Part shown: in pieces, positions 1 to 64,000 of the stretch
Layout: each line of letters opens with the position of its first letter
How positions within the stretch are numbered: the stretch's first letter is position 1
Assembly (NCBI GenBank): GCA_977018835.1
Contig: OZ361257.1
Coordinates: 2,418,001-2,482,000 of the forward strand
Reading direction: 5' to 3'
Source of the DNA: Minutocellus sp. GHC0000111
Lineage: Eukaryota
Length of the DNA stretch: 64,000 nucleotides
Program-made: the position numbers and the translations under genes
The notes under the pieces: generated by a model
Told to the model about the DNA's origin: nothing
What the model saw: only the letters and a program-made list of their open reading frames with translations
The model's database searches: none

Positions 1-906
1 ATGCTATTGAGTCAGATCAAGCCCCTATTGTTGGCTATTCTTGTGAGCTTCCTTGTTCCAATATTGACCTCGTTCTCCAGGAAAGAAGGCCATATTGGTA
101 CAACAACCCTCGCTGCGTCTGTCTACAAGAAATTGGCGGTCATCCAAATGTTCTTCGTCAACATGCTCGCTGGTACTGTGCTGTCTTCTCTGCAAGAAAT
201 TGCGGAAGATCCCGCAAGCATCATCACACTTTTGGCAGAGGCAATACCGGAACAGGCTGTGAGCTTTGCTCAATATCTCATAGTCCAGACAGCGCTTGAC
301 GTCGGTGGTGAGCTCATGCGGGCTGGAGACATAGCCAAGAGCCTCACACATGGTATTCTGATTCGCGTGAGGCCGTGGATTGATCTTGAAAGGAGATCAT
401 TGCCTCCCGAAATGAATTTTCCCGAAGTGGAAGGCAAACTCATGCTCTACTTTATGATCCTGTTCGCTTATAGCGTCATGGCGCCGGTAGTCAGTGTGAT
501 CGCTGGAATATGTTTGTTTCTCGTCTTGCTGTGCTACCGCCACCAATTCATCTACGTCTACAGCAAAAGAAATGACACGGGTGGCCTGCTATTTGCCAAG
601 TTTGTCCCCTTGGCCATTGGATGCATTCTGGTCTCTGAAATTACACTTCTTGGGGTTCTCATGTTGAAGCAGAGCATAGCTGCCGTGGTTTTATTGATTC
701 CTCTAATTGTGGGAACAGTTATGTTTCAGGCGTACGTTGGGCAGCAGCACTACCGCGTAGCCATGCAGTTGCCAATGGTGGCTGCAATCGAGAAAGATGA
801 AATGATCAAGGAAGAGATGGAAGCGGTTTTGTTTTCAAGGGATGAATACATGCAACCATCAAGGAGGGAGCGCAATAAGGAACCAAGGAATATGAATCTA
901 TTCTAA
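1..906 (+). CDS. OSCA/CSC1/TMEM63-family channel, C-terminal 7TM part (probably 5'-partial)
   Basis: Multi-TM ORF with YRHQFIYVY...DTGG and LAEAIPEQAVSFAQY motifs typical of the RSN1_7TM domain. Confidence 0.85.
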   Translation: MLLSQIKPLLLAILVSFLVPILTSFSRKEGHIGTTTLAASVYKKLAVIQMFFVNMLAGTVLSSLQEIAEDPASIITLLAEAIPEQAVSFAQYLIVQTALDVGGELMRAGDIAKSLTHGILIRVRPWIDLERRSLPPEMNFPEVEGKLMLYFMILFAYSVMAPVVSVIAGICLFLVLLCYRHQFIYVYSKRNDTGGLLFAKFVPLAIGCILVSEITLLGVLMLKQSIAAVVLLIPLIVGTVMFQAYVGQQHYRVAMQLPMVAAIEKDEMIKEEMEAVLFSRDEYMQPSRRERNKEPRNMNLF

Positions 907-2238
907 TGGAATTTGTTGAAGATAGCGAGAGAATAAATGCCCTAATATATGGATGTACAATACAAAATTTTCTTCTCCGCCTACGCCGCGCCTCGTCGCA
1001 TCTTCAATAGTTAGGTAGATTTAGCGTCACATAAAGGTGCAGCAGTAGCAGTCGATATCTCGGTCTTCGTCAACAGATATGTAAATGGTAGGATTGGCGG
1101 GACTGTGAAGATGTCGGCTGCACCTGCTGCACGGCTTGCGGCGCGCAGACCCATGACGAGTAACGATTTTGACGATGACGTGTATTTGTATATCTGAAAA
1201 AGCAAACGAAAGACGATTACGATGAAATAATTTCTGCAAACAAAAGACAAGGGAAGAGCGCTGGATCGGATATGCGTTGCTACAGATCATGATATACTGG
1301 CCTTTTCTCTGGTGGTGGTGGTGGTGGTGTCGTCCCGCTAAGTATAGCTTAAATCTATCTATCATAATGAAAAGTTAGAACCAAATCCAATTGGATAGGT
1401 AGCTGCCTTTTCTCGGTTTTGGTCTTTCTCGTCAGTATTTCATGTTGCTGTAGCATGAGCATATTTGCCTAGTCCTCACACACCACAAAACGAAAGGCTA
1501 CCAAAAATTTCTGATTGAATTGAAGGCGCATCTTTGCCACAAAGGGAGGGAGAAAGAATTTATGCAATAGGCTACGGTGCATAATGATTCATCAATGGTT
1601 GTATGCGAGGCATAGATTTTGGAAGATAGGCATACATGTAGTATCAGCCGCCGGTGTTCATAGGGCGGTGGGGTACTATTTCCATTTTCTATCGCTGGCT
1701 TTTATTCATTGCATACCCCACGGGAACTAACTAACTAACTTCAAGGCAAGATGTGGAGGCAATTTGTTGGTAACATGGTAGTTTGGTTATAAAATTATAA
1801 TTATTGACACTACGACGTAGTACTAGTACTACCATGAGGCCGGGCTGCGCGCTTGTTCGGGCATACATGGATGGTCAAACGAACGATCTCTTGAAATAAA
1901 TAGTGTGAAGATGGATGATTAGAGAGAAAGCTAGGTGAAGATAGGAGGGACAGTGCGTCAGCGCTCTTCACAGTGTCTCACAATACTCACTTCCTTCTCG
2001 AGCCCTCGACTCCTAATCCTGGCTTTGCGGTCTCCTTGCTTATGGCCCTGCATGGATGTGGTGTGGGTACAGTCTGCTTTCTGGTTACAATGTTGATGTC
2101 AAGGGCCAGGAATTATTTTTTCATTCGACCCGCCTCGGCCACGGCTCTGGTACAATTAGATCGACCGACCGAGAACAAAACACTTAACATTTCATAGATA
2201 CTTAGCTACATGTAAGTAGCTACCTAGGTACTCTAGCT

Positions 2239-5200
2239 TTACAATCCTCCATTAGCGTCGTCTTTCCACCTCACAAGTCTCACAGGCGGTAGCTCCACCT
2301 CCTCGCCCGTTTCGGGATCTTCCACAATGACGGATAAGTCAAAGAAGGATCGGCGTTCGAGTTGCTCTATCTCGACTTGCTGCTCCTTCGTCAGGTCGAC
2401 CTCTGGTGCCCCACCGCCCTCTTCGTCGTCCTCGTCATCGGACATGAAACCGTCATCGATGTCATCGCCAGATATGATGGCGTCTTGTACAAGCTTTGCC
2501 ATGGGCTGACGTAGGACATCCTCGTCGCCTTCGCGCAAAAAGTTTGCGTACAGCATGTAAGGGCCGTAAGATATGGTTGCAATCTCGGCAGCTGGTGTGC
2601 CGTCACCACCGCTGTCCGAGGCAAGCTGCTTGCGCAGATCCTTCAAGAATCGGCTAAGCTTGATTCCGCCCCGGTTGGCCGACTTTTGGCTTTCCTTGAC
2701 AATCATTCTATCCCATATCGTATGCGTCTCGCCGCGATATCCCTCCACCTCCTCGGCGGGCATGGGACACGTAAAGGCAAAGAACGGAAGGGCCAGATTG
2801 ACGAATGCGTTGCGGTGAAGAGTGAGCGGCGCCTTTTGTAACAACTTGAGAAGCTCAATGCAGGAGAGGGCCGAAACAAAGGCCGTTGTTGTTATCATTG
2901 CAGGGACAATGCGCCCTGCGACACGACGAGTCTCCATAGCATCAACCGGTTTGATGCCGTAGCACAGAGCTCGTAGATTGGAGGCGGCGGTGACGAAGGC
3001 GACGTGTCCATTGGCGTCATCGTCCTTCTCGAATTCGGCGGGGTTCAGAGGTTGCACTTGTTGCGTCCAGTCCTTATCACCGTCGAGGAGTTCGACAATG
3101 CGAGAAGTAATACTCTTGCTTTCTTCGTCGTCTGATGATTGCTCTGATGTACGAACCCCTTGTGCTTCGACATCGCATGTTGAAAGAGCATTCGTCGCAT
3201 CTTCGATAGATATCGAACCACCAGCGTTATGAGCGTCGCTGGGCAAGTACATTTCGGCCCGTAACCTCGCAGCAGTTTGAACAAAGTCAACGAGATGCTC
3301 ATTGATGGTCTTTTGTTCAGGAGAATTGCTGGAAGTGTCACTATGAAAGCTGAGGGCCTTGGGCGCTCGTCTCGTACCGGTCCAGAATGCTTCACCGTCC
3401 TCGTCGACGCTGTCGAGGGGATGTTGACGAAGCAAATCTTCCACAGACTTGTTGAAGAGCTTATGTGCAAGCCGAATGGCCCACTCGATTGATTCATTCT
3501 TCACAAGGTTGATGAATTCTGCAGAGTCGCGGTCGTTCGTTGTACTAGCGAGATAGTCTTGGCCAATCTCTTCCGCTGCCTCGAGGGCGGCATCGTCACC
3601 CAGGATGTGAACAAGCCGTCTGGCAAAGTCCGAAATGGAACCAGATGCCAAATCATCGACATTGTCATTTACTTGGCAAGGTCGTTTATTGAAGAGGCCG
3701 TCAAAAAGATCTCGCCCCCACTGGATGGTGTGGCTAATCTCGTAGGGAAAGTTCTTGAGGGTGCATACTGGAATTGCTGGCTCCGGAGGGTCGACAGACG
3801 AGCCGTAGGATTCGCTCTGGCAGGGTACCACAACTTGTACATTGCCCTTGGCGCCAAGAGTCCCGGCGTCAACCAAGCCCTTGCGATGGGCAACACACTG
3901 CGAGTCCATGTAAAGACGTGCATCCACATTATCCAGCGCATTCAAGATGGTGTCTATGCCGTCAGACCAAAATGCATCGTCGAATGCTCCGCCCTCGACA
4001 TCGTCACCAACCTTGCTCGTGTGAGCTTCGATGCGAACTCTCGGGTTGAACCTTTGGATAGCCTCCTGTGCTGCAGCACTTTTGAATTTTCCCACGTCGA
4101 CATCGCGGAATAGGAGCTGCCGACTGAGGTTGGACTTTTCGATAGTGTCCATGTCGGTAAGGACAATCTTTCCTCCCTTGGAAGATCGAGTTCCAGCCGC
4201 CATCGCCGACAAATTCTTGAGAATCTCACACCCAATGGCCCCCGACCCAACGACGAAGAGCTTTTGTGATGCCAGTTTCTTTGTCAACATTTTTCCAAGC
4301 GCATATGCTTGTCCAGCAGCGCCCTCGCAGCCTTTGGCATCCTCTTCGCCATATCCTTTGACCTTCTGCAAAAGTTCGTCGCAATCATACAAAAGAAATT
4401 GCTTGATGGGGTTGTAAAGGCCACTGGCTGCCTTCAATGCCTCTTGTGCACCAAGAGCTCCGCAGAGGGCCTGGACAGGCGCAATCTTGGCCTTGGAACA
4501 TCGGCCAAATCCCTTGACAATAGTCGAAAAGGCCTTCTCAGAGCCATGGTCTCCCCTTGCCGCCTGCGCAGCCATTTTCTTGAAGATGGAAATATCATCC
4601 GACACCAACGCGGCCGGTAGCCTGCCATATTCGTGAGCATAACTATCCAATGCCGAGAAGCACGCCATCACGGCCGATCGGCGGGTCATGTCAAAGCTTT
4701 TCTCAAGATCGGATGCCGCGAACAGGTCCTTATCGGCGTCCGTCTGACCCTCCAAGGCCTTCCAGAGCGATATGAATTCCACCTCCTGCGGCAGCTTGAC
4801 CCTCGAGAAGGACAGCGCATCGTGATTCACAAGATGAATGTAATCCTCGGCATTGGTCTCCTCATCAACACCATCGGCAGGAACTCTTCGAACAGTGAAT
4901 TGAGTTGGATTCTTCACCCGCAGAACCTCGCATCGACCCAAATCGTTCTCTTGCTCGTCACCAGCACCTTCATCGTCCGAATTGAATTCAGCACCCTTCT
5001 GAAAGACAATCTGATCGCCCCGAGATACCTCATGTCTCTCATCTTCCAGGCAATGGACGACGAAGATATCTTCGTCGTCATCTTTGGCACCCTTGCGATC
5101 GTCATCACTGGTGGCCAATTCCATTCGATCCAACAATGTTTCCTTTGGAGTTTCTCCATCCTCATCGACCACAGTAAATGATGGTCCAAAGTCACAAAAG

Positions 5201-6033
5201 GTCCTGGCGAACACACCTGCCGTTTCGACAGATACAAAGGGTATGATTCTTCCCTCGCCCGAAACACTGCTATATCTTCGACAGGCATCATTCAGCACCA
5301 GTTGGGTCGATTGAGGACGATCAATCGACAGAAAGACGGGATTGGACGATCCCAGCATATCCTCCGGATTGCCGGTATCTCCACCTCCCTCACCGAAGCA
5401 GAGAGACATGAACTCCGACCTCTTATGCACCGAAACCCTCAGACTTGGATTCAACCGTCGAAGATATTCGGCCACCAACTCCTCCTCTCCCTCGGCCTCG
5501 ACGTCAATGTCCATCCCCGTCTCGGCCATGGCGGCGTTGCGATATGCCCATCCCAAATCGTCCAGCTTGGCGTAGTGGTACGCCGTGTGCACCGACCGAC
5601 TTTCGGGGTTGTCATCGACCAGCAGCACCACGGACCCAACGCCCGACAGGGCCAGATTCTTCCCACACTCGTACAGCAGACCGGACGTCGGCGGTCCATC
5701 GAGGATGACGGTCGTCTGTCGAACCAACGCATGTGCACGCGCCCCAAGGGTGTACACCTGGCGGGAGTAGCGCTCTTCGTCGGCAGATTGTGTGGCGTCG
5801 GTGGCAACATCATCTATGGTGTTGCTATTGGAAGATGCCCCGCCACGGATTTGATTGAGGCCAAAGGGCAGCCGCCTTCGCAGTCCGATATCCCTTACAA
5901 GTGGAAGTTGCATTCTGGAGCTACCGCCAACGCCGATGACGCCAGGCGATGCCGAAGCAGCGGCTGCGATATGGAGAAAGATGGTCAGCGCGAGCACGAA
6001 AGCGCATGATGAGCCAAACATGGATGGTATCAA
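2239..6033 (-). CDS. UBA1: Ubiquitin-activating enzyme E1 with N-terminal signal peptide; probable periplastid (SELMA) isoform
   Basis: RYSRQVY, VVGSGAIGCE, DMDTIEKSNLSRQLLF, catalytic PVCTLKNFP, FEKDDD, AGRIVPAMITTT; hydrophobic leader ending AASA-S followed by an Arg-rich segment. Confidence 0.92.
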   Translation of the reverse strand: MIPSMFGSSCAFVLALTIFLHIAAAASASPGVIGVGGSSRMQLPLVRDIGLRRRLPFGLNQIRGGASSNSNTIDDVATDATQSADEERYSRQVYTLGARAHALVRQTTVILDGPPTSGLLYECGKNLALSGVGSVVLLVDDNPESRSVHTAYHYAKLDDLGWAYRNAAMAETGMDIDVEAEGEEELVAEYLRRLNPSLRVSVHKRSEFMSLCFGEGGGDTGNPEDMLGSSNPVFLSIDRPQSTQLVLNDACRRYSSVSGEGRIIPFVSVETAGVFARTFCDFGPSFTVVDEDGETPKETLLDRMELATSDDDRKGAKDDDEDIFVVHCLEDERHEVSRGDQIVFQKGAEFNSDDEGAGDEQENDLGRCEVLRVKNPTQFTVRRVPADGVDEETNAEDYIHLVNHDALSFSRVKLPQEVEFISLWKALEGQTDADKDLFAASDLEKSFDMTRRSAVMACFSALDSYAHEYGRLPAALVSDDISIFKKMAAQAARGDHGSEKAFSTIVKGFGRCSKAKIAPVQALCGALGAQEALKAASGLYNPIKQFLLYDCDELLQKVKGYGEEDAKGCEGAAGQAYALGKMLTKKLASQKLFVVGSGAIGCEILKNLSAMAAGTRSSKGGKIVLTDMDTIEKSNLSRQLLFRDVDVGKFKSAAAQEAIQRFNPRVRIEAHTSKVGDDVEGGAFDDAFWSDGIDTILNALDNVDARLYMDSQCVAHRKGLVDAGTLGAKGNVQVVVPCQSESYGSSVDPPEPAIPVCTLKNFPYEISHTIQWGRDLFDGLFNKRPCQVNDNVDDLASGSISDFARRLVHILGDDAALEAAEEIGQDYLASTTNDRDSAEFINLVKNESIEWAIRLAHKLFNKSVEDLLRQHPLDSVDEDGEAFWTGTRRAPKALSFHSDTSSNSPEQKTINEHLVDFVQTAARLRAEMYLPSDAHNAGGSISIEDATNALSTCDVEAQGVRTSEQSSDDEESKSITSRIVELLDGDKDWTQQVQPLNPAEFEKDDDANGHVAFVTAASNLRALCYGIKPVDAMETRRVAGRIVPAMITTTAFVSALSCIELLKLLQKAPLTLHRNAFVNLALPFFAFTCPMPAEEVEGYRGETHTIWDRMIVKESQKSANRGGIKLSRFLKDLRKQLASDSGGDGTPAAEIATISYGPYMLYANFLREGDEDVLRQPMAKLVQDAIISGDDIDDGFMSDDEDDEEGGGAPEVDLTKEQQVEIEQLERRSFFDLSVIVEDPETGEEVELPPVRLVRWKDDANGGL

Positions 6034-6413
6034 ACGGCCAATTTTGGTGCCAATTCTTGTTCCTGGCGACGCTATTGCGACGCACGCGCCAATGTTATGG
6101 ATCGAGAGTCAAAAGTGATGCCCCTTGTTGAAGGAGAGATTTTCGTGCGATTTGCCGCCAAGCGGACGGCGGACAGGACACACGAAAACGGCAAACTTCA
6201 GCATCATCATGGACCTTCCACCTTGCAAGGTCAATGCGCATAGAAATGTTGTTGCCGGTATGCGACTCTAGACTCTCTACCTATATCGATACATGTGCTA
6301 CATTATTGAATTATATTACTGCAGCTGAAGCCAGTATCGGTACCGGTACACGCACTACGGTAGATCAAACTGCTGCCTGCCTCCTCTCCTCCCGCTGCCT
6401 GCTTTGACGAGAA

Positions 6414-7517
6414 TCAATTGTTGACGACACCGATGTCTAAAGCCACTTTTCGCTCGATCTTGATGAATGATGCATTGCCCACTGCATCCTTGACCGTCAG
6501 CGGCATACAGATCGATTCAAGACGTCTCTTTGCCGCTGCATCCCCTCGTAAAAGTGATTTGACAATTTCATCGTAATCGCACCTGGCAATGTCATTCATC
6601 GACTTGCCACAAAATGCCTCTTGGAAAAGATCGTTGCTACATTTCATCTCCACCGTCGCCTTGTATAGCAGGTTATCCTCCCGACCCTGCTTCTCGTCAA
6701 GTAGGGAGATGGCGAATGCTTCGTCTTTGAAGGTCTTCGCCGATCGACAAAGTGTCGCCAGAATATGGTTAGTTGCTGGCAGAAAGATCGCTGGCTTACG
6801 ACCATCCTTACCCGTGCCCTGCACAAGCCGCTCTTTGATGGCAACAAGTGTGGAATCGAAGAATCCATCCTGGATGTATTCCGCCTGGTATGTCCCACCT
6901 GGCAAATGCATGTAATCGAGAAATACCAATTGGAAGTCAACATTCATCTGGCGGATCTTTCCCGCCAGGCCCCGACTTGCTTTGACGTTCCAATCGCCCC
7001 CGATATGGCGATCCATCCTCAGTTGACTGTCATTCTCACGGTTCGCAGTGTACACATTGACGCCGTAGTCCTGCTCCATGGAAAGCGCCCGGGCCAAATC
7101 CCGCCCACGGACCTCCTGCATGATCGGTCTTTTGTTCTGTGCCAAATCCCACGCAATTGCAGCCGGCGTCAGCGCTCGCCTCAACACATTGGCCTGCTCA
7201 AAATCCATGCCTTGTCCCATGGCACGATTTGTAATGTCGGTGAACATACCGCCCAGAAAGAGAACATTTTCCCTGTCGCCATCCCCTACCTGGCGATTTC
7301 TCAAGGGGTGCGATACGTCTTGAGATAACGGCTTTTGTGGTCCAACGTTGAGGTGCTTTTCTTGCCGCTTGATGCGCTCTTCGGCTCGACGTTGCCTTCG
7401 TCTTTCGTTTCTCCTTTCCTTCTGTTGCTGCCGTTTTCCCAACTCCTCGAGTTTCTTTCTCTTACGGCTCTCGGCCACCCGCTCCTTGACCGACTTGCCC
7501 ATCCTCTCTTCTCGCAA
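6414..7517 (-). CDS. Hypothetical protein: basic coiled N-terminus plus globular alpha/beta domain
   Basis: Uninterrupted 367-codon ORF between two TA-palindrome islands; NLS-like RKRKK; no family confidently recognised. Confidence 0.6.
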   Translation of the reverse strand: MREERMGKSVKERVAESRKRKKLEELGKRQQQKERRNERRRQRRAEERIKRQEKHLNVGPQKPLSQDVSHPLRNRQVGDGDRENVLFLGGMFTDITNRAMGQGMDFEQANVLRRALTPAAIAWDLAQNKRPIMQEVRGRDLARALSMEQDYGVNVYTANRENDSQLRMDRHIGGDWNVKASRGLAGKIRQMNVDFQLVFLDYMHLPGGTYQAEYIQDGFFDSTLVAIKERLVQGTGKDGRKPAIFLPATNHILATLCRSAKTFKDEAFAISLLDEKQGREDNLLYKATVEMKCSNDLFQEAFCGKSMNDIARCDYDEIVKSLLRGDAAAKRRLESICMPLTVKDAVGNASFIKIERKVALDIGVVNN

Positions 7518-7889
7518 TGCGCTACTTTGGTCTTTGGGTTCATTTTAGTAGCGTTGACGAAAATAACCCAAACCCGGACTTTTCGGCACGTGTAACAACA
7601 CAATTTTACATGACGATTCTCACGTTTTTTTAACCCCTTGGGGACCATTGTATTAAAAAATATAGGGTAATGAAAACTTAAATGTTCGTTAAACATTTTC
7701 AGGGAAAAGTTTATTAATAATTGAGTACTTTTAACGCACGTAGCTACAAACACCCCTTCATTCATCGACATGGTGGTACCGGTACCGGTTGATCTACCGG
7801 TACTAGCTACGTAGTAGGAATTCCTAGCTAGAAATCATTTATTATTTTTATATGCTGCTGCTTGCTCCAAAAGGACTATATGTAGAGTC

Positions 7890-8000
7890 TACCGTGAAGA
7901 TCTACTGACGCATTTGCTCCTTCGCATGCCTCAAAATCAACTCATTTACCGTGAAGATCTACTGACGCATTTGCTCCTCCGCATACCTCAAAATCAACTC
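7890..8000. repeat. 54-bp tandem duplication of the carrier gene 3' end (period 57)
   Basis: taccgtgaagatctactgacgcatttgctcc...caaaatcaactc at 7890-7943 and 7947-8000, 2 mismatches. Confidence 0.95.
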
Positions 8001-9423
8001 GTAACTCATGAACGTTATGCAGCAATTGGGCACTACTCGGAGCAAGCTCACGTGAATACCTGTATAAAGCCCCCCCACGCCCTCTGTTTTGACAATCCGT
8101 CCTATCGTCCGCAAGGCTCCCATACCGGCATCTGGTCCCCTTGCATCCATCATTCGACTTCGAATGACTTCATGTGGATATGTTAGCAACGATGCGCACA
8201 TTTTGCTCACTCCACTAGCCAGAAGCAAATCTGCTGGGCTTTCCTCACCGCTTTTCGAATTTCGTCGTGCTTCACTTTTCAGGTACTACGTAGTAATCAT
8301 AAATCAAAAAGATGTGATATCATGATGTGCCGAAGCGAAAAACTCAATGTAAGAAGTGTGCATAATTCAACAGCAATGCTGATATGTAAGATGGCCACTC
8401 TTTCAGCTAGCTCACCTCATATACCGGAAATTGTATCGCTACGTGTCCCAAGCCAAGTAGGGATGCTGTCAAGCCCCTCCAAAAGGCAGGGATACCTCCC
8501 TCAGCATAAACAGCCCTGACAGTTTTGAGAACGCCGTGTGGAATTCGTTCTGACGGGGGACGTTCAAAGTAATGCAAGGCCTCCGTTTGTATTCTCGTGC
8601 GGACCAAAAACAAAGGATTGCAGACAATATCTGCCGCAGCACCTGCGGCCATAGCAGCTCCCATGTGAACGAGGGGTGGACAGGGCCCAGATCCTGGCGC
8701 ATCGTGTAATCCACGAAAGTTATCATATCGATGATGAAAGTCCTTCTTGAGGTGCTCGTAGAGCGGAAAATACAGGCCCCAGAACGCTGGGACTGTCGCC
8801 AGCGTCGCACCCAGACCACGGAAGCAACCTCGTATGCCATCCTTTTGTATAATATCAGCAAGGGCCCGATAAACGCTCAGACTGGGCATATTGCTCGCCC
8901 TGGTCGACGAAGGGGCGCCGTGGGAACGAACGTCGCCCATGACCTGCATTCGAGTTCGTATAAGATCCAAAGGAGCACACGCCACGCTTGCAAGTATACC
9001 CGATCCAATGCCCGCTACCAGACTACTGATCATGTGCTGTCGATGCAACGCCATGCCTTCGGTGGCCGCTGCTTCCGCCCCACCTCGGGCCACCTGCAGG
9101 GCCTTGGTTTCCAGTACCTCGGTTTCATCCGACGATACAGCAGCGTTGATTTCGGGCACTCCACCACCTGACAGGGTGAGGCGCCGCCGAGGAACGACTG
9201 GTGATTGCGACATACTGCCAATGCCAAATAGAGACAGAGGACTCCGGAAGTGACGCCCTCTCCTACTCGTACGGACAGATGCGTGTAAGCCACTACCTCC
9301 AAGGGTAGTATCGGCAGAGACAAACGTCTCAGTTGATGTTGATGTAACAGCACAGACAATGAAGAGCAAAATATGTGTCGATTTATGGAATTGGAACGAA
9401 ATGTGAGGGGTCGACGGTGACAT
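7959..9423 (-). CDS. Mitochondrial carrier family protein, NAD+/folate-carrier-like; intron 8286-8415; start uncertain
   Basis: Three Px[DE]xx[KR]xR-type signatures (PLDLIRTR, PLFLVRTR, PHEVIRSR); HVAIQFPVYE; GTGAG...TAG intron gives FPVYE/YLKSEAR in frame. Confidence 0.88.
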
Positions 9424-9837
9424 TGAAAAGAGCGTCTACGTTATTTCAGCTGGCACTGCTTTCACGCCTTCACGTCCAGCTGTTGCCATGCGACGATGGG
9501 CATGGCCACCAGCAGCAGTCGTCGTCTTCAAAAATTGAAAATGAGCCCATCGCACTTCAAGGACCGAGGACCGAGCGCAACGAGCGACAGCAAGACGCCC
9601 ACCCGTCCGGCCGTCGCGTCCGGCGTCCCACACCGCCACCTGTCATCGTCGCGTCAGGCCCCGCCCGGCTTAGTTGGAAAAAATTGAGGGTCATCAATTC
9701 ACTATCGATTTACTCACAACAGCGCCCTGGCGAAACTACGTAGCTACGTCGCACGTCTCTATCGCTTTCCCATCTTCTAATCTTTATTCCTGGATAAGAA
9801 ATAATCCAACGAAGTAATAAATTCATCACAAGATGAT

Positions 9838-10959
9838 ATGACAATGAACACGCCTGCTCCATCGAATTCTTCCTCCTCCTCCTCGTCGGACATGAATGAT
9901 GACAATAATCTCCAGCGTTCGTCGACCAGCTTTCGAAGAGAACGGCGAAACTCATTGGTCCGTGCCTCAATGCGAGATGCCTTTGCCGGTGCAGCGGCGG
10001 GTGCATTTGCCAAAACTGCCGTCGCTCCGATCGAGCGGGTGAAGTTGCTGATGCAACTGCGAGTATCATCCACGGGCTCTTCTTCCTCGTGCGCCGCCAC
10101 GTCCAGAGCGGGCGATGTACCCGGCGGTTCTGCTCTGCAGGTTGCTCGTTCAGTCTACGAGACGCAGGGCGCAATCGCCTTTTGGAGAGGCAACACTCCC
10201 AACGTCGTCCGGCAGGCTGGTGCTGCCGCGTTGAATTTTATGCTCATGGATTGGTACAAAAGGGCGATATCGCCCATCATGCATTGGTCGTTGTCATTGC
10301 CATCCAATCGCAACGTCGAGGATCGGGTGAAACGAAGGAAGCTAATATCATCTTTTTTAAGCGGCGGTTTGGCGGGAGGGACGACCACAACATTCCTCTA
10401 TCCCATTGAATTCATGAGAACACGGCTAGCAATGGACGTCGGAGCAACGAAGGAAACCAGGCTGTATCCGCGGGGGATGAGGGATGTGTTCCTGGGGATA
10501 TGGAAGTCGGATGGGATAAAAGGATTTTACCAGGGCTACGGCATTGCCCTCTCTGGTGTCATGGTTTATCGCGCTTTACATTTGGGCGGATACGATGCCG
10601 TCAAGACCGAGATTTTACATCGGAGACGATATATGGATCACGCACCGGGAGAATTGCCACGTACAGCTGGCTCGAGCTTAACTATGTCGGAACGGTTCGC
10701 CGCGGCTCAGATTGTAAGCATCGTCGCTGGAACATTATGTTATCCTATAGACTCTGTAAGAAGAAGGCTAATGATGCAAGCAGGACAACCAATCGACGAA
10801 CGATTGTACCGCAACTCGATTGATTGTTTCCGCAAAGTTTTTGTCAATGAGGGAATGCGAGGGTTCTTCCTTGGAATCGGGCCCAACATCATTCGAAGTT
10901 TTGGAGGGGCTGTTTTATTAGTTGGCTACGATGTCTTCAAGGGAATGATTGGTTTGTGA
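9838..10959 (+). CDS. ADP/ATP carrier-like mitochondrial carrier
   Basis: KTAVAPIERVKLLMQ, FWRGN, YPIDSVRRRLMMQ (variant of the RRRMMM signature). Confidence 0.9.
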   Translation: MTMNTPAPSNSSSSSSSDMNDDNNLQRSSTSFRRERRNSLVRASMRDAFAGAAAGAFAKTAVAPIERVKLLMQLRVSSTGSSSSCAATSRAGDVPGGSALQVARSVYETQGAIAFWRGNTPNVVRQAGAAALNFMLMDWYKRAISPIMHWSLSLPSNRNVEDRVKRRKLISSFLSGGLAGGTTTTFLYPIEFMRTRLAMDVGATKETRLYPRGMRDVFLGIWKSDGIKGFYQGYGIALSGVMVYRALHLGGYDAVKTEILHRRRYMDHAPGELPRTAGSSLTMSERFAAAQIVSIVAGTLCYPIDSVRRRLMMQAGQPIDERLYRNSIDCFRKVFVNEGMRGFFLGIGPNIIRSFGGAVLLVGYDVFKGMIGL

Positions 10960-11140
10960 AAGAAGCAGCAGAAGTTTTGATGATGAGGGGTTTGATTGAG
11001 AGATGATTCTCTCAAGAATGTGCCATTGGTCGCTACATGTAGTCTAGCTACCGGTAGATCTAGTGCCGCAAATGGTAAATATTCAATCATAGTGTCAGTA
11101 GATCTATCGTTCCTACCAGCTATGTAGACTAGCTACACGT

Positions 11141-11166
11141 AGCAGCAGCAGCAGCAGCAGCAGCAG
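11141..11166. repeat. (AGC)n microsatellite
   Basis: About 8 perfect agc units. Confidence 0.9.
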
Positions 11167-11414
11167 AGTAGCAGCTTGTCTCTCGCTTGTCGATGTCAAT
11201 GATAATTACTCCTCTAATTTTAGAGTTGAGGCTACCATACAGGGGAAAATTCGTTGGGGAGTGTCAAATGAAAAATTCGTCTGGCCGCCGCCCAGCGGCT
11301 TTCTTGCTTTCCACTCGATTTTGGAAACCCCATGGCATAAAATGCGCCGCCGGTGTTTACTTCCAAGATAGTTCCATTCCGCAACTAAACATTCGCCTAC
11401 ATCACTTATATGTC

Positions 11415-11927
11415 ATGAGCGTGAACGAAGTCAAGCTCCGAAAGGCGGAAATTGAATTCGAAGTGCGCGGCACAGGACATGCTGGATCACGGACTTTTGC
11501 TATCGGAGACGAAGATCACACGCTGGGCAACTGCCTTCGACACGTTCTGATCCAGAACCAAAAGGTTGCCTTTGCGGGTTACTCGGTGCCTCACCCTTCG
11601 GAGCCCATTGTTCACCTGCGCGTCCAGACGGCCAAGGGATCGGTCAGCGCAGGTTCGGGTAGTGGCAATTCCAGCAGCAGCCGTCGCCGTCGCAGATCGG
11701 CCGATGAGGATGAGATGGACGTTGATGAAGAGGGAGGTGATCGGATGACTGCGGTGGATGCCCTCAAGGAGGCCTGCCAGACTCTGAGTGATCAGTGCGA
11801 CTTTGTTCTTGGCGCTGTAGAAGAGGCGCTTCCGGAAGTGAAGGAGGATCGTGAAAGAATTGAGAAACTTGCCCTCACTAGAGGACACGATGATGACGAA
11901 GATGAGGAAGACGACGATGATGAGTGA
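11415..11927 (+). CDS. POLR1D: RNA polymerase I/III subunit AC19 (RPAC2)
   Basis: DEDHTLGNCLRHVL...FAGYSVPHPSE...HLRVQT; start placed at MSVNEV. Confidence 0.9.
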   Translation: MSVNEVKLRKAEIEFEVRGTGHAGSRTFAIGDEDHTLGNCLRHVLIQNQKVAFAGYSVPHPSEPIVHLRVQTAKGSVSAGSGSGNSSSSRRRRRSADEDEMDVDEEGGDRMTAVDALKEACQTLSDQCDFVLGAVEEALPEVKEDRERIEKLALTRGHDDDEDEEDDDDE

Positions 11928-12054
11928 GGAGTTGATCAGGCGAAATAGGAATCCCTAATTTGACCGAGTCATGCGATGATGTTGAAGAAGAAGAGTTCAA
12001 GGTTTAAGAAAGAGATTGAGGTGCAAGGAGTAAATGTGCAATGAAGGGAATGCC

Positions 12055-13467
12055 CTAAGTTAAAACTAACTCATCGGACTGTATATTGAAGTCTTGAGCA
12101 ATATCATCATATTGCTTTCTTCGACGCTGTCTGTAGGCCAAGGAAAGGAAGGCAGTAATAACAAGAGCAGCGAGAATGCCGGCCGATATTGCCAACATTA
12201 GTCTATGCCCTCCAGTATCGACCATACGCTGGTACCACAAGGCGCGGGCACAATTATTGTATTCCCGACTTGTCGCTGCTGTTAAAACGCATCCCCAGTC
12301 TCGCGCACAGTTGGCAACGCATGGAGGTTGAGGGGCACCGACGCGTTGGTTGGACAAAAACACCTCCAATTCATCCCCGTTTGCTGCAATCGAGTCAACA
12401 ATCGATCGCATGGTCTGCGTTGTCATGCTTTCAACTCCATATGCCTCTTGAAAATTGTACAGTTGCTGCCAAGTGGCATTGCTTCCACTCCCGTTTAGAT
12501 CCAAATAATACGTCTGATAGTTTTGGACTTCACCATTTGCATTGTCATACTCTACTACTCGAAAGGAGGGATTGCCTCCGAAAATAGGGGTGACCGAGCT
12601 CGTCAAAAGTATTGGTGAAGCATTTTCCGGAAGCAGGCGAAATTCATCACTGTGTAGATGTCCGAACAACTGAGCGGTAATCGTATCGCTGTACTCGTCA
12701 ACTAAAGCAAGATACTGCTTTAGATACCTTTCTTGCCAGAACTGTGAATGACGATAGGAACCAATGGCGGGAGGGATATGCGAAGCGATCATAACATGGC
12801 CTCCTTCCGCTTTTATTCGCTCCAATTTCTTGCGCAGCCACTCGAACTGCCCCAACGGATCGTCACCGGAATACCGAGGCTGATGGTTCATTGAAAAAAT
12901 GACGCTGTTCAATGCAATCATCTTAACATTGTTGCGCATAGGACGGGAGAAATACCCTCCTCGTCGGAACGTCTCAACTTCAGACTTTGCCATGAAGGAT
13001 TTGAGGTTACTATCCATTGCCATGCGTAAGACCTTTGGGTCATCGACGTCAAGATAGTAGTCGGCGATCGCATCGTTATTTCCCAGACACCAAACAATCG
13101 AAGTGCGTGGAAATACGCTCCTGAAACCATGGCCGATCTGATTGAAAATGTCTGTTAGCGTGGTCTCTGCCGTTGTCAGTCGGTCCATACCATGTCTCGA
13201 TATATCTCCAGTTACGAGAATGAAATCTGGTGAAGGGAGGGCATCCTTGGCCGCTCGGAGGGTGTTCTGAATTAGAGATAATGGGGCATCGCACTCTACC
13301 TGCCCCTCCGAGGGTGCATTAGCAGAGGAGCAGGATGTTCCTCTGGTAACCCAAGCATCACCTTGGCTGTAGTAAGGATCGTAGTGGAGATCGCTCAGCC
13401 ACAGGAATCGGCCCGTCTCTGCAATGCAAAAATGAGGAGCAAGGGCCAGAACAAAGGAGAAGAACAT
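12055..13467 (-). CDS. Acid sphingomyelinase-like phosphodiesterase (calcineurin-like metallophosphoesterase), signal peptide and C-terminal TM
   Basis: SDLHYD, TGDISRH, LGNND, SHIPP, GHLH, NPSFRV motifs. Confidence 0.9.
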   Translation of the reverse strand: MFFSFVLALAPHFCIAETGRFLWLSDLHYDPYYSQGDAWVTRGTSCSSANAPSEGQVECDAPLSLIQNTLRAAKDALPSPDFILVTGDISRHGMDRLTTAETTLTDIFNQIGHGFRSVFPRTSIVWCLGNNDAIADYYLDVDDPKVLRMAMDSNLKSFMAKSEVETFRRGGYFSRPMRNNVKMIALNSVIFSMNHQPRYSGDDPLGQFEWLRKKLERIKAEGGHVMIASHIPPAIGSYRHSQFWQERYLKQYLALVDEYSDTITAQLFGHLHSDEFRLLPENASPILLTSSVTPIFGGNPSFRVVEYDNANGEVQNYQTYYLDLNGSGSNATWQQLYNFQEAYGVESMTTQTMRSIVDSIAANGDELEVFLSNQRVGAPQPPCVANCARDWGCVLTAATSREYNNCARALWYQRMVDTGGHRLMLAISAGILAALVITAFLSLAYRQRRRKQYDDIAQDFNIQSDELVLT

Positions 13468-13558
13468 CCCAGACCAAGAAAGCTGACGATGCCGGCCAGT
13501 AAATGTTGTCCACTGTCACTACGATGAAACTGCATCCCCTCACCATATAATGTTCGGA

Positions 13559-14563
13559 TCAGTTTGAAAGATACCGCCGAGGCCAGGATGCACCAACATA
13601 GAAAGAAATTGTCGTGGATGGAAGTCGCTGGAAGACGGCAACAACCACAAATGCGAATACTGGTTTGATAGCTTCCACGACGCCAACAACCAATGCAGGA
13701 GCCATATAGCAAACCAAACTCAAACTCAGATGATAAATCAGTATGAGAACCGAACTAATGAGCACCAACGAAAGCTGCTCCGAGCTGAGCTGGAACATCA
13801 CGAAGCCTTCGAATAGCAATGCTACTGGAACCACAAACAGTGCTCCGACAAACATCTTCAAACAAGTTAGTTCGCTTATACTCATGCCCACGTCATCCAT
13901 ACGAAGGGCAGTCCAGCGCAATGTTGCGACGACTATTCCGCCCAACATGGCGTAGGCCATGTTTAATGCAAAAGCGATTAGTCCGCCGGCATGAGCATTG
14001 CCATTGGTTTCTCCTTCTCCTTCCTCTCTTCCTTCATCGTCTACCGCAAAGAAGGACCCCAAACTGGCAATGGACGATCCAATTACAATACCAACAAGAG
14101 CAATAAACTCGCCCAAACCACCGGGAGCCTCCCCGAGCACGATCCAGGCCGCGACTGCAATGAAGACGAGGTGCAGACCATGAAAGACCTCAAATATTGC
14201 AGCCGGAGTCTGTTGCAGCGCCACATGAGCTACAATTGCGTTCATCCCAAAGGAACACCCCACCAGCGACGACAGTCTAAGCTTTGGATAAAGTAATTGT
14301 CGATCGAGCAATCTTGGCTTGCGTCTTTTGATGATAATGTCTTTCAAGACAAGTATTGTCGCGATCGCCATCGATACAATGGCGAGGTGAAGAGCACTTG
14401 TGCTAAGCGGATGAGAGAAGTTGGCACCACTTTCTGGACCCCATCGAGTACATGCTTCGTCAGTCAATAGACATCTTATCGCAAGTGCCACGAGAGAAGA
14501 CGAAAGTAGGAGCGAAACGACAGCGAGGGGAAGCCACTTTTGTGAGTTGGAGGGCTCCATCAC
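13559..14563 (-). CDS. DMT-superfamily (TPT/nucleotide-sugar transporter-like) membrane protein; last TM appears frameshifted near 13590
   Basis: About 9 TM segments, FSHPL and WIVLGE motifs; hydrophobic LASAVSFKL continues in another frame. Confidence 0.7.
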   Translation of the reverse strand: MMEPSNSQKWLPLAVVSLLLSSSLVALAIRCLLTDEACTRWGPESGANFSHPLSTSALHLAIVSMAIATILVLKDIIIKRRKPRLLDRQLLYPKLRLSSLVGCSFGMNAIVAHVALQQTPAAIFEVFHGLHLVFIAVAAWIVLGEAPGGLGEFIALVGIVIGSSIASLGSFFAVDDEGREEGEGETNGNAHAGGLIAFALNMAYAMLGGIVVATLRWTALRMDDVGMSISELTCLKMFVGALFVVPVALLFEGFVMFQLSSEQLSLVLISSVLILIYHLSLSLVCYMAPALVVGVVEAIKPVFAFVVVAVFQRLPSTTISFYVGASWPRRYLSN

Positions 14564-14767
14564 ATATTATCAATCACAGGTCAGGTATTCCTCCATGTTG
14601 CATCGTCGTCGAGTACAGTTGGACCGAGTCAGAGTTATCTCGTCTCTCGTCCGCCTTTGTGATAATCATGGATCATGGATGGGGATTGTCGGCCGGAATG
14701 CATGCCGGAATGGCTGGCCAGCGGCCGGCGGCGGCCAGACCAACCATAAGTAAATGAGGATAGTGTG

Positions 14768-17700
14768 CCTTTCGAGTTCAGAGGATTTGAAAGTGACGTG
14801 ATTAAGACGTATTAGAAACACGACCACACCAGACCAAAAATCCAAGCTCACTTTTTCTAACTCCGAGGAATAAATGACGGCCAAGATGGAAGTCGGGGCA
14901 AGAACCAAGTTATGGTCACCAACTTCTACATATAGTCGAGAGATATTGTGCACCAGAACCAATAAATGTACATTATGTGATGATTTTTTTCGACATTTGC
15001 ATTCCTCACCCCGGGAAAAAATACATTTTTGGAAGCACCAAATCAAAATGTAATGAATAGAAATGGACATGCTATGATAAGTTATAGCAAATCAATGACT
15101 CCATCGTCTTCATCATTTTCATCTATGTCGTCCTCAATGTCATCATCTTCGCCGGGAGCATCAATTGGCCAGAGTGGTTCACCATCCTCTTCAGCTTCTT
15201 CCTCGGCAATTTTTGCGAGACCAGCCTTTCCCCGTCTGGTCTCCACAAGATTGTTACCGCCACGACTTCTCTTGATGTTGTTATATATCACTGGAAGTTT
15301 TCCAAATACATTGAGAAAGGCCTCTTTTGATGCGACATTGGCCCATACTTTCATCACAGTCTTGTCAAGAGCATTCGCATCATTCTTCTGACCGCGATGC
15401 TCCTTTTCGACGGCCGACTGCAAAGACATCCAGATGCCGAGATCAAGAACATTTGTCTCGGGCGACCGAGGAACCTGCTGGATTATCTCAATCTTATATT
15501 TGTTTTTGAGGTCCTCGGTGTACTTCTCAACTGCTTCATTGGACCCATGACCGCCGGCATTGTCCATCATAAGATGTGTAACATCAGACTCCTGAATATT
15601 TTGTGGATCCCACTTCACCCAATGATGTGCGTCTCGAATCGCCTTCCCGACCTCATTCATAGTCTCCAACATCCATTTGGAGTCGCAGCTACAGTCCTTG
15701 GTAACCTTATCGCCCCGTTGATACCGCACCCCGAGCTCAAGGTCGTCGATCTCAACCTTCACCTTCTCTCCATTGCTATCAGGAGTGTGTCGCTTGAGAC
15801 TCGAGATCTTTTGATTGTAGCCAACAGCGGCATGCTTGCGACTTTTTGCCTGACCGTCGGATTTATAGTCCTCGTGTTGAAGTTCCAATCGCTCTGTAAC
15901 AAACTCAGAAAGGCCGTAGATTTCGGCAATGTGGTCGCAAAGATGGCCGGCGGTCATGTCAGCATTCTCGTCGTAAATGTCGCGCCAATCTTTGTCATTT
16001 TTTAGCGCATCGTTGACCTTAGCATCTGGAGAGAAATTCTGATTACGCGTAAGCTTTTCCACCTTCTGCTCCCTGGCGACTCTCTTGATCATGATGCGCC
16101 CATTGAAATCAACGTCTTTGGTTTCATCCTTCATTGGTCGGCCAACAACTCCAAGATGCATAACTTTGACAGGGTGTCTTCTGGATCGAATTTTCGGGCT
16201 TGCCTCGGAAGCATGGACAGACGCGAGGTTCGGACTGCAGAAAGTGGCAACATCTTGATCTTTCATCAAGATGCGCTGCAGGAATGTTGGGATCGGTCGC
16301 AATGTCCTCCCACTTTTCGATCCAACCAAGTCGCTTCCTGCAATGTTCGGGGGTGAGCCTCGGCTTCTCGATCGACGACTTCTCCTTGCCGCCCCTTGCT
16401 TTTTCCACCAGCGAAAAAGCTAAAGACGATGGAGACTAATTGTCAGCCTATCTTTACCTGGAGTGTAGCAGCTGATTTTGCGCTCATGCAGTCAGCTAGC
16501 TCCTTAAAGGTTGCCATCGCACCCTTCATCCGAGCAGCACACCGATGCAGCTCGCGGAGACATCCTGGCTCCTTCTCCTCGATCATGTCCGTGCATGCCT
16601 TCCTTCCACGAACCTCCTTTCTGCCGATGGGATTGCTGATGCCATCAGTAAGGCTTTTGTAGAGCTGGTCTCTCCACTTGTAAAGCTGAGAACCACCGGT
16701 TGACTTGGCACAACCGTGATCGCACGCAACTTGCCGACACGCGGCAGTTGCAATTTGTTGCCGGTCTTCATGCGTGCGAGTTGGGTCGCCGCATCCCCAC
16801 CAATCCGCGAGAGCCACGGCGCTGAACCGCATTCTTTCATTCGCCTGCTTTTCTTTTCTGATTGGTGTTGGTTCGGTGACGGTTGCATTGGGACGAGGAG
16901 GACGGAGCATGTCATCGTTGGCCATCCGAACAACAAAGTCGAGGCGGAGAGCGACCTTTGCCTGTTCATCAATGTCACTGGAGGTGGCACAGACAACGGA
17001 AGCATCGGCTCCTCCTAAACCTTCATCATTGGGGGAGGCTGCAGCTGCTTCAGTGGCGGAAGTGTCACCAGTTCCCTTCAGCATGCTGAGGAGACTTGCT
17101 GGCATCCAACCCAGTTTCTTGGCCTCGTCGACTAGTGATTTTACTCTTGCTTGCTTCGCAATGCGCTGACTGCACCTCCTTTCTGTGAGCTGACAACCTC
17201 TCACCTAGCTTAGTAGCTAAGACAGTCGAGCGCCCAGAGAACAGAACTTCATCGGGATTTCTTTTCTCGTGCACCTTCTGTCCCTCCGGTCCAGAGAATT
17301 TCGGGTGGTTGTCCTCCTTCTTTTTACGCAACCTGTGAGCACAAACATGAAGCGCCCTGCGTCTTGTCTTCCCTCTCGGCCGACACGTCGACAAGTGCAA
17401 CTTCAAACTGCAATGCTCCTTCCTTGAGATGTTGCTGCATGTCCTTCCATTTTTCCTCGTTGCACTGTAGCTCATACTTTCCTCCCCACCGACGGACTTG
17501 GAACGCAACAAGTCGGCCTCGATGAAAGCAGGGAGGACGTCTTCCCACTTCTGCCGAGAACCAACACAAATGTCATCTTTGCCGCAGGAGTCGGGGGTTG
17601 CTCTCCACCACAGATCCTTACCAGCCCTTCGAATGACATCTGCTGCAAGGAGAAAGGCCATGGGGATAGGAGGAGGGGCCGTCCTCTTCTTCGCCGACGA

Positions 17701-18190
17701 CGGGGTGACGGTTTGGCGCGGGGGCGAGTTTGACCGTGGCCGCTTCTTCGACGTGTTTGCGCTCGGCGATGGTGTTTTCGGCTCAGCTGCCGCCTTTGCC
17801 GCCTTCCTGGATGCCTTGGTGTTGCCTCTCTTGCTCCCTGAGAACGAAGTTCTGCTGCGTTTGTATTTTTTGGGCGTGGTCTGGTTGGTCGTCGTCATCG
17901 TCACAAAATTTGCGGGGGGGTTGCGGTGAGAGGGTGTGCGGGGGACCAAAAAACACATGTGTTCCTGCCAGAATCTACTGGACCTGCGAATTCAGTGGAT
18001 ACTACTGGTCGGTGGCAACCTACTGAATGAGCAGGTCCAGTAGATATCCACGAGTTGAGGAGTATTTGCGTTCCTCCCGAAGAGAACATCGACTAACAAA
18101 ACACGTGGTGGGAGATGAGAAATGGGTGCAAGAATGACCTTTTTTAGGGGTTATTGGTATACCCTCTACAAATCCTCTGAAACCGAAAGG
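14768..18190 (-). mobile_element. Tc1/mariner-type DNA transposon, degenerate
   Basis: 22-bp TIRs CCTTTCG(AG/GT)TTCAGAGGATTTG (20/22); TA at 18191-92 and TG at 14766-67; transposase fragments AHLDE, MDNAGGHG, PRSPETNVLDLGIW in broken frames 15082-17958. Confidence 0.9.
15082..17958 (-). pseudogene. Frameshifted mariner-like DDD transposase
   Basis: Four or more frame pieces (17958-17065, 17204-16443, 16408-16124, 16329-15082); apparent Tyr-to-Cys/His changes (VACDHGCAK, GCLRELHRCA). Confidence 0.85.
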
Positions 18191-18235
18191 TACACTTTTA
18201 GAGCCTCTTTCGGCCAATAGTGTACATTTACTGTA

Positions 18236-18353
18236 CACTATCCTCTCCTCCCTGGTTGGGAGAAAGTCGATTTAGAATAAGAAAAATGGGGTGCTACCTC
18301 CTACAAAAACTCAATTTTCTTATTGCTTCTCCCAAGGTAGACGGAGGATAGTG
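18236..18353. mobile_element. 118-bp MITE-like element
   Basis: TA|CACTATCCTC...GAGGATAGTG|TA with further imperfect inverted arms (ttgggagaa / aataagaaaa). Confidence 0.7.
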
Positions 18354-18959
18354 TACACTGAGAGGCTCTTTTTTGTACACTCGCTCCAGGTAGGAAGTCG
18401 GGCATAATTAGTGACAAGATCTTTTGCCTCCTCGGCCTCTCTCGACAATTCGAGCCACGCTGGATCCAACGTGCAACATCTGTGGGGGAAAAGATTAAAA
18501 AGGCGGGCAGGAATGCCACTTGCTTGCACCGCCGACGCTGTGCGGCTTGTGCATCGGTCCATGTTGCTGCCCTCTTCATTTTATGTCGAATGCACGTGAT
18601 GGAAGCAAAGGACCGATCGATACTGTCGTCAAATTTTGCGCAGATTGGGCCAGAGAAATAGATGGAAAGAGAGCAATTGAGAGATTGTGAAGCGTCCTTT
18701 CGAAGATGACTGTGGACAGGAAAACGGTCGTGAGTACTAGTAGAGGACGCAGGACGCACCGGAACATGTGTGCAAAAAAGTTAAATGTACCATTGCGATG
18801 GAACGAAATTATGATTTGCAGAGATAACGCACGTTCAATTCGAATGGCATAAATATAAATTTGTATGCAGCTCATAACAGAGTACGCAGCTGCAGCACAT
18901 GTATTGCAATTTGCATGTCAAATACATGCATTGATCATGAATGTAATATATAATATATA

Positions 18960-19136
18960 CAGTCCGTTCTCACCTATAAGCAATTGGTAATTGCTTAGGT
19001 GAGGGCTGAGATTCTGAGCATATTGCTTATTCTAAGAGCTAATTGGTACCTCATTCGCATGTTATTCCTTATTCCAAAATAAGCAATTTGAGACCTCGGG
19101 CCCGAGTCTCAATTGCTTATAGGTGAGAACGGACTG
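18960..19136. mobile_element. 177-bp MITE, pogo/Tc1-type ends
   Basis: Perfect 27-bp TIR CAGTCCGTTCTCACCTATAAGCAATTG; TA on both sides (18958-59, 19137-38). Confidence 0.95.
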
Positions 19137-20662
19137 TAATGCATGCAATGTTTGGTGCAGAATTTTTGTACCGGTAAAACGACTAGCAGGTTAAGCATAT
19201 TAACTCAGCAGATCTCAAAAAAGTATTTGCGCTATTAATTTTAATCGTAAATGCATCTGCATATCTATCTAGACCTACAGTCCAAACTGTAGAATCACAA
19301 CCGATGCTGCCCCACTTTCAAAGTAGCAGATCTAGCCTCGCGATGCGCATTGAGTGCACACGTTCACACGCATGAATTACATGTACACCACCCAATTATC
19401 TGCATCTCTCTGTTGCTTCAACCCTTGCATGCATTCCCACCGGTATGTTATGCTCGTCTCGTGCCTCTGCTCTGATTGATCATGGCCGCATCATGGCATC
19501 ATCGCATCATCGCTCACATTTGTCGTTGTCGACACGACGCGGCAAGCAGCGCACTTTTACTACCTCGGCTCGGCCCATTTCGCCCACATAACAAAGATAT
19601 CATCGACATCTTCGCCATTCTTGCCTTCGTTTTACGCTGATTGATCGGCCGCACCTCTACTTGGCGGAGTCGCGATCTTGGAGGCACACGAAAAAGTTCC
19701 ACGTTGATGCGTTTAGACGACGAGAATGAATGTGACTCTCGGCTTGCTCGTCTGCCAGCCGTTCCACGATTTCCGCAATACCGAGTAGCTGAATTATAAA
19801 AAAAGATACGGGCCGATGTTTTTCATCGGGGGCGCCCGGTGCTTGCCTGTCTTCCGCCTCCTGGGGGACGGAATAAGTCGGCCATCTTGAGCTCTGCTAC
19901 TGCTAGTATGTGCCTCATTTTGTCTTCGTCGTTTCAGAGCTGCGCTGTTTTTGTTAGTACACTACCAACGGATGGAGGGTGGACATCAAGTGTACACCAT
20001 CCTCCTGCACTCCTACCTAGGCCTAGGTACGTAGCATGCATGGCCAACAAGCAGAAATTTGGCGCCTCGACGATTTGCAGATCTCTTACATGCACCGGTA
20101 CGTGTACCGTAGAGATTGCAGCAAGTTTCAAGATGGTACCGGAATTTCCTCCTGCTCTCTATCCAAAAGCAAGGAGGACTGGTAAACCTACAAAGCTAGG
20201 CTCTAACGGTAGATCTTGGCTGAGGGAAAGAAGAAGATGATGTGTATGTGAGAGCGGGGGAATTTGTTGTGGGATTCGAAGGGGTGCCGGTGTCGATCGG
20301 CCATGCCCAAGAGTGAGTCTGCCGTAAACAAGACATGTGCGCACGCACAAACGCACTGCGTTCATTGGGTTCCAACGCATGCACACACAATTGTCACAAA
20401 ACTTATGCTTGGGTTATTTGTCGGTTAAATATCTACAGGAGGGGCACATAAGCTCTGCAAGACCCAGTCTCCCCATCTATTGGTAGGTCGATCGCAAACA
20501 GGGATCAGAAGGCATTCATTGACAGTTGTTGGTTGCCTGCGCATGAGCGCTGCTGTTCACGCAGTTGATGTAATTGAATGAACATAAAGGCGTCCTTATG
20601 CGCAAAGGGCAGCGTCAAAAATTTCGAAGCACGTTCCACGTTGGCAATGCGATGCAATGAAT

Positions 20663-21154
20663 TTACTTCTTCTTGGCCCAGAGGGGCTTGTCCTCGTCAC
20701 CGGACCAGTCGTACTTGGTCTTGGCCATCATGTGGCCCTTGGTGGCAGACTTGAACCAGTCCTGGCTGACGTCGGTGCCGCGGTCGAGGTAGAACTTGGT
20801 GTAGTCGAGGAACTTGCCGGCCTTGGCGACGTTGCGCTGGTAGTTGGCCTCCTTCTTGGATGCGGCCTCCTTGCGGATCTTGTTGTACTCGTCGGCGGTG
20901 AGGCCGGAGGGGACGTAGGAGCTGCCGGCGGTGATGGTGCCCTGCTTGAGGTTCTTGCGGCCGCGGGCGCCGTAGTCGTTCTGGTCGGCCTTGGGGGCGA
21001 AGAGGTCCATGTCGAAGACACGGGCGGCGATGCGCTTGCCCTTGGGGGCCTCCTTGGCGACGGGGGCGGGAACGGGGGCCTTCTTGCCACCGAAGGGACC
21101 GAAGGCCTCGGTGGAGGCGGCAGCGGCGAGGACGAGAGCGGCAGTGTACTTCAT
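20663..21154 (-). CDS. Small plastid-targeted protein of unknown function
   Basis: Signal peptide with ASAFAP-like cleavage (ASTEA-FGP); strong C/G-ending codon bias typical of highly expressed genes. Confidence 0.85.
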   Translation of the reverse strand: MKYTAALVLAAAASTEAFGPFGGKKAPVPAPVAKEAPKGKRIAARVFDMDLFAPKADQNDYGARGRKNLKQGTITAGSSYVPSGLTADEYNKIRKEAASKKEANYQRNVAKAGKFLDYTKFYLDRGTDVSQDWFKSATKGHMMAKTKYDWSGDEDKPLWAKKK

Positions 21155-21189
21155 TTTCGTGATATTTATTATTCTATTCGATGCCGGAG

Positions 21190-21835
21190 AATGCGTACGT
21201 TGTCGATTCTCGGTCGCCGAGGATCAATCGCCTCCCTCTCGAAAAGCGAAATGTTTGGACATACGCAGAACGCATTCTGGTGGATGGCTGGTGACTGCTT
21301 GGGATTTCGAAGACAACTGGGAGTGAACGCAGAGGGGAAGCCATACAAATTGACGCAATATCTTCGCTACGACGAGAGCCACGTCCTATCATATGAGGAT
21401 CAGCTGCAACTCTTCACATCCAAGGGCTTTGCATTGTGGGACATCATCAAATCATGCGAACGAAAGGGGTCACTTGACGCCGATATAAAGAATGAAGAGC
21501 CCAACGAAATATGGGACTTTTGCAAGTCGCATAAAACAGTGAAGCGCATCGTGTTGGCGAACGGGGGAACGGGTTGTACTATGTTCAATCGTCACTTTCG
21601 GGATTGGTGGCTATCGGGTGAGCTCAAACCTGGCAGCAACGCGGAATCGAAGAAAGCCTTTGATAAATTTGGAAAAAAGACGGACAACTTTCGGGACGCA
21701 AAGATCGAGGTGATTTCGGCGCTTTCCGTTTCTCCGGCTGCTGCGAAATATTCGTACGAAGAGAAACGCCAATTTTGGGAAGACTATGTGTACGGTCCGG
21801 GCCTGAAAGATCACGAGGAGCTCCAGAAAAAATGA
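21190..21835 (+). CDS. UDG-superfamily, hypoxanthine (deoxyinosine) DNA glycosylase-like; N-terminus atypical or truncated
   Basis: ILGxxxSIASL...FGHTQNAFW, FALWDIIKSCERKGSLDADIKNEEPN, LANG, SVSPAAA match the family-6 UDG pattern. Confidence 0.78.
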
Positions 21836-21971
21836 GCCTGCGATAAAGATATTAATAGCAACAGTACAGTATAATTAAGTCGTGTTGTAGAATCAACTCA
21901 AGCTTATAAGAATTAATTATCATCGCCCAAAAGTAGCCAACAAAGTAAATTTGACGAGGATAGATATTCAT

Positions 21972-22856
21972 CTACACCTGAATGAATTTCTCCTTCTTCT
22001 TGCCAACTACCTTGCTCAATATTTCATAATCGGCCACCTCACCATCGAAGTTGCTGGGACTGCTCTCGTCGATGGCATACTTCATCTTTTCGCGGTAAAA
22101 CTTCATGGCTCCTCCGTTCATTTTGAACACCGTCAGCATTACCTTTTGCATGCCATTCTTGTTCGCCACCAGCTCCATGATGTTCATCAGGCGCTTTCCA
22201 AGGCCCGATCGCTGTGCCCGGTCGGACACCTGGATCTCATAGACGTACAGCACCTCCTCCGTCGGCTTCTCATCGTCGTTGGGTTCGAATCGAAAATGCA
22301 CAAAGGCCAATACGTCTCGCTTGGTGGTGCCGTCATCGTTTGCGTTCGCATCGGCACCGTCTGCATCAGCAGCAGCCTCCACGATGAGAAATCGTGCCGT
22401 CTCGTGACGCAGCTCGGACGACTTTTCGTCCAGATCCAATCCCCAACTAGAGGCTTGGTACATGTCGGACATGTTGGCCTTGAAGAGGTCAAGGCAGGCG
22501 TCGTGCAGATCGACGGGAAGAGGAGACGATTGGAAGGCAACCTTGACGGGAATTTTGTTCTTGGGCTTGGTATCCTCATCGCTATTATTTTCCTCTACGC
22601 CGTTGACTTCTGAGGGAACATCCGCGGCCGAGCATGGCGATGGCAGACCGCCCGACGTGCCGTCGGTAGTGGCCCATGCCTTCTTCTCGTCCCCGATGGG
22701 AGCAATATCAAAGGCGAGGAAAGGATCGAGACCATCCAGAGGATTTTCTACCTCGTATGCTGCCTTGATCGACTCCTTCACCCGCTTTGCAGCCTGCGCC
22801 GCCAGCAGTCTCTGGCGCTTCTTCTCGGCCGCCTTGGCGCTCTTCACTTTTCCCAT
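21972..22856 (-). CDS. NAA40: N-alpha-acetyltransferase 40 (NatD)
   Basis: LFKANMSDMYQASSWG, AFVHFRF, VLYVYEIQV, QRSGLGKRLM, KVMLTVFK, IDESSPS, YEILSK. Confidence 0.9.
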   Translation of the reverse strand: MGKVKSAKAAEKKRQRLLAAQAAKRVKESIKAAYEVENPLDGLDPFLAFDIAPIGDEKKAWATTDGTSGGLPSPCSAADVPSEVNGVEENNSDEDTKPKNKIPVKVAFQSSPLPVDLHDACLDLFKANMSDMYQASSWGLDLDEKSSELRHETARFLIVEAAADADGADANANDDGTTKRDVLAFVHFRFEPNDDEKPTEEVLYVYEIQVSDRAQRSGLGKRLMNIMELVANKNGMQKVMLTVFKMNGGAMKFYREKMKYAIDESSPSNFDGEVADYEILSKVVGKKKEKFIQV

Positions 22857-23311
22857 GGTTGAGAGAGTGGAGAATTTGAATTGTGAACGCGCGCCAGCAT
22901 GTCTCGTGCTTGAAAAATTTGGCGCATTGCGCCACAGGAGCTTTCGGGAAATTTGCGGGATGGCGAAAATCGGCTGAATTTTGCATGATTTAGCGTTGAA
23001 GGACCTCGCAGAAATCGGCACGACTTGCGCACATTCCTTTACGTCGACTTTGCGCAAAATTTACGTAAAATTTACGCCGATTTTATGTTCACTTGACGCC
23101 AATTTTACGCCGACTTTACGCCATCTTTACACGCAAAGCATGCCCCGCGAAAGAGCAAGAACATCACCAAATGTGAGTCATCGCCAACAGCAATGCATCA
23201 TGCACTTCTTGCTTGCTTTCATGCACGTGCACACATGAGCCGGAATCTGCACACACATCCTTGTCCTTGTCCTTCCTTGTCCTTTCTAGTCCATGTTTTG
23301 GTGGGGACACG

Positions 23312-24448
23312 ACTTGAAGACTTTGTTGAACATGGCGATGTGGGTGTCGATGATGGGTCCCCCGTCGTGCTGCTTCTCGAGCTGCTTCTCTAATTCCTCC
23401 TTCTGAGTCTCGTTGAATTTCAAGCAGCGATCGGTGATGCTGTGTCGATGATTTGGCGGATGGTGACTGGCTGGAAACCGAGCATGTCATCTTCGAGATG
23501 ATTGATGTAGACGGCGTCGATCGAGTCGAGGAGGAGATTCTTGAGCGCCGTGTTGACTTGCTCGTGCAAGTTGCAGTGGCCCCCTTTTCGACGTGCAACA
23601 TTGTCTCCCCGGACGTTGCACGATCGCGTTGGTCTAGATTGGCCACGGCGGGAATGGTGGGGCTGGAGCCAGGATTTGCCGGAGGCACATGTGGTCGGCC
23701 GTTACTTTTGGTGGTGTGTTCGGCATCGCTGACGACGAGGCCCAAATGGCCGAGGTTGTGGTCATGTTGCACCCTGCTGGAACACGCTGGCCGCCGCTTG
23801 CTTGTTGAAGCTCCTTGAGCGCTTTGGCAACACGCTCGCGTTGGGGAGGTTGTCCTGGGTCATTCATACGTGTGATTAACTTGGTGGGGAGAATCGGCGC
23901 TGCGCCGAGAGGTTGGCCAAAAACTGCGTCGGGATTCATGCTGGTGTTTCAGTCAGCGAAGACAGAGGCAGCACGGCGGTGTTGCTGCTGCGAGACGTGT
24001 GATCGACAGAAGGCTCGATCCAGAGAAGTGTGATCGATTGGATGGGTCGATCTGGTCAGGACTTTCGGGGAAGGGATTGGATCGTCGTTCCAATATTGTC
24101 GAAAGAAACTGTCGTTTTGGCCGATTGAAGATGTGTCGGTTTTTCTTGCGTGACGAGTGAGAACCCAAGACAAACCGGGGAGAGAGGTGCGAACCGAAAT
24201 GGGGCGAGCACGGGTGGAAAAGATGTGTCACGTAGGTCTGCTAAGAGGTCCTAAAGCTAAGCTAGATAGATATAGCTTGTAGAGGTTAATGGGACCTACG
24301 CAGATGAAAAATGGGCCATCGGAGATGTCGTTGGCCCATGATCGTTGGCCCATGGATCAACGGTCAGGAGAGGGCACTGAGTCAGTGGTCTGATCACCGT
24401 ACGTACCGTACGTACGTATACGTACGTACGTAACCCACGGCATCAACG
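23312..24448 (-). mobile_element. Truncated Ty1/Copia (CoDi-like) copy: 5' LTR 24239-24448, leader and 5' part of gag
   Basis: 23313-24038 aligns with 63303-64000; LTR aligns with 58196-58390. Confidence 0.95.
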
Positions 24449-24449
24449 A

Positions 24450-25050
24450 CCCTGGCTTGAACCGCGACCCTGCTCATGCGGGCTTCTGGTTACAGGCAAC
24501 GCCAGACGCTTAAAAACGATTTTCTCTCTCCTGGTCCTCAACTATCCGTAGAGCATCGTTCCCAACATCGTCTTTGTTCCTGTTCTCCCACTCGATCTGA
24601 AGAGCAGCATTGCAGCAATTGTGGCTAGCTTCTTTTTTGTGCAAAAAAGAGAGGCAAACACACACATGCACCTGCATGAAACAGATGAACAGCATGCAAA
24701 TAAATCGATGCATGTTCGAACTCACAACAATGGACGACTCGGCGCTGATCGCTTTGATCCATTTCCACACCCAATGTCGAAATGTCTTCTCGTCAGGACG
24801 ACTTGGATTGCGGACCTTTTGTCACACACACACATGTCGGATTCGGTCCCATGTGTTTTGAGAAACATGATCGCCCAAAGCATGTGTTCTGGACGTGACT
24901 TCGGCACATCGGCAGCACACCGATCCCAAATGTCGGACATCACTTGAGGGGGCGCAGTGCCATGCGATTGCCGCCATCGTCTCCACTGCTGCTCGGGGTC
25001 GGTCGGTCGGCGGATGCAGAGAGAGAGCGACACTTGCGACCGAGCACTTC
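24450..25050 (-). pseudogene. Harbinger/DDE_Tnp_4-like transposase remnant
   Basis: HMLWAIMFLKTHGTE, PDEKTFRHWVWKWIKAI, IEWENR..DVGND pieces; catalytic core missing. Confidence 0.7.
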
Positions 25051-25618
25051 ATTGCCCCATTGCCACCACGCCTCTGGAGGGAAGAGCGCAGTGGCCGTGG
25101 ATTTGGCATGACCATGTGGCTGTCGTCCTGGCTCGCTCCTCCTTGCTCCTCTTTCCTAGCTCGCTTCTTGCCATCTTGGCCGTCTTTGCCCCGCCTGGGA
25201 GCAACATCGACAAATCGCAATCACGAATGAGCAACCCGGAAAGTGAGTCGCCAAACAAGCCCACGAGCAAGGCCCACGAGCAAGACCGAAGCAAAGTGAC
25301 GCCATTGGCACGCCAAGCCAACGTGCACCCATTCAAACGCCCCCCAAGACCCCAACGCCCAGAATTATCGCCAATGAGTCCCCCGGGGCTCATCGGCGAA
25401 TCGTCACGACTTGAGCGCAGATGCATCGCACCCCAAGTAAAAGCATGCGATGTGGATGATGCCACAATCCAAAGATGCCAGATCAGCAGCTTAAGAGGGC
25501 GCTGTCCATAATTTTCCCCGTTTTTAATCCCCCTTATTCTTATTTCTTATGACGAGCGAAGCATGACAAAAACTCGACCCCACCATGAGAATCGCCGCTC
25601 TGCCCCCTCTTCATTACG

Positions 25619-26848
25619 ATGAAGCGCAGCGCTGATAATAGTGCCGGCCCGGCCCACAACGCAGATACCCGGTCGCGGAAACTCAAGACAGATAACTCCG
25701 GTCGCCCGATTTTGCCTGTTGACAAGAAGAAAGAGAAGGCGGAGGACAAAGCGAAAGACGCCGTTACCGAGATACTGGAGGGCCTCGCCGTCACGTTGGA
25801 GAACGACCCGAACGGACAAGGACGAGAATTATGGAACAATCCCGGCGTCGGCCATGCACTTCAACATCTTGTCAAAGCAGTCGAGGCTCGCGCTGATAAG
25901 TATCATGTTCGGGATGATATTGATGTCGCTGCTGAGCGGCCCGGCCTCGTAGTTACCAACCTGTCCGTGGCTGATGTGAAGTTGAGGCTGACGGTCGGCA
26001 TCGTCGATCAATTGCAAGATCCCATGTTTGACGCCGGACCTGAATTCTTCCCTATATTTCAACTTCATGGGAAACGGATCGATATTGGATCGGCTCTTGC
26101 TGCGCACGGCCGACCTTTCAACACCACATCGCTTACTTTGCTTGATGGAAGCGGAAAGCTTATCGTCGCTCGTGTTGCCCTGACAATTACCGAAAAGGAC
26201 CGAAGTCTACAACAGGGCCATGTGATCAAATTGACAAAGTTCCACCGATGGCATGTGGCTCCATATGATGACATACACTCTACTGCTGGGATTGGACTAG
26301 TTGATTTTGATATTGTTGGAATGGGCCAACTTCTGCAGGTAGATGGTGGGCCATCAGCAGCGATCAGATCGGACACGGATGCTCTTGTTGCGGCCGTTTG
26401 TGAGGAAGCCGACGATGATCCGACGGCAGCGTCGGAGGCAGACACATTCGGTAATTGGGACGAGACCAGAGAGAGGCCGCCAATACCCCCTGCTTGCTGC
26501 ACTGCCGCCAACCGAAGCTGCTCAATGTACGGCACACTCTTCTTTCAGAAATGCGTCTGCGAAGAAATGCTGGTGCCGACGGAGGAGGACCTGGAGGATA
26601 TCGCTGACAAATACTACGCAACCACCATGCCAGTCGAAGCCATGGCAAATAATTTCAAGAGGAACATGCTGTATTGGTACTATGCAACTGAGGTGTATCA
26701 TGTGAGAGGTTGGCTTGATCGGAAGCCCTTGCCAACCTGTCTAGTCTTTTGCATTAGGTTAATTTATCCAAATGATAAAGGTGAACGATATGTTGGATTC
26801 ATCCCTGGTCATCAAGATGAAGAGGAAGAAGAAGAGGAAAATGCATAA
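25619..26848 (+). CDS. Kolobok accessory protein (KolX-like) with a putative OB-fold
   Basis: C-terminal RKPLPTCLVFCIRLIYP...G.RYVGF resembles the KolX / P2X7-ballast motif; intact 409-aa ORF within the TIRs. Confidence 0.75.
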   Translation: MKRSADNSAGPAHNADTRSRKLKTDNSGRPILPVDKKKEKAEDKAKDAVTEILEGLAVTLENDPNGQGRELWNNPGVGHALQHLVKAVEARADKYHVRDDIDVAAERPGLVVTNLSVADVKLRLTVGIVDQLQDPMFDAGPEFFPIFQLHGKRIDIGSALAAHGRPFNTTSLTLLDGSGKLIVARVALTITEKDRSLQQGHVIKLTKFHRWHVAPYDDIHSTAGIGLVDFDIVGMGQLLQVDGGPSAAIRSDTDALVAAVCEEADDDPTAASEADTFGNWDETRERPPIPPACCTAANRSCSMYGTLFFQKCVCEEMLVPTEEDLEDIADKYYATTMPVEAMANNFKRNMLYWYYATEVYHVRGWLDRKPLPTCLVFCIRLIYPNDKGERYVGFIPGHQDEEEEEEENA

Positions 26849-26952
26849 TCATTACCTCAACACATGTAGATAACAAGAATGTGCGTAGCACATGAGTAAC
26901 AGCACACAATAAATCCATTTTTATTTACAGTGATAAAATATTTTACACGTGT

Positions 26953-29267
26953 TTACAAGCTGCCATTTTCTCTCAGTATCGCCGGCATCCAAGAGCTAAC
27001 ATCATTTGCCGATACACCGAAGTTTGTCTTAGCTTTCTTATTATTTCTTGCAGATTTCTTGTTGCTGCCTGGGCTTCTGCGCTTCTTTCCGGCGTAAACG
27101 ACAACGTCGTCAGCATCGTCGCATTGACATTCAGCCCGAGTGTGGCCAAGCTGCTTGCATTTCTGACACTGCTGGTCAATCTTCTTCTTGCGGCCAGGCT
27201 TTGCTGGTTTCGCCTTACCAGCAGCTAGGGCCCTGTTCTTCTTGTACACATAGTCCTTGTCGTCTTTCTCGCTTCTGTTTCGCAAGGCTGCTCGAAGGCG
27301 CTTGCTGTCGCTCTTGCTCTTTTTGTACTCATCGGTGCGCTTACGCGCAAGGTCGCCCTCGAGCTTCCGGTCAATTGCATCGAATCCATCTTTTCGGGTA
27401 GGAGAATCCCTCGATCCCAACTTTCCAAGAACTCGCTCATTGAATTCCGTACCCAGTGACTTGTGGCCAGCGGCTCTACTTGTTGCATTTGGGTAGGCGT
27501 CTGAAGCAGTCAAATTCGGCCTTTTCCCCATCGTGAACTTCGTCACCATCCCGTTGAGCTGTTCCGACGCCGGTGGTAGATTCCTTCTTGCAGTTGGAGT
27601 CGGCAGCATTCTTGTTGATTCTCTTGGTTATTTCAAGCGTCATCTTGCGAATCGTGTCGTCACTAATCTCCAATATGTCGCCATCGAATTGATTCCCCGA
27701 GCTCCATTCCTCATCGAGCTTGCCATCACTCCAATCAGGATGAGCAATGCTGAGGCGAATCCAATCACACGTGTTGGTGGTGCAAAAAGTGTGAATGCCA
27801 CATTGGTGACGAACGACGGACTGGAGTTCTTTCTGAAGGAGGGCCAGATGACTTTGTTTTTCCTCCTCGGACACAGCACCATCGGGCTGATCGAGAACGC
27901 TGTGCTTGTACCGATCAGTAATCTTCGAAATGTCCTGTTTCATCCGATTGATGCGTGGTCGGGGGATGGCATAAAAATTTTCAACTCCCAACATTCTCGG
28001 CCAGATGCTCCTCTGCCACACCGGGGGAGTGGGAAGAGTTGCGATAGCAGAAGCCATCATGGTCGTACAGGGCCAGCATCTCATCCTTGCTCATGTTTTT
28101 GAGCTCACTCGGCGTTATTGGATTGCCGGCTTCCCGCCTCTCCCTCAATCTTGCATTGCAGGCTCTCACGCAATGGTGGCAGCTTGCCTGAGAGATTCCC
28201 TTGTCAACAACAAGGCCAGTTTCCTTGTCTACGGCAAATACCGCTGCAGCAGAGCCAGTGTAGCAATGGCCGTAGTCGCGTTTGAGGGCGCTGCCGTCTT
28301 GGGCCACCGTAACCACCGCCGCCGTGTGCATCTCGCCGCCTTGTTCAAACTCAACAGTCTTGCTGCTAGCGGCATGTGCTTTTGCCCTATTCTCGTCAAT
28401 GATTTCATCAGCTGCTTCAACAGCCGCTGCTCTGCATTTCTTTTCCACCTGTCGGGCATTCTTTTCGGTCGGATGGACGATGTCGGCCTTCGTGCAGAAA
28501 TTCATGAAGCGACTTGCGCACATGGCCTCATCTTCCGCTGCCTCCATCAGCTCCAAGCTCATTCCAGCCTGACTTCTAGAATGCTTTCTGCCGGGGCACA
28601 CAACTTCTGACCTCTGGCCGATCCAAGTGCAAAAAGAAAAAGGTTGGTTGCATCTATCGCATCGCCATTCAAATGTAACGCCGAATCCACGCCGAACTGG
28701 CTCGGCCGAGAGATGCAGATTGCCGCACGATCGGTGGAGACTCTGCACGAAATCACACAGCTGCTTCATCTCAACCACAATTCTTTTGCCGTTGAGCTGC
28801 ACGCCGGTGATGTTGGGACGATCGGCAGCGTTGGCGGTGGGAGTAGATGACCGACCGCCCGAAGAATTCTTGTCGGAATAATGTTTCAGCATCGCGTTGA
28901 GATGGGGCCCATGCTTTTCATCGTCCTGGAAGTAATTTTCAGGCATGGTCGGCAGTGATCGCTTGCCATTGCGTTGAGAGCGTGGGCTGGCGTTATCGGC
29001 TATTCTGGAGAAGCGGTAGAAGGGCTTTGCAACGTCAAGGCCTGATATTTTCTCTGGACGTCGTCGTTGGATGTTGACCTCGTGTCGTGTTGGGACGTGT
29101 TGAAGAGATGATCGAACAAGAGAGATCTCTAAGCTCGGCGACACGCCACCGCGCATCAAGATGCGGACAAGCTCATCAATAGTGTAGTAAGTACATCTGA
29201 CGTCGTCTGGGAATGAGAGCAAGAGTGAGAGGATTGCCTCCTTGGCGTTAGCACGTGATGTTTCCAT
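26953..29267 (-). pseudogene. Kolobok DDE transposase, frameshifted and internally deleted
   Basis: VTVAQDGSALKR...TGLVVD...CHHC, CYRN...AEE, SEQLN, C-terminal CQKCKQLGHTRAEC knuckle; three frames, second Asp region absent. Confidence 0.8.
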
Positions 29268-29736
29268 GGTTGTTTTTTTGTTTTGTGTCGGTTCTGGCGC
29301 AAGACACGCTTTTCGATGAGAACCTTACAAAAAGAACCCCAAATGAGGGAGACGTGCAAAAACACCCCAAACAAATATCCCCTTACCTCCCAACAGCAAA
29401 ACTTCAAGATATCTTCCCACCAGCACCACCAATGCTGGTTGTGCGTCGGCCGAGACTAATTTCGGTCGATCCGACAATGATGTGTGCGTCGACTGTTGCA
29501 TTTCTGAGGGAGAAATGATTCATCGAAGTTCCTCTGAACCAAGTGTTCCTGGAGGGATTTCCGACTTAATGCTGAAAGGAACGTCGATGACTCTTCGCCA
29601 CTGTGGAGAGCGGCGGCCTTCGATGAGGAGCCCATTGTCACGTTGGAGTGCTAACTTTGGCGATGGTGCGAAGAAAAAACGGCACAAAACACGCATTTTG
29701 GGGGCTTCCTAAAAGTTATGGACAGCGCCCTCTTAA

Positions 29737-30820
29737 GCCAGGGGAGGCGGACTACGAGAAGTTGAAAGCCACCGCTGCCTTATTGACATCACAGGGCACA
29801 ATCACTGGTACCGAGAGTCCTTTTCCTTCGAAAACAGTCTACGAAAAGGCTGGGCTTCCGATCAACCCTCCCAACGCCGACGGATACAAACCTGCGGCTC
29901 TTCGTGCCGCGATGACTCAAAGAATTCTTCCAGAACTTATAACGCCGAGAGGAGAACCCGAGCAACAAGAACAAGAGGCCGACGGCGACGCTGTGGGCCG
30001 TACATCGGCAACTCCTCGAGTCGATAGGAAGCCTGCTGCCAATGCAACACCCCCAGCTGCTGCAGCTGCACCTGCTACTGGCAACACGCAAGGCTCGCCC
30101 AACCAAACCGAGAACTGGACCGTTGATTCTAGCAGCACAATAATGCCGAAGAAGATTACCGAGTTCCTCCGGGAGGAGTGGGATATTTACACCGATGAAA
30201 GGGGCTGGAAGCTAATGAGGCTTTTTTATCATCCTGTGGAAGGTTGCGATCCTGAGGACGTGAAGTGGACCATCGAGACAGATGACTCGGGCGCCAACCG
30301 AATTCTGCGAATGACATGGACGAGGCCAAAGATTTCGTTCTGGTTCCAAGCAAAGGGTCTCTTCCGAATTTTCTTTGATCTCAATGATAATCAGGAGCCT
30401 CCTATCACCAGCGCTATGAAATTCTCGTTTCAATTCGATCCTAAACAAGAAGAATGATAGACCCAAGGATTTTTTTGTTGAGGTCGAGGAGTGGCTCCTC
30501 CCCTTCGAAGTTGAGCGCATCCTTCATTCTCTCCTCTTCAGGACCATGGCATTGGAGAAAATGATATCTACGCCATTGATGAGAACACGAACGAAGGGTA
30601 TTTCCTTGTTACCATGGTTGTTGATCGCGGAACATTTCATGAAATGGAAACAAGGAAGAAGAACACTTTTGGCAGACGCTGGCGTGATGACAACAGCACC
30701 TATTGTGGCGGTAGCGACGGCGGCAATAATGGTAATAATTGCAATGGAAATGGGCTGCCTTTGTCCACCCTCAAAATTCAACAGCCTCTATGTCGGATGC
30801 TTGATTTGAGTAAAGATTGA
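29737..30820 (+). pseudogene. Accessory ORF of the outer element, interrupted by the Kolobok
   Basis: Removing the Kolobok and one TTAA joins 25475-25494 to this region as MPDQQLKPGEADYEKLK; reading frame breaks near 30457. Confidence 0.5.
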
Positions 30821-31300
30821 ACAGAGGACATGCTATGTTATTTGGATTCATGGAGAACTGGAGATAGGAATGTGGTAGGTGTACTGGTACTACTATCAGC
30901 ATTTGTGCACGTAAATTAAATTACTATTTGATCGTATCTCGCACATATCGTCTTGTAACAAATATTTGTGCAGATGCACCGGCATAATGTCGGTGATTCT
31001 TACGTGTAATGTAAGTGTAATTTACGCATCAATTTACGCATCAAATTTGCGTAAAATTTACGTCGACTCGGCGTCAAATTGATGTTTCCTTGACGTATAC
31101 TTTACGTAAATTTTACGCAAAATTGGTGTCTCTTTTACGTCAAGGCGAAACATGTCTGCGAGGTCGAAAAACACAAAATGTTGCGTGGGACTCCCAAAAC
31201 ACACCTTTTCGCCAAATTCCCGCAAGCTCCAGCGGCCTGTCCGTCGCCACTTCCCTGCCGCCGCAGCAACCGCACACTCAAAACGTCACGACGAACAACA

Positions 31301-32527
31301 ATGGAGACCGCTCTACTTTTGGTGGAGGCCATCCCTCAGAAGTTGGACGCCATCGTCCAATTGGTCCGCAATGGTCTGTGCTGCGTCAAGGACTTGCAAG
31401 TCGGACCGGGCTATCTCCACGATCCGGCCGTCACGGCCAAGTACTACCGCTTCCCGGAACCCCTCGATCAGACGACGCCCCTCGAGATTGCCATCTGCCT
31501 CTGCCAATTCTTTGCCTTTGTCAGCGTCAGCAAGAGCGGTTATGGCCTCATGACCAAGAGTGGTTGGTTCAAGCTGAAACGCGTGCAGCGTCTCATCGAG
31601 AAGCGTGGTGCGAGCAGTGCCGGGAAGGATGCTGCTGTCACCTCCTCGGAGGATGTCGTCAATCGCATCATTGATGAAAGCCTGGAGAAGGAACGTGCCG
31701 ATGCCAATCGTTGCATCTTTGTCGGAGCCAACGTTTTGGCTATTGGCCTCAGCTTCTTTTGGCTGGTGTGCAACTCTCTGCATATTACGCAGACGAATTG
31801 GGTGGGAGGACTTCCAGCTCTTATCCATGCTCTAACGGTAATGGAGATTGCCTTGGCACCACTGCTGTATTACATGCTCAAGGATGGAGCCGCCCACCTG
31901 GTCCGATCGGCCAGTATTCTGAAGTTCCGCACCAATCTCAGTCAGGCGCTCGATGACAAGAAGAAGACTGCAGCTGAGCAGTTGTTGGGATACGAAACAT
32001 ACTGCTGGATCCGAGAGGGTGGATGGTCTCCATTCTGGGAGAAGCCCGCCACCAGCCCCCGTGCTGGGAAGAAGGCGCAGATGGAAGAGGATGCTGCCCT
32101 GGATCGCGAGATCAAGCAGGTCCGCGCCTTCGTGGAAGGCCTTACCCACGGCGATCGCAGAACGACGTCCGTCAAGGCCTTTGTTGCGGAAGCCAAGGAC
32201 GCATGCGAAGAGGACGGACGACTCGATGAGCTTTCCGTGGAAACTCGGTGGCATGGATACTTGGAGTACATTTACTTCGTCCTAAACTTTATTGCCTTCT
32301 ATGGGTACATGCTGGGCATCCTAACGTACTACTTTGACGATGATTATCTCGAGGGAACTTACACCGGATCATTGCGATTGGGATACAACAATGCCAGTGC
32401 CGATTGGGGTGGAAACTTTGCAGGAGACGCAATGTGGACTGTCGAACCGGTCTTCATCCTCTCGACGCCGATGCTGCTTGGTTGGGTCAAGCCCAAGAAG
32501 GCCGCCGAGAAGGCTAAGCAAGAATAA
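31301..32527 (+). CDS. Hypothetical multi-pass membrane protein
   Basis: Long ORF with coding-like codon usage and several TM segments. Confidence 0.8.
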   Translation: METALLLVEAIPQKLDAIVQLVRNGLCCVKDLQVGPGYLHDPAVTAKYYRFPEPLDQTTPLEIAICLCQFFAFVSVSKSGYGLMTKSGWFKLKRVQRLIEKRGASSAGKDAAVTSSEDVVNRIIDESLEKERADANRCIFVGANVLAIGLSFFWLVCNSLHITQTNWVGGLPALIHALTVMEIALAPLLYYMLKDGAAHLVRSASILKFRTNLSQALDDKKKTAAEQLLGYETYCWIREGGWSPFWEKPATSPRAGKKAQMEEDAALDREIKQVRAFVEGLTHGDRRTTSVKAFVAEAKDACEEDGRLDELSVETRWHGYLEYIYFVLNFIAFYGYMLGILTYYFDDDYLEGTYTGSLRLGYNNASADWGGNFAGDAMWTVEPVFILSTPMLLGWVKPKKAAEKAKQE

Positions 32528-32759
32528 AAGTAATATGTGTACATCCAAGATTTGTTGCTGACAAAGGAGGCAGGATCGTGACTTGCATCATTCATTACGT
32601 GTACTGACTGGTGCACTGTGCAGCACACTGGGAGAAGCTGCTTGTCTTGTCCAACAGTCCGGGCGTCTCTTGGTTCCACGTGTAAAATCGCTCGTACGCA
32701 TGAGCGAGCCGGGAGATCGCGCGCGACCACTCTCTCTTTACAAGACGTAGCGACAACCA

Positions 32760-33667
32760 ATGAACTTATTAACAGTATCCGCGGCCCTCCTCGCCGCTTT
32801 GTTGCAGGCGGTGGCCGGCAGCAGCACGTCGTCACCGCCCATTCCGGGTTCATCACCCTTTGTGTTCGACATTGCTAACCAGCGGCCGGTATCCTTCCGC
32901 TCTGGTCCCTTCAAGGCCGTCCTGTCCAAGTGGGAGAATGCCCGCGATTTGGCGCTGCTGGAGCAGGCCGTCGAGGATCACAACGCCGAGATCGTTGCCA
33001 CGGCGCCCGATGCGGTCAGTAAAGTGACGTCCCGCCGCCTCATCGTGCTCCCCCTCGACGAGCGATTCGACCCGCCGGCTGGAATGTTTTCGCATGGCCA
33101 TGTCCAAACGGGTGATAAGATGAGTTTGCCGTCGTGCTTTTGGCAGGCCATCCAGAAGACGGCGGCCGAGGTTCCGTGGCTCTTCGAGGTGTCGCGAGTG
33201 GATGGCGTTACCGGTCCCCGCGCTGCAATGCCCATTGGACAGGAAGACGCCGGCCTCGACCGAGTAGTTGCAGTGCGATTGACTTTCGATCACCGTCGAA
33301 TTACATCTTTTTGCCCCGGTGGATGATGCTGGCGTTGGCCCTCAAGCCGAGGGATGTCGTGGATGTTCGATTGATCGAGGATGTACCGCCCGGATCGGCC
33401 GTTCGATTGCGACCTCACCGATCGGAATTCCTTCAGATATCGAACCATCAGGCTGTTTTGGAGACGGAACTGAAGCACTACAGTGCCCTCACAAGAGGCG
33501 CGACAATACCATTCGATTACAACGGCAAGCGATATTATTTCGACGTGGTCGATCTGCGAAGCGCCCCAAGAGGAGAAAAGGTACCAATGGCCAAGGTGCA
33601 AGATTGCGACTTGGCGGCGGAATTTACCAAAGCAAAGGACCAAATGAAAGCAAAGGACAAGAAATAA
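32760..33667 (+). CDS. UFD1: Ufd1-family protein with signal peptide (probable SELMA isoform); apparent frameshift near 33270
   Basis: GDKMSLPS, PWLFE, YIFLPRWMM, LRPHRSEFLQISNHQAVLETELKHYSALT, VQDCDLAAEF. Confidence 0.85.
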
Positions 33668-34033
33668 ATGAGTAGAATTTTGCACTTAGGGATCCCTACT
33701 TGAAACTTTCACTGTGTATGCCGGACGAGTCTACCAGTGCATGGGTTTTATCCAGTTGCGTGCATCATCTCGGCAAAAGATACCGGTATGATGAGATCCG
33801 ATTATTTCTCTCGAGGGCTGGACATATTTCATTTTTTCCTCCAGATCGGCACAGTTTCTTACGTACGATCTTACTCTAGCTAGACTAGCTAGAAGTACGT
33901 ACATGACATGTACGCTGCGACTCAGGTGCGCATGATCACTTTTCGCCCGTGACACCTACCTCCTGCCAAATCGAAAGAAGCAGTCAACCGAATGACCTCA
34001 TCCATTCAGCTCACTCAGTCCGTTCGATTCATC

Positions 34034-34627
34034 ATGAAGCTGTCCCTCGTCATCTTTACCACCGCCTGGTCGCTGACCACTGGCTTTTCTCACAACAATC
34101 CTCACCATTGGCCTCCAGCGTCGCCCACTCTTCAACATTCGGACCGTCTCACTTGGCAAGAATATGATGCCACGAATATTGATCCGCTTGTCCCCCACGC
34201 CGAGGTTGGAGATATGGAACATGTGGATTGCTCCGCGGAGGAAGACGATGATTGTTACTGGGTAGAGAATTATTTCGAAGGCGCGGCGAGCATCGACATC
34301 GACAATAAGGGCGAGATTAGTAGTGCATACTGGAAACAGAAGTATCTAGATGATCAGCAGAAACTGCATCACATGGACGACAAGGAGGCAGCTGCCGCGA
34401 TGAACGCCGTCGCTGAAACCAATGGCATCGGAACGAAGGACACCTGGAGTCACTACGAGCACGAATATATTGATGAGCTCCACAAGCCTTCCAAGATGGC
34501 AGCGAAACCGGTAAAGAATCCAATGGATACCCGGAAGCGTGCTATCGCAGACGAGTATTGGGCAGAGAAGAATCGCGATGAGAAGGAAAAGATTGCCAAG
34601 ATGTCTGGTATGGATTTGCTTCCCTGA
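34034..34627 (+). CDS. Hypothetical protein with signal peptide
   Basis: MKLSLVIF...TTG-F leader; acidic body with repeated YW motifs. Confidence 0.7.
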   Translation: MKLSLVIFTTAWSLTTGFSHNNPHHWPPASPTLQHSDRLTWQEYDATNIDPLVPHAEVGDMEHVDCSAEEDDDCYWVENYFEGAASIDIDNKGEISSAYWKQKYLDDQQKLHHMDDKEAAAAMNAVAETNGIGTKDTWSHYEHEYIDELHKPSKMAAKPVKNPMDTRKRAIADEYWAEKNRDEKEKIAKMSGMDLLP

Positions 34628-34818
34628 ACTCTAGTTTGTCATAAGGTATGGTATAAGCGTGTGGTGGATTTGGTCTCAAGAAAATGGCGAATCGGATCGC
34701 GTCCTCAGGCGAAATTTCCTGATATAATTTACAGTATGCGAGCTAGCTACAAGCGAAATATATGCTGCTATGTAATAGACATTGAAACATTATTTTGCGA
34801 TATCCTTTCTTCGCTTCT

Positions 34819-35610
34819 CTATTTCTTTTTGAGATGAAATGCATCCATTACCAGAGTGACAGAACTAATCACGACATCGCCTAAACCCTTGACGAACACA
34901 ACCGTCAGGGCTGTCTTCCATACATTTGCATCCGTCATACGGTCCTTGAGTATATTTGGCGCCAACCTCGATAACTCTTTACCCGACAACCAATCCACCG
35001 TTTTAATTGCCAAGAGCGGCGCGATGACAAAGCTCACGATTTTATGCGCAACTAGTCTCGTTGTAGCTCGGCTAGCAAGCACACCAGCCAACTCGGAAAA
35101 TTCTTTCTTGCTGAGCTTGTTGTTTTGGTCTACATCGGCTCTGTCGAAGATGGTATTAACCTTTTCGCGAGTAGGAGGTGGGATGGGTGCCGCCCTGTTG
35201 ATCTTCACATACATTTCCAATATTAGTGTTTGTACCTCGGATAGACTGATCGTGCCATCGTGGTTAGTATCGGCATCCTCAAAGACTGAATCAACTATGC
35301 GATCAAAACCTAGAAGATTTCCCATCGCCTTCTTGACTTTGCTGCTCATATCTCGTGCGCCTAAAAGTAAACGATTCTTCTTGTCAACACGTCTTCCGTC
35401 GATTTCTCTACTCGTATCTTTTCGTTTCCGCACCCACGAGGAAGATTTGAACGCAAGTGGCAACAGATTGGATCTCGTCTGATAGTTCCGCCGATGGCCA
35501 TACTTTTTGGTCAAAGATATGCCCGAAATTAGCGAAGCAGACGACGGCGTCGCTTCAACCGGAAGCAATGGCAAATTGAGCAGAGCGAAAAGAATGGCGA
35601 TTTTTGGCAT
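34819..35610 (-). CDS. Two-EF-hand protein with N-terminal targeting peptide
   Basis: DTNHDGTISLSE and DVDQNNKLSKKE loops. Confidence 0.8.
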   Translation of the reverse strand: MPKIAILFALLNLPLLPVEATPSSASLISGISLTKKYGHRRNYQTRSNLLPLAFKSSSWVRKRKDTSREIDGRRVDKKNRLLLGARDMSSKVKKAMGNLLGFDRIVDSVFEDADTNHDGTISLSEVQTLILEMYVKINRAAPIPPPTREKVNTIFDRADVDQNNKLSKKEFSELAGVLASRATTRLVAHKIVSFVIAPLLAIKTVDWLSGKELSRLAPNILKDRMTDANVWKTALTVVFVKGLGDVVISSVTLVMDAFHLKKK

Positions 35611-35924
35611 TGGTACAGTAGATATTAGAGAGTATTGACTTGGTAATATCGATTGCTTGGTGAAAGAAAATGGCATGGTTCCAACTGGCTCCAATCCAAA
35701 AAGCAGATGCGATACGATGGGGCTCTCGATCGTACGTACGAACTCGTATACGTACTTCTTTAAGCGTGCGTAAGACTGACAGAAAGACGTGCAAAACGAG
35801 AGTGGAACAGTGGAACGACGAAGTTTCGCGTCACGTGCACAACGGCGTGAGAGGAAAGAAGATACGCAACACGGCATTGAACAACGGCATTTCATTGAAG
35901 AGTCTGAAAGTGTTACCGTATCTC

Positions 35925-37303
35925 ATGATTGGAATGGCTTCTCGTCTGTTATTGTCAGCCCTAGCATTAATCCTGCTGTTGGCATCCATTGTGAATGGCG
36001 AAAGTGATGGTATTGTACAAACGTTTTCGTCAATATCCGCCTTTCAATCCACCGTTATTGGTTCACCATCCGTTTGGCTCATCCGCTTCTTCGATGGTTC
36101 TGAATCTTCGTCGGACGATAATGGTTCCTTTGTTTACGAGGAGGTTGCTGCCGTCCTCAGTGGTATTGTAAAAGTGGGAGTGATTGACGTATCCGTTCCC
36201 GATCAGCGCGAAATTGCTGATGCTCTGAACCTCAAGTCATTCCCAAAAGTGTTTGTGTTGGGTCATGATAAGATGAACCCAGTTGAGCACAAGGGCAAGA
36301 TGGAACCTCAAGAGTTGCTTCAAAGTGCCGTGAGTGCGATTGGCCAGACGGTAGAGACACGTGCCCGAAAGCGCTGGGTTGTTCAGGACGAGCAGCAGCA
36401 ACAACAATCAGGAGCTGGTGGTGGCTCGAGCAAACGACGGCAGCAGCAGGCCAATGCTGGCGGTACTGTCGTGGAGTTGACCGAGCGCAACTTCCAGCGT
36501 AAGGTTTTAGACAATCCCGATGTCGGTGGAGTCCTTGGTGTGGGCACTGCAAGCAACTTCTTCCGGAATGGCACGAAGCGGCCCGACTTCTCGAAGGAGA
36601 GGCGTATCTGGGCGTCGTCGATGCCACGGTGGAAAATGGACTTGCATCTCGGTATCAAGTGAAAGGGTATCCAACAATCAAAATATTCCCCGGAGGCAAA
36701 GACAAGAAACCATCCGACGCCATTGATTATGAGGGCGGCCGAACGAAGGAGGATATCGTGAGGGCAATTCTGAAGGAGATTGACACAAGCGGGGTGCCGA
36801 AAGAGATACCCGAATTTACAGGTCGCGAAAGCATGAAGCAATGCGAGGGGGCGAACAAAATATGCTTACTAGCCGCTCTTCCACCCATCCATGATAGCTC
36901 GGCTGAAAAGCGGAATCAATATCGGGACATTTTGACGAAAATATCCAAGAAATACAGGGGAGCAGCATTCCAGATTCAGTGGTTCGAGGGTTCATCGCAG
37001 CCGGACTTGGAGGAAGTTTTGGATTTCACGTTTGGTTATCCGGCCGTTGCCGCAATTTCTCTTGACAAAGGAGTCTATTCTGTCATGCACGCCAGCTTCA
37101 CCGAGAAAAGCATCAGCTTATTTCTAACTGGCATTACAACTGGTCGTCAAACTACTAACCCCCTTCGCCACGAACCGGTCATAAGTGAAACGACTGCATG
37201 GGATGGAAAAGACGCTCCAGCAATTGAAGAAGAGTTTTCTCTAGAAGACATTATGGGAGATGATGATGAAGTTGCTGATGATGGGCAGGGTGGAGAGCTC
37301 TAG
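35925..37303 (+). CDS. PDIA6: Protein disulfide isomerase A6/P5-like; apparent frameshift near 36533
   Basis: PWCGHCK at about 36534-36554 in the downstream frame; VKGYPTIKIF, YEGGRT, FGYPAV, WDGKD, terminal GGEL. Confidence 0.85.
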
Positions 37304-37384
37304 AGTTACGTAGATATTTGCGACGCTATTTATCTGCGATCTAAATTCAAAGCCTTCTCTACTGTATTTCTATAATTACTCCAG

Positions 37385-38731
37385 CTAATACTTCGTCCCA
37401 CTGACACTCGCCTTGCTAAAGAAAGTGCGGGCCTCACGCTCTTCTTTTCGTTTCACAAACGCCTTTACAAAAAGCTTGCAGGAATAAACACTTAGCGCAT
37501 ACGTTGCGCCAAAAAGCAGCGCCTCGTTTGCCTTCATGCTTCGAATCGAAAATCGTGGTGATAGGGCGACTGCGGCTCCAGCGGCGCTGCTGGCCACAAG
37601 AAGCATATTTTCAACGGCGGTTGTTCTATTGACTTCCTCCAGAGTCTTTGTCGCGACCCCCTGCCCGAACAAGCGGCCACTCTTGGTATCAAGGAACGTC
37701 TTGACATTGCGCATGGTCAGACTAAGCCTAGGGCCGGAACTATCCTCTTTCCTCAATATCGAGTGAGTAAAGTATTTGTTGGAAATCGGTCCAAGGACAA
37801 GCATCGAACCATGTGGCAAAACGATTCGCGTAATATCCCTCGGCTCGGCACGTCTTCTCAATTCCAGGATTCGTTCTTCGCCCAAGCTTACAGAAACGAT
37901 GACACCCGTTCGGTCCAGATCCAAATCCTTGTCGCTGTGATGATCGATAAAGTCGGTCCCACTTCGATACAAATTGGTAACCGCATGGTTCATCCTTTGA
38001 TCCCACAATGGCAACAACGCATCCTCGACAGAGTCCTTGATCATCTTGCACGTGGATGAGAAGGGAAACGTTTGCCATTCGTCGCCCCGATAGTTGCCCG
38101 GGTATCGGTACACTGGGATGACGCCCTCTTCAACACCGTCGGCCTGCAAGTTTTGCTTGCGCGGTAATTCCTCATCCTTGGATCCTTTGAAGCCCTCGAA
38201 CTCCACCTCTGATACGATTTGATCCAGCAGTTGCTTCTTGGGATCGGATACCACGTTGAGAATGACCTCGGTATCACCTGCTGCCAACCAGTACACGTTC
38301 TTGTCGACCTGCAACACTTCCTTCACCATGGGCTTGTCGTCGTTGGGGTGCAAATGACGATGCAGGGCGAGCTCAACGACGGACTCGTAGCACTGACTCA
38401 ACCGCCCGCACGTAACGCCCAGCAGACGATGACCAAAGTGCCGCACCACCGCCACCGCCAGTCCGTCCGTGGCGGGGATCATGGTTTCAACCTCCGCCGT
38501 GAGGATATGCCCGATCGATGCCGGTTCTGGTTCACCGTCGTCATCCGACCAGCGCATGTGCTCCCCACCTCCGAGTGAGCACAGCCATCCGATGGGAACG
38601 TGCGCCGCATCGGGAAAGCGGTTCTTCAACTCGGCCTGGAACGATACGGCATCTTCCTTGGACGATGCGGGCCGAACGAAGGCCTGGAACTTGCTATCGG
38701 CTACCTCGAGGGTGGCCGCAGGAGCTGCCAT
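37385..38731 (-). CDS. IMPACT/YigZ N-terminal domain fused to AlkB-like 2OG-Fe(II) dioxygenase
   Basis: SKFQA, DAAH, DDDGEP, VVRHFG; NLYRSGTDFIDHHSDKDLD, HSI, RLSLTMR. Confidence 0.82.
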   Translation of the reverse strand: MAAPAATLEVADSKFQAFVRPASSKEDAVSFQAELKNRFPDAAHVPIGWLCSLGGGEHMRWSDDDGEPEPASIGHILTAEVETMIPATDGLAVAVVRHFGHRLLGVTCGRLSQCYESVVELALHRHLHPNDDKPMVKEVLQVDKNVYWLAAGDTEVILNVVSDPKKQLLDQIVSEVEFEGFKGSKDEELPRKQNLQADGVEEGVIPVYRYPGNYRGDEWQTFPFSSTCKMIKDSVEDALLPLWDQRMNHAVTNLYRSGTDFIDHHSDKDLDLDRTGVIVSVSLGEERILELRRRAEPRDITRIVLPHGSMLVLGPISNKYFTHSILRKEDSSGPRLSLTMRNVKTFLDTKSGRLFGQGVATKTLEEVNRTTAVENMLLVASSAAGAAVALSPRFSIRSMKANEALLFGATYALSVYSCKLFVKAFVKRKEEREARTFFSKASVSGTKY

Positions 38732-39178
38732 CTTCGTGATACTCTAGACTTGTCTACTCTAGCTCTAGAGTAGTACGCCAGTTGCACAACCACGGCAAAT
38801 ACGACCAAACCGGCAGGCACTACTGATCGGCATCGAATACGCAAGTCGACGAAACGAACAGACAAACGCCTTTCCTATCAATGGTACGGCCTAAGAGTAG
38901 TTTCGAAAATACCACGCCGTTTGTCATCGCCGCATCGTCATCGTCAATGCTACGTGTACGTACGATTTTCGGAATGGCGTACAAATGACATGGAAAGAAA
39001 GCGACCCCTCAAAAAGCCAAACGTCGCCGACAAATCATCGCCGACGCTGCCGCAACGCAATGCAACGATGACACATAAAAACGGGCACCAAGCACCAACA
39101 TACCGGTACATACCTCAAATGGCATTGCGGTATTGCATGCATGCAAGTATTGAGTTACCAGTCTAGTCAGGATTCAGC

Positions 39179-40435
39179 ATGGCATCGATGCAAGTACCCC
39201 GCACAGCAGGTGCTGCGCTGCTCAGATGCCGAGTGCGCTCCTCTGCCGGCTTGAGATGTCGTGCACGAAATAATCATGGGCTCTTGGGGTCGTTCAGTGA
39301 AGCGAGTGGAAGCGGAAGTATCAGCGGCACTTGCCCTCGCACCGGCACGAGTGCTCATGACGTTGCCAGTTTCTCATCATCGGCACATGATAATATTAAC
39401 AACAACGACGACAATGATGATCAGAGAGCAAAGCGGGTGTGGCGATCGGCCTCGTCGAGTGAGGGCGAAACGACCGTCCCCTCCTCGTGGTCCTCGCCCA
39501 TCGACGACCAGTCCAAGGGCGACCTCCGCGCCGTCCTGGACCGCATCGGCGAGCAAGAGCGCGAGAGTGGTCGGATGAAGCAGAACCACCAGGGGGTGTT
39601 TCGTGCCGACCCGGCGGAAGATATGCGACTCATGATCGAGAATTACACCGTCCCGGCGCTGGCATCGGCGCTCCGAGATCGGGAGGACACACTGCAGGAA
39701 TGTGCCGCGCTGATGGCGCGGGGACAGCTCAAGGACTTGGCCGACGTGCTGCGCCCGTACGAGGCCAAGTACGTGCAGATGAGACGGCGGAGGGAGAATC
39801 TGTTGGATATGCGGCAGAATGGCTTTGGAGATACCACGATACTGGAACGGTTGAGACGGAGCTTGATGAAGATGCCGCGGAGGGTGTCGTCGGCATTCGA
39901 ACGGCGGGCCGCCGTCGTCCTGCCCCTATGCAACGTCAATGGCGTGCCGGCGGTGCTGTTTGAGAAGCGGGCCAGGCATCTTCGGGCCCACCCCGACGAG
40001 GTGTGTCTCCCCGGTGGGATGGTGTCAGTTGGTGATGACAAGTCGATCGTAGGAACTTGTCTACGAGAGATGGAGGAAGAAATCGGTGGTATGGAGCACG
40101 ATGAAATTACTGTTTTGGGAGTACTCCGATGTAACTGGGGCGAGGTCCACCACCTCACTGGAGTGGCAGTCACGCCTGTTGTATGTTATATAGGGGAGAT
40201 ATCCCATCTGGATCTTCAACCAAGCGCCGACGAGGTGGCGGAGGTATTCACTGTTCCACTGTCTTCCTTCCTCGACCGCTCGAGATGGGTCAAGCGAGAG
40301 AACTTTGCCCCAATCTTTGTTGGTGGTCCTCATGTGATATGGGGGTTGACCGGCTATATCCTCGATCGCTTTATGAAAGATGTTCTGGCCCGATATACCA
40401 TAGAGCTCCCAAGCACCGACAACGATTATCCATAA
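39179..40435 (+). CDS. Nudix hydrolase, CoA pyrophosphatase (NUDT7/8-like), probably mitochondrial
   Basis: AAVVLPL, LRAHPDEVCLPGG, LREMEEEIG, IWGLTG. Confidence 0.88.
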   Translation: MASMQVPRTAGAALLRCRVRSSAGLRCRARNNHGLLGSFSEASGSGSISGTCPRTGTSAHDVASFSSSAHDNINNNDDNDDQRAKRVWRSASSSEGETTVPSSWSSPIDDQSKGDLRAVLDRIGEQERESGRMKQNHQGVFRADPAEDMRLMIENYTVPALASALRDREDTLQECAALMARGQLKDLADVLRPYEAKYVQMRRRRENLLDMRQNGFGDTTILERLRRSLMKMPRRVSSAFERRAAVVLPLCNVNGVPAVLFEKRARHLRAHPDEVCLPGGMVSVGDDKSIVGTCLREMEEEIGGMEHDEITVLGVLRCNWGEVHHLTGVAVTPVVCYIGEISHLDLQPSADEVAEVFTVPLSSFLDRSRWVKRENFAPIFVGGPHVIWGLTGYILDRFMKDVLARYTIELPSTDNDYP

Positions 40436-40588
40436 GACATTTTCGACACTCTTTTGCGATACATCCCTACTAGACTAGCTAGCTTGTCACCTAATGCTTT
40501 AGATAATAGTACAGAACTATCCATTAGATCATAGTTTCTATATCATACACTCTAAATATCTTTTACCGGTCTTTGATGCAGTATGTTA

Positions 40589-42586
40589 TCACACTGCAGA
40601 GGGCTTTCGCATCAAATTGAGCAAGGACTGGGCAGCCGTTGATTCATCATTATTTGGAAGATCTTGTGGCTGTTGCTGACTGCCATCACTTGCCTTCTCC
40701 GCATTCTTCTTTTCGTCACTACCACCACCATCCTGATCTACTTCTTCTTCCTCTTCTTCCGCAGCTTGTTCTCGTTTCAATTTCGCCTTGCCGATCCGAA
40801 TACGCCGGCATAGATTATTCCGCCTTTGGGAGAGGGACACGCCACTCTGATCCACAAGGTCGGTCTTGCCCTCGACTCTCTTGAAGACATATCCGGCAGC
40901 CAGCAAAGCATCCTTGTGGGGCATGTCGGGATTCGACAGCTTGATCTGCACCGCCAGGTCCATTTGCTTGTCCGGTTTGCGACCTCGGGTTTCCTTCTTG
41001 CGCTTTTTGATCACCTTCGGCTTTTGGTCCGATGTACTCTTGGAAGATGCCGATGCCCGTCCCTTTGGCGCTGGCTGCTTTTGTTTTTGCTTCGTAGAGG
41101 ACGTCGGTGGTATTGGGGCGGGTTGTGCTGCTGATGAAGAAACTGCGCTTGTTGGCCCAGCGAGATGCACGGCGCCTGGGAGGACTCCGTCCTTCCTTAC
41201 TTGGTGCGATGGCAAAATAGAAGATACAGGTGGTGCCGCGGCGCCGACGATGGAAGCGGCAGCCACGGCGGGATCGCTCGATAAGCCTGCTCCCTCCAGT
41301 GATCGTCTTGTCGCCTCGAGACTGATCCTGTTTAGCATCCATTGGTTCATATCCAAATGGACGTCTCCCTGCGGGGTGAAAGCGTGACATGTTTCATGTG
41401 GCGCAAGAACAACATCAATATTTGTAGTTAGATAAATTTAAGATTGTACGATCGCATGGTGGTGAGATAAAACAATCATCAGCAGTCATGGCAACAAGAA
41501 CAAACAATTGTATGAATAAATTAAGTAACTCACCCCAAATTCGGTCGGGAGACGATCTCTCGTAAGGCAGAATCCGGCCAGGTTGGTCAGGACGGAGCTG
41601 TCCTCCCCGTAGTGCAACTTGAGGTGGAGCCGTATGCTCTTGCTGGCCAGACGCTTCACGACGGGGAAGATGAGGTAGTAGAAGGCCGAGGTCGGGTAAC
41701 AGCAGTGCATGCCCCGAATGTCCACGGGAAGGCAAGAGTCGATGGTCTGCCACACCCGGACGTATCTGGTGACCCTCCGAATGTGCTTCCGCTGCACCCC
41801 GCGGAGGTCGCAAATGACCACGACGCCGTTCTTCCGAAGGTTCGCATTCTCCAGCACCGCCTCGAACAGGTAACAGACGGCCTGCAACTCCTGCTCGATG
41901 GTGTACTCGTCGAGCCTCCGGCGGCTGGGGGAGAAGAAGAGGATGGCCCGGCCGGCGGTGTCCGTCACCGGGACCAGCTGGACGACCTGCCTCCGTGTCA
42001 TGGCCATGGCATCCTCCTTGAGGGCCCCGGTGAGCGTCATGGGCCGGAAGGCCTTGTCGGGACCGAACAGGTCGAGCCGGCCCCGCCAGTACTCGGCCAA
42101 AGCCCGGGCGGCCTCCCGGGCATTCCCGTGGGCGTACTCGAGAAAGACCAACTTGCGCTCCGGCCGGACCTGGCCGGGACAGACCTCCACGGCCCGGTAG
42201 TACGCCGACGTTTCGACGCTGGGCAGCCGGGACATTTCGTGGTTGAGGTTGGCGATCGCCGCCGGGAGGTTGGGCCCGGCCAAGGCGTGCTGGCCGAGGT
42301 TGCACGAGCTGGAGAAGAGACTCGAGAAGCCACACAGATCGGACTGGACCTCGGCAATGTCGTTCATGCTCAGCGACGCCAGCTCCCTCCTCTCGTCCTC
42401 TTCGGTGAAGCCGGGGATGTTTTGGATCGAGTCGTCGTCTCTGTCGTGGTCGTGCTCGTCGTGGTGGTCGTGATCGTTCTCGGCATAGTGCTTGTTTTCG
42501 ATGTCGTCGTTCCGCCTGTCAACTCCTTCTTCCCTGCCGACTTCGGAGGCAGGGCCGGATGCGGATGCGGATGCGGTGGAAGACAT
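40589..42586 (-). CDS. CRAL-TRIO/SEC14-domain protein with basic C-terminal extension; intron 41369-41533
   Basis: DTAGRAILF, PVDIRGMH; GTGAG..CAG splice gives LPTEFG/GDVHLDMNQW in frame. Confidence 0.82.
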
Positions 42587-43260
42587 ATCTCCTCCTACTA
42601 GTATCCTGACGATAATCCAATGTATGTATAAGCGACAATCGAGTACAATATTTTTTAGCCTGTTGCTGCTTCGATGATAATGAGTCCACGTCAACGTGGG
42701 ATAAATATGAGTTGTCCTCTCGGCAGCTTGATTGACTGTTTTGCCGAACGCCGTGAGCGTCTCACATTTATTTCTTTGTGGTGCATGCGTCGTGCCGTCC
42801 TTGCTGACGCCGCGCACGAAGCGTGCCAGCAAAGCACTGTGAATGGGCCTTATTAGCCTCGTAGGCTTGAAGATTTTCAGACTCTACTAGCTACGTAGCT
42901 ACGTAGGCCTAGCTAGTAGAGATGCCCAGCAGTAAACACCAAAATAAGGCCATTTTTAAGGCCATACACATAGAAGGGCCTCTTGTAACAGGCCCTTTGG
43001 GGCAGAAATGTGAGATGTACGTAGATCTACTACGTAGTAGGTTCCTACGTATCTCGTACGGCACCCCTGCCGCCGGCCTTGCCTGCTCCCCCTCCTCCTG
43101 CCGCTGCTTGCTCGTGACCTACATGTACATTTTGAATTTACCCAGCAGCACAGTAGAGATAGGAACTTCCTAGCTAGCTAGACAGGAATTCGAATTACAT
43201 ATTCTTACAGCAGATCACGACCCATCATTCATCATCATCAATATCAATGGGTAGAATAAA

Positions 43261-46200
43261 TCAATCAGCCCCACCTTCCCCACCTTCGGGGTCATTGCCA
43301 TATCGTTTCTGGATTGCATCCAGCCGAGCTTCATACTCTTCCCGCCACTGATTGGCACTCCTAGCGAACGTTTCGGCAACGTCCGATACATTGTCCAACT
43401 CCTCCGGCACGGTAACTTCGTCCGCTCCGTCCGTGGGTTCCGCGGCGGGTGCTGTCGTAAACTGAACGAGCCGGTTGGCAAGGGGACGAGTGTGCGCTCC
43501 TCCGGCGGCGGCACGATCGTGCGCCCTCCGGTACGCGCGGGATCGGTGAGGCGCGACGACGGCCGTGGAGATCTGAGATGCCGCGACGCTGTGACTGGCA
43601 ATGCTCTGCGAGATGCTGGCGGCCGTCTCTCGGCTTTGGACCGTGAGAGGGCTGCTGGTGGAACGCTGGGACAGCTCGTCGTTGGCAGGAGAGTTGATGC
43701 CATAGGTCGACGGGTTCTCTTCATCTTCACTCCCTGCGTGATCATACTCATTGGCTTCGCTCAGACCGGACAGAGCTCGAACATTGATGCTCTCACCGGC
43801 GCGGGTTGATACCCCCGTGAGGACTGTTGAACCACGAGTGGTGGATGTCATGGAAGTAGCTAGAGTCGAATCACCGTCCCCATCGTCACTACCCCGTGTC
43901 GCCCGAGTCGAAGTGCCATGAACGCTGACGTCTCCTCGGATCTCTGGATCCATGAGAATGGAATCAAGAGTTCGGTGTCTTGAGCTAAAGGTCGGGGCAG
44001 CTGTATACAGTAAGCGATGGGAGGAAGTGTAAGAGGGAACACAAAGATGAGATTAGAGACAGCGTCAGCAAAGACCAAGTAGATACGGTAGACAAACGAT
44101 AGGTAAGAGCCGACACTGGCATTGTAAGCGCAAAAGCACCAATCAACGCTGAACTTACTGGAATCAGAACCATCGACGGAGACATCTCCGCCGTCTTCAC
44201 CCTGCGCCGTGCTCTCATCGCGCTCCGACTTGGTACTGGCGTCGTCAACCGTGAAGCCGTCGGTAACGGCGCTGGCCAGACTGGCACCAGATGCAGCAAA
44301 GGCCCGAGAGGCTCTGACGGCACGGGGAACGCCGCCATCCTCCAAGCTACCCAAATCGTCCTCCTCATATGGTCGCTCCGAGGAGATGGGTGGGAGGGAC
44401 GATACGATCGGCCCGCCGGTCGCAAAGCCGCTCTCCCGCAGAACGCTGACGGGTGGACCGGCGCTGCTGCTGCCACCGCCGATACCGCTGCCAGCACGGT
44501 GCTGATGCTGCTGGTGATGGTGCGCGTGCTGGTCCTGCTTGCCCTTGCCCTCCACCTTGGCCTCGAGGCGGAGGAGCTTCATTTCCATCGCCACCATGGC
44601 CTCCGACTGCAGAAGAAGCTGCGCGTGGAGACGTGACTCCAGTGCCGACCGCTTGGACGATTCGTTCTGCATGATGGCAAGTACCTTCTCAAAGTCAGAG
44701 CGGTTCTGGTCTCTCACCCCGTCAAGGGTCCGGTCGACGTGTCCACGTAGATCATTGATGGCATTCAGGAGCAGATCGCTGGTACCACCTCCAGTACCTG
44801 CGGCAGCGGCGGTGGAGCTGACTGGAGCAGCTGCCAAAGGAGCTGCGCCGACACCACCACCTCCACCGGCGGTTCCCAGATTCGACAGAGAGCCCTGGAT
44901 CGAACCACCAGTCCTGGTGGGAGTGACAGGAAGCTCGTCCAAGCTCAGGGGCGACTGCGTGTCCCTGGCACTGGGCGAATGAGCTCTGCCATGAGGATGA
45001 TGTGGCTGCTGCTGATGGTGATGATGATGCCTTAGAGCGCTCTTGCGAGCACTGCCACCTCCCGACGTCCGATCGGTGACGGAGCTGGCCGTCACCCGAT
45101 GGTGGGCCGAGGCTCCACCAGTACCAGTACCAGCACCGGCGCCGGCGCCGGCCCTCATGGCCTGGAGGAAGGCATCGTTCGACACGGCCCCGCCGCTGGC
45201 CGAGCTGACGTAGCCGGACTCCCCACCATCCTTGCTGGAGGCGGCCGACGACCGACGGAGGAGGGCCGACGGCAGTGCACCACCGCCACCAATACCACCG
45301 GCGTTGGAGCTGGCATGGGCGCTGGCATTGGCAGCCGCCACGGCGGCCGCCCTGGCCACAGCGGCCGCCGAGGGCGGGGAGCGGGACGTCTCGTCGACGT
45401 CGTCCAGCCTCTTGCCCCTCTTCCCACCCCCCTTGCGGCTCGCCCCGCTCTTGATGCTGCGGTTGTCATCGCCTCCACCTCCGATACCGCCTCCACCGAC
45501 GGCATCCGCCAAGGGCATCCAGGTGGTCACCCCGCTGATGATGGAGTTGTTGTCGTCGTCCTCCATCATGCTGCCGTCGTACCCGATGCTCAAACCTTCC
45601 AAATCTTCGGTGTCGCGATGGTCGGCCTTCTCGTCCTCGATGATGTCGGAGTAGGCCCGGGAGGCGGCCGCCGTCGCGCCGCCGATGGTACCGGCGGCGG
45701 TGTCGATTCCCGAGGGTCGGACGAGCGAGCCCGGTATGGACCGGGTGGACGACGTGACGCTCATGCCGCCCCCACCGCCACCAGCAGCAGCACCGTACGG
45801 CACCCTCGACGACGGCTGCACCGACGACGAGGACGACAGAGGCGGCAGACCGGGGGTCGGAATCCCGTCGGCCCTGTCCAGCAGCAACCTCCCGTCGGCG
45901 TCGAGGGGGACCAGGGTCCCCCCGACCGTCTTGGGGGTGGACAGCTCGTCGTCGGGGGTGGCCTCCGGATGATAGTTGGCCCCGCGGGTCGGAGTGCCGA
46001 TGCCACCACTGCCACCAGCACCACCAGCACCAGCAGCCTTGGGACTGGATATCACCTCCACGTCCTCCTCGGCCGAGGCCTCCCCGAGCGCCTCCTGGGC
46101 GAAGACGGCGGCCTCCTCCTCCTGCCGGGCCTGCTGCTCGTGGTCCGACTTGAGCAGCTCGCCCTGCGTCTGGGCCAGCTCGTTCCACGACGTCACATCC

Positions 46201-46712
46201 GCCGCTGACGCTGCTGCTCCCGTTGTTGCATCCTTGTCGTCCTGCTTGTCACCGCCACCACTTCCATTGCCACCAGAACTACCGACGCCGACGCCGGCAT
46301 TACCGGCATTGCTGGCATCGCTCAGGCTCATCCCGCTGAGGTCGAGGTTGCCACCGAGGACCAGCCCGGCGGTCCCCTCCAGTAACGCCTGCTGGGCCAG
46401 GCTGCCCTCGACGGCGGAGTACACGCGCCGATGGCCCCCGTGGCCGCCTCCGTGGCCTGCACCAGCACCGGCACCGGTGCTGCTTGCAGCGCCGGAAGCG
46501 GCAGTGCCGGAAGCGGACGGAGGTTGGCCCGCGGCGGTGGCCGACCGGACCACCCCGGCGGGACGGGGCAGGCCGGCCCCGCCACCTCCTGCACCACCAG
46601 AAGCGGACGGGGAGGTCGGTGGCTTGCTCCCGGTATGCTTGTTATTCTCGTCGGAACCGCCGGAAGCAGCGGCACCGTTCGACGTCGCAGGGGCCGCCGT
46701 CGGGGGACTCAT
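43261..46712 (-). CDS. Large low-complexity protein with coiled coil; intron 44001-44158
   Basis: GTAAG..CAG splice joins the 950-aa and 230-aa frames (DS/TAPTF); LESRLHAQLLLQSEAMVAME coiled segment. Confidence 0.78.
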
Positions 46713-48402
46713 GCTTCTTGTTTATTCGAAGTTTCGATTGGGTGCTCTAGATGTGGTGTGTGTAGATTATGTTCGACAGTCTTGTTGCAAGGAGTGGCAG
46801 TCACGCGTGGATCGGCAATGTCAGGTATGGCAGTGGTCGTGGGATCGGATGGCCGATGGCTGTGACTCTCCGATGGCCGTGGAACAATCAAGAAAGATAC
46901 GGGAACGCTTCCTCCTCCTTCTTCTTCTTTGCGCTCGTGGCCAAAGGAATGCAAAGATATCCCTTGCGGAAAACTTTTCCCCGACGCGCAACTGAGGTCA
47001 TTCTGCGGAGAAGGAACAAGGGAGGAGAGCGAGAGGCAACGGAGTGATAATGTCGGACGCATCCTCTGCGTTTTGGTGTTTTTGGTTGCTACAACTGGCA
47101 AAATTCAACCTCCCATTTCCATCGCGCGCCGAGCGTATCTTTCTGTGCCGCCGCTGACGCCGCGACGCACCGCCCACGACCACCAACCACTCCGCCACCC
47201 AACACGTGACTCAGAGGCAATCGCCCAACCCTTCCTGCCACCCTTCGCCACTTGGTGGCACCAATATAGCCATATATGGCTAATTTTGCCACCCAATCTG
47301 TCTGGCTTATCTTCGTTTGATCTGCTAAAATTAATGATTGCATGTAGATTAGTCGACTGACTCGCCTACTAGTGATATTCTTTGCTGATTTGTAACATTC
47401 ATGTATTTTTTGTTCGACATCACGTCGAATACGATTTATCTCAGTCAGCCTTATCGATTAGGATTGGTCCCACCGAAGACCACGATTATTGTGCACGAGT
47501 TCGAACAGTATTGTCGCTACTGCAGACCACCAGTAGTGTGCAGGCTCGGTGTGAGCAGGGCTCGGGTGTGAGGTTTGCTATTCTTCGGCGTTATTTGCCA
47601 TGTGAAATGATATATGTATGTATATCAGTAGCTGATTGAGCTACATTTGTAGTCATGTTGGTATTTTTGACATCCCAGTTAGCAAAATTGGAGGAGGCCA
47701 ACCTTACTGAGGGCCGTCGATTGATGGCATCCCCATGAATTGGTTATCGTTCCTTGTCGTTTAGTATCAATTATTGGAAACATGTGCAAACATGTGCTCG
47801 CCGTCCTGCGAATCCGGCGTCGACCTCCACCAAACATTGCGATACTCACAAAACCACCCATCTTTGCAGCAAAGCAACCCCGCGAAGCTTTCCATCAATG
47901 AGCCACCCCATACCATATGCAGATAGGAATAAGGTACTGATGTAGTGAATGGACGTGCATGAACCCAAACTACTGTCTTGTTGATATTTTGACCGACGAA
48001 ACTAAGAAAACTTTCCCCCCAAAAATATCAACATGACAGAGTTTGGCAGAACCATCGACCCAATCGCCAGAAAAATGCTATCGGACCTCAGCGTAGGTAC
48101 ATACCGTCCGAACGGAAGCCTCGCTATCGTCGATTTGGCGAAGATAGGTATGCCTATTGAGAAAGTAGTATCGCGGTGGAGAAGTTGAGGAGAATCTGGA
48201 AGTTCTGGTTTTACTTGTCATTGTGTGATAATGCAATGGGTTCCAATCACAAACTCAACAATCAACACATACACTTCCATTCTTTAGTATATACCTTGGC
48301 AGGTCTGAGGAGAATCAGTACCCCAGGGTTCAATTTCAAGAACTATTGCACATCATACACGTATGATTTTGGCTCCTGTCCCAACACCGGAAAATTTTCA
48401 AA

Positions 48403-49454
48403 TCGACCTTCTCGGCGTACCGCCCCTAGCTAGATTTTGAGACGATATTCCGCTGAAAGTCCCGCAATGTACTACAATAGCTAGAGAGTACCGGTAGATC
48501 TAAACTCTCACCACCTCTTACTAGTATGAGCACAGAGATATGTAGGTATATTATAATACATAGCAAGTTCGACGTCCTTTCCATAGTTGTTTTAAATGTT
48601 AAGAATCTTCCTATAAGTAGAGTCTACGTAAACGTTTATTTTACATGTATAAGTAAAGTCTACGTAAACGTTTATTGAATTGTCATCTATCTTGAAGAGA
48701 TAAGATCAAAAGGTTTGAGGCAATCCACCGTAAAATTTTCATCTTTCTTACTCGTAGTGATATTCAGGGCCACTCCTGTAACTTCGAAATTGCTCGTAGT
48801 ACCCATATTCTCTCCTCGAATGACGGGCTGAGAATCCATGCCCCTCAGAACATCGGCCGGTCTCAAAGTGAGACTTATTTACTTACTTACTTACTTACTT
48901 ACTCACTTGGCTTCCTCCGCTGCTATTTATCAAATGTGATTTGTACATGCCCATTTATAGGTCAAGCGTATTTTAAGTTGATGTACAACATTGACTGGCG
49001 TATCCTTTCGTATTTCCCTTTCAACTATGATGGTGTCGTCACCCTAAGCCTCTTTCGCAACATTTTCTTCATCGACTCGCTCTCATCTATCGTCTCTACC
49101 GGTGCTTTGACATCCCTGAGCATCGTCATCTCTTCCAGATTATAGTGGCAGTGGTACTGATAGCATCGAGTTCTCAGTTTAGCTCTTCGCCCTGACGTCT
49201 TTTCAGCACCGCTGTCAATGCTAGTGCCAGTATTGAACTCCAATCCTACTTCCTCCTCGCGGACCACGTCTGTTGCATCCCTGGCCAGCTTTCTTGCCTT
49301 GGCCATGTCAGCGTCCGCTCTCGTGCGCTCGCTCCATCGTCTTCAGTGCCGTCTCGGCACCTATGTCCGAAGGACTCATCGACTCGACCTTCTCGGCGTA
49401 CCGCGCCTAGCTAGCTATATTTTGAGCGGGTATTCCGCTGAAAGTCCCGCAATG
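48403..49454. repeat. Dispersed direct repeat of about 70 bp (48403-48469 and 49384-49454)
   Basis: tcgaccttctcggcgtaccgc...ctagcta...tattccgctgaaagtcccgcaatg. Confidence 0.9.
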
Positions 49455-50165
49455 ACCCGCTGCCGAGGGGTACGAGTACCGCCCCTCTACCCTCTCGTTT
49501 GGTGCTACCATGGCGTCGAGGCTGGCCCAGGCCCTGTCGCATGCAGCCCGAAAGACACAATTGCTGGACGTGGCCAGTTCCGCAGCAGCGACGAGGGATT
49601 CCACGTCCATACCGCCGAGGCACCGTGAGGCAGTAGGCGAGGACGTCGACACGGACCGTTCCAGAAAGATTATCCCACCTCTTTTGTTGTTGGAGAAAGT
49701 TCGTCACTTATTTGAAGGGCGGGTGCCGGTGGCCGCGGAATGAATCCTGCCGCTGCAGCCAATCTTGAGATTGGCGTCCCGAGCGATGAAGGGGGGCGCG
49801 CGTCATGCAACCCAGCGGGGGCGGCAGAGGGCTCCGTTGCAACTACGAGCTCGTATGAGCCATGCCGCACTCGGGCGCACTCGGCCGGGCGGGTGTCCAT
49901 CTTTCCGTTCCAGGCGCTTTCAATCCTGAGTGACGTCATTATGATGGCACAGAAAAAGAGACCGTTTGCATCTCCGCGCCGCCATCGCCAGCCAAGCCGG
50001 CCATTCCGCTCTCGGTCATTAGCATTCGAGTGCTTGCCCGCCCAGCCAGCAACCATACCAGCAGACAAATCAGCACACCCATCGTTGACAGTTGTAGAGT
50101 ACGATCGTACCGCAGCACCAGGCCAGCAGTAGCAACTGGTATTATCCTGATCTGCCACTACGAAA

Positions 50166-51416
50166 ATGCAGCCCGAAGACAACGGATCCATGCCGGTGGC
50201 GGCCGCCGAGGGATCCTCGAATCCTCCTCGTCGTCCTCTTGTGCTTCGCGATGTTATGTTCCAAGCCTGCATCCAGAACAAATCGTTGCTGACTACCCGT
50301 GGCGAAATTCAGGATGTTCTTGATCGCGAAGGCTACAGCAACGCCGATCTGGTCGATCTTCTGCGCAGCGAAATAGGACAGCTCATCAAAACTGATGGCA
50401 CCATTGTTTCCGTCCGCAGCCTCATCGTATTGGACAGGAACGGCATGGCTGCCATGGAATCGGAGGAGCAGAAGCAGCGCAAGGGCCAGCAGAAGGAAGT
50501 ACTGGTGCAGCACCTCCCATTGCTGGGATTGTGGGGGTGGTGGGACTATCACAGCCATCACAGCCTGACTTCGCCTAGCGTCGGCGATAATGGTGATGCG
50601 GCCGCTCCAACTGTGGGCGAGAAGATGCGGCAGTGGCTTAGTTCTCTGGCAAGCGATACGTATGATTCCTTTGCATTGGGCATGAAACGGCATGTTCCTC
50701 CCGCCCAGGTGGATGCGGTGGACTTGGTCATCGGAACTTTCGACGTGGTCTGCGACCCTTTTATGGTGGCGGAATGTCTTCAGGCGATATTGGAACATGC
50801 TCCTACTACTCGCTGGGATGGTGAGGCAGCCAGGCTGCTTCATCGACATGGGAAGGGGAGGGATACTTTTGAGGGATTCTGTTGCGAAGAGGTGCCAGCC
50901 ATGGCACGTGTAGGGCGGGATGCGTCGCAGCTCCTTCGGGTCGTCTCCTCGTCCAGCCTCGACCTGCTTCTGGAAGTCATGGTGCGCGCAGATCTCGCCG
51001 CCCTGCTTTGCGACGGGAAAGTCGTTGTACTTGGGTATAGGGCTAGACCTCACGACAACGAGACATACGTTACAACCATTCGTTTGGGAGCGTCGAAATT
51101 AGAGACTGAACGCAAGCTCGATGAGCTGAAGGAGAAGGAGGATGACCTCAGGGCCCAGGCCTCTGAGGTCGAGAAGGAGGACAAGGAATCGCAATCGCAA
51201 TCTGATATTTTGCGGCAGCTTACCGAGTGTGAAGATGATATCACAGAGATGTTTACACAGCTGGAGACGATTGTCGAATCTCTTCTTGCCCACGAAAGTA
51301 GACTGTTGCAAAATAAAGCCGACAGAGTCTTTCAGTACCTAGAGAGAGTCACAAACGCAAGGATCGGTGGAGGACGTGAACGCCTAAGCAATGACAGTGA
51401 CTCGGAAGAGGAGTGA
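50166..51416 (+). CDS. Divergent CHMP7-like paralog with truncated Snf7 region
   Basis: LDLLLEVMVRADLAALLCDGKVVVL / IRLGASKLETERKLDEL align with the neighbouring gene. Confidence 0.6.
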   Translation: MQPEDNGSMPVAAAEGSSNPPRRPLVLRDVMFQACIQNKSLLTTRGEIQDVLDREGYSNADLVDLLRSEIGQLIKTDGTIVSVRSLIVLDRNGMAAMESEEQKQRKGQQKEVLVQHLPLLGLWGWWDYHSHHSLTSPSVGDNGDAAAPTVGEKMRQWLSSLASDTYDSFALGMKRHVPPAQVDAVDLVIGTFDVVCDPFMVAECLQAILEHAPTTRWDGEAARLLHRHGKGRDTFEGFCCEEVPAMARVGRDASQLLRVVSSSSLDLLLEVMVRADLAALLCDGKVVVLGYRARPHDNETYVTTIRLGASKLETERKLDELKEKEDDLRAQASEVEKEDKESQSQSDILRQLTECEDDITEMFTQLETIVESLLAHESRLLQNKADRVFQYLERVTNARIGGGRERLSNDSDSEEE

Positions 51417-51819
51417 ACAGCTTGAAGGGCTCGAGGGGGGCAAAAATCAGGTGATAAACGATGGAACGATGGAAATGTGGACAGATCCAACGACGATGAG
51501 TAGTAGACACCACGGCATGGGGGGTTGGCTTCGAAGAGGCCGGGACAGCGCAAATTCTGAGGGAAATCAGGAGATACCGAAGCCTCCAATTTCTATAGAG
51601 CGATGCAGGCATCATCATCCTGTACATGTAAATCTAAATTACGCTACCGTGGTATCCCATCATTCTACTCCCTTGCCAATGCGCCGATGCTGCTATTTTG
51701 CTCACATTACATTTCGAGGGTCTACGTAGCTACATCGATAGGGCTTCATTCTCCTGAGCAAGGTACAGTTACGATCAAGCTTTGTAGTCTCTGAAGCACT
51801 ATCTACGTCGACATGGTGT

Positions 51820-53430
51820 CTACAAAGCGACCAATCCAGACTTCTTCGGACGGACATCCTCCTCATCCTCCCTGCTGCCGGTACTTCCTCTGGCCACAGA
51901 AGCGTCGCCCCCGGCGACGTTCGTAGCCTCTTCTGCGACGGCCTCTGCATGATTCGCCGTCGTATTTTCCCCAGCGTCATTGTGTTCTAGACCAGTGGCA
52001 GCAAGAATGTTTGCCAAGTCGTCTACGTCCGCGTCCTCCGCCACCAAAGCCTCGAGCTCCTGCTCCGCCTCCTCTTCATTGATCTCACCCACTCCACTGG
52101 CAACACCTGCATCAATGATCATTTTGGTGACCTCATTGCTCTCCTCGGTTAGATTGGCCATTTCGTCCATCAGTTCCTTGATGTCTTCGGGGTGGAGCCC
52201 CTTCCCTCCCTCCTCCTCGCTCTTGTGGGCCATATTCATAGCATCCCTGGCTAACTTGAAGGCCTGGATCACGTCGGCGTCGGCTCTGGTGCGCTCCAGC
52301 GCATGAAGCTGTTTTTCCACATTCAACAAACTTGCCGAGGTCCGATCAATCTCATCCTTGCACATTTTGCGCCGTTTGAGGTGCACCAAGCAGAGATTCT
52401 TCTGACCCTCCTTCTTGGCCAATACGGCGCGGGCTCCGCAGACACCGGCCTTTTCCGACAGGCGCTCAATACGACGCTCCAGTGCCGTTGAAGACGCTCT
52501 CAACTTGAATATTCCCACGTCGACTTTGTCCACGGCAACTGCGGTGTGCTTCGGAAGGAGCTCCACGATGTCGCCATCGTCACTCAGTTTGGCACGCCCA
52601 GCGACCAGCATGGTCCGGAGCAACAGGTCCAGACCATCCTGCGGCAATCTGGAAAGCGTTTCGCACAGCGCCGTGTCCTCGGCGGAGTTTTTGCCCGATG
52701 CCGCCAATGATGCCGAGGCCGCAAGACGACAAAATTCGGCCAAGGTATGCGGGCCGTCCCCAGTGCAATATAGCAAAGTGGCTTGCCCGTCGGACTCTGC
52801 GGCGGCATGATCCAATATCAGACGGATGCATTCCACCATCAGCCTGCCGTTTTGGACGGAGAGGTGGTGGTTGGCAGTACAGTCGCCCCGTCTCTCCGAC
52901 GATCTGTTCTTCATTCCGCCCCCCAAGTCATCGTCAAAAATGAAGGAGAAGAGCGTCTTCGCCACCGTCCCGGCGAGCTCCAACACGGCAGTGCGGCCAG
53001 GGACGCGGGTGCCAGCAACCGTACTAGTACCGGTCCGTCTCACTCTCCCCGCCAGCATCCCCGCGGCCGCCTCCAGCTGCTCGTTCGACGGCATCCCCTC
53101 GATGGCACCGGTACCGTCCGCAGCCCCAGAACGCCCCAGCCTGCGAGGAACAAGTGCGAAGAGGCAGTGCTGATCGGAACCACTGCCGGCGGGACTGGCC
53201 ACGCTCCCGTCGTGTTCGATAAACATCGTCTTCCGCAGCAGAGAAGCTCGGAGGGCACGCATCTCCCTATCGATATCGGCACGCCCGCCGAAATTGTTGT
53301 CACCCGACAGGGCCTCGGAAACGGTGGCCGCCAGACTCCTGGATCGCAGGCAGACGCTGCGGTGGAGTGCACCGGCGTCCACCGGAGCTGCCGTGCCCGG
53401 CGATCGTCCTTCCCGCCCGGTGTTGCTCAT
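51820..53430 (-). CDS. CHMP7: CHMP7-like ESCRT-III protein
   Basis: C-terminal Snf7 domain (HLKRRK..., VIQAFK, DIKELMDEM, EEAEQELEAL) after a long N-terminal region. Confidence 0.75.
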   Translation of the reverse strand: MSNTGREGRSPGTAAPVDAGALHRSVCLRSRSLAATVSEALSGDNNFGGRADIDREMRALRASLLRKTMFIEHDGSVASPAGSGSDQHCLFALVPRRLGRSGAADGTGAIEGMPSNEQLEAAAGMLAGRVRRTGTSTVAGTRVPGRTAVLELAGTVAKTLFSFIFDDDLGGGMKNRSSERRGDCTANHHLSVQNGRLMVECIRLILDHAAAESDGQATLLYCTGDGPHTLAEFCRLAASASLAASGKNSAEDTALCETLSRLPQDGLDLLLRTMLVAGRAKLSDDGDIVELLPKHTAVAVDKVDVGIFKLRASSTALERRIERLSEKAGVCGARAVLAKKEGQKNLCLVHLKRRKMCKDEIDRTSASLLNVEKQLHALERTRADADVIQAFKLARDAMNMAHKSEEEGGKGLHPEDIKELMDEMANLTEESNEVTKMIIDAGVASGVGEINEEEAEQELEALVAEDADVDDLANILAATGLEHNDAGENTTANHAEAVAEEATNVAGGDASVARGSTGSREDEEDVRPKKSGLVAL

Positions 53431-53500
53431 ACTTGACTCTGTGATACTACGTAGTAGGATCCTATTTCTCGGCAGAAGAGATGGGCCCGGGTGCCCTCTA

Positions 53501-56379
53501 CGAGGTCCGGGACAGCAATTTCGGGGACCCGGTTTTTTGGGTCTTTGGACTTTCCGACACGGCGGTTTGCGCGCACCTTGAAAAACACGCGGCAAAGCAA
53601 GCAAATCAAAACACATCCGTCAACAACCGACCTCCAAGCAATTACCACAAATAGACTGGGCAACTTCTGCCGACTGGCGCTTCAAGAAGCTTCCATACTC
53701 ATGGATACTCCAAAGGGACACATCTTCAGTCCACCGCGTCCACCGAAACGCGCCGAGGCGACTGCATTCAGCCCCTCGCGCCATGAGAAGGAAACTTCCA
53801 ACGAAACGCCGGAACATCCGCGGTATCGAGAGAACAAGGACAACGATGACGAGGAGGACAACCAAGGGGTCCCACCGGCATCGTCAGACCTCACATCTCC
53901 TCGTGTGTTGAAATATCGACGCGAGTACAACGAAGAGGATGGCTTCGCCGCCGAATGAAGGCCGAAGCAATTTTGCAGTTAGGCATGCTATCGTAAACGT
54001 CCTCGGCAGTGTCCCAGATCTGGTCGGTGGAAATGACGGAGGTGCCTACCATTTTTCGTGCCCATTCCGAGTGCCGCCGGCTCATCGCGGGGAACACGCT
54101 CAAGTCAAGGACGTTGGCGTGAGGCATCTGCGGTGCCTGTGGCTGCCACGTCCAGCCTTGCTCAGCACAGAAGTTAGTAACAAATTGCGTGAAGGTTCCG
54201 TCCTCGTGAGGCCCGGCCTGGTCGCCCTGGATAATAACATGGCAATCTTCGTATTGCTTGCCCGGACCGACAAGGTTGAGAATCGCTGGGAAAATAGTCT
54301 CCTTGATTACGAGGAGCAAAGAGCATTTCGGATCCTTTTTGGTGCCTTCGTTCGATCCAGTAACGCAACAATCAACAAGAAACGACTCTCCTTTCCGGCG
54401 AAGAGGTTCCTTTGGTGTCCCATCGGGGTTGGTATTTGGGTGCCGTATTGAACCATCAGGCTGTGATGCTGCTTCGTACTGAGCTCGCTCCGCTATTTTA
54501 GGAGCTTGAGCTCGTACCAGTGGCAGTTTTACAACCTCGCACCCACTCTCAAGAGAACCGTCAAAGACAGCGGCAACAAATGCAATGGCCATGACCTTGT
54601 TGATGTGGCTCCTGTGAAAGGCCGCGTAATCTCGCTTTTTCACGCCGATTTCCTCGCAAGCCTTCGCAAAAGCTCGGAGGACGAGACCCCAGAACCATTT
54701 CTCATCGTAATGCACGAGGAGAACTCGCTTCTTTCCATTCGGTAAATTGCCGTCCGTTTGCGCCTGTCCTTGGCAATTGAATCGGTATTGAGGCCGAGTG
54801 GGATCGGGGTGATGGCCTTGAGAGGCACATTCTTATGCATCATGCCACCAAAAGGCTTCTCACACTGGACATCGCAAAGAGTACCTCCACCGACACCTCG
54901 ACTGACCATAACAAATCCCTTACCCTCAGGCCGATTCATGTTGGGACTGAAGTCGGCAGACACAAGGACATATTCCCCAGTACTGATGGCAGGTCGCATG
55001 TTATCTTCCATTCTCATTGCTTTCTTGCGTTCGGGTGGTGCATCCGTCGGCATCCTGTGCGACCGAAGATGTTCACGCATTTGCACCCTCTGCTCCAAAT
55101 GACGCATCGCCTCCTTCATTTTGTTCCTTTTCTTCTCGGCATCGGCCATGGCCTTTTCATCCTTCCGCTTTTCTCGTTTCAAGGTATCCCTTAGCCCTTT
55201 CAAAGCCTCCTCTGCAGCTTTGTATTGTGCTTCGGCCTCAACCAGCAGCACATCCAAATTCTCCTCGGTCGATCCACCAGAATTGGCGGTGCCGGTAGCA
55301 GAAACACCGACACTGGCAGGATTGCCAGATTCTTCACTGTTGCCGCTTCCATCCACCACCATGGACTCGGTGATGCCCCCAGCTTCGATATTATCATCAC
55401 CAGGACGAGCAGCGATACCAGCATTGTCCTCGACAGTCGGCTCAGGGCTGGCATCGGCGTTATTGGATGACGAATTGCGCCGAGCAATTTGAATTTGAGA
55501 AATCGGCACATCTTGTGCCGGATCAGGACCGGTCTGGCTCGGACAGCACAGCTCCTCCTCTCGGGCTTGCTCCATAACATCCTGCTGTTTCTGAAGTGAG
55601 AGGCCCGCCCATGCCCGGTTCGCTATGGTCTGGATCATCCCAGGAGACTTGCCACGAATCGTAGAGGCATCGATGGTGCCGCTCCGATGGACAAAATAAT
55701 CAAAGCATGGGATGGAGCTGCCGGACCGACGGGAGCGGCGACATGCTGGCGCATCAGCTGCGGTGGCAGCAGTAGTAACAGCCATTTGCATTAATGTGGT
55801 GTTGGATGCAGTATTTTGTGGCAGTAGAGCAACAGTTTGTATGTCGGGTGGGTTGGAAATGAGGAAGGTTTCATTGAGTGGCGGGCGCGCCGGGCGGGTG
55901 ATGATTTTTTTGGCCAGCTCGATTTTGGCGCGGGGTCACCCGGACCGCATGAGATGCGCCATTATGGGGACCATGGAGACCGATATCGGAGCTCAAACCA
56001 TATGGCTACTTGAATCAATGCATTTGGGAGGTGGTGGTGGGGTCGGGAGGTGGAGGAGGTGACCAGTTGTCATCGGAAAAACTGGCAGAAGTCGGGAGGG
56101 GCGATGGATGGGGGGTGAATCGGCCAGACGCTGGCATGGGAAGATGAAATCGACATCTCCGAGTCGGTCCAAGGTCAAGGACCAAACCGTTCTGGAGATG
56201 CCACGCTCATCCCTTGCGTGAAGCGGATGCCGTCGGCACTGCCGTCACCGCCATCTTGAAGACAGGACGATAGCAAATAAATGCTGCTGCTTGCTGCGTG
56301 CGTTTGTGCTGATGATTTTTATGAGATTTTGCCCAAAGACCCGAAAACCGGGTCCCTGAAACTGCTGTCCGCGACCTCG
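53501..56379 (-). mobile_element. Tc1/mariner-type transposon, internally deleted, 2879 bp
   Basis: TA|CGAGGTC...GACCTCG|TA, about 48-bp imperfect TIRs; HYDEKWF, IQGDQAGPH, PQMPHANVLDL (53891-54745); upstream ORF 54640-55791 out of frame. Confidence 0.92.
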
Positions 56380-56624
56380 TAAGACAGACAGTCGTCACCG
56401 CTTGGAGGGTGGGCGCGGCCCATCTAGCAATAAGAGGGTGTGAGTTTTTTTTTTGTTGGCAATAAACTAGGTCGACGAAGAAACACATGTTCCACGCTTA
56501 TTTCCGTCGATTTTGGCGCTGCTTGCTCTCTCTCGTCGTGTTACATCGTAGAAACATCTGCTGCAAAACACAGGCGATGCCAACTTGAACGGCTGTGGCA
56601 GGCAGATCGTGTTTCAGATTTTAG

Positions 56625-58195
56625 AAAGCAAGCCAGCATTCGGAACAAAGATCTCACAAGTGAAGTGAAAGCAAGCCAGCATTCGGAACAAAGATCTCAC
56701 AAGTGGAAGCAGGTACTCCCCGTCGTGGGGAATGTTTGGATTTGACTTTTTGTATTTTAAAAGGGAGTGCTTCAGATTCAATGAGTCACGCGCCAGCACA
56801 TCAAATCGGCCTCATCAAATCCGCAGCATGTCAAAACAACCAGCATGTCAAGCCGCAGCAGCAATCAAACCGCAGCGGCACATCAAACCATACTCACCAC
56901 CCGCAGCATGTCAAAACGTTCAGCGTATCGAACCGCAGCAAATCAATTCTACCCGCATGTCATCAAATGTCAAGAAATCGACCAGCACCACATCAAAACG
57001 CCAAGCACAGACCAGCATGTCTAAAAACGTCCAGCATGTCAAGCCGCAGCAGCAATCACACCACAGCGGCAGCGGCAGCACATCAAACCTCATCAACCGC
57101 GGCAGCACATCAAAACGTCCAGCATGTCAAGCCGCAGCACTAATCAAACCGCCAGCAGCACATCAAACCTCATCAGCCGCGGCAGCACATCAGACCACCC
57201 GCAGCAAATCAAACCTCATCCACCGCGGCAGAAATCTAACCTCACCACCCGCAGCACATTAAAACGTTCAGCACATCTCACAACAGCGGCAGCTGATCAA
57301 ACCGCCAGCAGCGGCAGCGGCAGCGGCAGCACATCAAACCTCATCAACCGCGGCAGCATGTCAAAACCTCCAGCATGTCAAGCCGCAGCACTAATCAAAC
57401 CGCCAGCAGCACATCAAACCTCATCAGCCGCGGCAGCACATCAGACCACCCGCAGCATGTCAAGACGTTCAGCACATCACACTGCAAGTGCAGCACATCA
57501 AATCGTAGAAGCAGCGGCAGCGGCAGTGATCAAACTGCCAGCAGCAAATCAATCTATCCGCGCATCTTGTCACACATGTGTCACCTAAACGACCAGCATG
57601 CCAATGACAGCATTGGGCGCATTGCTTCACTGAAAGCATTCCCCACACACAAGAACATTCAGTTGTCAAAACAGCCTTTCATGTTTCCCAACCATCCTCA
57701 ATCACCTTAACAAATAAGAGTGTGAAAATAGTCCAAAGCAATGGCTCTTCCCCATGATGATTGCCACCCGAAGAAAAAAAGCTTCGTCTTTGCAGCAAAC
57801 CAAACAACAATTTTCACATCACCGCGTTCGGGACGCTGCCTGATTCGTGCATCACATGTTTAAGCACTTTTTTGGTGCCAATAGAAGTGTTTCATTAGTC
57901 TACTTTCTTTTGTTTCTCGTGCTTGCTAAGCACCTCCGACATCGGTTCCGAGTGCTTCGAACATGATTCATCACCGTCAGCGTGTCAACATTTTCAGCAT
58001 TTTTGACATGCTGCTACACCACTCCTCTATGTGAATCTTTAAATTTTTTAAACTAATTGTAACTATTCAAGAGTGCAATCGGATCGGTGCGCCGCCGCAG
58101 CAGCAGCATGTCTTCCAACAACGAACCAGCACGTCAAACGGCCAACCAGCACATCACAAAACGTCCAGCGCATCGCTTCCATTCCACAACCAAAG
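56625..58195. repeat. Degenerate short-motif repeat array (cagcacatcaaa / cagcatgtcaa / ccgcagca) with internal duplications
   Basis: About 140-bp block at about 57066-57207 repeated at about 57317-57457; about 36-bp duplication at 56628-56705. Confidence 0.85.
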
Positions 58196-58442
58196 TGCTA
58201 AGAGGTCCTAAAGCTAAGCTAGATAGATATAGCTAGTAGAGGTTAATAGGACCTACGTAGATGAAAATGGGCCATCGGAGATGTCGTTGGCCCATGGATC
58301 AACGGTCAGGAGAGGGCACTGAGTCAGTGGTCTGATCACCGTACGTACCGTACGTATGTATACGTACGTACGTATCCCACGGCATCAACACACACCCCCT
58401 CGCAGATCAATGACTAGTGCCATTGAATCTTCATGTAGAGTC

Positions 58443-61400
58443 CTAATTGGAATCTACATGTAAGTAGACTGGTCGCATGTCGACATGGTAGCGGGCGGGA
58501 TGGTGCTTTGTAAAATAATCGGCCAAATTTTGCGCTCCTTTCCGCCAGCACACCTGGAATTGTCGTTGCTCTGTGCGATCTTGGACCCAGTAGAATCTCA
58601 TGTCCACAGCCTTAGACCGTCTTTGCTTGACGGTTTTATTGGCGATTCCAGATGCTGTAGAGTTGTCAACGACGATAGCAGTAGGGGGCTGCGGGTGACC
58701 CATTTCTTCTAGTGCTGCCCGGATTGGCACTGCATCTTTCATGTTGAAAAACAATCCTCCCAATTCGGCTTCAGCGGCTGAGGACATTGCATGCTTGATG
58801 ATGTTGGCATTGACGAGGATGGCTCCATTCATTGGTGGCATGGGATCACTTGAGTCAGGCTGGCGGTGCGGGTCCTTAGGTCGGGAGCTTAGGTAGAAGC
58901 ACCCTCCGAGCTTGATTCTTGATTTCGGGGCTGACAAGTGGGAGGCGTCGCTGTGCACATGCAGGATCATGTCTGACTTGACGTGTCGAATGAATGCGTC
59001 GGGATGGGTTGCAAGGCAATCTAGAAGCTTCTTGGCATCTTGTCGAGTGCGCTCGGTAGCTTTGGATTGTTCCGCTGAGATGCTGTTGAGCGCCGGTAAA
59101 ATTGTTGAATCAGTTGCTCGACCACAGTGCAAGGAGCTGCCCACCACCTGTTGAATTTCGTTGATGCCTTTGGCGTCGAGTGGTGGTGAGTCGTCTTCCG
59201 GTTCTGGCAGCTGGGGTCCCGGGCCATGCGTCGGACGATTCCATCGACATGGCGCATGCTCGGGCCGTGAGGGGCGGTCGTGTTGGAACTTGTGGCGCAT
59301 CTCCTTGACGCAGTTAGGCACAGATAGATCCACCCAATTGGCCTCGTAGTTCCACTCGAGTTGAATGCCACAACAAAGTCGGCCTTCCCAATCGGTAGTG
59401 ATCTTATACTTGGAGTTGAGGGCCTGAATGAGATGGTCTGCATGCTCTTTCCCGACACACTTTGCTCCAAAATCGTCAACGGTTAGGCAAAAGGCAATTG
59501 GGCGGGTTTTGTGCCTCCAAAGGCCGGCAGTGCGCTTGCAAGGGAAATAGCCATGGGGTTTGAGATGCTTGACAAGTTGATCGTAGGCTAGGCGCCCTGC
59601 CTGGGGTAATCCATGCATTCCGCCATCGATTCTGACCAACACTCGACCACTCTTTACTTTGTCGTGGAGGTCGTAGGCTTCCATGACTTCGTCGGGGATG
59701 AGAGCTACTGGCGCCCACATCCATTCTGGCTCTGGCATGGTGCTATTGAGATAGAAGTCACTGATGTCAATTCCCATGAAACGAGCGTTGTCTGTAGAGA
59801 TGACGCTGTTGAAAAGTAACTTTGCAGTCAACATTTCAGCGGTCGGGGTCGAGACTGCACCAGGGTAATGAATTTTGTCGCCTCCTGCAGTCCATCGAAC
59901 TCGATTGGGATTTGGTTTATGGGAGCAATAGTCGGCGACAATGCGGAGGCATGTGGCTTTTCCCCCCGAGGCAGTTCGGACCAGTGGACGAAAGCCATTG
60001 TATTGGAGGGAATGCTAGCACTGTTTCCAACTCAAAAGTCCGTTAGCCGTCCAATTTCATCGATGTTTGCTTGAATGAATTGGTCCCTCATGTTCGTTTT
60101 GAGGAGGTCGCGGTATTCAAGCATTGCACCAGCATCGGGATGGACGACGACGTTAGCAAAGTGTTGGAGGTTTGGTAAAGGCGAGAAAGCTGCCATGTTG
60201 GCCACGTGGTGGGCACTGCGACGAGATGATGGCCGTGGGGGAGGGTTCCGATGTGGAATGCACCCTCGCTGACGGTATGATCGTCGTCGAGGTGGTTTGG
60301 CGGTCGATGGTTTGGACTTGCTTGTCGATTTTGCTGGAGCTGGTAATGTTGGAGTGGTGTCGATCGTTGGAGACTTGCGTTTACGTTGCCGACGGGAGGT
60401 GGGGGCATTGGAACTTTGATTGGATGTTACGACGGTTGCATCGTCGTCATGATTATCATCATCGTCGCCGTTGGGCTCGTCTACTGCAGCCAAAGGATTG
60501 TAGTAGTTGGAAGAAACTGACGAGCGAGGTGGCGCGTTGGATCGACGTGATCGACGGCTTTTAGTGGTGGCTGCATCATATGTGGAGGATTTTGCCACCC
60601 TCGGAGGTTGCTGGGGCTGAGGTAACGGAGCGTTGGGGTTGGGGACAAGGTGACGGCCTACTTCAGTCTCGTTCATCTCTTCTACGTCGTCTTCCTCGTA
60701 TTTGATTTTGTAGCACTTGTACTTCTTGTCAAATGCAACGACTCTACCCTTGTAATTGCGATCTCCAAACACTTTGGCGGCGATGGTACCGAGGCGGAAT
60801 CGTTGGGAGTCGTCATCGTTCTCTAGCACCCTCGGAGCTGCGGTTGTCTGCATCGTCTCATCAGAGGCGGAGGTGGCAGATTCTGCTGGGGTCACGCTGT
60901 TGAAAATCTCGGAGAGCTTTTCTAAAGCTTGACGATGCTCGTCTCGAAGGGGAGCAAGGGGTGCCGCTGGATGTGGATTCTGTAGAGCGTGCAGGAGTTC
61001 ATGAGCTGCGACTGTTGCTGCATCGGCCGACGACGTTTTGGGTACCGGAATCATTTTGGGGAGCCAGACGAGTGTGTTACCAGTGCGTTCCGCCCGAGTT
61101 TCCTCAATCCAAACCTTGTAACACCGGTAGTGTTCCATGGCTGGACCGACATAGCACCCATCAATGCCATGCGGGGACCAAGAGCCGCGTGCCGAGGGCA
61201 TCTCGTGAAAGATGACCTTGCATCCGAGGGGGCCGAGAGGCGTGCGATTGAAATCAAAGCCGCCATTGAGTTGCTCGTACGCTGATAGTCGAGGGTTGAC
61301 TCGGGATGCTCTCAGGAAATTGAGGGTCATTACCGCCTGCTCCAGCAATTTATCCCACAAGATGAGGGGAAAGTCGGGATCGGTACCACAGAGAATCGCA

Positions 61401-62623
61401 ATGAAATGATTCTTAAAGGTTCGAATGGCTCGTTCGGCCGCATTTCGGCGGTGGGAGTGCGTTGGGGTCAATTGAAAATCTACATCCTTTTCTTCCATGA
61501 ACTCCTTCAGCTCTCGACTCACTTCATTATCCAATCGTTGCAATTTTGGGCGAAATCCTCGCTTGGAGAGGCATTCGAAAATAGTTTGGTACGCTCGGCG
61601 CATTTCCGTTCCCGATCGGCTTTTCATTGGTTCGGCCAAGATGCTGTTGGAGTCACAGTCACAGACGACCATTATGTACTGGTGGCCAGAAATAGACGAT
61701 ACCAAGAAACGGCCGGGCTAATCTGAGAAGATCTGGCCCGTTATGTCATGACAATCAGCAAAGACATAGTTGGTGCGCTGTTGGTGTTGTGCCGGGTGGA
61801 GATCCTGCTCGGTTTCGTCCACCCCAGGGAGAGATTTTGGCGTAGCCATCGACCGTTTGGGCTTGGTCGACCTGATGTTCTTGCGCTGCTGGTCTAAGTG
61901 ACCTTTAATCATCGGTATCGACTGTGGCATGTGCTTACGTACAAGCTTTGATGTGAGGCCTGGCCAAGATCTATAAAATCCCGCATCGATTGCTTTGCAC
62001 CAGGTAGATAGCTGAGGACTGCCAGCGCACCAATGTAAAAAGGCTACACGTTCCGGAACCGTCTCCTGGGCAATTGCGGCGTTGGCAGCATATTGGATGA
62101 CGTTGGGGCCGGGGAGCGGCGACATGGTGGGCGAGCAATTAAGATCTACCATCCACAATTTCGTTGAGGGGTCTCGTTTACCTTGCAAAATGACGGCATT
62201 GTCCTTGGCGATGACTACCGAATCCTTATCGAAAGTGGCAATGCATCCATCGTCACACAGCTGCCCAATCGATAGGAGCGATGATGCCATGTTATTGAAA
62301 ATATAGGCCTTGCTAGCCGATGGGGAAGCCCCAGGGAGGCGAAGCGTGGCCTCGTGGGTGTTCGTCATTGTGCTATTATCCGGAAGGGTGACGCTGATAG
62401 GAATTGCTGTCTGTTGGACGTTGAAAATAGAGCCATCGCACGATAGGCATTGGGGCTTCTGGACAAAATGTCCCGTCGTTCCAGTGTCTGCGGCGAGGAC
62501 GATTGGCTCTTGAGTTGGAGGTTTGCTTTTTGACGTAAGAAAAGCTAACGAAGGCGGGGAGGAGGTGGATTCAGACATACTATCCTCTATTTTATGCTGA
62601 TTAATATCCACCGTCCCTCCCGC
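58443..62623 (-). pseudogene. pol: Copia pol with nonsense codon (TAG at 61718-20 in SD[Q]PGRF) and frameshifts at about 59840-60040
   Basis: ORF pieces 61718-62611, 60032-61705, 58443-59834. Confidence 0.92.
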
Positions 62624-63906
62624 TCAGTTACGACGCGAGCTACCACCGCAAGGATTGTACTTGGTGGCGTTATCAACGTGGTTGGGCCCTTTGCAAGTGC
62701 ATTCAAAGCTGGGGTGGTTGGACGAATAGCCGCACGTGTGGCAATAATGGCCTCTGGGGAGGATCGACTGCAGTTCCCGCTTCTCCTGGCGGTTGAGGTT
62801 AGGACCTTGGCCTGGGAAGTGGCCGGCGCCGTTCTGCTGGCCACCGCCGCAGTAGCCTCCACTGCCACCAGTATGGTTGCGTCCCTCACGCAGAACGCGG
62901 TTCTCGGCCTTGAGTGAAGCTATTTCTTGGCGAAGTTTGGCAATGGTGTCATCCTTCTCGTTGCTCTTTTTGGCGAGGTTCGCCATCATGGCTTGGTTGG
63001 TCTTGAGGGCTTCGGTGGTGTCAGCCAAAAGGAGATCGGCTCGAGAAAGAAATGGATCGTCCGAGGCCGATGAGGCCAAATTCGCGCCATGATATCCTGC
63101 CGCTTCGGTGGTGGTGTTGGCCATCTTCTTATCATGCCAATCGCGGAAGTCCGACTGCATGTTGGCCCACGTGCAATCGGCCTCCGGACTGTCGTCCCAG
63201 TCCTCGCATGCCTTCTTTGCCAATGAGAACCTGCGCACGGAGCGGTAGAACTTGGAGACCTTTTGCTTGTTGGTGAAGGGTTCGCCGGCCGTTTCAAACG
63301 CCTTGAAGACTTTGTTGAACATGGCGATGTGGGTGTCGATGGGTCCCCCGTCGCACTGCTTCTCGAGCTGCTTCTCTAATTCCTCCTTCTGAGTCTCGTT
63401 GAATTTCAAGCAGCGATCGGTAATGCTGTCGATGATTTGGCGGATGGTGACTGGCTGGAAACCGAGCATGTCATCTTCGAGATGATTGATGTAGACGGCG
63501 TCGATCGAGTCGAGGAGGAGATTCTTGAGCGCCGTGTTGACTTGCTCGTACAAGTTGTAGTGGCCCCCTTTTCGATGTAACATCCCCGGATTGCACGATC
63601 GCGTTGGTCTAGATTGGCCACGGCGGGAATGGTGGGGCTGGGGCCAGGATTTGCCGGAGGCACATGTGGTCGGCCGTTGCTTTTGGTGGTGCATTCGGCA
63701 TCGCTGACGACGAGGCCCAAATGGCCGAGGTTGTGGTCATTGTGCCCTGCTGGAATGCTGGCCGCCGCTTGTTGAAGTTCCTTGAGCGCTTTGGCAACAC
63801 GCTCGCGTTGGGGAGTTTGTCCTGGGTCATTCATGCATGTGATTAACTTGGTGGGGAGAATCGGCGCTGCGCCGAGAGGTTGGCCAAAAACTGCGTCGGG
63901 ATTCAT
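62624..63906 (-). pseudogene. gag: Copia gag, frameshift near 63570
   Basis: GHLGLVVS...P.NPG and Zn knuckle YCHTCGYSSNHPSFEC. Confidence 0.88.
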
Positions 63907-64000
63907 GCTGGTGTTTCAGTCAGCGAAGACAGGCAGCACGGCGGTGTTGCTGCGAGACGTGTGATCGACAGAAGGTTCGATCCAGAGAAGTGTGATCGAT

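Follow-up and report, generated by a model that had tools for sequence, protein, structure and literature searches.

A Tc1/mariner transposon in the genome of Minutocellus sp. GHC0000111 carries the marks of a targeted process acting on DNA, a hypermutation of TAY to TGY that differs from copy to copy. We assign this reading a probability of about 0.93. The copy under study lies in a contig stretch of 64,000 nt (the window), in which transposons alternate with host genes, among them those for a ubiquitin-activating enzyme and mitochondrial carriers. One host protein groups with clusters that are entirely (100%) eukaryotic and most often from Bacillariophyta, at scores of 0.91-0.93 and with low recognition value, and on this basis the host is probably a diatom. 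A TA signature had been predicted from the letters of this copy. It is present, but the motif proved narrower than TA and comprises TAC and TAT.

The features of the element are collected in Table 1. A 22-bp TIR exists at both ends, as the original prediction had stated, with two mismatches between the arms in an inverted-repeat comparison. The two target sites had also been read correctly, as TG on the left and TA on the right, whereas the predicted end at 17500 fell 690 nt short. In runs X2 and X3, contig depth (which is not equivalent to copy number) was 77-85 in the left flank but 10,000-13,000 per contig within the element. Together with a protein cluster of 275 members, this depth points to roughly 100 or more copies.

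Table 1. Positions of the element, its parts and its flanks in the window
Feature	Position	Strand	Basis or remark
Left target-site duplication, reads TG (mutated TA, GTAC context)	14766..14767	+	Single-copy contig X2/X3; flank-motif twins
Tc1/mariner-superfamily DNA transposon, multi-copy, this copy decayed	14768..18190	-	TIR pair; depth step; L001 match
TIR, 22-bp, element 3' end	14768..14789	+	
Lightly hit 3' part	14768..16100	.	2 TA sites listed lost, 50 kept; no 2-5 nt insertion among listed rows
Transposase coding region	15082..17898	-	Frame broken: small duplications, two small deletions, one stop (16422)
Heavily hit 5' part	16101..18190	.	TA sites: at least 28 lost, 37 kept; holds every 2-5 nt insertion listed for this copy
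TIR, 22-bp, element 5' end	18169..18190	-	Same TIR at L001 start
Right target-site duplication, TA intact	18191..18192	+	
Low-copy repeat, apparent pre-insertion target together with 14730-14765	18195..18407	.	Depth 515-558 in X2/X3; motif twins

A metagenome scan for relatives yielded one locus out of 266 candidates. This relative (L001), from another metagenome, has an unbroken frame of 919 aa and shares 67-71% nucleotide identity with the element as far as its terminus, where it carries TA and the same TIR with a different flank. The predicted structure of its catalytic domain (pLDDT 88.8) gave Mos1 (E 3e-7), Sleeping Beauty and SETMAR as top matches. Among 68 homologues, DDE_3 was found in 11 and HTH_Tnp_Tc3_2 in 8 in Pfam at E<=0.01. 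At 1e-3, Pfam gave no transposase family for the ORFs of the element in the window or for close copies, and a PDB search by sequence found nothing. The element is a Tc1/mariner transposon, combining TIRs, a TA target duplication and a DDD/E transposase with a Mos1/Tc1 fold. By residue spacing it could be labelled DD39D, as 39 residues separate the last two Asp in the C-terminal part of the transposase, and we take elements so spaced to be plant-mariner-like. It shares with them the TIRs, the TA target duplication, the 39-residue DDD triad and the Mos1-like fold, but its protein of ~900 aa differs by a long N-terminal part and by a catalytic domain that contains a large insertion. In the RNA runs X6 and X10, the element was covered deeper than host genes on contigs that may include DNA, and the TA allele was present at 15876.

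The mutation spectrum was read from 56 protein fragments of sibling copies mapped onto the codons of the window, giving a non-synonymous readout. The copies were gene-model fragments from ENA contigs that measure 21 kb to 5.3 Mb and are taken to be of the same species, and run contigs served alongside them; one locus may count twice, and the members listed were 15 of the 275 in the main cluster. Before counting, 27 codon positions (by hand) and 8 read-supported letters were reset to the inferred prior state. A>G was found at 388 of 1233 scorable TAC/TAT positions (0.31) versus at most 0.007 in non-TA contexts, the absolute rates being partly circular through this resetting, with outgroup Tyr supporting the Tyr columns. 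By context, the counts were 230/695 at TAC, 158/538 at TAT, 16/304 at TAA and 3/247 at TAG. TA overall gave 407/1784, with transversions at 3/3074. Elsewhere, A>G was seen at 13/3647 AA, 8/3113 CA and 3/4471 GA positions (together 24/11231), and C>T at 17/2887 CpG and 6/3069 CpA positions. The rate at RTAY (0.35-0.39) was above that at YTAY (0.17-0.19), and the strands were symmetric, with 234/1027 on the coding (0.228) and 173/757 on the template strand (0.229).

The reads carry the same type of change. Among the 40 variants listed of 44, 35 fell within the element and 5 outside it, and 25 of the 35 were of TA type. These 25 cover 20 TA sites, seven of which carry both TG and CA alleles by hand count, and TA, TG and CA alleles occur at identical sites in reads of three studies. 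Four further listed variants of the element are A>G following an A, so a 5' T is a strong rule with exceptions.

At eight Tyr sites, 12 of 12 copies had distinct haplotypes. Adjacent hit pairs lay on the same strand in 64 of 134 cases versus 61.5 +/- 4.9 expected, ruling out strand-coordinated bursts. Since the 12 patterns all differ and neighbours are not strand-coordinated, the hits likely came after insertion, as single events and not as processive bursts. ADAR-type RNA editing of a retroelement intermediate would give a one-strand pattern, which was not found, and an RNA stage is excluded because the element belongs to a DNA transposon class and Cys and His are mixed within single copies. 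The proposal that mutation occurs on chromosomal DNA was supported: the changes are strand-symmetric and copy-specific, they lie in a Tc1/mariner element, and they include the flanking target TA.

The hits are unevenly distributed along the element. In nine copies spanning both parts, RTAY Tyr codons were lost at 52/63 5' of 16150 versus 6/40 3' of it (p=8e-12), a comparison in which copies whose 3' part stays open are favoured by the gene models. The copies lie on several contigs, and on this basis the gradient appears to be a property of the element rather than of its neighbourhood. It does not mirror CpG decay, as C>T at CpG was equal in the 5' and 3' parts (12/1988 vs 5/899). The hot part of the window copy also holds at least nine insertions of 2-5 nt, mostly tandem duplications, and all those seen among the 12 indels listed of 46 fall there; two small deletions occur besides. 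In a Copia-like pair in the window, compared over about 720 nt, 10/10 indels were 2-5 nt insertions in one copy, including 6 exact tandem duplications. Placement of the short duplications at TA (2/9) or at CpG (5/9 vs 4.1 expected, P=0.38) was rejected.

As to the cause, adenine deamination by a putative host enzyme is the likeliest reading, with chances that we consider about even. A candidate enzyme of the TadA/ADAT type would deaminate adenine in the DNA of inserted transposon copies, on either strand of TAC or TAT, and the lesion, putatively inosine, would be read as G at replication, so that Tyr becomes Cys or His. Hits would accumulate singly over many cell divisions, as the lack of strand coordination between neighbours suggests, and a TA turned into TG or CA would cease to be a substrate, to judge from the 237 changed Tyr codons, of which 1 shows a double hit. 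Degradation of the transposase would proceed without the making of stop codons, while the co-located 2-5 nt duplications would break its frame. Silenced-repeat chromatin or small RNA may provide the aiming signal. In the available text of two studies, TadA-derived adenine base editors favour 5'-YAY over YAR, with AAA worst (PMC10188366, PMC12528748). Such editors and ADAT2/3 resemble the process in making A>G with 5' and 3' pyrimidine preference, which fits TAY over TAR. However, as described there, the editors are engineered, guide-aimed and tolerant of CA, whereas the process in the element is natural and strict for 5' T. The coldness of CA here (8/3113) therefore counts against the deaminase step. 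So does the lack of same-strand clusters, which a single-strand deaminase might leave (64/134 vs 61.5), and so do the short duplications, which are not centred on TA (2/9) and which deamination leaves unexplained.

A single process covering both signatures, co-located as they are in the 5' part, would be an error-prone polymerase (pol eta- or theta-like) that fills repair gaps in silenced repeats, placing G opposite T at TA and producing the short duplications. We rate this as unlikely. The Copia pair, with all 10 indels being 2-5 nt insertions in one copy, speaks for it, and so does AA lying a little above GA (13/3647 vs 3/4471), as pol eta prefers WA. However, AA is about 60-fold colder than TA, the spectrum of pol eta is far less pure than the 3/3074 transversions found at TA, and gap filling should leave same-strand runs, of which none were seen. 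Because the change is pure and the motif tight, base chemistry suits the data better than a sloppy polymerase.

Base chemistry of another kind, which we hold to be quite improbable, would have the T in RTA of repeats enzymatically converted to a 5-hydroxymethyl- or 5-formyluracil type that mispairs with G, so that TpA decays like methylated CpG. TA is self-complementary and could bear a symmetric mark, the hits are independent per strand, and A>G is indistinguishable from T>C on the other strand in sequence data. Modified thymine occurs in dinoflagellate repeats. However, a literature search on it found one dinoflagellate review and no diatom paper. Sequence alone cannot separate deamination, error-prone repair and modified thymine.

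A genome-wide TA>TG/CA bias, visible only where selection is absent, would agree with the under-representation of TA throughout the window (o/e 0.59), yet it is very improbable given the state of the host DNA. There, TA o/e is 0.64-0.68 and RTAY o/e is 0.81, 0.85 and 1.00 in three stretches, versus 0.25 in the 5' part of the element, 0.53 in its 3' part and 0.36-0.58 in four other transposons, the comparison being that of one window. Variants between samples in unique DNA (39 among the 40 listed of 75, many in genes) comprised 22 transitions and 17 transversions, and only 4/39 were of TA type versus 25/35 in the element (Fisher 6e-8, among the rows listed). Among copies, non-TA divergence is <0.7% while TAY loss reaches 13-39%. 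The idea that destroying TA removes Tc1/mariner target sites was not supported for host DNA, which keeps its TA, so that landing sites are lost only within repeats that are already dead. The absence of TA from 16683-17015 was confirmed (TA at 16681, the next at 17016), and this gap is the second-longest in the window. As stand-alone proof it is weak, since gaps in GC-rich host DNA reach 285 nt. A 55%-identical relative with a single member (P0012) has retained its Tyr, a possible hint, if it comes from the same genome, that low-copy or recent elements escape and that the process depends on copy number or age.

The direction of change was established from the Tyr columns. For 24/24 of them, one or more sister or outgroup proteins have Tyr, and the residues of the copies there count 184 Y, 119 H, 117 C and 1 R. 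Conversely, 0/403 residues turned into Tyr at 25 Cys/His columns, a 26th (16345) being itself mixed H/C/Y. The intact L001 shows no depletion, its RTAY o/e being 0.83-1.21 with 32 Tyr in 919 aa, although this metagenome contig may represent the majority of copies. The window reads TG/CA at 11/17 of the aligned RTAY sites of L001; in the reverse comparison, window TA stands opposite TG/CA of L001 at 10/28 sites, which an identity of 69% would lead one to expect. Compared with the sister family, every copy carries three fixed Tyr>His changes, so the founder element was probably already lightly hit.

The four peptide strings on which the original prediction was built are all present in the window, and seven of the eight residues it had bracketed as mutated derive from Tyr. 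The eighth, the His of D(H)G at 16718, is no mutated site, being His in 24/24 copies and in L001 and Gln in P0008/P0012. A consensus carrying Cys or His had been named as the result that would speak against the prediction. The majority is indeed already Cys or His at several sites, but the mixture of the two together with outgroup Tyr gives the direction. The copies read C16/H6/Y0 at 16562, C14/H6/Y5 at 16724, Y11/H10/C3 at 16712, C10/H8/Y1 at 16595, C12/H7/Y1 at 16547, H18/C2/R1 at 16541 and Y10/H7/C5 at the LDE site.

These data leave hardly any room for a reversed direction, whether a RIP-like CA>TA change in the other copies or CpG decay (CG>TG/CA). CpG decay would likewise leave both TG and CA alleles at a site, a mild excess of C>T is seen at CpG (17/2887), and one CAG>TAG change occurs at 16422. 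But the outgroups have Tyr and not Arg, Cys or His, which refutes both for the element; 0/403 residues became Tyr, C>T at CpA is 6/3069, and a CG o/e of 0.84-0.96 shows no CG depletion. The element was therefore assigned neither to RIP, as its direction is TA>TG/CA, nor to methyl-CpG decay, as the ancestral codons were Tyr.

The targeted process also reached the left target site. In both X2 and X3, an unbranched single-copy contig covers 14400-14793 without any difference, placing the TG in the reads. The flank motif GAGGATAGTGT-R-C has two exact twins bearing TA (18233-18245 and 18344-18356; chance 0.08), located 50-150 nt past the right end of the element, and because these twins read TA, the original target was TA. 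An assembly or base-calling artefact at modified bases is scarcely credible even though the records of X1-X3 lack a library type, since that contig carries the TG, both alleles occur at high depth in separate studies, and the assembled copies have distinct fixed patterns.

A TpA signature is already known from viral DNA in Bigelowiella natans, where integrated NCLDV and virophage DNA undergoes TpA>TpG/CpA hypermutation (Mettrop et al., 10.64898/2026.01.13.699255). According to the main text of that study, the de novo rate is about 6e-7 per site per generation, about 1000-fold over background and active in some lines only; ADAT2 is proposed, and TpA-poor DDE and RT genes are remarked upon. As far as that text goes, the two cases share almost exclusive A>G/T>C transitions at TpA, on both strands of chromosomal DNA and confined to foreign or mobile sequence (here, in one window). 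However, B. natans is a rhizarian whose single-copy viral regions were caught de novo, whereas we deal with a DNA transposon of 100+ copies in a probable diatom. The TAY motif (best RTAY), the internal gradient and the short duplications go beyond that account, in whose text, supplements apart, 'trinucleotide', 'context' and 'diatom' have 0 occurrences. What is added here to the known signature is the lack of strand clustering, a gradient from hot 5' to cool 3' within the same copies, and the co-located 2-5 nt duplications. RIP of ascomycete fungi, as covered by the available text of PMC2621366 and PMC7296669, likewise hypermutates repeats through transitions at specific dinucleotides and degrades them on both strands. 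It makes C>T, mostly CpA>TpA, and creates TA and stop codons, whereas the process in the element is the exact reverse and makes no stops. A literature search, with most subscription literature outside its reach, found no report of a TpA signature for diatoms.

Tentatively, these features could be combined into a diatom 'reverse RIP', in which an adenine editor of DNA, natural, specific for TAY and common to diatoms and rhizarians, is aimed by a signal within the element (the 5' part is three times hotter than the 3' part at many loci) and killing transposons jointly with a short-duplication activity. If the present reading is true, a second SAR lineage would possess a DNA mutator aimed at A>G changes, and a natural adenine editor of genomes, recognisable by its TAY motif, could be found in a group having knock-out tools. 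It would also mean that diatom transposon work is distorted, with consensus sequences drifting to Cys/His, TA target sites missed and uniform-clock ages inflated. A recent diatom transposon dating study assumes a uniform rate, and its available text has 0 occurrences of 'TpA' and 'dinucleotide' (10.1101/2025.10.24.684338). In the diatom P. tricornutum, transposon methylation depends on DNMT5 (PMC9998398). With its 100+ young copies, the present family lends itself directly to working out rules of motif, strand and position.

Several further observations were made in the window. Private double changes two bases apart occur in this copy at 14803-14805 and 16455-16457, each making a TA. In one X2 contig, 17486-17568 is replaced by letters with telomere-like CCCTAA repeats, as might result if telomere addition had healed a broken copy. 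A second TA-flanked TIR element with mariner-like frames (53499-56381; RTAY o/e 0.58) has both target TAs intact, and in run X16 its TIR directly adjoins the right end of the studied element, with a loose end at 18194. The adjacent stretch 56382-58190 has an RTAY o/e of 0.14 and includes, at 56790-57550, degenerate tandem repeats with a very high CA/TG content. Another TIR element (25489-29738; RTAY o/e 0.48) matches a Mutator-like transposase (PF20700, E 2.5e-14) and has ends that read TTAA followed by the TIR, and a 181-nt MITE at 18958-19138 has perfect 29-nt arms beginning with TA. The two Copia-like copies (23150-25480 and 58196-64000) differ by TG/CA doublets, TA-type changes and the ten 2-5 nt insertions, which the 23-kb copy alone carries, and the longest TA gap of the window (456 nt) falls in this pair. 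Short multi-copy elements lie between host genes at about 1310-1410 and 11130-11235, as seen from depth spikes and loose ends. In the unique DNA of 614-6588, the 39 listed differences include five adjacent double substitutions and a cluster of six changes at 5785-5802, more than independent SNPs would yield.

What the first reader, a model, noticed from the sequence alone, without database searches (positions are those of the whole stretch)
23150..30500. TA erosion occurs in sharply bounded tracts
Seen: 24703-25156 (about 450 bp) has no TA at all, and depletion runs up to the Kolobok's left TTAA. The continuation of the same interrupted ORF right of the Kolobok (DYEK, VYEK, GYKP, IYTD, FYHP) and the KolX gene (LYWYY) keep their Tyr. 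The big Copia is also patchy: RT/RH and 5' gag are eroded, while about 60400-60800 and 61700-62600 are much less so. The TA-rich LTRs largely escape. Inference: the process acts on kb-scale domains, perhaps spreading from the Copia insertion or following small-RNA/heterochromatin cover, and acted after the Kolobok inserted.
Basis: partly seen in the sequence, partly recalled or inferred. Interest (0 to 1): 0.7.

Follow-up and report, generated by a model that had tools for sequence, protein, structure and literature searches.

The report
TA-erasing halos around retrotransposon ends
In what is probably a diatom, DNA within one to two thousand bases of a retrotransposon's end-repeats has had most TA steps rewritten to TG or CA and has gained many tiny duplications while the end-repeat itself stays intact, which suggests that a still unknown genome-defence mutator likely works outward from these repeats.

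Summary
The TA-free run 24703-25156 is real. Sister copies keep 14 TAs that the window has turned into TG/CA between 24696 and 25330, and contigs from raw reads match two pieces of the eroded allele exactly. The tract is about 23140-25330 and surrounds a truncated Copia LTR. It stops 125-160 bp short of the Kolobok TTAA (25331-25495 is the same in the sister contigs), so the left/right contrast does not date erosion against the Kolobok insertion. The Kolobok has its own eroded transposase half.

(1) Erosion falls with distance from the nearest LTR, in copy B and across 85 family proteins (RTAY Tyr loss 73%, 62%, 46%), while the LTR's own RTAY sites, mostly a (CGTA)n array, are untouched (0 of 9, 0 of 10). 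(2) Short tandem duplications follow the same profile more steeply (3.9 vs 0.2 per 1000 codons).

TpA hypermutation is in print for Bigelowiella (2026 preprint), and this scan noted it before in other diatom-like genomes. I found the LTR-anchored profile and the coupled duplications in neither. Best reading: an element-anchored A-to-G mutator whose dense lesions are likely repaired with duplications; the enzyme is unknown.

The parts
22937..31230 (+). Outer, apparently non-autonomous DNA element with imperfect terminal inverted repeats; about 3-4 haploid copies by contig depth; host of both insertions
   Evidence: contig branch points and depth; inverted arms 22931-22957/31210-31236
23136..23312 (.). 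Left part of the eroded tract (1 TA left, 0 RTAY; one TA-to-TG seen against the empty-site loose end)
23313..24238 (-). Truncated Copia copy A: 5' gag and leader; TA-eroded, with many 2-4 bp tandem duplications
   Evidence: alignment with copy B; family contigs
24239..24447 (-). 5' LTR of copy A; 19 TA kept, 2 changed; 0 of 9 RTAY hit, 8 of them in the (CGTA)n array 24400-24431
24561..25330 (.). Core of the tract: 14 TA-to-TG/CA and 4 AA-to-AG changes against sister copies in 24696-25330, plus repeated tandem expansions; contains the TA-free run 24703-25156
25331..25495 (.). Unchanged spacer between the tract edge and the Kolobok TTAA (3 TAs intact, identical in the sister contigs)
25227..30457 (+). 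ORF of the outer element, split by the Kolobok (25227-25495 and 29737-30457); the right part keeps 5 Tyr and had no Pfam hit
25496..29732 (.). Kolobok-type transposon between TTAA copies (25492-25495, 29733-29736); left half almost uneroded, transposase half (about 28000-29500) eroded
58196..58389 (-). 3' LTR of Copia copy B; 22 TA kept, 0 of 10 RTAY hit
56000..60020 (.). Eroded zone on both sides of the 3' LTR of copy B (RTAY index 0.03-0.05 outside the LTR)
60021..63290 (-). Less eroded middle of Copia copy B (RTAY index about 0.2)
63291..64000 (-). Eroded 5' gag and leader of copy B, within about 0.9 kb of its 5' LTR (outside the window; position inferred from copy A)

Best explanation
Transposon DNA here is rewritten A-to-G at TpA on both strands, in zones of about 1-2 kb that flank the Copia LTRs and spare the LTR core, and the likely cause is a host adenine-modifying enzyme (probably a DNA adenine deaminase) recruited at or next to the LTR. 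SHOWN: the TA-to-TG/CA spectrum, the RTAY preference, the fall-off with distance from the LTR, the intact (CGTA)n array, and insertion-biased tandem duplications with the same profile. INFERRED: the enzyme is tethered by a factor or chromatin mark on the LTR, and the bound core is shielded. Where lesions are dense, nicks on opposite strands of neighbouring TA sites would give staggered breaks or strand slippage that are filled in as short duplications. Each copy would have a tract of its own length, so the family average looks like a gradient. LTRs are not the only anchors: the Kolobok transposase half and a DDE element at 15700-18000 carry tracts with no LTR of this family beside them.
For: (1) Spectrum. 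Window vs majority sister contigs in 24696-25330: 25 substitution rows, 21 of them transitions, all A/T to G/C in the window; 14 at TA and 4 at AA/TT. Copies A and B take opposite products at the same sites. (2) Contigs with 0 differences to the eroded allele: 24578-24726 listed in 3 of 4 runs, 25266-25360 in 4 of 4, at depth about 100 where the host flank has 198 (X2). (3) Context in 46 family pol proteins. Tyr lost in 207 of 356 calls at 24 RTAY sites vs 74 of 392 at 25 YTAY sites; His (bottom-strand event) 98 of 356 vs 10 of 392. (4) Gradient over 62 Tyr sites (46 pol + 39 gag proteins). RTAY 175/241, 77/125, 71/154 and YTAY 67/234, 36/177, 20/171 for <1.1, 1.1-2 and 2-3 kb from an LTR; pooled rho -0.49, p=5e-5. 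Within single proteins, near > far in 11 of 13 (cut 1.1 kb, p=0.02) and 9 of 11 (cut 2.3 kb, p=0.01). (5) LTR RTAY sites: 0 of 9 hit in A vs 15 of 17 counted by hand around it (p=2e-5); 0 of 10 in B vs 14 of 24 RTAY Tyr sites (p=0.002). (6) In-frame insertions 22 vs deletions 6 in family proteins; 14 of the 22 lie within 600 bp of an LTR (3.9 vs 0.2 per 1000 codons beyond 1.1 kb). 15 of 17 extra-base events examined in the window plainly repeat adjacent letters. (7) About 50-fold hazard preference for TA over AA, estimated by hand (about 15 of 16 TA vs 4 of about 78 AA/TT). (8) Paired nicks on opposite strands raise tandem duplications in human cells (PMC11081867, passages).
Against: No enzyme, chromatin mark or small RNA was observed; no genome is held. 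The within-protein test at a 1.6 kb cut was not significant (p=0.38, 8 proteins), and two of the four side-by-class trends were not significant alone (p=0.13, 0.24). Insertions in family pol proteins are not significantly closer to ancestral TA sites than chance (4 of 10 within 2 bp, p=0.11). Pair clustering beyond row and column totals appears only at 300 bp or less. Some derived residues look inherited, e.g. 61156 C11/H0, so selection on parent copies may shape part of the gradient. No contig with the window's allele was seen for 24737-25139 in the 4 organism-A runs, whose library type is not on record and which may be the assembly's own sample. The link between Copia insertion and flank erosion rests on one locus. 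Tracts without an LTR exist. The 4 AA-to-AG changes also fit a polymerase.
Confidence: 0.5

Rival explanations
1. Error-prone patch resynthesis: repair that starts at or near the LTR (for example at methylated CpG mismatches or nicks) excises 1-2 kb, and a Pol eta-like polymerase refills it, making WA-to-WG errors and slippage duplications in one step, with no adenine lesion.
For: Explains substitutions and duplications together. AA-to-AG is the second commonest change (4 of 21 transitions; further TT-to-CT at 24014 and 30999). Pol eta mutates WA hotspots in Exo1-excised patches (PMC7884765, passages). Short-range clustering at 300 bp or less.
Against: The TA over AA preference of about 50-fold is far above the roughly 2-fold I recall for Pol eta (recalled, not checked). 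The Bigelowiella hypermutations all fall on TpA. Resynthesis starting at the LTR should not spare the LTR array.
Confidence: 0.22
2. The mutator covers silent repeat chromatin broadly, with no LTR anchor. The profile arises from selection on parent copies (integrase core conserved, gag and RNase H ends tolerant), from spreading in from element edges, and from gene conversion restoring the roughly 100 LTR copies.
For: The coldest stretch is the integrase core (OR 0.54). Some alleles look inherited. Conversion falls as copy number rises: outer element 3-4 copies, gag tens, LTR and Kolobok about 100 by contig depth. Tracts occur without LTRs.
Against: Copy B is dead (stops at 61720 and 60034, frameshift near 59960), yet its RT core is RTAY-depleted when all positions, silent ones included, are counted (1:16). 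Cys and His both recur at most RTAY sites, which means independent events. The low-copy ORF remainder 29737-30370 keeps 17 TA with at most 5 differences, while the equally low-copy tract lost 14 of 15 (p=3e-5).
Confidence: 0.2
3. One reading: one sharply bounded domain spread from the Copia and was stopped by an already inserted Kolobok.
For: The edge lies within 160 bp of the Kolobok, and the Kolobok's left 2.5 kb is nearly unchanged (9 differences in 2497 bp).
Against: The edge is at 25330-25366, not at the TTAA. A Kolobok needs an intact TTAA (recalled), so a later insertion would also tend to land just outside a tract. Either order fits the data.
Confidence: 0.05
4. Sequencing or assembly artefact: base modifications misread by a long-read platform.
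For: Library type of runs X1, X2, X3 and X5 is not on record, and the middle of the tract was not seen with the window's allele.
Against: Exact contigs from raw reads at half the host depth; unmutated sister copies in the same runs; reciprocal Cys/His states and a position gradient in 85 family proteins; the Bigelowiella study Sanger-confirmed 19 of its SNMs.
Confidence: 0.03

Closest known systems
TpA hypermutation of integrated viral DNA in Bigelowiella natans (Mettrop et al., bioRxiv 10.64898/2026.01.13.699255; parts 1-4 of 5 read, supplements not seen)
   Same: TpA to TpG/CpA on both strands, aimed at foreign or repeated DNA; TE domains enriched among TpA-poor genes; kb-scale TpA-poor clusters; adenine deaminase proposed, not shown.
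   Different: There: a rhizarian alga, 25 and 186 kb viral regions, all hypermutations on TpA, and no gradient, spared core, RTAY context or coupled duplications in the text read ('boundar' 0, 'polymerase' 0, 'diatom' 0; 21 indels not placed in the main text). Here: a likely diatom, 1-2 kb zones beside LTRs, a minor AA-to-AG class, insertion-biased duplications.
Repeat-induced point mutation (RIP) of fungi (abstract start of PMC7296669 seen; CpA context recalled)
   Same: Repeat-directed point mutagenesis on both strands that degrades transposons.
   Different: Opposite chemistry: RIP is C-to-T and creates TpA, whereas this removes TpA. RIP hits the repeated sequence itself; here the most repeated part (the LTR) is spared.
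Somatic hypermutation by AID plus Pol eta (PMC7884765, passages)
   Same: Targeted mutagenesis with WA-to-WG changes in patches; a finite reach from an anchor with the promoter spared (recalled).
   Different: No C-to-U primary signature at WRC was seen here; TA is preferred far more than AA; zones lie on both sides of the LTR; the changes are heritable and in transposons.
ADAR-type A-to-I editing (PMC10661471, passages)
   Same: A-to-G with a 5' T/U preference.
   Different: ADAR's preferred site is UAG, whereas here TAC and TAT exceed TAG and TAA. The changes are on both strands and in DNA-transposon and flanking DNA, so they are not reverse-transcribed RNA edits.

Membership tests
Bigelowiella-type TpA hypermutation | A:T to G:C transitions at TpA on both strands | tested here: met
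   14 of 21 transitions at TA, both TG and CA products; Cys and His from Tyr
Bigelowiella-type TpA hypermutation | Exclusively TpA | tested here: inconclusive
   4 AA-to-AG and 3 other transitions beside 14 TA; these accumulated over unknown time, so ordinary mutations are mixed in
Bigelowiella-type TpA hypermutation | Restricted to foreign or repeated DNA | tested here: met
   RTAY index 0.29-0.66 in 12 of 12 host coding stretches vs 0-0.06 in the tracts; host flank 22500-22966 has 0 differences
Bigelowiella-type TpA hypermutation | Measured 1000-fold raised rate, active in only some lines | not testable with these tools
   needs mutation accumulation; copies range from 0 to 57% eroded
RIP | C-to-T at CpA, TpA gain | tested here: not met
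   the direction is TA loss
AID/Pol eta hypermutation | WA-to-WG with AA a major target, plus WRC C-mutations | tested here: not met
   about 15 of 16 TA vs 4 of about 78 AA/TT; no window-side C-to-T among the 25 rows
DNA adenine deaminase pathway | Enzyme present, inosine in DNA, dependence on the gene | not testable with these tools
   no genome held
ssDNA-specific deaminase | Paired (hairpin) sites escape | tested here: inconclusive
   the LTR array folds at -15 to -17 kcal/mol, but 0 of 12 correlations of pairing with Tyr loss were significant
Kolobok transposon (features recalled) | TTAA duplication, short TIRs starting with RR, DDE transposase plus convergent second gene | tested here: met
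TTAA on both sides and empty site; TIR 27 nt at 96%; PF20700 hit E 2.5e-14.
Ty1/Copia LTR retrotransposon | LTRs, gag-integrase-RT-RNase H order, RVT_2 | tested here: met
   RVT_2 E 1e-4, below the curated cut-off; relatives named as integrase-domain proteins of Phaeodactylum

The most novel reading that the evidence does not exclude
Diatoms carry an LTR-anchored DNA adenine mutator: a factor bound on the retrotransposon's end-repeat shields its own site, edits TpA on both strands for 1-2 kb on either side, and at high lesion density breaks and refills the DNA as micro-duplications, creating frameshifts and new microsatellites. This would be a targeted genome defence with a defined anchor, unlike RIP.
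Probability: 0.3. Interest if true: 0.85.

Novelty: new variant of a known kind. Interest (0 to 1): 0.62.

Why it matters
TpA hypermutation is reported from one alga, with no known enzyme or targeting rule. A profile anchored on LTRs with a protected core gives a concrete place to look for the recruiter and a simple reporter design. The coupled duplications matter because TA-to-TG/CA changes cannot create stop codons, so frameshifting duplications may be what actually kills elements. They also help tell a deaminase-plus-break pathway from an error-prone polymerase. A natural DNA adenine deaminase would interest base-editing work. In practice, TA content alone misplaces tract edges; sister copies and RTAY context are needed.

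Tried and rejected
Whole-genome analysis: no genome is held. A metagenome scan for the outer element found 0 matches. The scan for Copia RT gave 13 loci at 48-73% identity, too distant for site-level use and not used further. A viral-contig scan for the Kolobok transposase gave no relative. Plain TA observed/expected as a tract marker was rejected because host genes are as low. Context alone as the reason for LTR escape: it can account for the YTAR/RTAR-rich half but not for the RTAY array. Hairpin protection in coding DNA: no correlation. Insertions sitting at TA sites: not significant. Insertion rate vs erosion per protein: rho 0.15, p=0.38, 39 proteins. Dating erosion against the Kolobok: neither order is excluded. 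The second Kolobok ORF has no similarity to the ORF at 6414-7544. The protein atlas gave no answer for the outer ORF. The first site table mislabelled silent sites and was refiltered to 159 of 358 sites. Of the 37 rows, 6 were left out (five at 24484-24488 from another multi-copy flank, one alternative alignment at 24997), and 24480 and 24488 were not counted as private. In one search one gag site (110) was dropped for a misaligned context, and two sites with no Tyr left (gag 55 and 109, fully eroded, near the 5' LTR) were not counted. Literature searches without a useful hit.
Full report
SETTING. The window is eukaryotic, 52% G+C. The named relatives of its Copia integrase come from Phaeodactylum, Fragilaria and Attheya, so it is probably a diatom (inferred; host genes were not placed taxonomically). 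No whole genome is held. I therefore used contigs of public runs and unnamed family proteins from long-contig assemblies as sister copies.

ANATOMY. An outer element with imperfect inverted ends spans 22937-31230 (contig branch points; arms), at about 3-4 haploid copies by depth. It holds a truncated Copia (5' gag 23313-24238 and 5' LTR 24239-24447, minus strand) and a Kolobok-type element between TTAA copies (25496-29732). Contigs in 4 of 4 runs join 25489 to 29732, so empty alleles exist, and the split ORF is in frame across the TTAA. A second, nearly full Copia (copy B) lies at 58196-64000.

THE OBSERVATION. 24703-25156 has no TA against 21.4 expected, and 0.004 such runs are expected at the host coding rate. 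One search listed 37 substitution rows in 24420-25525, of which 31 were classified. Between 24696 and 25330 the window differs from the majority sister contigs at 25 places. 21 are transitions, all A/T to G/C in the window: 14 at TA, 4 at AA/TT, 3 others. Two pieces of the window's allele occur as exact contigs: 24578-24726 (listed in 3 of 4 runs) and 25266-25360 (4 of 4), at about half the host depth. Against this, no contig with the window's letters was seen for 24737-25139, the four runs are at most two samples of one study, and their library type is not on record.

THE EDGES. The last changed TA is 25330, and 25331-25495 is identical in the sister contigs. Depletion up to the TTAA is therefore shared composition, not this copy's erosion. 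The right edge rests on 3 surviving TAs (14 of 15 lost vs 0 of 3, p=0.005) and the left on 9 survivors with 1 loss in 22937-23161 (p=5e-5). None of these 12 survivors is RTAY, so the edges are real but coarsely resolved. The ORF remainder keeps 17 TA with at most 5 differences in 29732-30370, and the Kolobok's left 2.5 kb keeps 86 TA with 9 differences. Scattered hits occur outside the tract (23055, 29363, 29499, 30518).

TIMING. DNA 1.1-1.6 kb from the LTR is intact whichever came first (4 RTAY in the ORF remainder, 6 at the KolX end). The Kolobok is also not uniformly spared: 28239-29046 has no RTAY, and 28115-28688 differs from RNA-run contigs by 1.6-2.0% against about 0.35% on the left (p=0.003 twice). 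Against 9 close transposase fragments, the window shows His for Tyr at 28175 and 28031, Val for Ile at 29363, and reciprocal Cys/His states at five sites: 29306, 28883, 28715, 28520, 28376. A cut-and-paste element may have brought these from an earlier site.

CONTEXT. An earlier scan note (e1-7621765) suggested that TAY is hit and YTAR survives. In 46 family pol proteins, Tyr is lost in 207 of 356 calls at RTAY sites and 74 of 392 at YTAY sites; His arises in 98 of 356 vs 10 of 392. The ratio RTAY/(RTGY+RCAY) separates host coding DNA (0.29-0.66, 12 of 12 stretches) from tracts (0-0.06) much better than TA observed/expected does.

LTR-CENTRED PROFILE. All three LTR positions have eroded DNA beside them: copy A from about 23140 to 25330; copy B from about 56000 to 60020 around its 3' LTR; and 63291-64000 near its 5' LTR (3:93 near vs 21:94 in the middle, p=4e-4). 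I then used gag proteins as a fresh test. Over 62 Tyr sites, loss falls from 73% to 62% to 46% (RTAY) and from 29% to 20% to 12% (YTAY) with distance; pooled rho -0.49, p=5e-5. All four side-by-class trends are negative, two significant. Within single proteins the near zone is more eroded in 11 of 13 and 9 of 11 at two cut-offs, and not significantly at a third. The LTR itself is spared: 0 of 9 and 0 of 10 RTAY hit, mostly in a (CGTA)n array, against 15 of 17 (counted by hand) and 14 of 24 nearby. Family proteins are not independent samples: two near-duplicate pairs were dropped only, and some alleles look inherited. Only 15 members of the 113- and 71-member clusters were listed.

DUPLICATIONS. 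Of 17 extra-base events examined in the window, 15 plainly repeat adjacent letters. The indel tables were cut to 12 of 102 and 12 of 15 rows, and one 9-base difference runs the other way. In family proteins, in-frame insertions outnumber deletions 22 to 6, and 14 of the 22 lie within 600 bp of an LTR: 3.9, 0.5, 0.2 and 0.2 per 1000 codons by distance band. The excess holds separately for pol (7 of 10 within 1.1 kb, p=0.006) and gag (7 of 12 within 0.7 kb, p=0.009). They are not significantly nearer to TA sites than chance, and protein ends may simply tolerate indels if parent copies were under selection.

MECHANISM. Shown: spectrum, context, gradient, spared array, coupled duplications. Inferred: a TpA-specific adenine lesion, most simply deamination, made by an enzyme recruited at the LTR whose bound core is shielded; dense lesions on both strands would give staggered breaks filled in as duplications, as paired nicks do in human cells (PMC11081867, passages). 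A Pol eta-like patch (PMC7884765, passages) explains the AA class and slippage, but not the strong TA bias or the spared array. Broad repeat-chromatin targeting plus selection and gene conversion remains possible; diatom TEs are silenced by DNMT5 methylation (PMC9998398, abstract). LTRs are not required, since 15722-18000 and the Kolobok transposase half are also eroded.

PRIOR KNOWLEDGE. The Bigelowiella preprint (parts 1-4 of 5 read; supplements closed, and they may bear on the indel and context claims) reports TpA-only hypermutation of integrated viral DNA and proposes an adenine deaminase. Searches listed no diatom paper on this. The scan holds 14 notes on TpA erosion in other diatom-like genomes, 8 shown, including one sharp edge inside an ORF. 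Word searches for duplications, microsatellite expansion and an LTR gradient returned none, the LTR-escape search returned two partial matches, and there were no notes on this genome or look-alikes.

VERDICT. It is a new variant of a known kind; the LTR-anchored, core-spared profile and the coupled duplications are the new and testable parts. Interest 0.62.

Noticed in passing
window 60650-60780 (minus strand, Copia B): A Tudor domain (PF21743, E 6e-11, above cut-off) follows the integrase; also on family representative P0001. A possible chromatin reader in a Copia integrase tail.
   Followed up: no
window 15082-18000: DDE-like transposon ORFs with a second tract (2 RTAY between 15723 and 17999), next to a TA-rich intact zone from 18000 and a 73-bp inverted repeat at 17973-18045; no LTR of this family beside it.
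   Followed up: partly
window 56600-58190: Degenerate tandem repeats left of the 3' LTR, RTAY 4 vs 103 derived forms; looks like an eroded, expanded satellite.
   Followed up: partly
window 22937-31230: Outer element with imperfect inverted ends and no clear target duplication, starting about 80 bp upstream of a host GNAT gene's start codon (22858); the right part of its ORF has no Pfam hit. One sister copy has a 5580-bp internal deletion (25209-30790 joint).
   Followed up: partly
window 24400-24431 and 58342-58373: Self-complementary (CGTA)n array in the LTR; CpG-dense, folds at -15 to -17 kcal/mol, and contains TACGTA, which I recall as a bZIP A-box motif.
   Followed up: partly
window 61720, 60034, about 59960, 62624: Copia B is dead (two stops, one frameshift); the stop at the end of gag (62624) is shared by family gag proteins.
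   Followed up: yes
window 27564 and 27981: The Kolobok transposase is broken by a 1-bp insertion at 27564 and a frame change near 27990; the intact relative P0332 is 853 aa.
   Followed up: partly
window 53891-55935: Two further TE-like ORFs (one DDE-like) between short inverted repeats at 53499-53548 and 56333-56381, only mildly TA-poor.
   Followed up: no
window 23309-23313 and 24446-24450: The Copia fragment is bounded by a 5-bp microhomology; an X4 contig joins 23298 to 24451 without it.
   Followed up: partly

Follow-up and report, generated by a model that had tools for sequence, protein, structure and literature searches.

Change of TpA to TpG and CpA in Copia and mariner copies of a diatom genome: direction, context and candidate causes

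Two copies of one Copia retrotransposon lie in the 64 000 nt stretch of DNA analysed here (the window), and the initial annotation proposed that they had been altered independently at ancestral TA dinucleotides, with TG or CA as the product (a hit). The locus raises the questions of whether TA was indeed the starting state, whether the changes were made on DNA and what might have made them. The host organism is a diatom.

Copia copies and other elements of the window

The features on which the argument draws were as follows.

14762..18196, minus strand: mariner-type DNA transposon with 28-nt TIRs and one TA hit within the left TIR
23309..24238, minus strand: Copia copy A, a 5'-part remnant (5' UTR and first ~200 gag codons) with many hits
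23368..23369: gag residue 184, TG (His184), against CA (Cys) at 63354-55; ancestral Tyr
23717..23718: gag residue 72, TG (His72), against CA (Cys) at 63692-93; ancestral Tyr
23770..23771: gag residue 55, CA (Cys55), against TG (His) at 63743-44; ancestral Tyr
24239..24448, minus strand: 5' LTR of copy A, 9 RTAY sites retained, with a 14-bp tandem duplication
24450..25488: unannotated stretch adjoining LTR A, zero RTAY in 1039 bp, TA/AT 0.14
25489..29738: TTAA-flanked TIR element with a Mutator-like transposase
53499..56381, minus strand: second TIR element, 38-nt arms with TA at each end; TA/AT 0.36 (composition only, unpolarised)
56400..58190: degenerate tandem repeat adjoining LTR B, RTAY-poor (4 RTAY, 17 YTAR)
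58196..58390, minus strand: 3' LTR of Copia copy B, 10 RTAY sites retained
58446..60014, minus strand: copy B reverse transcriptase (RT)/RNase H frame (RVT_2, E 1e-4, below cut-off)
60035..62623, minus strand: copy B integrase/protease region, two frames with a stop between, and a Tudor-like domain (PF21743)
62627..63906, minus strand: copy B gag, with a frameshift near 63565; the element leaves the window at 64000

The integrase and protease labels are presumptive, being taken from position and the usual Copia order. The body of copy A had a TA/AT ratio of 0.17 and two RTAY sites in 925 bp, the RT frame of copy B carried Cys or His at 10 of 20 conserved Tyr columns, and the mariner copy did so at 17 of 27.

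Alignment of gag from copies A and B (726 and 707 bp, respectively) gave 14 substituted sites, one gap-adjacent change being left out of the count. Nine of these sites, and 12 of the 17 substitutions, were of the TA/TG/CA type, in agreement with the earlier statement that most lie at TA; they comprised the three sites with TG in one copy and CA in the other, all present where they had been reported, and six with TA against TG or CA, at least five having been claimed. At the remaining five sites there were a CpG change, a transversion and three transitions of other kinds. The two TA hits cited from the LTRs were also found, among five internal substitutions, but the pair joins the 5' LTR of copy A with the 3' LTR of copy B and not, as had been supposed, the LTRs of one element.

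All 10 internal gaps in the gag alignment were insertions of 2-5 bp in copy A. The hit families together had 29 private in-frame insertions and four deletions, while no indels occurred in 8192 aligned residues of the outgroup clusters; short tandem duplications were over-represented and clustered close to hit sites, and multi-base swaps were seen at 60034-37 and 63175-76.

Assembly error was rejected as the source of the substitutions because the alleles recur in sister proteins and in contigs of four sequencing runs, one of which, the best DNA run, possibly supplied the window itself; this rejection, made from contigs, covers the substitutions alone. Of the 40 differences listed from the contigs, 27 were of the TA/TG/CA type, in runs whose recorded type was 'DNA?' or unknown. 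In three of the 40 rows the window has TA, but in most runs CA or TG accounted for 88-100 % of the contig depth.

Direction, strand and sequence context

Gag residues 184, 72 and 55 were Tyr in the outgroup clusters (55-83 % identity), the exceptions being one Gln at 184 and one Gly at 55, and within the family they were mixtures of Tyr, Cys and His from which Arg was absent. The ancestor was therefore TA, as first proposed, and not CG. Across 36 sister copies and 16 Tyr columns, Y>C was found in 119 of 374 cells, Y>H in 79 and Y>R in none, giving 198/374 with Cys or His, although the cells are not independent because the copies share descent, and His is fixed in some columns. Per strand opportunity this corresponds to 198/748 TA changes, against 9/4012 for codon-fixed A>G and T>C outside TA. 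Changes in the opposite direction (H>Y and C>Y) were absent from the gag family (0/459).

The same spectrum was found in RT and in mariner. In 15 RT copies, 83 of 197 Tyr cells were Cys or His and none was Arg; by 5' base, A>G occurred at 87/577 adenines after T, 2/820 after A and 0/1169 after G. The 41 mariner rows had Cys or His in 299/529 Tyr cells, with four Arg, 16/5363 changes of A>G or T>C outside TA and no H>Y or C>Y (0/362). Cys and His occurred together in 30 of the 36 gag copies and 28 of the 41 mariner rows, which bears out the proposal that both strands are affected, and the hit load differed from copy to copy. It is thus nearly certain from these alignments that about half of the TA steps in Tyr codons of the transposon copies have been turned into TG or CA, on both strands. 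As mariner is a DNA transposon with the same signature, the process acts on chromosomal DNA, and action at the DNA level, as the initial annotation suggested, and after insertion is very probable.

Antisense hits depended on the 3' base, with 69/182 at TAY and 10/191 at TAR in gag, and 165/367 and 13/155, respectively, in mariner. These counts favour RTAY (purine 5', pyrimidine 3') as the preferred context, a motif that is self-complementary by virtue of its 5' purine. The TAC/TAT preference noted from the two Copia copies thus extends across families (gag and mariner), while site 23436 and both LTR hits fall outside RTAY. The LTRs, two per element, keep their RTAY sites beside depleted gag bodies; both largely escape the process.

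Candidate mechanisms

The explanation that we favour, with credence and doubt in about equal parts, is that a candidate host adenine deaminase of the TadA/ADAT type converts TpA, mostly in RTAY, to TpG or CpA on silenced transposon bodies. Adenine at TpA would be deaminated to hypoxanthine and then copied as G; a single hit would remove the TA target, so that TG or CA results and CG hardly ever. Targeting would be by chromatin state or foreignness and not by copy number, nicks made now and then at the lesion would yield the duplications of 2-6 bp, and the transposons would be killed, possibly as a means of defence. TadA/ADAT2 deaminases and adenine base editors resemble the process in making A>G with a 5' pyrimidine and in preferring YAY to YAR, as in the accessible account of an engineered TadA-8e variant (PMC12528748), but the diatom process takes strictly T and not C on the 5' side, prefers a purine before it and appears to act naturally on chromosomes. 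TadA variants also edit CA (YA), and the absence of codon-fixed CA>CG in gag (H>R and Q>R, 0/788) counts against a deaminase; nor is a self-complementary hot motif obviously squared with an enzyme of single-stranded tRNA loops. The stramenopile deaminases of Iyer et al. (2011), in the part of that survey consulted, belong to a cytidine-type clade, none being tied there to this signature. No deaminase gene was present among the frames scanned in the window.

Since A>G after T on one strand reads as T>C before A on the other, a lesion on the thymine side would fit equally. A chromatin-targeted methyltransferase or oxygenase would turn the thymine of TpA into a base pairing with G, with an indistinguishable outcome in sequence and an equally self-complementary RTAY motif. 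O4-methyl-T and 5-formyl-U cause T>C; we know of no enzyme activity that modifies the T of TpA in chromatin. DNMT4, carried by 31 of 60 diatoms and possibly grouping with RID, the enzyme of fungal RIP, might serve as guide or catalyst, yet by the accessible text of the same paper it is absent from all other MMETSP species (PMC9998398), though the rhizarian Bigelowiella natans bears the same signature. We regard the thymine lesion as unlikely.

Error-prone gap filling of the Pol eta kind, during repair in transposon chromatin, would join A>G at TA to the duplications and swaps, and is disfavoured as somewhat less likely still. Pol eta prefers WA, with a TA hotspot on both strands (PMC7884765, accessible part), as in the A:T phase of somatic hypermutation, and the excess of insertions and the multi-base swaps are in its favour. 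However, AA, which is also a WA site, was barely hit (K>R and N>S, 4/1361 in gag and 8/1804 in mariner) compared with Y>C (119/374 and 121/529), and Tyr transversions were confined to 1/374 and 1/529 cells.

A genome-wide bias from TA to TG/CA, masked by selection in genes, is very improbable. The difference in RTAY:YTAR between transposon bodies and intergenic DNA was borderline (p = 0.085), but intergenic DNA of the host had TA/AT 0.80 and 18 RTAY/kb, against 0-8 RTAY/kb in hit elements, and dead LTRs retain RTAY next to gag bodies without it. Composition and small host-protein controls agree with a process that may be limited, within the range covered, to transposon-derived DNA: the controls were one CHMP7-like gene, Tyr-poor and beside the second TIR element, with Cys or His at 0/3 Tyr-majority columns, and one ADP/ATP carrier that kept 8 of 12 bovine Tyr, with one His (counted by eye). 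Spill-over from the second TIR element into the CHMP7-like gene was unsupported at those three columns.

Editing of RNA or cDNA during retrotransposition, before insertion, has a marginally smaller chance: it could give Copia sense hits from RNA and antisense hits from minus-strand cDNA, but mariner, without an RNA intermediate, is equally hit on both strands, and non-coding flank DNA is RTAY-free. Deamination of 5mC from an ancestral CG, or RIP of the fungal type making TA, is refuted for the main signal and has next to no standing: diatom Copia is CG-methylated by DNMT5 (PMC9998398, accessible part) and CpG was hit now and then (5/831 in RT and, among Arg cells, 9/976 in mariner), but the outgroups have Tyr, Arg is missing from these gag columns (0/374), H>Y and C>Y were not found (0/459 and 0/362), and CG/GC in the elements is ~0.9. 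A UV photoproduct at TA was rejected, such products giving mainly transversions without transposon specificity.

Relation to known systems

Fungal RIP (Neurospora and others) makes dense transitions on both strands in a dinucleotide context and cripples transposons, but it changes C to T and creates TA, the opposite direction; it also senses homology and acts before meiosis in dependence on RID. C:G>T:A changes making TpA were absent from gag and mariner. Repetition itself, the trigger implied in the initial annotation, is conjectural for the diatom: multi-copy families are hit, yet the LTRs retain 9 and 10 RTAY sites, and the NCLDV target in B. natans is single-copy.

The statement in the initial annotation that no such system had been described in eukaryotes does not hold. 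In B. natans, NCLDV and virophage DNA that has integrated into the genome is hypermutated from TpA to TpG/CpA, with the same change arising de novo in mutation-accumulation lines at ~1000-fold above background; the authors propose ADAT2, and DDE and RT domains are enriched among TA-poor CDS (Mettrop et al., bioRxiv 10.64898/2026.01.13.699255, main text). As in the diatom, A>G and T>C occur only at TpA, on both strands of nuclear DNA and, in the diatom to all appearance, within parasitic or foreign sequence, varying among lineages, and the enzyme is putative. The two differ in that the former is a rhizarian with viral inserts (one NCLDV being single-copy) and the latter has polarised Copia and mariner families. 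The preprint's main text gives no flank rule, unlike the RTAY preference found here, and the indel rate that it states is obtained when its full set of 21 indels is divided by the non-hypermutable genome (our arithmetic), leaving apparently none for the hot regions, against the duplication excess in the diatom elements. This unrelated alga was the sole earlier report of the signature that we found; literature searches, which reached few subscription journals, gave none for TA-erasing hypermutation in a diatom.

A process known from the viral inserts of one rhizarian is extended here to a second SAR lineage and to its ordinary transposons, and its fingerprint can be measured: TA is the strict context, RTAY is the hot motif, LTRs are spared and duplications lie close by. 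More tentatively, and with doubt outweighing confidence, a diatom editor of adenine in double-stranded DNA may read the palindrome RTAY in silenced bodies, spare LTRs and scatter 2-6 bp duplications by nicking, as an A-to-G counterpart of RIP common to rhizarians and possibly SAR-ancestral. Diatoms are transformable and editable, so that enzyme and trigger are testable. A natural DNA adenine deaminase, if real, would interest those who develop base editors, and in diatoms the process would skew the dating of transposons, the annotation of repeats and the evolution of GC content.

A metagenome scan returned 13 loci (48-73 % identity, TA o/e 0.61-0.97), none of them sister DNA close enough for a nucleotide spectrum. 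Within the window, the left 1.5 kb of the TTAA-flanked TIR element had 12.8 RTAY/kb and appears unhit, and its right part had 4.4/kb (unpolarised).

Elements in the window and their relatives

Beside the two copies of one Copia family (A and B), the window holds three elements with terminal inverted repeats (TIRs), among them a mariner. The features concerned were as follows (R, purine; Y, pyrimidine).

18958-19138: 181-bp MITE with perfect 29-nt TIRs, TA/AT 0.88 and two RTAY sites
21164-21832, plus strand: DNA-deoxyinosine (hypoxanthine) glycosylase frame (TIGR04274, 91.6 against the NCBIfam cut-off of 80 bits)
23309-24448: Copia copy A, 5' remnant
25489-29738: TIR element flanked by TTAA, with a Mutator-like transposase (PF20700)
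51826-53430, minus strand: Snf7-domain host gene with one Tyr in 535 aa, adjoining a TIR element
58196-64000, minus strand: Copia copy B, truncated by the window end
60035-61717, minus strand: Copia integrase frame with a Tudor-like domain (PF21743, E 6e-11), possibly a chromatin-targeting module

The TTAA-flanked element, which we take to resemble Kolobok, had normal TA in its left ORF and a TA-poor right part; the Snf7-domain gene is presumably CHMP7-like. A gag relative at 57% identity was found in Arcocellulus cornucervis, and mariner relatives in Seminavis robusta and Nitzschia inconspicua. Bacillariophyta was also the most frequent phylum in the Atlas clusters matched by a host protein, so the host is a diatom.

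Erasure of TA and its direction

The TA-erasing pattern is real and well supported. In the gag pair (23313-24038 in copy A, 63303-64000 in copy B), 9 of 14 substituted sites were of TA/TG/CA type, bearing out the excess proposed in the initial annotation; its three sites with TG in one copy and CA in the other (23368-69 vs 63354-55, 23717-18 vs 63692-93 and 23770-71 vs 63743-44) were recovered, as were its two TA-type hits, among five internal substitutions, between the 5' LTR of copy A (24239-24448) and the 3' LTR of copy B (58196-58390). Copy B was also compared with contigs, assembled rather than raw reads, from four runs, the best of which is possibly the window's source. Differences were mostly transitions (124 of 135 places in run X1). 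The best-supported 40 of 164 rows comprised 27 of TA/TG/CA type, one of CpG type, five other transitions and seven transversions, and in 17 of these 40 the contig majority restored TA in at least one of two DNA-type runs.

Since two copies alone cannot separate TA from CG ancestry, proteins were used for polarity. Of 20 columns in which 70% or more of 118 homologues carry Tyr, 10 were Cys or His in the copy B reverse transcriptase (RT); the homologues themselves had Cys or His in 18 of 2232 cells (19 strictest columns). Sister copies of three families were taken from clusters on megabase ENA contigs with lengths that recur from family to family (the largest clusters, with 71 and 275 members, being represented by 15 listed members each); we infer that they belong to one assembly, probably the window's own. 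For gag, 36 of 39 copies were retained, three being excluded as frameshift artefacts, with ends and low-identity patches masked. Over 16 Tyr columns, TA had become TG (Tyr to Cys) in 119/374 cells, CA (Tyr to His) in 79/374 and CG (Tyr to Arg) in 0/374; codon-fixed A>G/T>C changes outside TA numbered 9/4012 (Met to Thr excluded because of a column with a three-state Ile ATA), and changes that create TA, the RIP direction, 0/459. The RT agreed, with 83/197 Tyr cells hit in 15 copies; A>G after C came to 22/1101 there, chiefly across codon junctions, and at these the C in the window may be the product of a hit. For mariner (41 rows, including the window copy) the corresponding Tyr counts were 121, 178 and 4 of 529, four columns being nearly all His and possibly inherited, with 16/5363 changes outside TA. 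CpG hits were rare (gag 1/584, RT 5/831, mariner 9/976). As copies are related by descent, p-values over cells overstate certainty.

The three TG/CA sites, at gag positions 184, 72 and 55, are Cys or His in the family and Tyr in outgroups except for one Gln and one Gly, upholding the ancestral TA first suggested. Gag outgroup clusters were almost unhit (2 Cys/His in 367 filled cells), although their short-contig assemblies may collapse copies.

Motif, substrate and surviving hot sites

The 3' context was taken from antisense hits in Tyr codons, where it is unbiased. TAY exceeded TAR in gag (69/182 vs 10/191) and mariner (165/367 vs 13/155), as expected from the TAC/TAT preference noted earlier. 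Sense hits in mariner favoured a 5' purine (about 110/378 vs 11/151, hand sum), a trend that was less distinct in gag. Together the two flanks give RTAY as the hot motif.

Because mariner has no RNA stage and both of its strands carry hits, chromosomal DNA is the most likely substrate, in keeping with the both-strand, DNA-level process originally proposed. Both outcomes in 30/36 gag copies, together with loads of 0/9 to 11/15 per copy, point to hits after insertion, although the copies share descent. In mariner (14790-18170) and gag (62627-63906), 5' parts look more saturated than 3' parts.

RTAY occurred at 11.2 per kb in host ORFs, 18.1 in intergenic DNA, 4.3 and 2.2 in the bodies of Copia B and A, and 1.2 in the 5' half of mariner, and was absent from the flank at 24450-25488; the RTAY:YTAR contrast between transposon bodies and intergenic DNA was borderline (p = 0.085). 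The LTRs, repeated at least as much as the bodies, retained 42 and 50 per kb. This would speak against copy number as the trigger, although most of these sites lie in a short microsatellite and may have been restored by slippage. No Tyr-to-Cys/His signal was found at conserved columns of the Snf7-domain gene, host controls being thin. The pattern is patchy among relatives, because two clusters of other diatom-type Copia RT (P0015 and P0099) carry it in 4-7 of 18-19 columns, at lower load; most of the 118 RT homologues do not.

Precedent, mechanism and associated changes

The process was initially thought undescribed in eukaryotes, but the same kind of TpA change is known from Bigelowiella natans, where 230/231 mutations in two integrated viral regions were A>G or T>C changes confined to TpA, about 1000-fold over background, and ADAT2 was proposed (Mettrop et al., bioRxiv 10.64898/2026.01.13.699255). 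Diatoms and trinucleotide context are absent from the accessible portions of that text, and literature searches found no report of TpA hypermutation in diatoms. The process has been described once before.

Our best guess, held with about even confidence, is that a TadA/ADAT-type deaminase would act on silenced transposon DNA. An engineered TadA prefers YAY over YAR (PMC12528748, in part), matching the flanks here, whereas the strict CA exclusion and palindromic motif fit it poorly. A thymine-side lesion, with the RID-related DNMT4 of diatoms (PMC9998398, in part) as a candidate, is less likely. Error-prone synthesis is more doubtful still: Pol eta has WA hotspots (PMC7884765, in part), and the near absence of hits at AA argues against it.

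All ten internal gaps of the gag pair were 2-5 bp insertions in copy A (726 bp, 23313-24038). Four are readable as doubled AT or TA in which the added TA has since changed to TG or CG; as TA>CG is almost absent elsewhere, the CG cases are out of line. Across the three families, private in-frame insertions (29, mostly tandem duplications) exceeded deletions (4), shared reference indels excluded, with none of either in 8192 aligned outgroup residues. A Tyr column stood no more than one residue away from seven of the 29, where 2.0 would be expected (p = 0.002), a proximity that weakened in wider windows (p = 0.009 and 0.035; all hot columns, three residues, p = 0.30) and that gap placement near mismatches may inflate; it offers a lead towards possible nicking at the lesion. 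Copy B alone departs from the contig majority by multi-base swaps at 60034-60037 and 63175-63176, which suggest error-prone repair.

The TIGR04274 frame is predicted to encode a glycosylase of the sort expected to remove deaminated adenine from DNA. It lies 1.5 kb from Copia copy A, probably by chance; its 5' end is ~37 bp from a divergent gene, and its closest Atlas clusters are bacterial where recorded.

What the first reader, a model, noticed from the sequence alone, without database searches (positions are those of the whole stretch)
58443..61700. Conserved tyrosines of Copia Pol systematically replaced by Cys or His
Seen: GGM(H)GLPQAG, DFGAK(C)VG, GRL(C)CGI, GSSL(HC)GRA, LLD(C)LATHP, IR(H)VKSDM, SDAS(H)LS, QV(C)WRKG, VV(C)D(C)DSN. 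Established: these positions are normally Tyr in Copia RT/RNase H/integrase (GMYGLPQ, VKY, LYY, SDASY, YDYDSN). TAY to TGY (Cys) is sense A>G and TAY to CAY (His) is antisense A>G, so both strands are hit. This argues against RNA editing or RT error. The signature creates no stop codons, so dead elements keep long ORFs. Host genes in the window keep their Tyr (e.g. NAA40 VLYVYE).
Basis: partly seen in the sequence, partly recalled or inferred. Interest (0 to 1): 0.85.

Follow-up and report, generated by a model that had tools for sequence, protein, structure and literature searches.

The report
TA-erasing mutator caught in diatom transposons
In what is likely a diatom genome, copies of a jumping gene each carry their own set of T-A steps changed to T-G or C-A on both DNA strands, turning tyrosines into cysteines or histidines, which likely reflects a host defence that mutates mobile DNA and that my searches found in print only for one unrelated alga.

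Summary
Real, but partial rather than systematic: about 40% of the tyrosine sites (17 of 43) in this CoDi-type Copia copy read Cys/His. The family is young and high-copy, so the process can be polarised. Across 46 sibling proteins, A>G at TAY occurs in 16% of site-by-copy cells against 0.45% at adenines after A or G, equally on both strands; 24 of 50 tyrosine sites show both Cys and His, so hits are independent. Rates rank RTAY > YTAY >> RTAR (13:6:1). A Mutator-like DNA transposon in the window shows the same signature, so reverse transcription is not needed. Host genes and, unexpectedly, the TA-rich LTRs look spared; two decayed Copia families from other samples lack it. Per-copy burden spans 0-75%. 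Best reading: a host mutator acting on chromosomal transposon bodies, likely an adenine deaminase (enzyme not identified). It matches TpA hypermutation reported in Bigelowiella natans (2026 preprint); I found no diatom report in print. The scan noted this signature before in other diatom DNA (73 notes). The copy also has two stops and a frameshift from other mutations.

The parts
58196..58390 (-). 3' LTR (TG...CA ends on the minus strand); TA-rich (22 TA, 10 of them RTAY) and nearly unmutated
   Evidence: repeat with 24239-24447; composition; 0 other letters against a contig of run X14 (table 8)
58443..60014 (-). RT and RNase H frame (in the pol frame from about 59960); Cys/His at 10 of 19 conserved Tyr columns; only 1 of 40 remaining TA is RTAY
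   Evidence: Pfam RVT_2 E=1.1e-4, below the curated cut-off; 2719 homologs at E<=1e-30
60032..61717 (-). integrase core, SH3-like part, Tudor-like domain (about 60656-60778), low-complexity linker and RT start; bounded by two premature stops
   Evidence: homologs named integrase-domain proteins of Phaeodactylum tricornutum and proteins of Fragilaria crotonensis and Attheya; PF21743 E=5.8e-11; Cys at 61663 and 61657 where 15 siblings have Tyr
61718..62623 (-). protease and integrase N-terminal part (protease motif DTG read from the sequence; label from recall)
   Evidence: translation; sibling cover to 62602; no Pfam hit
62624..63736 (-). gag-like frame (label by position); leader continues to the window end, 5' LTR lies outside the window
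   Evidence: 94% match to 23309-24038
23309..24447 (-). truncated sibling copy: gag start, leader and 5' LTR (24239-24447); gag/leader differs from the main copy at 7 of 11 TA-derived sites, LTR at 2 of 21
26956..29324 (-). Mutator-like DNA transposase copy of a 170-member cluster with the same TAY signature
   Evidence: PF20700 E=2.5e-14
15082..16419 (-). probable DDE-type transposase relic (label from recalled motifs, no Pfam hit); His at 2 of 5 conserved Tyr columns, near-identical siblings differ mainly at TA

Best explanation
Copies of mobile elements in this likely diatom genome accumulate A:T>G:C transitions at TAY (hottest in RTAY) on both strands, each copy with its own set, and the cause is likely a host enzyme that deaminates adenine in chromosomal DNA of silenced transposon bodies after insertion. 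Shown: direction, sequence context, strand symmetry, independence among copies, action on both a retrotransposon and a DNA transposon, strong copy-to-copy differences in burden. Inferred: that hits arise in the chromosome after insertion (star-like family, no shared non-TA variants); that targeting follows silencing or repeat status and skips genes and LTRs; that the chemistry is A to inosine read as G at replication by a TadA/ADAT-type deaminase; that the effect is defensive (it strips essential Tyr without making stops). I put about 0.9 on a repeat-targeted TAY mutator and about 0.55 on adenine deamination as its chemistry.
For: Polarity: of the 40 listed rows, 19 have window C/G where family contigs mostly read T/A; 17 of these lie in TpA (P<=1.2e-10), all 17 in TAY. 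46 sibling proteins: A>G at TAY 61/81 sites, 167/1039 cells; TAR 14/981; after A or G 48/10772; CpG C>T 28/4587. Both Cys and His at 24 of 50 Tyr sites. Strands 15.5% versus 17.0%. Context rates RTAY 0.47, YTAY 0.22, RTAR 0.036. Mutator-like family: TAY 21/41 sites, 54/341 cells against 8/476 sites, 8/4050 cells; its more distant relative P0138 has Tyr at 16 of 18 listed sites. All 29 minority variants shared by 3 or more siblings are TA-type changes (my reading), so no subfamily structure explains sharing. Burden overdispersed: 149 against 41.8+-9.0 in permutations, p=0.0005. Host spared: silent R-T|AY keeps T in 88/217 host against 8/77 transposon sites, p=4e-7; RTAY observed/expected 0.93 host frames, 0.89 other non-coding, 0.33 transposon-like bodies. 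Negative control: two decayed Copia families from other samples, TAY 4/1150 and 1/339 against other adenines 52/11193 and 23/4923. TadA acts on UACG and evolved TadA prefers TA (PMC12265680, passages). Same TpA spectrum arises de novo in chromosomal DNA of B. natans.
Against: No enzyme was identified: no genome is held for this window. Sequence cannot tell a lesion on the A of TAY from one on the T of RTA. AA contexts are slightly raised over GA (AAY 15/2316 versus GAY 5/3241), a faint WA trend. The silent-site test without the AY/AR split was not significant (132/429 versus 42/179, p=0.077), and intact RT relatives also have low T at R-T|AY (44/254), though not specific to that class. One host carrier has His where two solved relatives have Tyr. 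No pair of LTRs of one copy is in the window, so post-insertion timing is inferred. His at GGM(H) in 15 of 17 copies may mean that a hit copy kept multiplying, which weakens 'defence'. Burden does not track other private changes (rho 0.02) but counts are 0-7 per copy, so age versus bursts is open. Most counts come from protein sequences, limited to clusters at >=90% identity; cells are not independent events.
Confidence: 0.6

Rival explanations
1. A base mark comes first and mutation follows, as 5mC does in RIP: N6-methyladenine laid on TAY/RTAY and then deaminated, or an oxidised thymine (5-hydroxymethyl- or 5-formyluracil) at RTA that mispairs with G. Chemistry recalled, not from a call.
For: The hottest context, RTAY, is a palindrome and each adenine in it is hit about twice as often as in YTAY, as a double-strand-reading enzyme would give. 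Diatom transposons are islands of DNA methylation (PMC9998398, passages), and unmarked LTRs would explain sparing.
Against: TAC is hit as much as TAT and ApT without a 5' T is cold, so the ApT-type adenine methylation recalled for other microbial eukaryotes is not the mark. No TAY mark is known to me in diatoms; PMC9998398 has no occurrence of '6mA' or 'adenine'.
Confidence: 0.17
2. Error-prone patch synthesis (polymerase-eta type) during repair of methylated, heterochromatic repeats makes A>G at WA motifs.
For: Pol eta mutates WA hotspots during non-canonical mismatch repair (PMC7884765, passages); AAY exceeds GAY about fourfold; CpG C>T changes that could trigger repair are present (28/4587).
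Against: TAY is about 25 times AAY (16.1% versus 0.65%), the 3' pyrimidine rule is strict (11-fold over TAR), and Tyr sites go almost only to Cys or His, not to transversion products.
Confidence: 0.13
3. Editing happens during transposition (RNA, cDNA or excised DNA), or hit copies are re-mobilised in trans, so new insertions arrive already mutated with intact LTRs.
For: Would explain spared LTRs, uneven burden and near-fixed His at 59615; B. natans-like timing is not shown here.
Against: Equal strands, same signature in a Mutator-like DNA transposon, no nested sharing of variants. An earlier scan note reports LTR pairs differing only at TpA in another genome (e1-7617450; unchecked lead).
Confidence: 0.06
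4. Ordinary decay under general TpA avoidance or GC-biased gene conversion.
For: TpA is low everywhere in this window (host frames 0.36-0.76 of expected), and overall TpA in the Copia frames (0.38-0.72) does not stand out.
Against: Conversion bias has no TAY rule; non-TA A>G is 0.45% against 16%; decayed control families show no TAY excess; the measured diatom spectrum is biased GC to AT (PMC6604790, passages).
Confidence: 0.03
5. Sequencing or assembly errors at modified bases.
For: The platform of the window and sibling assemblies is not known to me.
Against: Contigs of two Illumina RNA runs from different studies carry TA>CA/TG alleles (for example 62444, 62579), and window alleles such as C at 59374 occur at 20-31% depth share in two other runs.
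Confidence: 0.01

Closest known systems
TpA hypermutation of integrated NCLDV and virophage DNA in Bigelowiella natans (Mettrop et al., bioRxiv 10.64898/2026.01.13.699255)
   Same: A>G and T>C on TpA only, both strands, chromosomal, confined to foreign or mobile DNA, uneven between lineages; authors propose an ADAT2-like deaminase and note TpA-poor RT and DDE genes.
   Different: Rhizarian, not stramenopile; shown there de novo in single-copy viral inserts, here as polymorphism among copies of high-copy class I and class II transposons; the main text gives no 3' or 5' flank rule ('trinucleotide' 0, 'diatom' 0 occurrences) and nothing on LTRs; its supplementary mutation table could not be seen and may show the flanks.
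Repeat-induced point mutation (RIP) of ascomycete fungi
   Same: Context-specific transitions on both strands of chromosomal repeats that disable transposons (described in passing in the preprint; details recalled).
   Different: RIP is C>T, mostly CpA>TpA, makes stops and lowers GC; this is the exact reverse, makes no stops and raises GC. Dependence on homology or sex is untested here.
ADAR / APOBEC hypermutation of retroviruses and retroelements
   Same: Deaminase-type transitions in a short motif with heavy copy-to-copy variation; ADAR favours U before A.
   Different: Those act on RNA or one cDNA strand and give a one-strand bias; here strands are equal and DNA transposons are hit.
CoDi Ty1/Copia elements of diatoms (PMC2806351)
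   Same: LTR with TG/CA ends, PR-IN-RT-RH order, closest named homologs from diatoms.
   Different: CoDi group not assigned; this family carries a Tudor-like domain after integrase; related elements elsewhere keep their Tyr.

Membership tests
Ty1/Copia (CoDi) LTR retrotransposon | LTR with TG...CA ends | tested here: met
   58196-58390, repeated at 24239-24447
Ty1/Copia (CoDi) LTR retrotransposon | pol order PR-IN-RT-RH | tested here: met
   translation; RVT_2; integrase homologs; protease label from a recalled motif
Ty1/Copia (CoDi) LTR retrotransposon | two LTRs and target-site duplication | not testable with these tools
   5' LTR lies beyond base 64000; no genome held
Ty1/Copia (CoDi) LTR retrotransposon | placement in a CoDi group by RT tree | not tested
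   no group-labelled reference sequences were fetched
B. natans-type TpA hypermutation | A>G / T>C restricted to TpA on both strands | tested here: met
B. natans-type TpA hypermutation | confined to foreign or mobile DNA | tested here: met
   (composition only, one window; unsplit test not significant)
B. natans-type TpA hypermutation | intermittent activity | tested here: inconclusive
   burden overdispersed but age not excluded
B. natans-type TpA hypermutation | de novo rate about 1000-fold above background | not testable with these tools
   needs mutation-accumulation lines; here 36-fold per cell over adenines after A or G
RIP | C>T transitions (CpA>TpA) | tested here: not met
   direction is TA loss
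RIP | triggered by sequence duplication, premeiotic, RID-dependent | not testable with these tools
   all elements examined are multi-copy; no genome or life-cycle data
ADAR/APOBEC retroelement editing | one-strand bias | tested here: not met
   101/651 versus 66/388; Cys 109 versus His 92 at RTAY Tyr sites
ADAR/APOBEC retroelement editing | limited to elements with an RNA stage | tested here: not met
   Mutator-like family hit at the same rate
Polymerase-eta WA mutagenesis | AA as well as TA is a hotspot | tested here: not met
   AAY 0.65%, AAR 0.26%, TAY 16.1%

The most novel reading that the evidence does not exclude
Some diatoms run a 'reverse RIP': a natural DNA adenine deaminase with an (R)TAY footprint that is recruited to silenced transposon bodies of both classes, fires in bursts on individual copies, leaves LTR promoters and genes alone, and shares an origin with the B. 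natans system, making it a SAR-wide mutational genome defence that is present in some lineages and absent in others.
Probability: 0.4. Interest if true: 0.9.

Novelty: new variant of a known kind. Interest (0 to 1): 0.7.

Why it matters
It would be a second SAR lineage with targeted adenine mutagenesis and the first case on ordinary transposon families, with a footprint (RTAY > YTAY >> RTAR) sharp enough to screen candidate enzymes. A natural DNA adenine deaminase is of direct interest to base editing. Practically, it distorts transposon dating in diatoms (bodies diverge far faster than LTRs) and leaves long Cys/His-rich frames that gene callers keep as hypothetical proteins. This window is useful because the family is only partly eroded, so direction, independence and context can be read from living variation instead of from composition.

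Tried and rejected
No whole genome is held, so no enzyme search and no genome-wide count. One search lists only 40 of 168 variant rows, so a complete DNA-level spectrum, including silent sites, is missing. An LTR pattern found nothing in prokaryote genomes; the RT alignment found no relative in viral contigs; the metagenome scan gave no copy of this family, best 63% identity. Plain TpA observed/expected does not separate this element from host genes. The silent-site test without flank split was not significant. Atlas search with a mitochondrial carrier did not name the host; a small plastid-type protein did. Site 59513 looked like a Tyr site (1 Tyr, 16 His) but is not a Tyr column in distant homologs and was dropped. 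ApT-type methylation, one-strand RNA/cDNA editing, GC-biased conversion and sequencing error were considered and rejected as above; a UV TpA photoproduct was set aside from recall because it mainly gives transversions. No earlier scan notes exist for this genome.
Full report
Setting. The window is gene-dense, intron-poor eukaryotic DNA. A small plastid-type protein at 20666-21154 has its three best Atlas clusters commonest in Bacillariophyta (a lead with low recognition score), and the element's integrase has named homologs in Phaeodactylum tricornutum, Fragilaria crotonensis and Attheya, so the host is likely a diatom; runs that hold the element are labelled sponge or marine metagenome or coded organisms. 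No genome is held. The finding lies in a minus-strand Ty1/Copia element: 3' LTR 58196-58390, RT/RNase H, integrase, protease, gag to 63736, 5' LTR off the window. A truncated sibling with a 5' LTR lies at 23309-24447. Pol is broken by stops at 61718-61720 and 60032-60034 and a frameshift near 59957-60014.

Observation. All quoted motifs are present. In RT/RNase H, 9 of 18 Tyr columns conserved at >=80% in 118 distant homologs are changed, 8 to Cys/His, against 24 of 194 other columns; integrase 2 of 6 against 11 of 117. Of the 118 RT homologs 105 have no Cys/His at 22 Tyr columns, 11 have one, one has two, one has four. The window has 10 of 19; 79 of 80 metagenome loci have at most one. The loss is partial: 17 of 43 family Tyr sites in 58443-61700, 20 of 50 over the covered element (59615 and 59513 dropped first).

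Direction at DNA level. Contigs of four runs laid on 58190-64000 show a high-copy family. Of 40 listed rows (128 more were not shown), 19 have window C or G where the contigs mostly read T or A; 17 are TpA>CpA/TpG (binomial P<=1.2e-10 under a generous null) and all 17 have the adenine in TAY (P=4e-4 to 5e-6). Changes by kind are strand-balanced in run X1 (A>G 28, T>C 31, C>T 30, G>A 27, 12 transversions). Two Illumina RNA runs from different studies carry TA>CA/TG alleles at other sites, which excludes a platform artefact.

Sibling copies. I used 46 proteins: all members of four clusters (6, 8, 14, 3) and 15 of 113 of a fifth; recurring contig lengths suggest one assembly (inference). None shares the window's private changes (for example 23 of 23 differ at 59114). 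Taking window codons as reference over 1370 codons, the amino acid expected from an A>G transition appears at TAY in 61 of 81 sites and 167 of 1039 cells (16.1%), at TAR 14/981, after A or G 48/10772 (0.45%), after C 112/5614 (many are the other outcome of a TA that the window has lost; inference), and CpG C>T 28/4587. Sense 101/651, antisense 66/388. At 24 of 50 Tyr sites both Cys and His occur, which needs independent hits on opposite strands; all 29 other minority variants shared by 3 or more copies are TA-type by my reading, so the family is star-like and sharing is recurrence. Burden per copy runs from 0 to 75% in 38 copies with 8 or more sites and does not follow other private changes (rho 0.02, weak power); it is overdispersed (149 versus 41.8+-9.0, p=0.0005). 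Against a simple story: His at GGM(H) is in 14 of 16 siblings and the window, with one Tyr and one Cys, so either an extreme hot site or a hit inherited from the master copy. About half of the window's private amino-acid changes are not TA-type.

Footprint. From Tyr codons of the Copia and Mutator families, relative rates per adenine are RTAY 0.47, YTAY 0.22, RTAR 0.036; Tyr survives in 68 of 197 cells after a purine and 192 of 262 after a pyrimidine in the smaller set. Only 1 of 40 TA left in the window's RT/RNase H is RTAY, against 266 of 763 in 15 related RT regions. AAY is 0.65% and GAY 0.15%.

Not tied to reverse transcription. The Mutator-like element at 26956-29324 (17 proteins: 15 of a 170-member cluster and two more) shows TAY 21/41 sites, 54/341 cells against 8/476 sites, 8/4050 cells; the more distant P0138 has Tyr at 16 of 18 listed sites. 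A probable DDE relic at 15082-16419 shows the same kind of change in a few short siblings.

What is spared. Host genes: RTAY observed/expected 0.93 in host frames and 0.89 in other non-coding DNA against 0.33 in transposon-like bodies; silent R-T|AY keeps T in 88/217 host against 8/77 transposon sites. Caveats: the unsplit test gave p=0.077; intact RT relatives are at 44/254; NAA40 keeps 4 of 6 aligned human Tyr with none to Cys/His, the ADP/ATP carrier keeps 7 of 9 Tyr shared by two solved relatives with one His (counts read by eye). LTRs: 22 TA in 194 bases, 10 RTAY, yet the two in-window LTRs differ at 2 of 21 TA sites while the adjacent gag/leader differs at 7 of 11 (p=0.003); the 3' LTR has 0 other letters against a contig of run X14 whose internal contigs differ at 70 of 3787 (P=0.027 by length alone). 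Two LTRs and one contig are thin evidence. Other hosts: two decayed families among the metagenome loci (26 and 11 copies after dropping L051, L056, L064; five near-identical pairs remained; host unknown) have TAY transitions 4/1150 and 1/339, no higher than other adenines, so decay alone does not give the signature and it is not universal among hosts of these elements.

Mechanism. Shown: A:T>G:C at TAY, both strands, independent per copy, in both transposon classes. Inferred: action on chromosomal copies, guided by silencing or repeat status. Diatom transposons are CG-methylated islands (PMC9998398, passages), a plausible guide. Adenine deamination is the simplest chemistry: E. coli TadA edits UACG and evolved TadA prefers TA (PMC12265680, passages), and the B. 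natans authors propose ADAT2. A mark-then-mutate route or a lesion on the T of RTA cannot be excluded; polymerase eta fits poorly because AA is cold. The measured diatom baseline is biased GC to AT (PMC6604790, passages), the opposite way.

Prior art. bioRxiv 10.64898/2026.01.13.699255 (read: parts 1-3 of 5, abstract to conclusion, plus term search; supplements not seen) reports the same TpA spectrum in viral inserts of B. natans and does not mention diatoms. Searches listed no paper on this in diatoms (listings and abstract starts only; subscription journals are mostly missing). PMC2806351 (passages) defines CoDi; PMC7884765 (passages) gives the WA hotspot. RIP details, ApT adenine methylation, oxidised thymine and the protease and DDE motif labels are recalled. 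The scan has 73 notes with these words on other DNA, two on the TAY rule (looked up after I had found it) and one on LTR pairs; these are unchecked AI notes, not support.

Verdict. A real feature: a new host lineage and target class for a process described once in print, here caught part-way so that direction, independence, footprint and LTR sparing can be read directly. New variant of a known kind; interest 0.7.

Noticed in passing
window 60656-60778 (-): A PTM/DIR17-like Tudor domain (PF21743, E=5.8e-11) sits just after the integrase core, where some LTR elements carry a chromodomain; also on sibling P0157, absent from the Pfam lists of the distant homologs. May steer integration by reading histone marks.
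   Followed up: no
window 58196-58390 and 24239-24447: LTRs are strongly RTAY-rich (about 3 times expected, with CGTACGTA repeats) and almost unmutated although RTAY is the hottest target.
   Followed up: partly
window 60824 and 61720: Two window-specific C>T changes both in CAGC context, one making a stop; possible non-CG methylation decay.
   Followed up: no
window 60034-60037: Four adjacent bases differ from the family as one block, creating a stop.
   Followed up: no
window 59615: His in the RT motif that is Tyr in 117 of 118 homologs is near-fixed in the family (15 of 17 copies); a similar His bias at 59228 shares the context G-TAT-GG.
   Followed up: partly
window 56790-57552: Degenerate GCAGC-rich tandem array, very low TpA (0.21) and high TpG/CpA (1.88); possibly an older eroded repeat.
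   Followed up: no
window 24448-25500 and 16400-18000: Unassigned stretches with TpA at 0.16-0.35 of expected; no RTAY left in 24448-25500: likely older, fully eroded relics.
   Followed up: no
window 53891-55935 (-); 53499-53548 and 56333-56381: Second probable DDE-type transposase relic (label recalled, no Pfam hit), bracketed by a 50-base inverted repeat.
   Followed up: no
window 48403-49454: A 1-kb AT-rich segment with 71-base direct repeats at its ends keeps normal TpA (0.98): a possible unhit insert.
   Followed up: no
L003, L042 and related loci: Two multi-copy decayed Copia families in a few metagenome samples lose Tyr to stops and random residues, with no TAY excess.
   Followed up: yes
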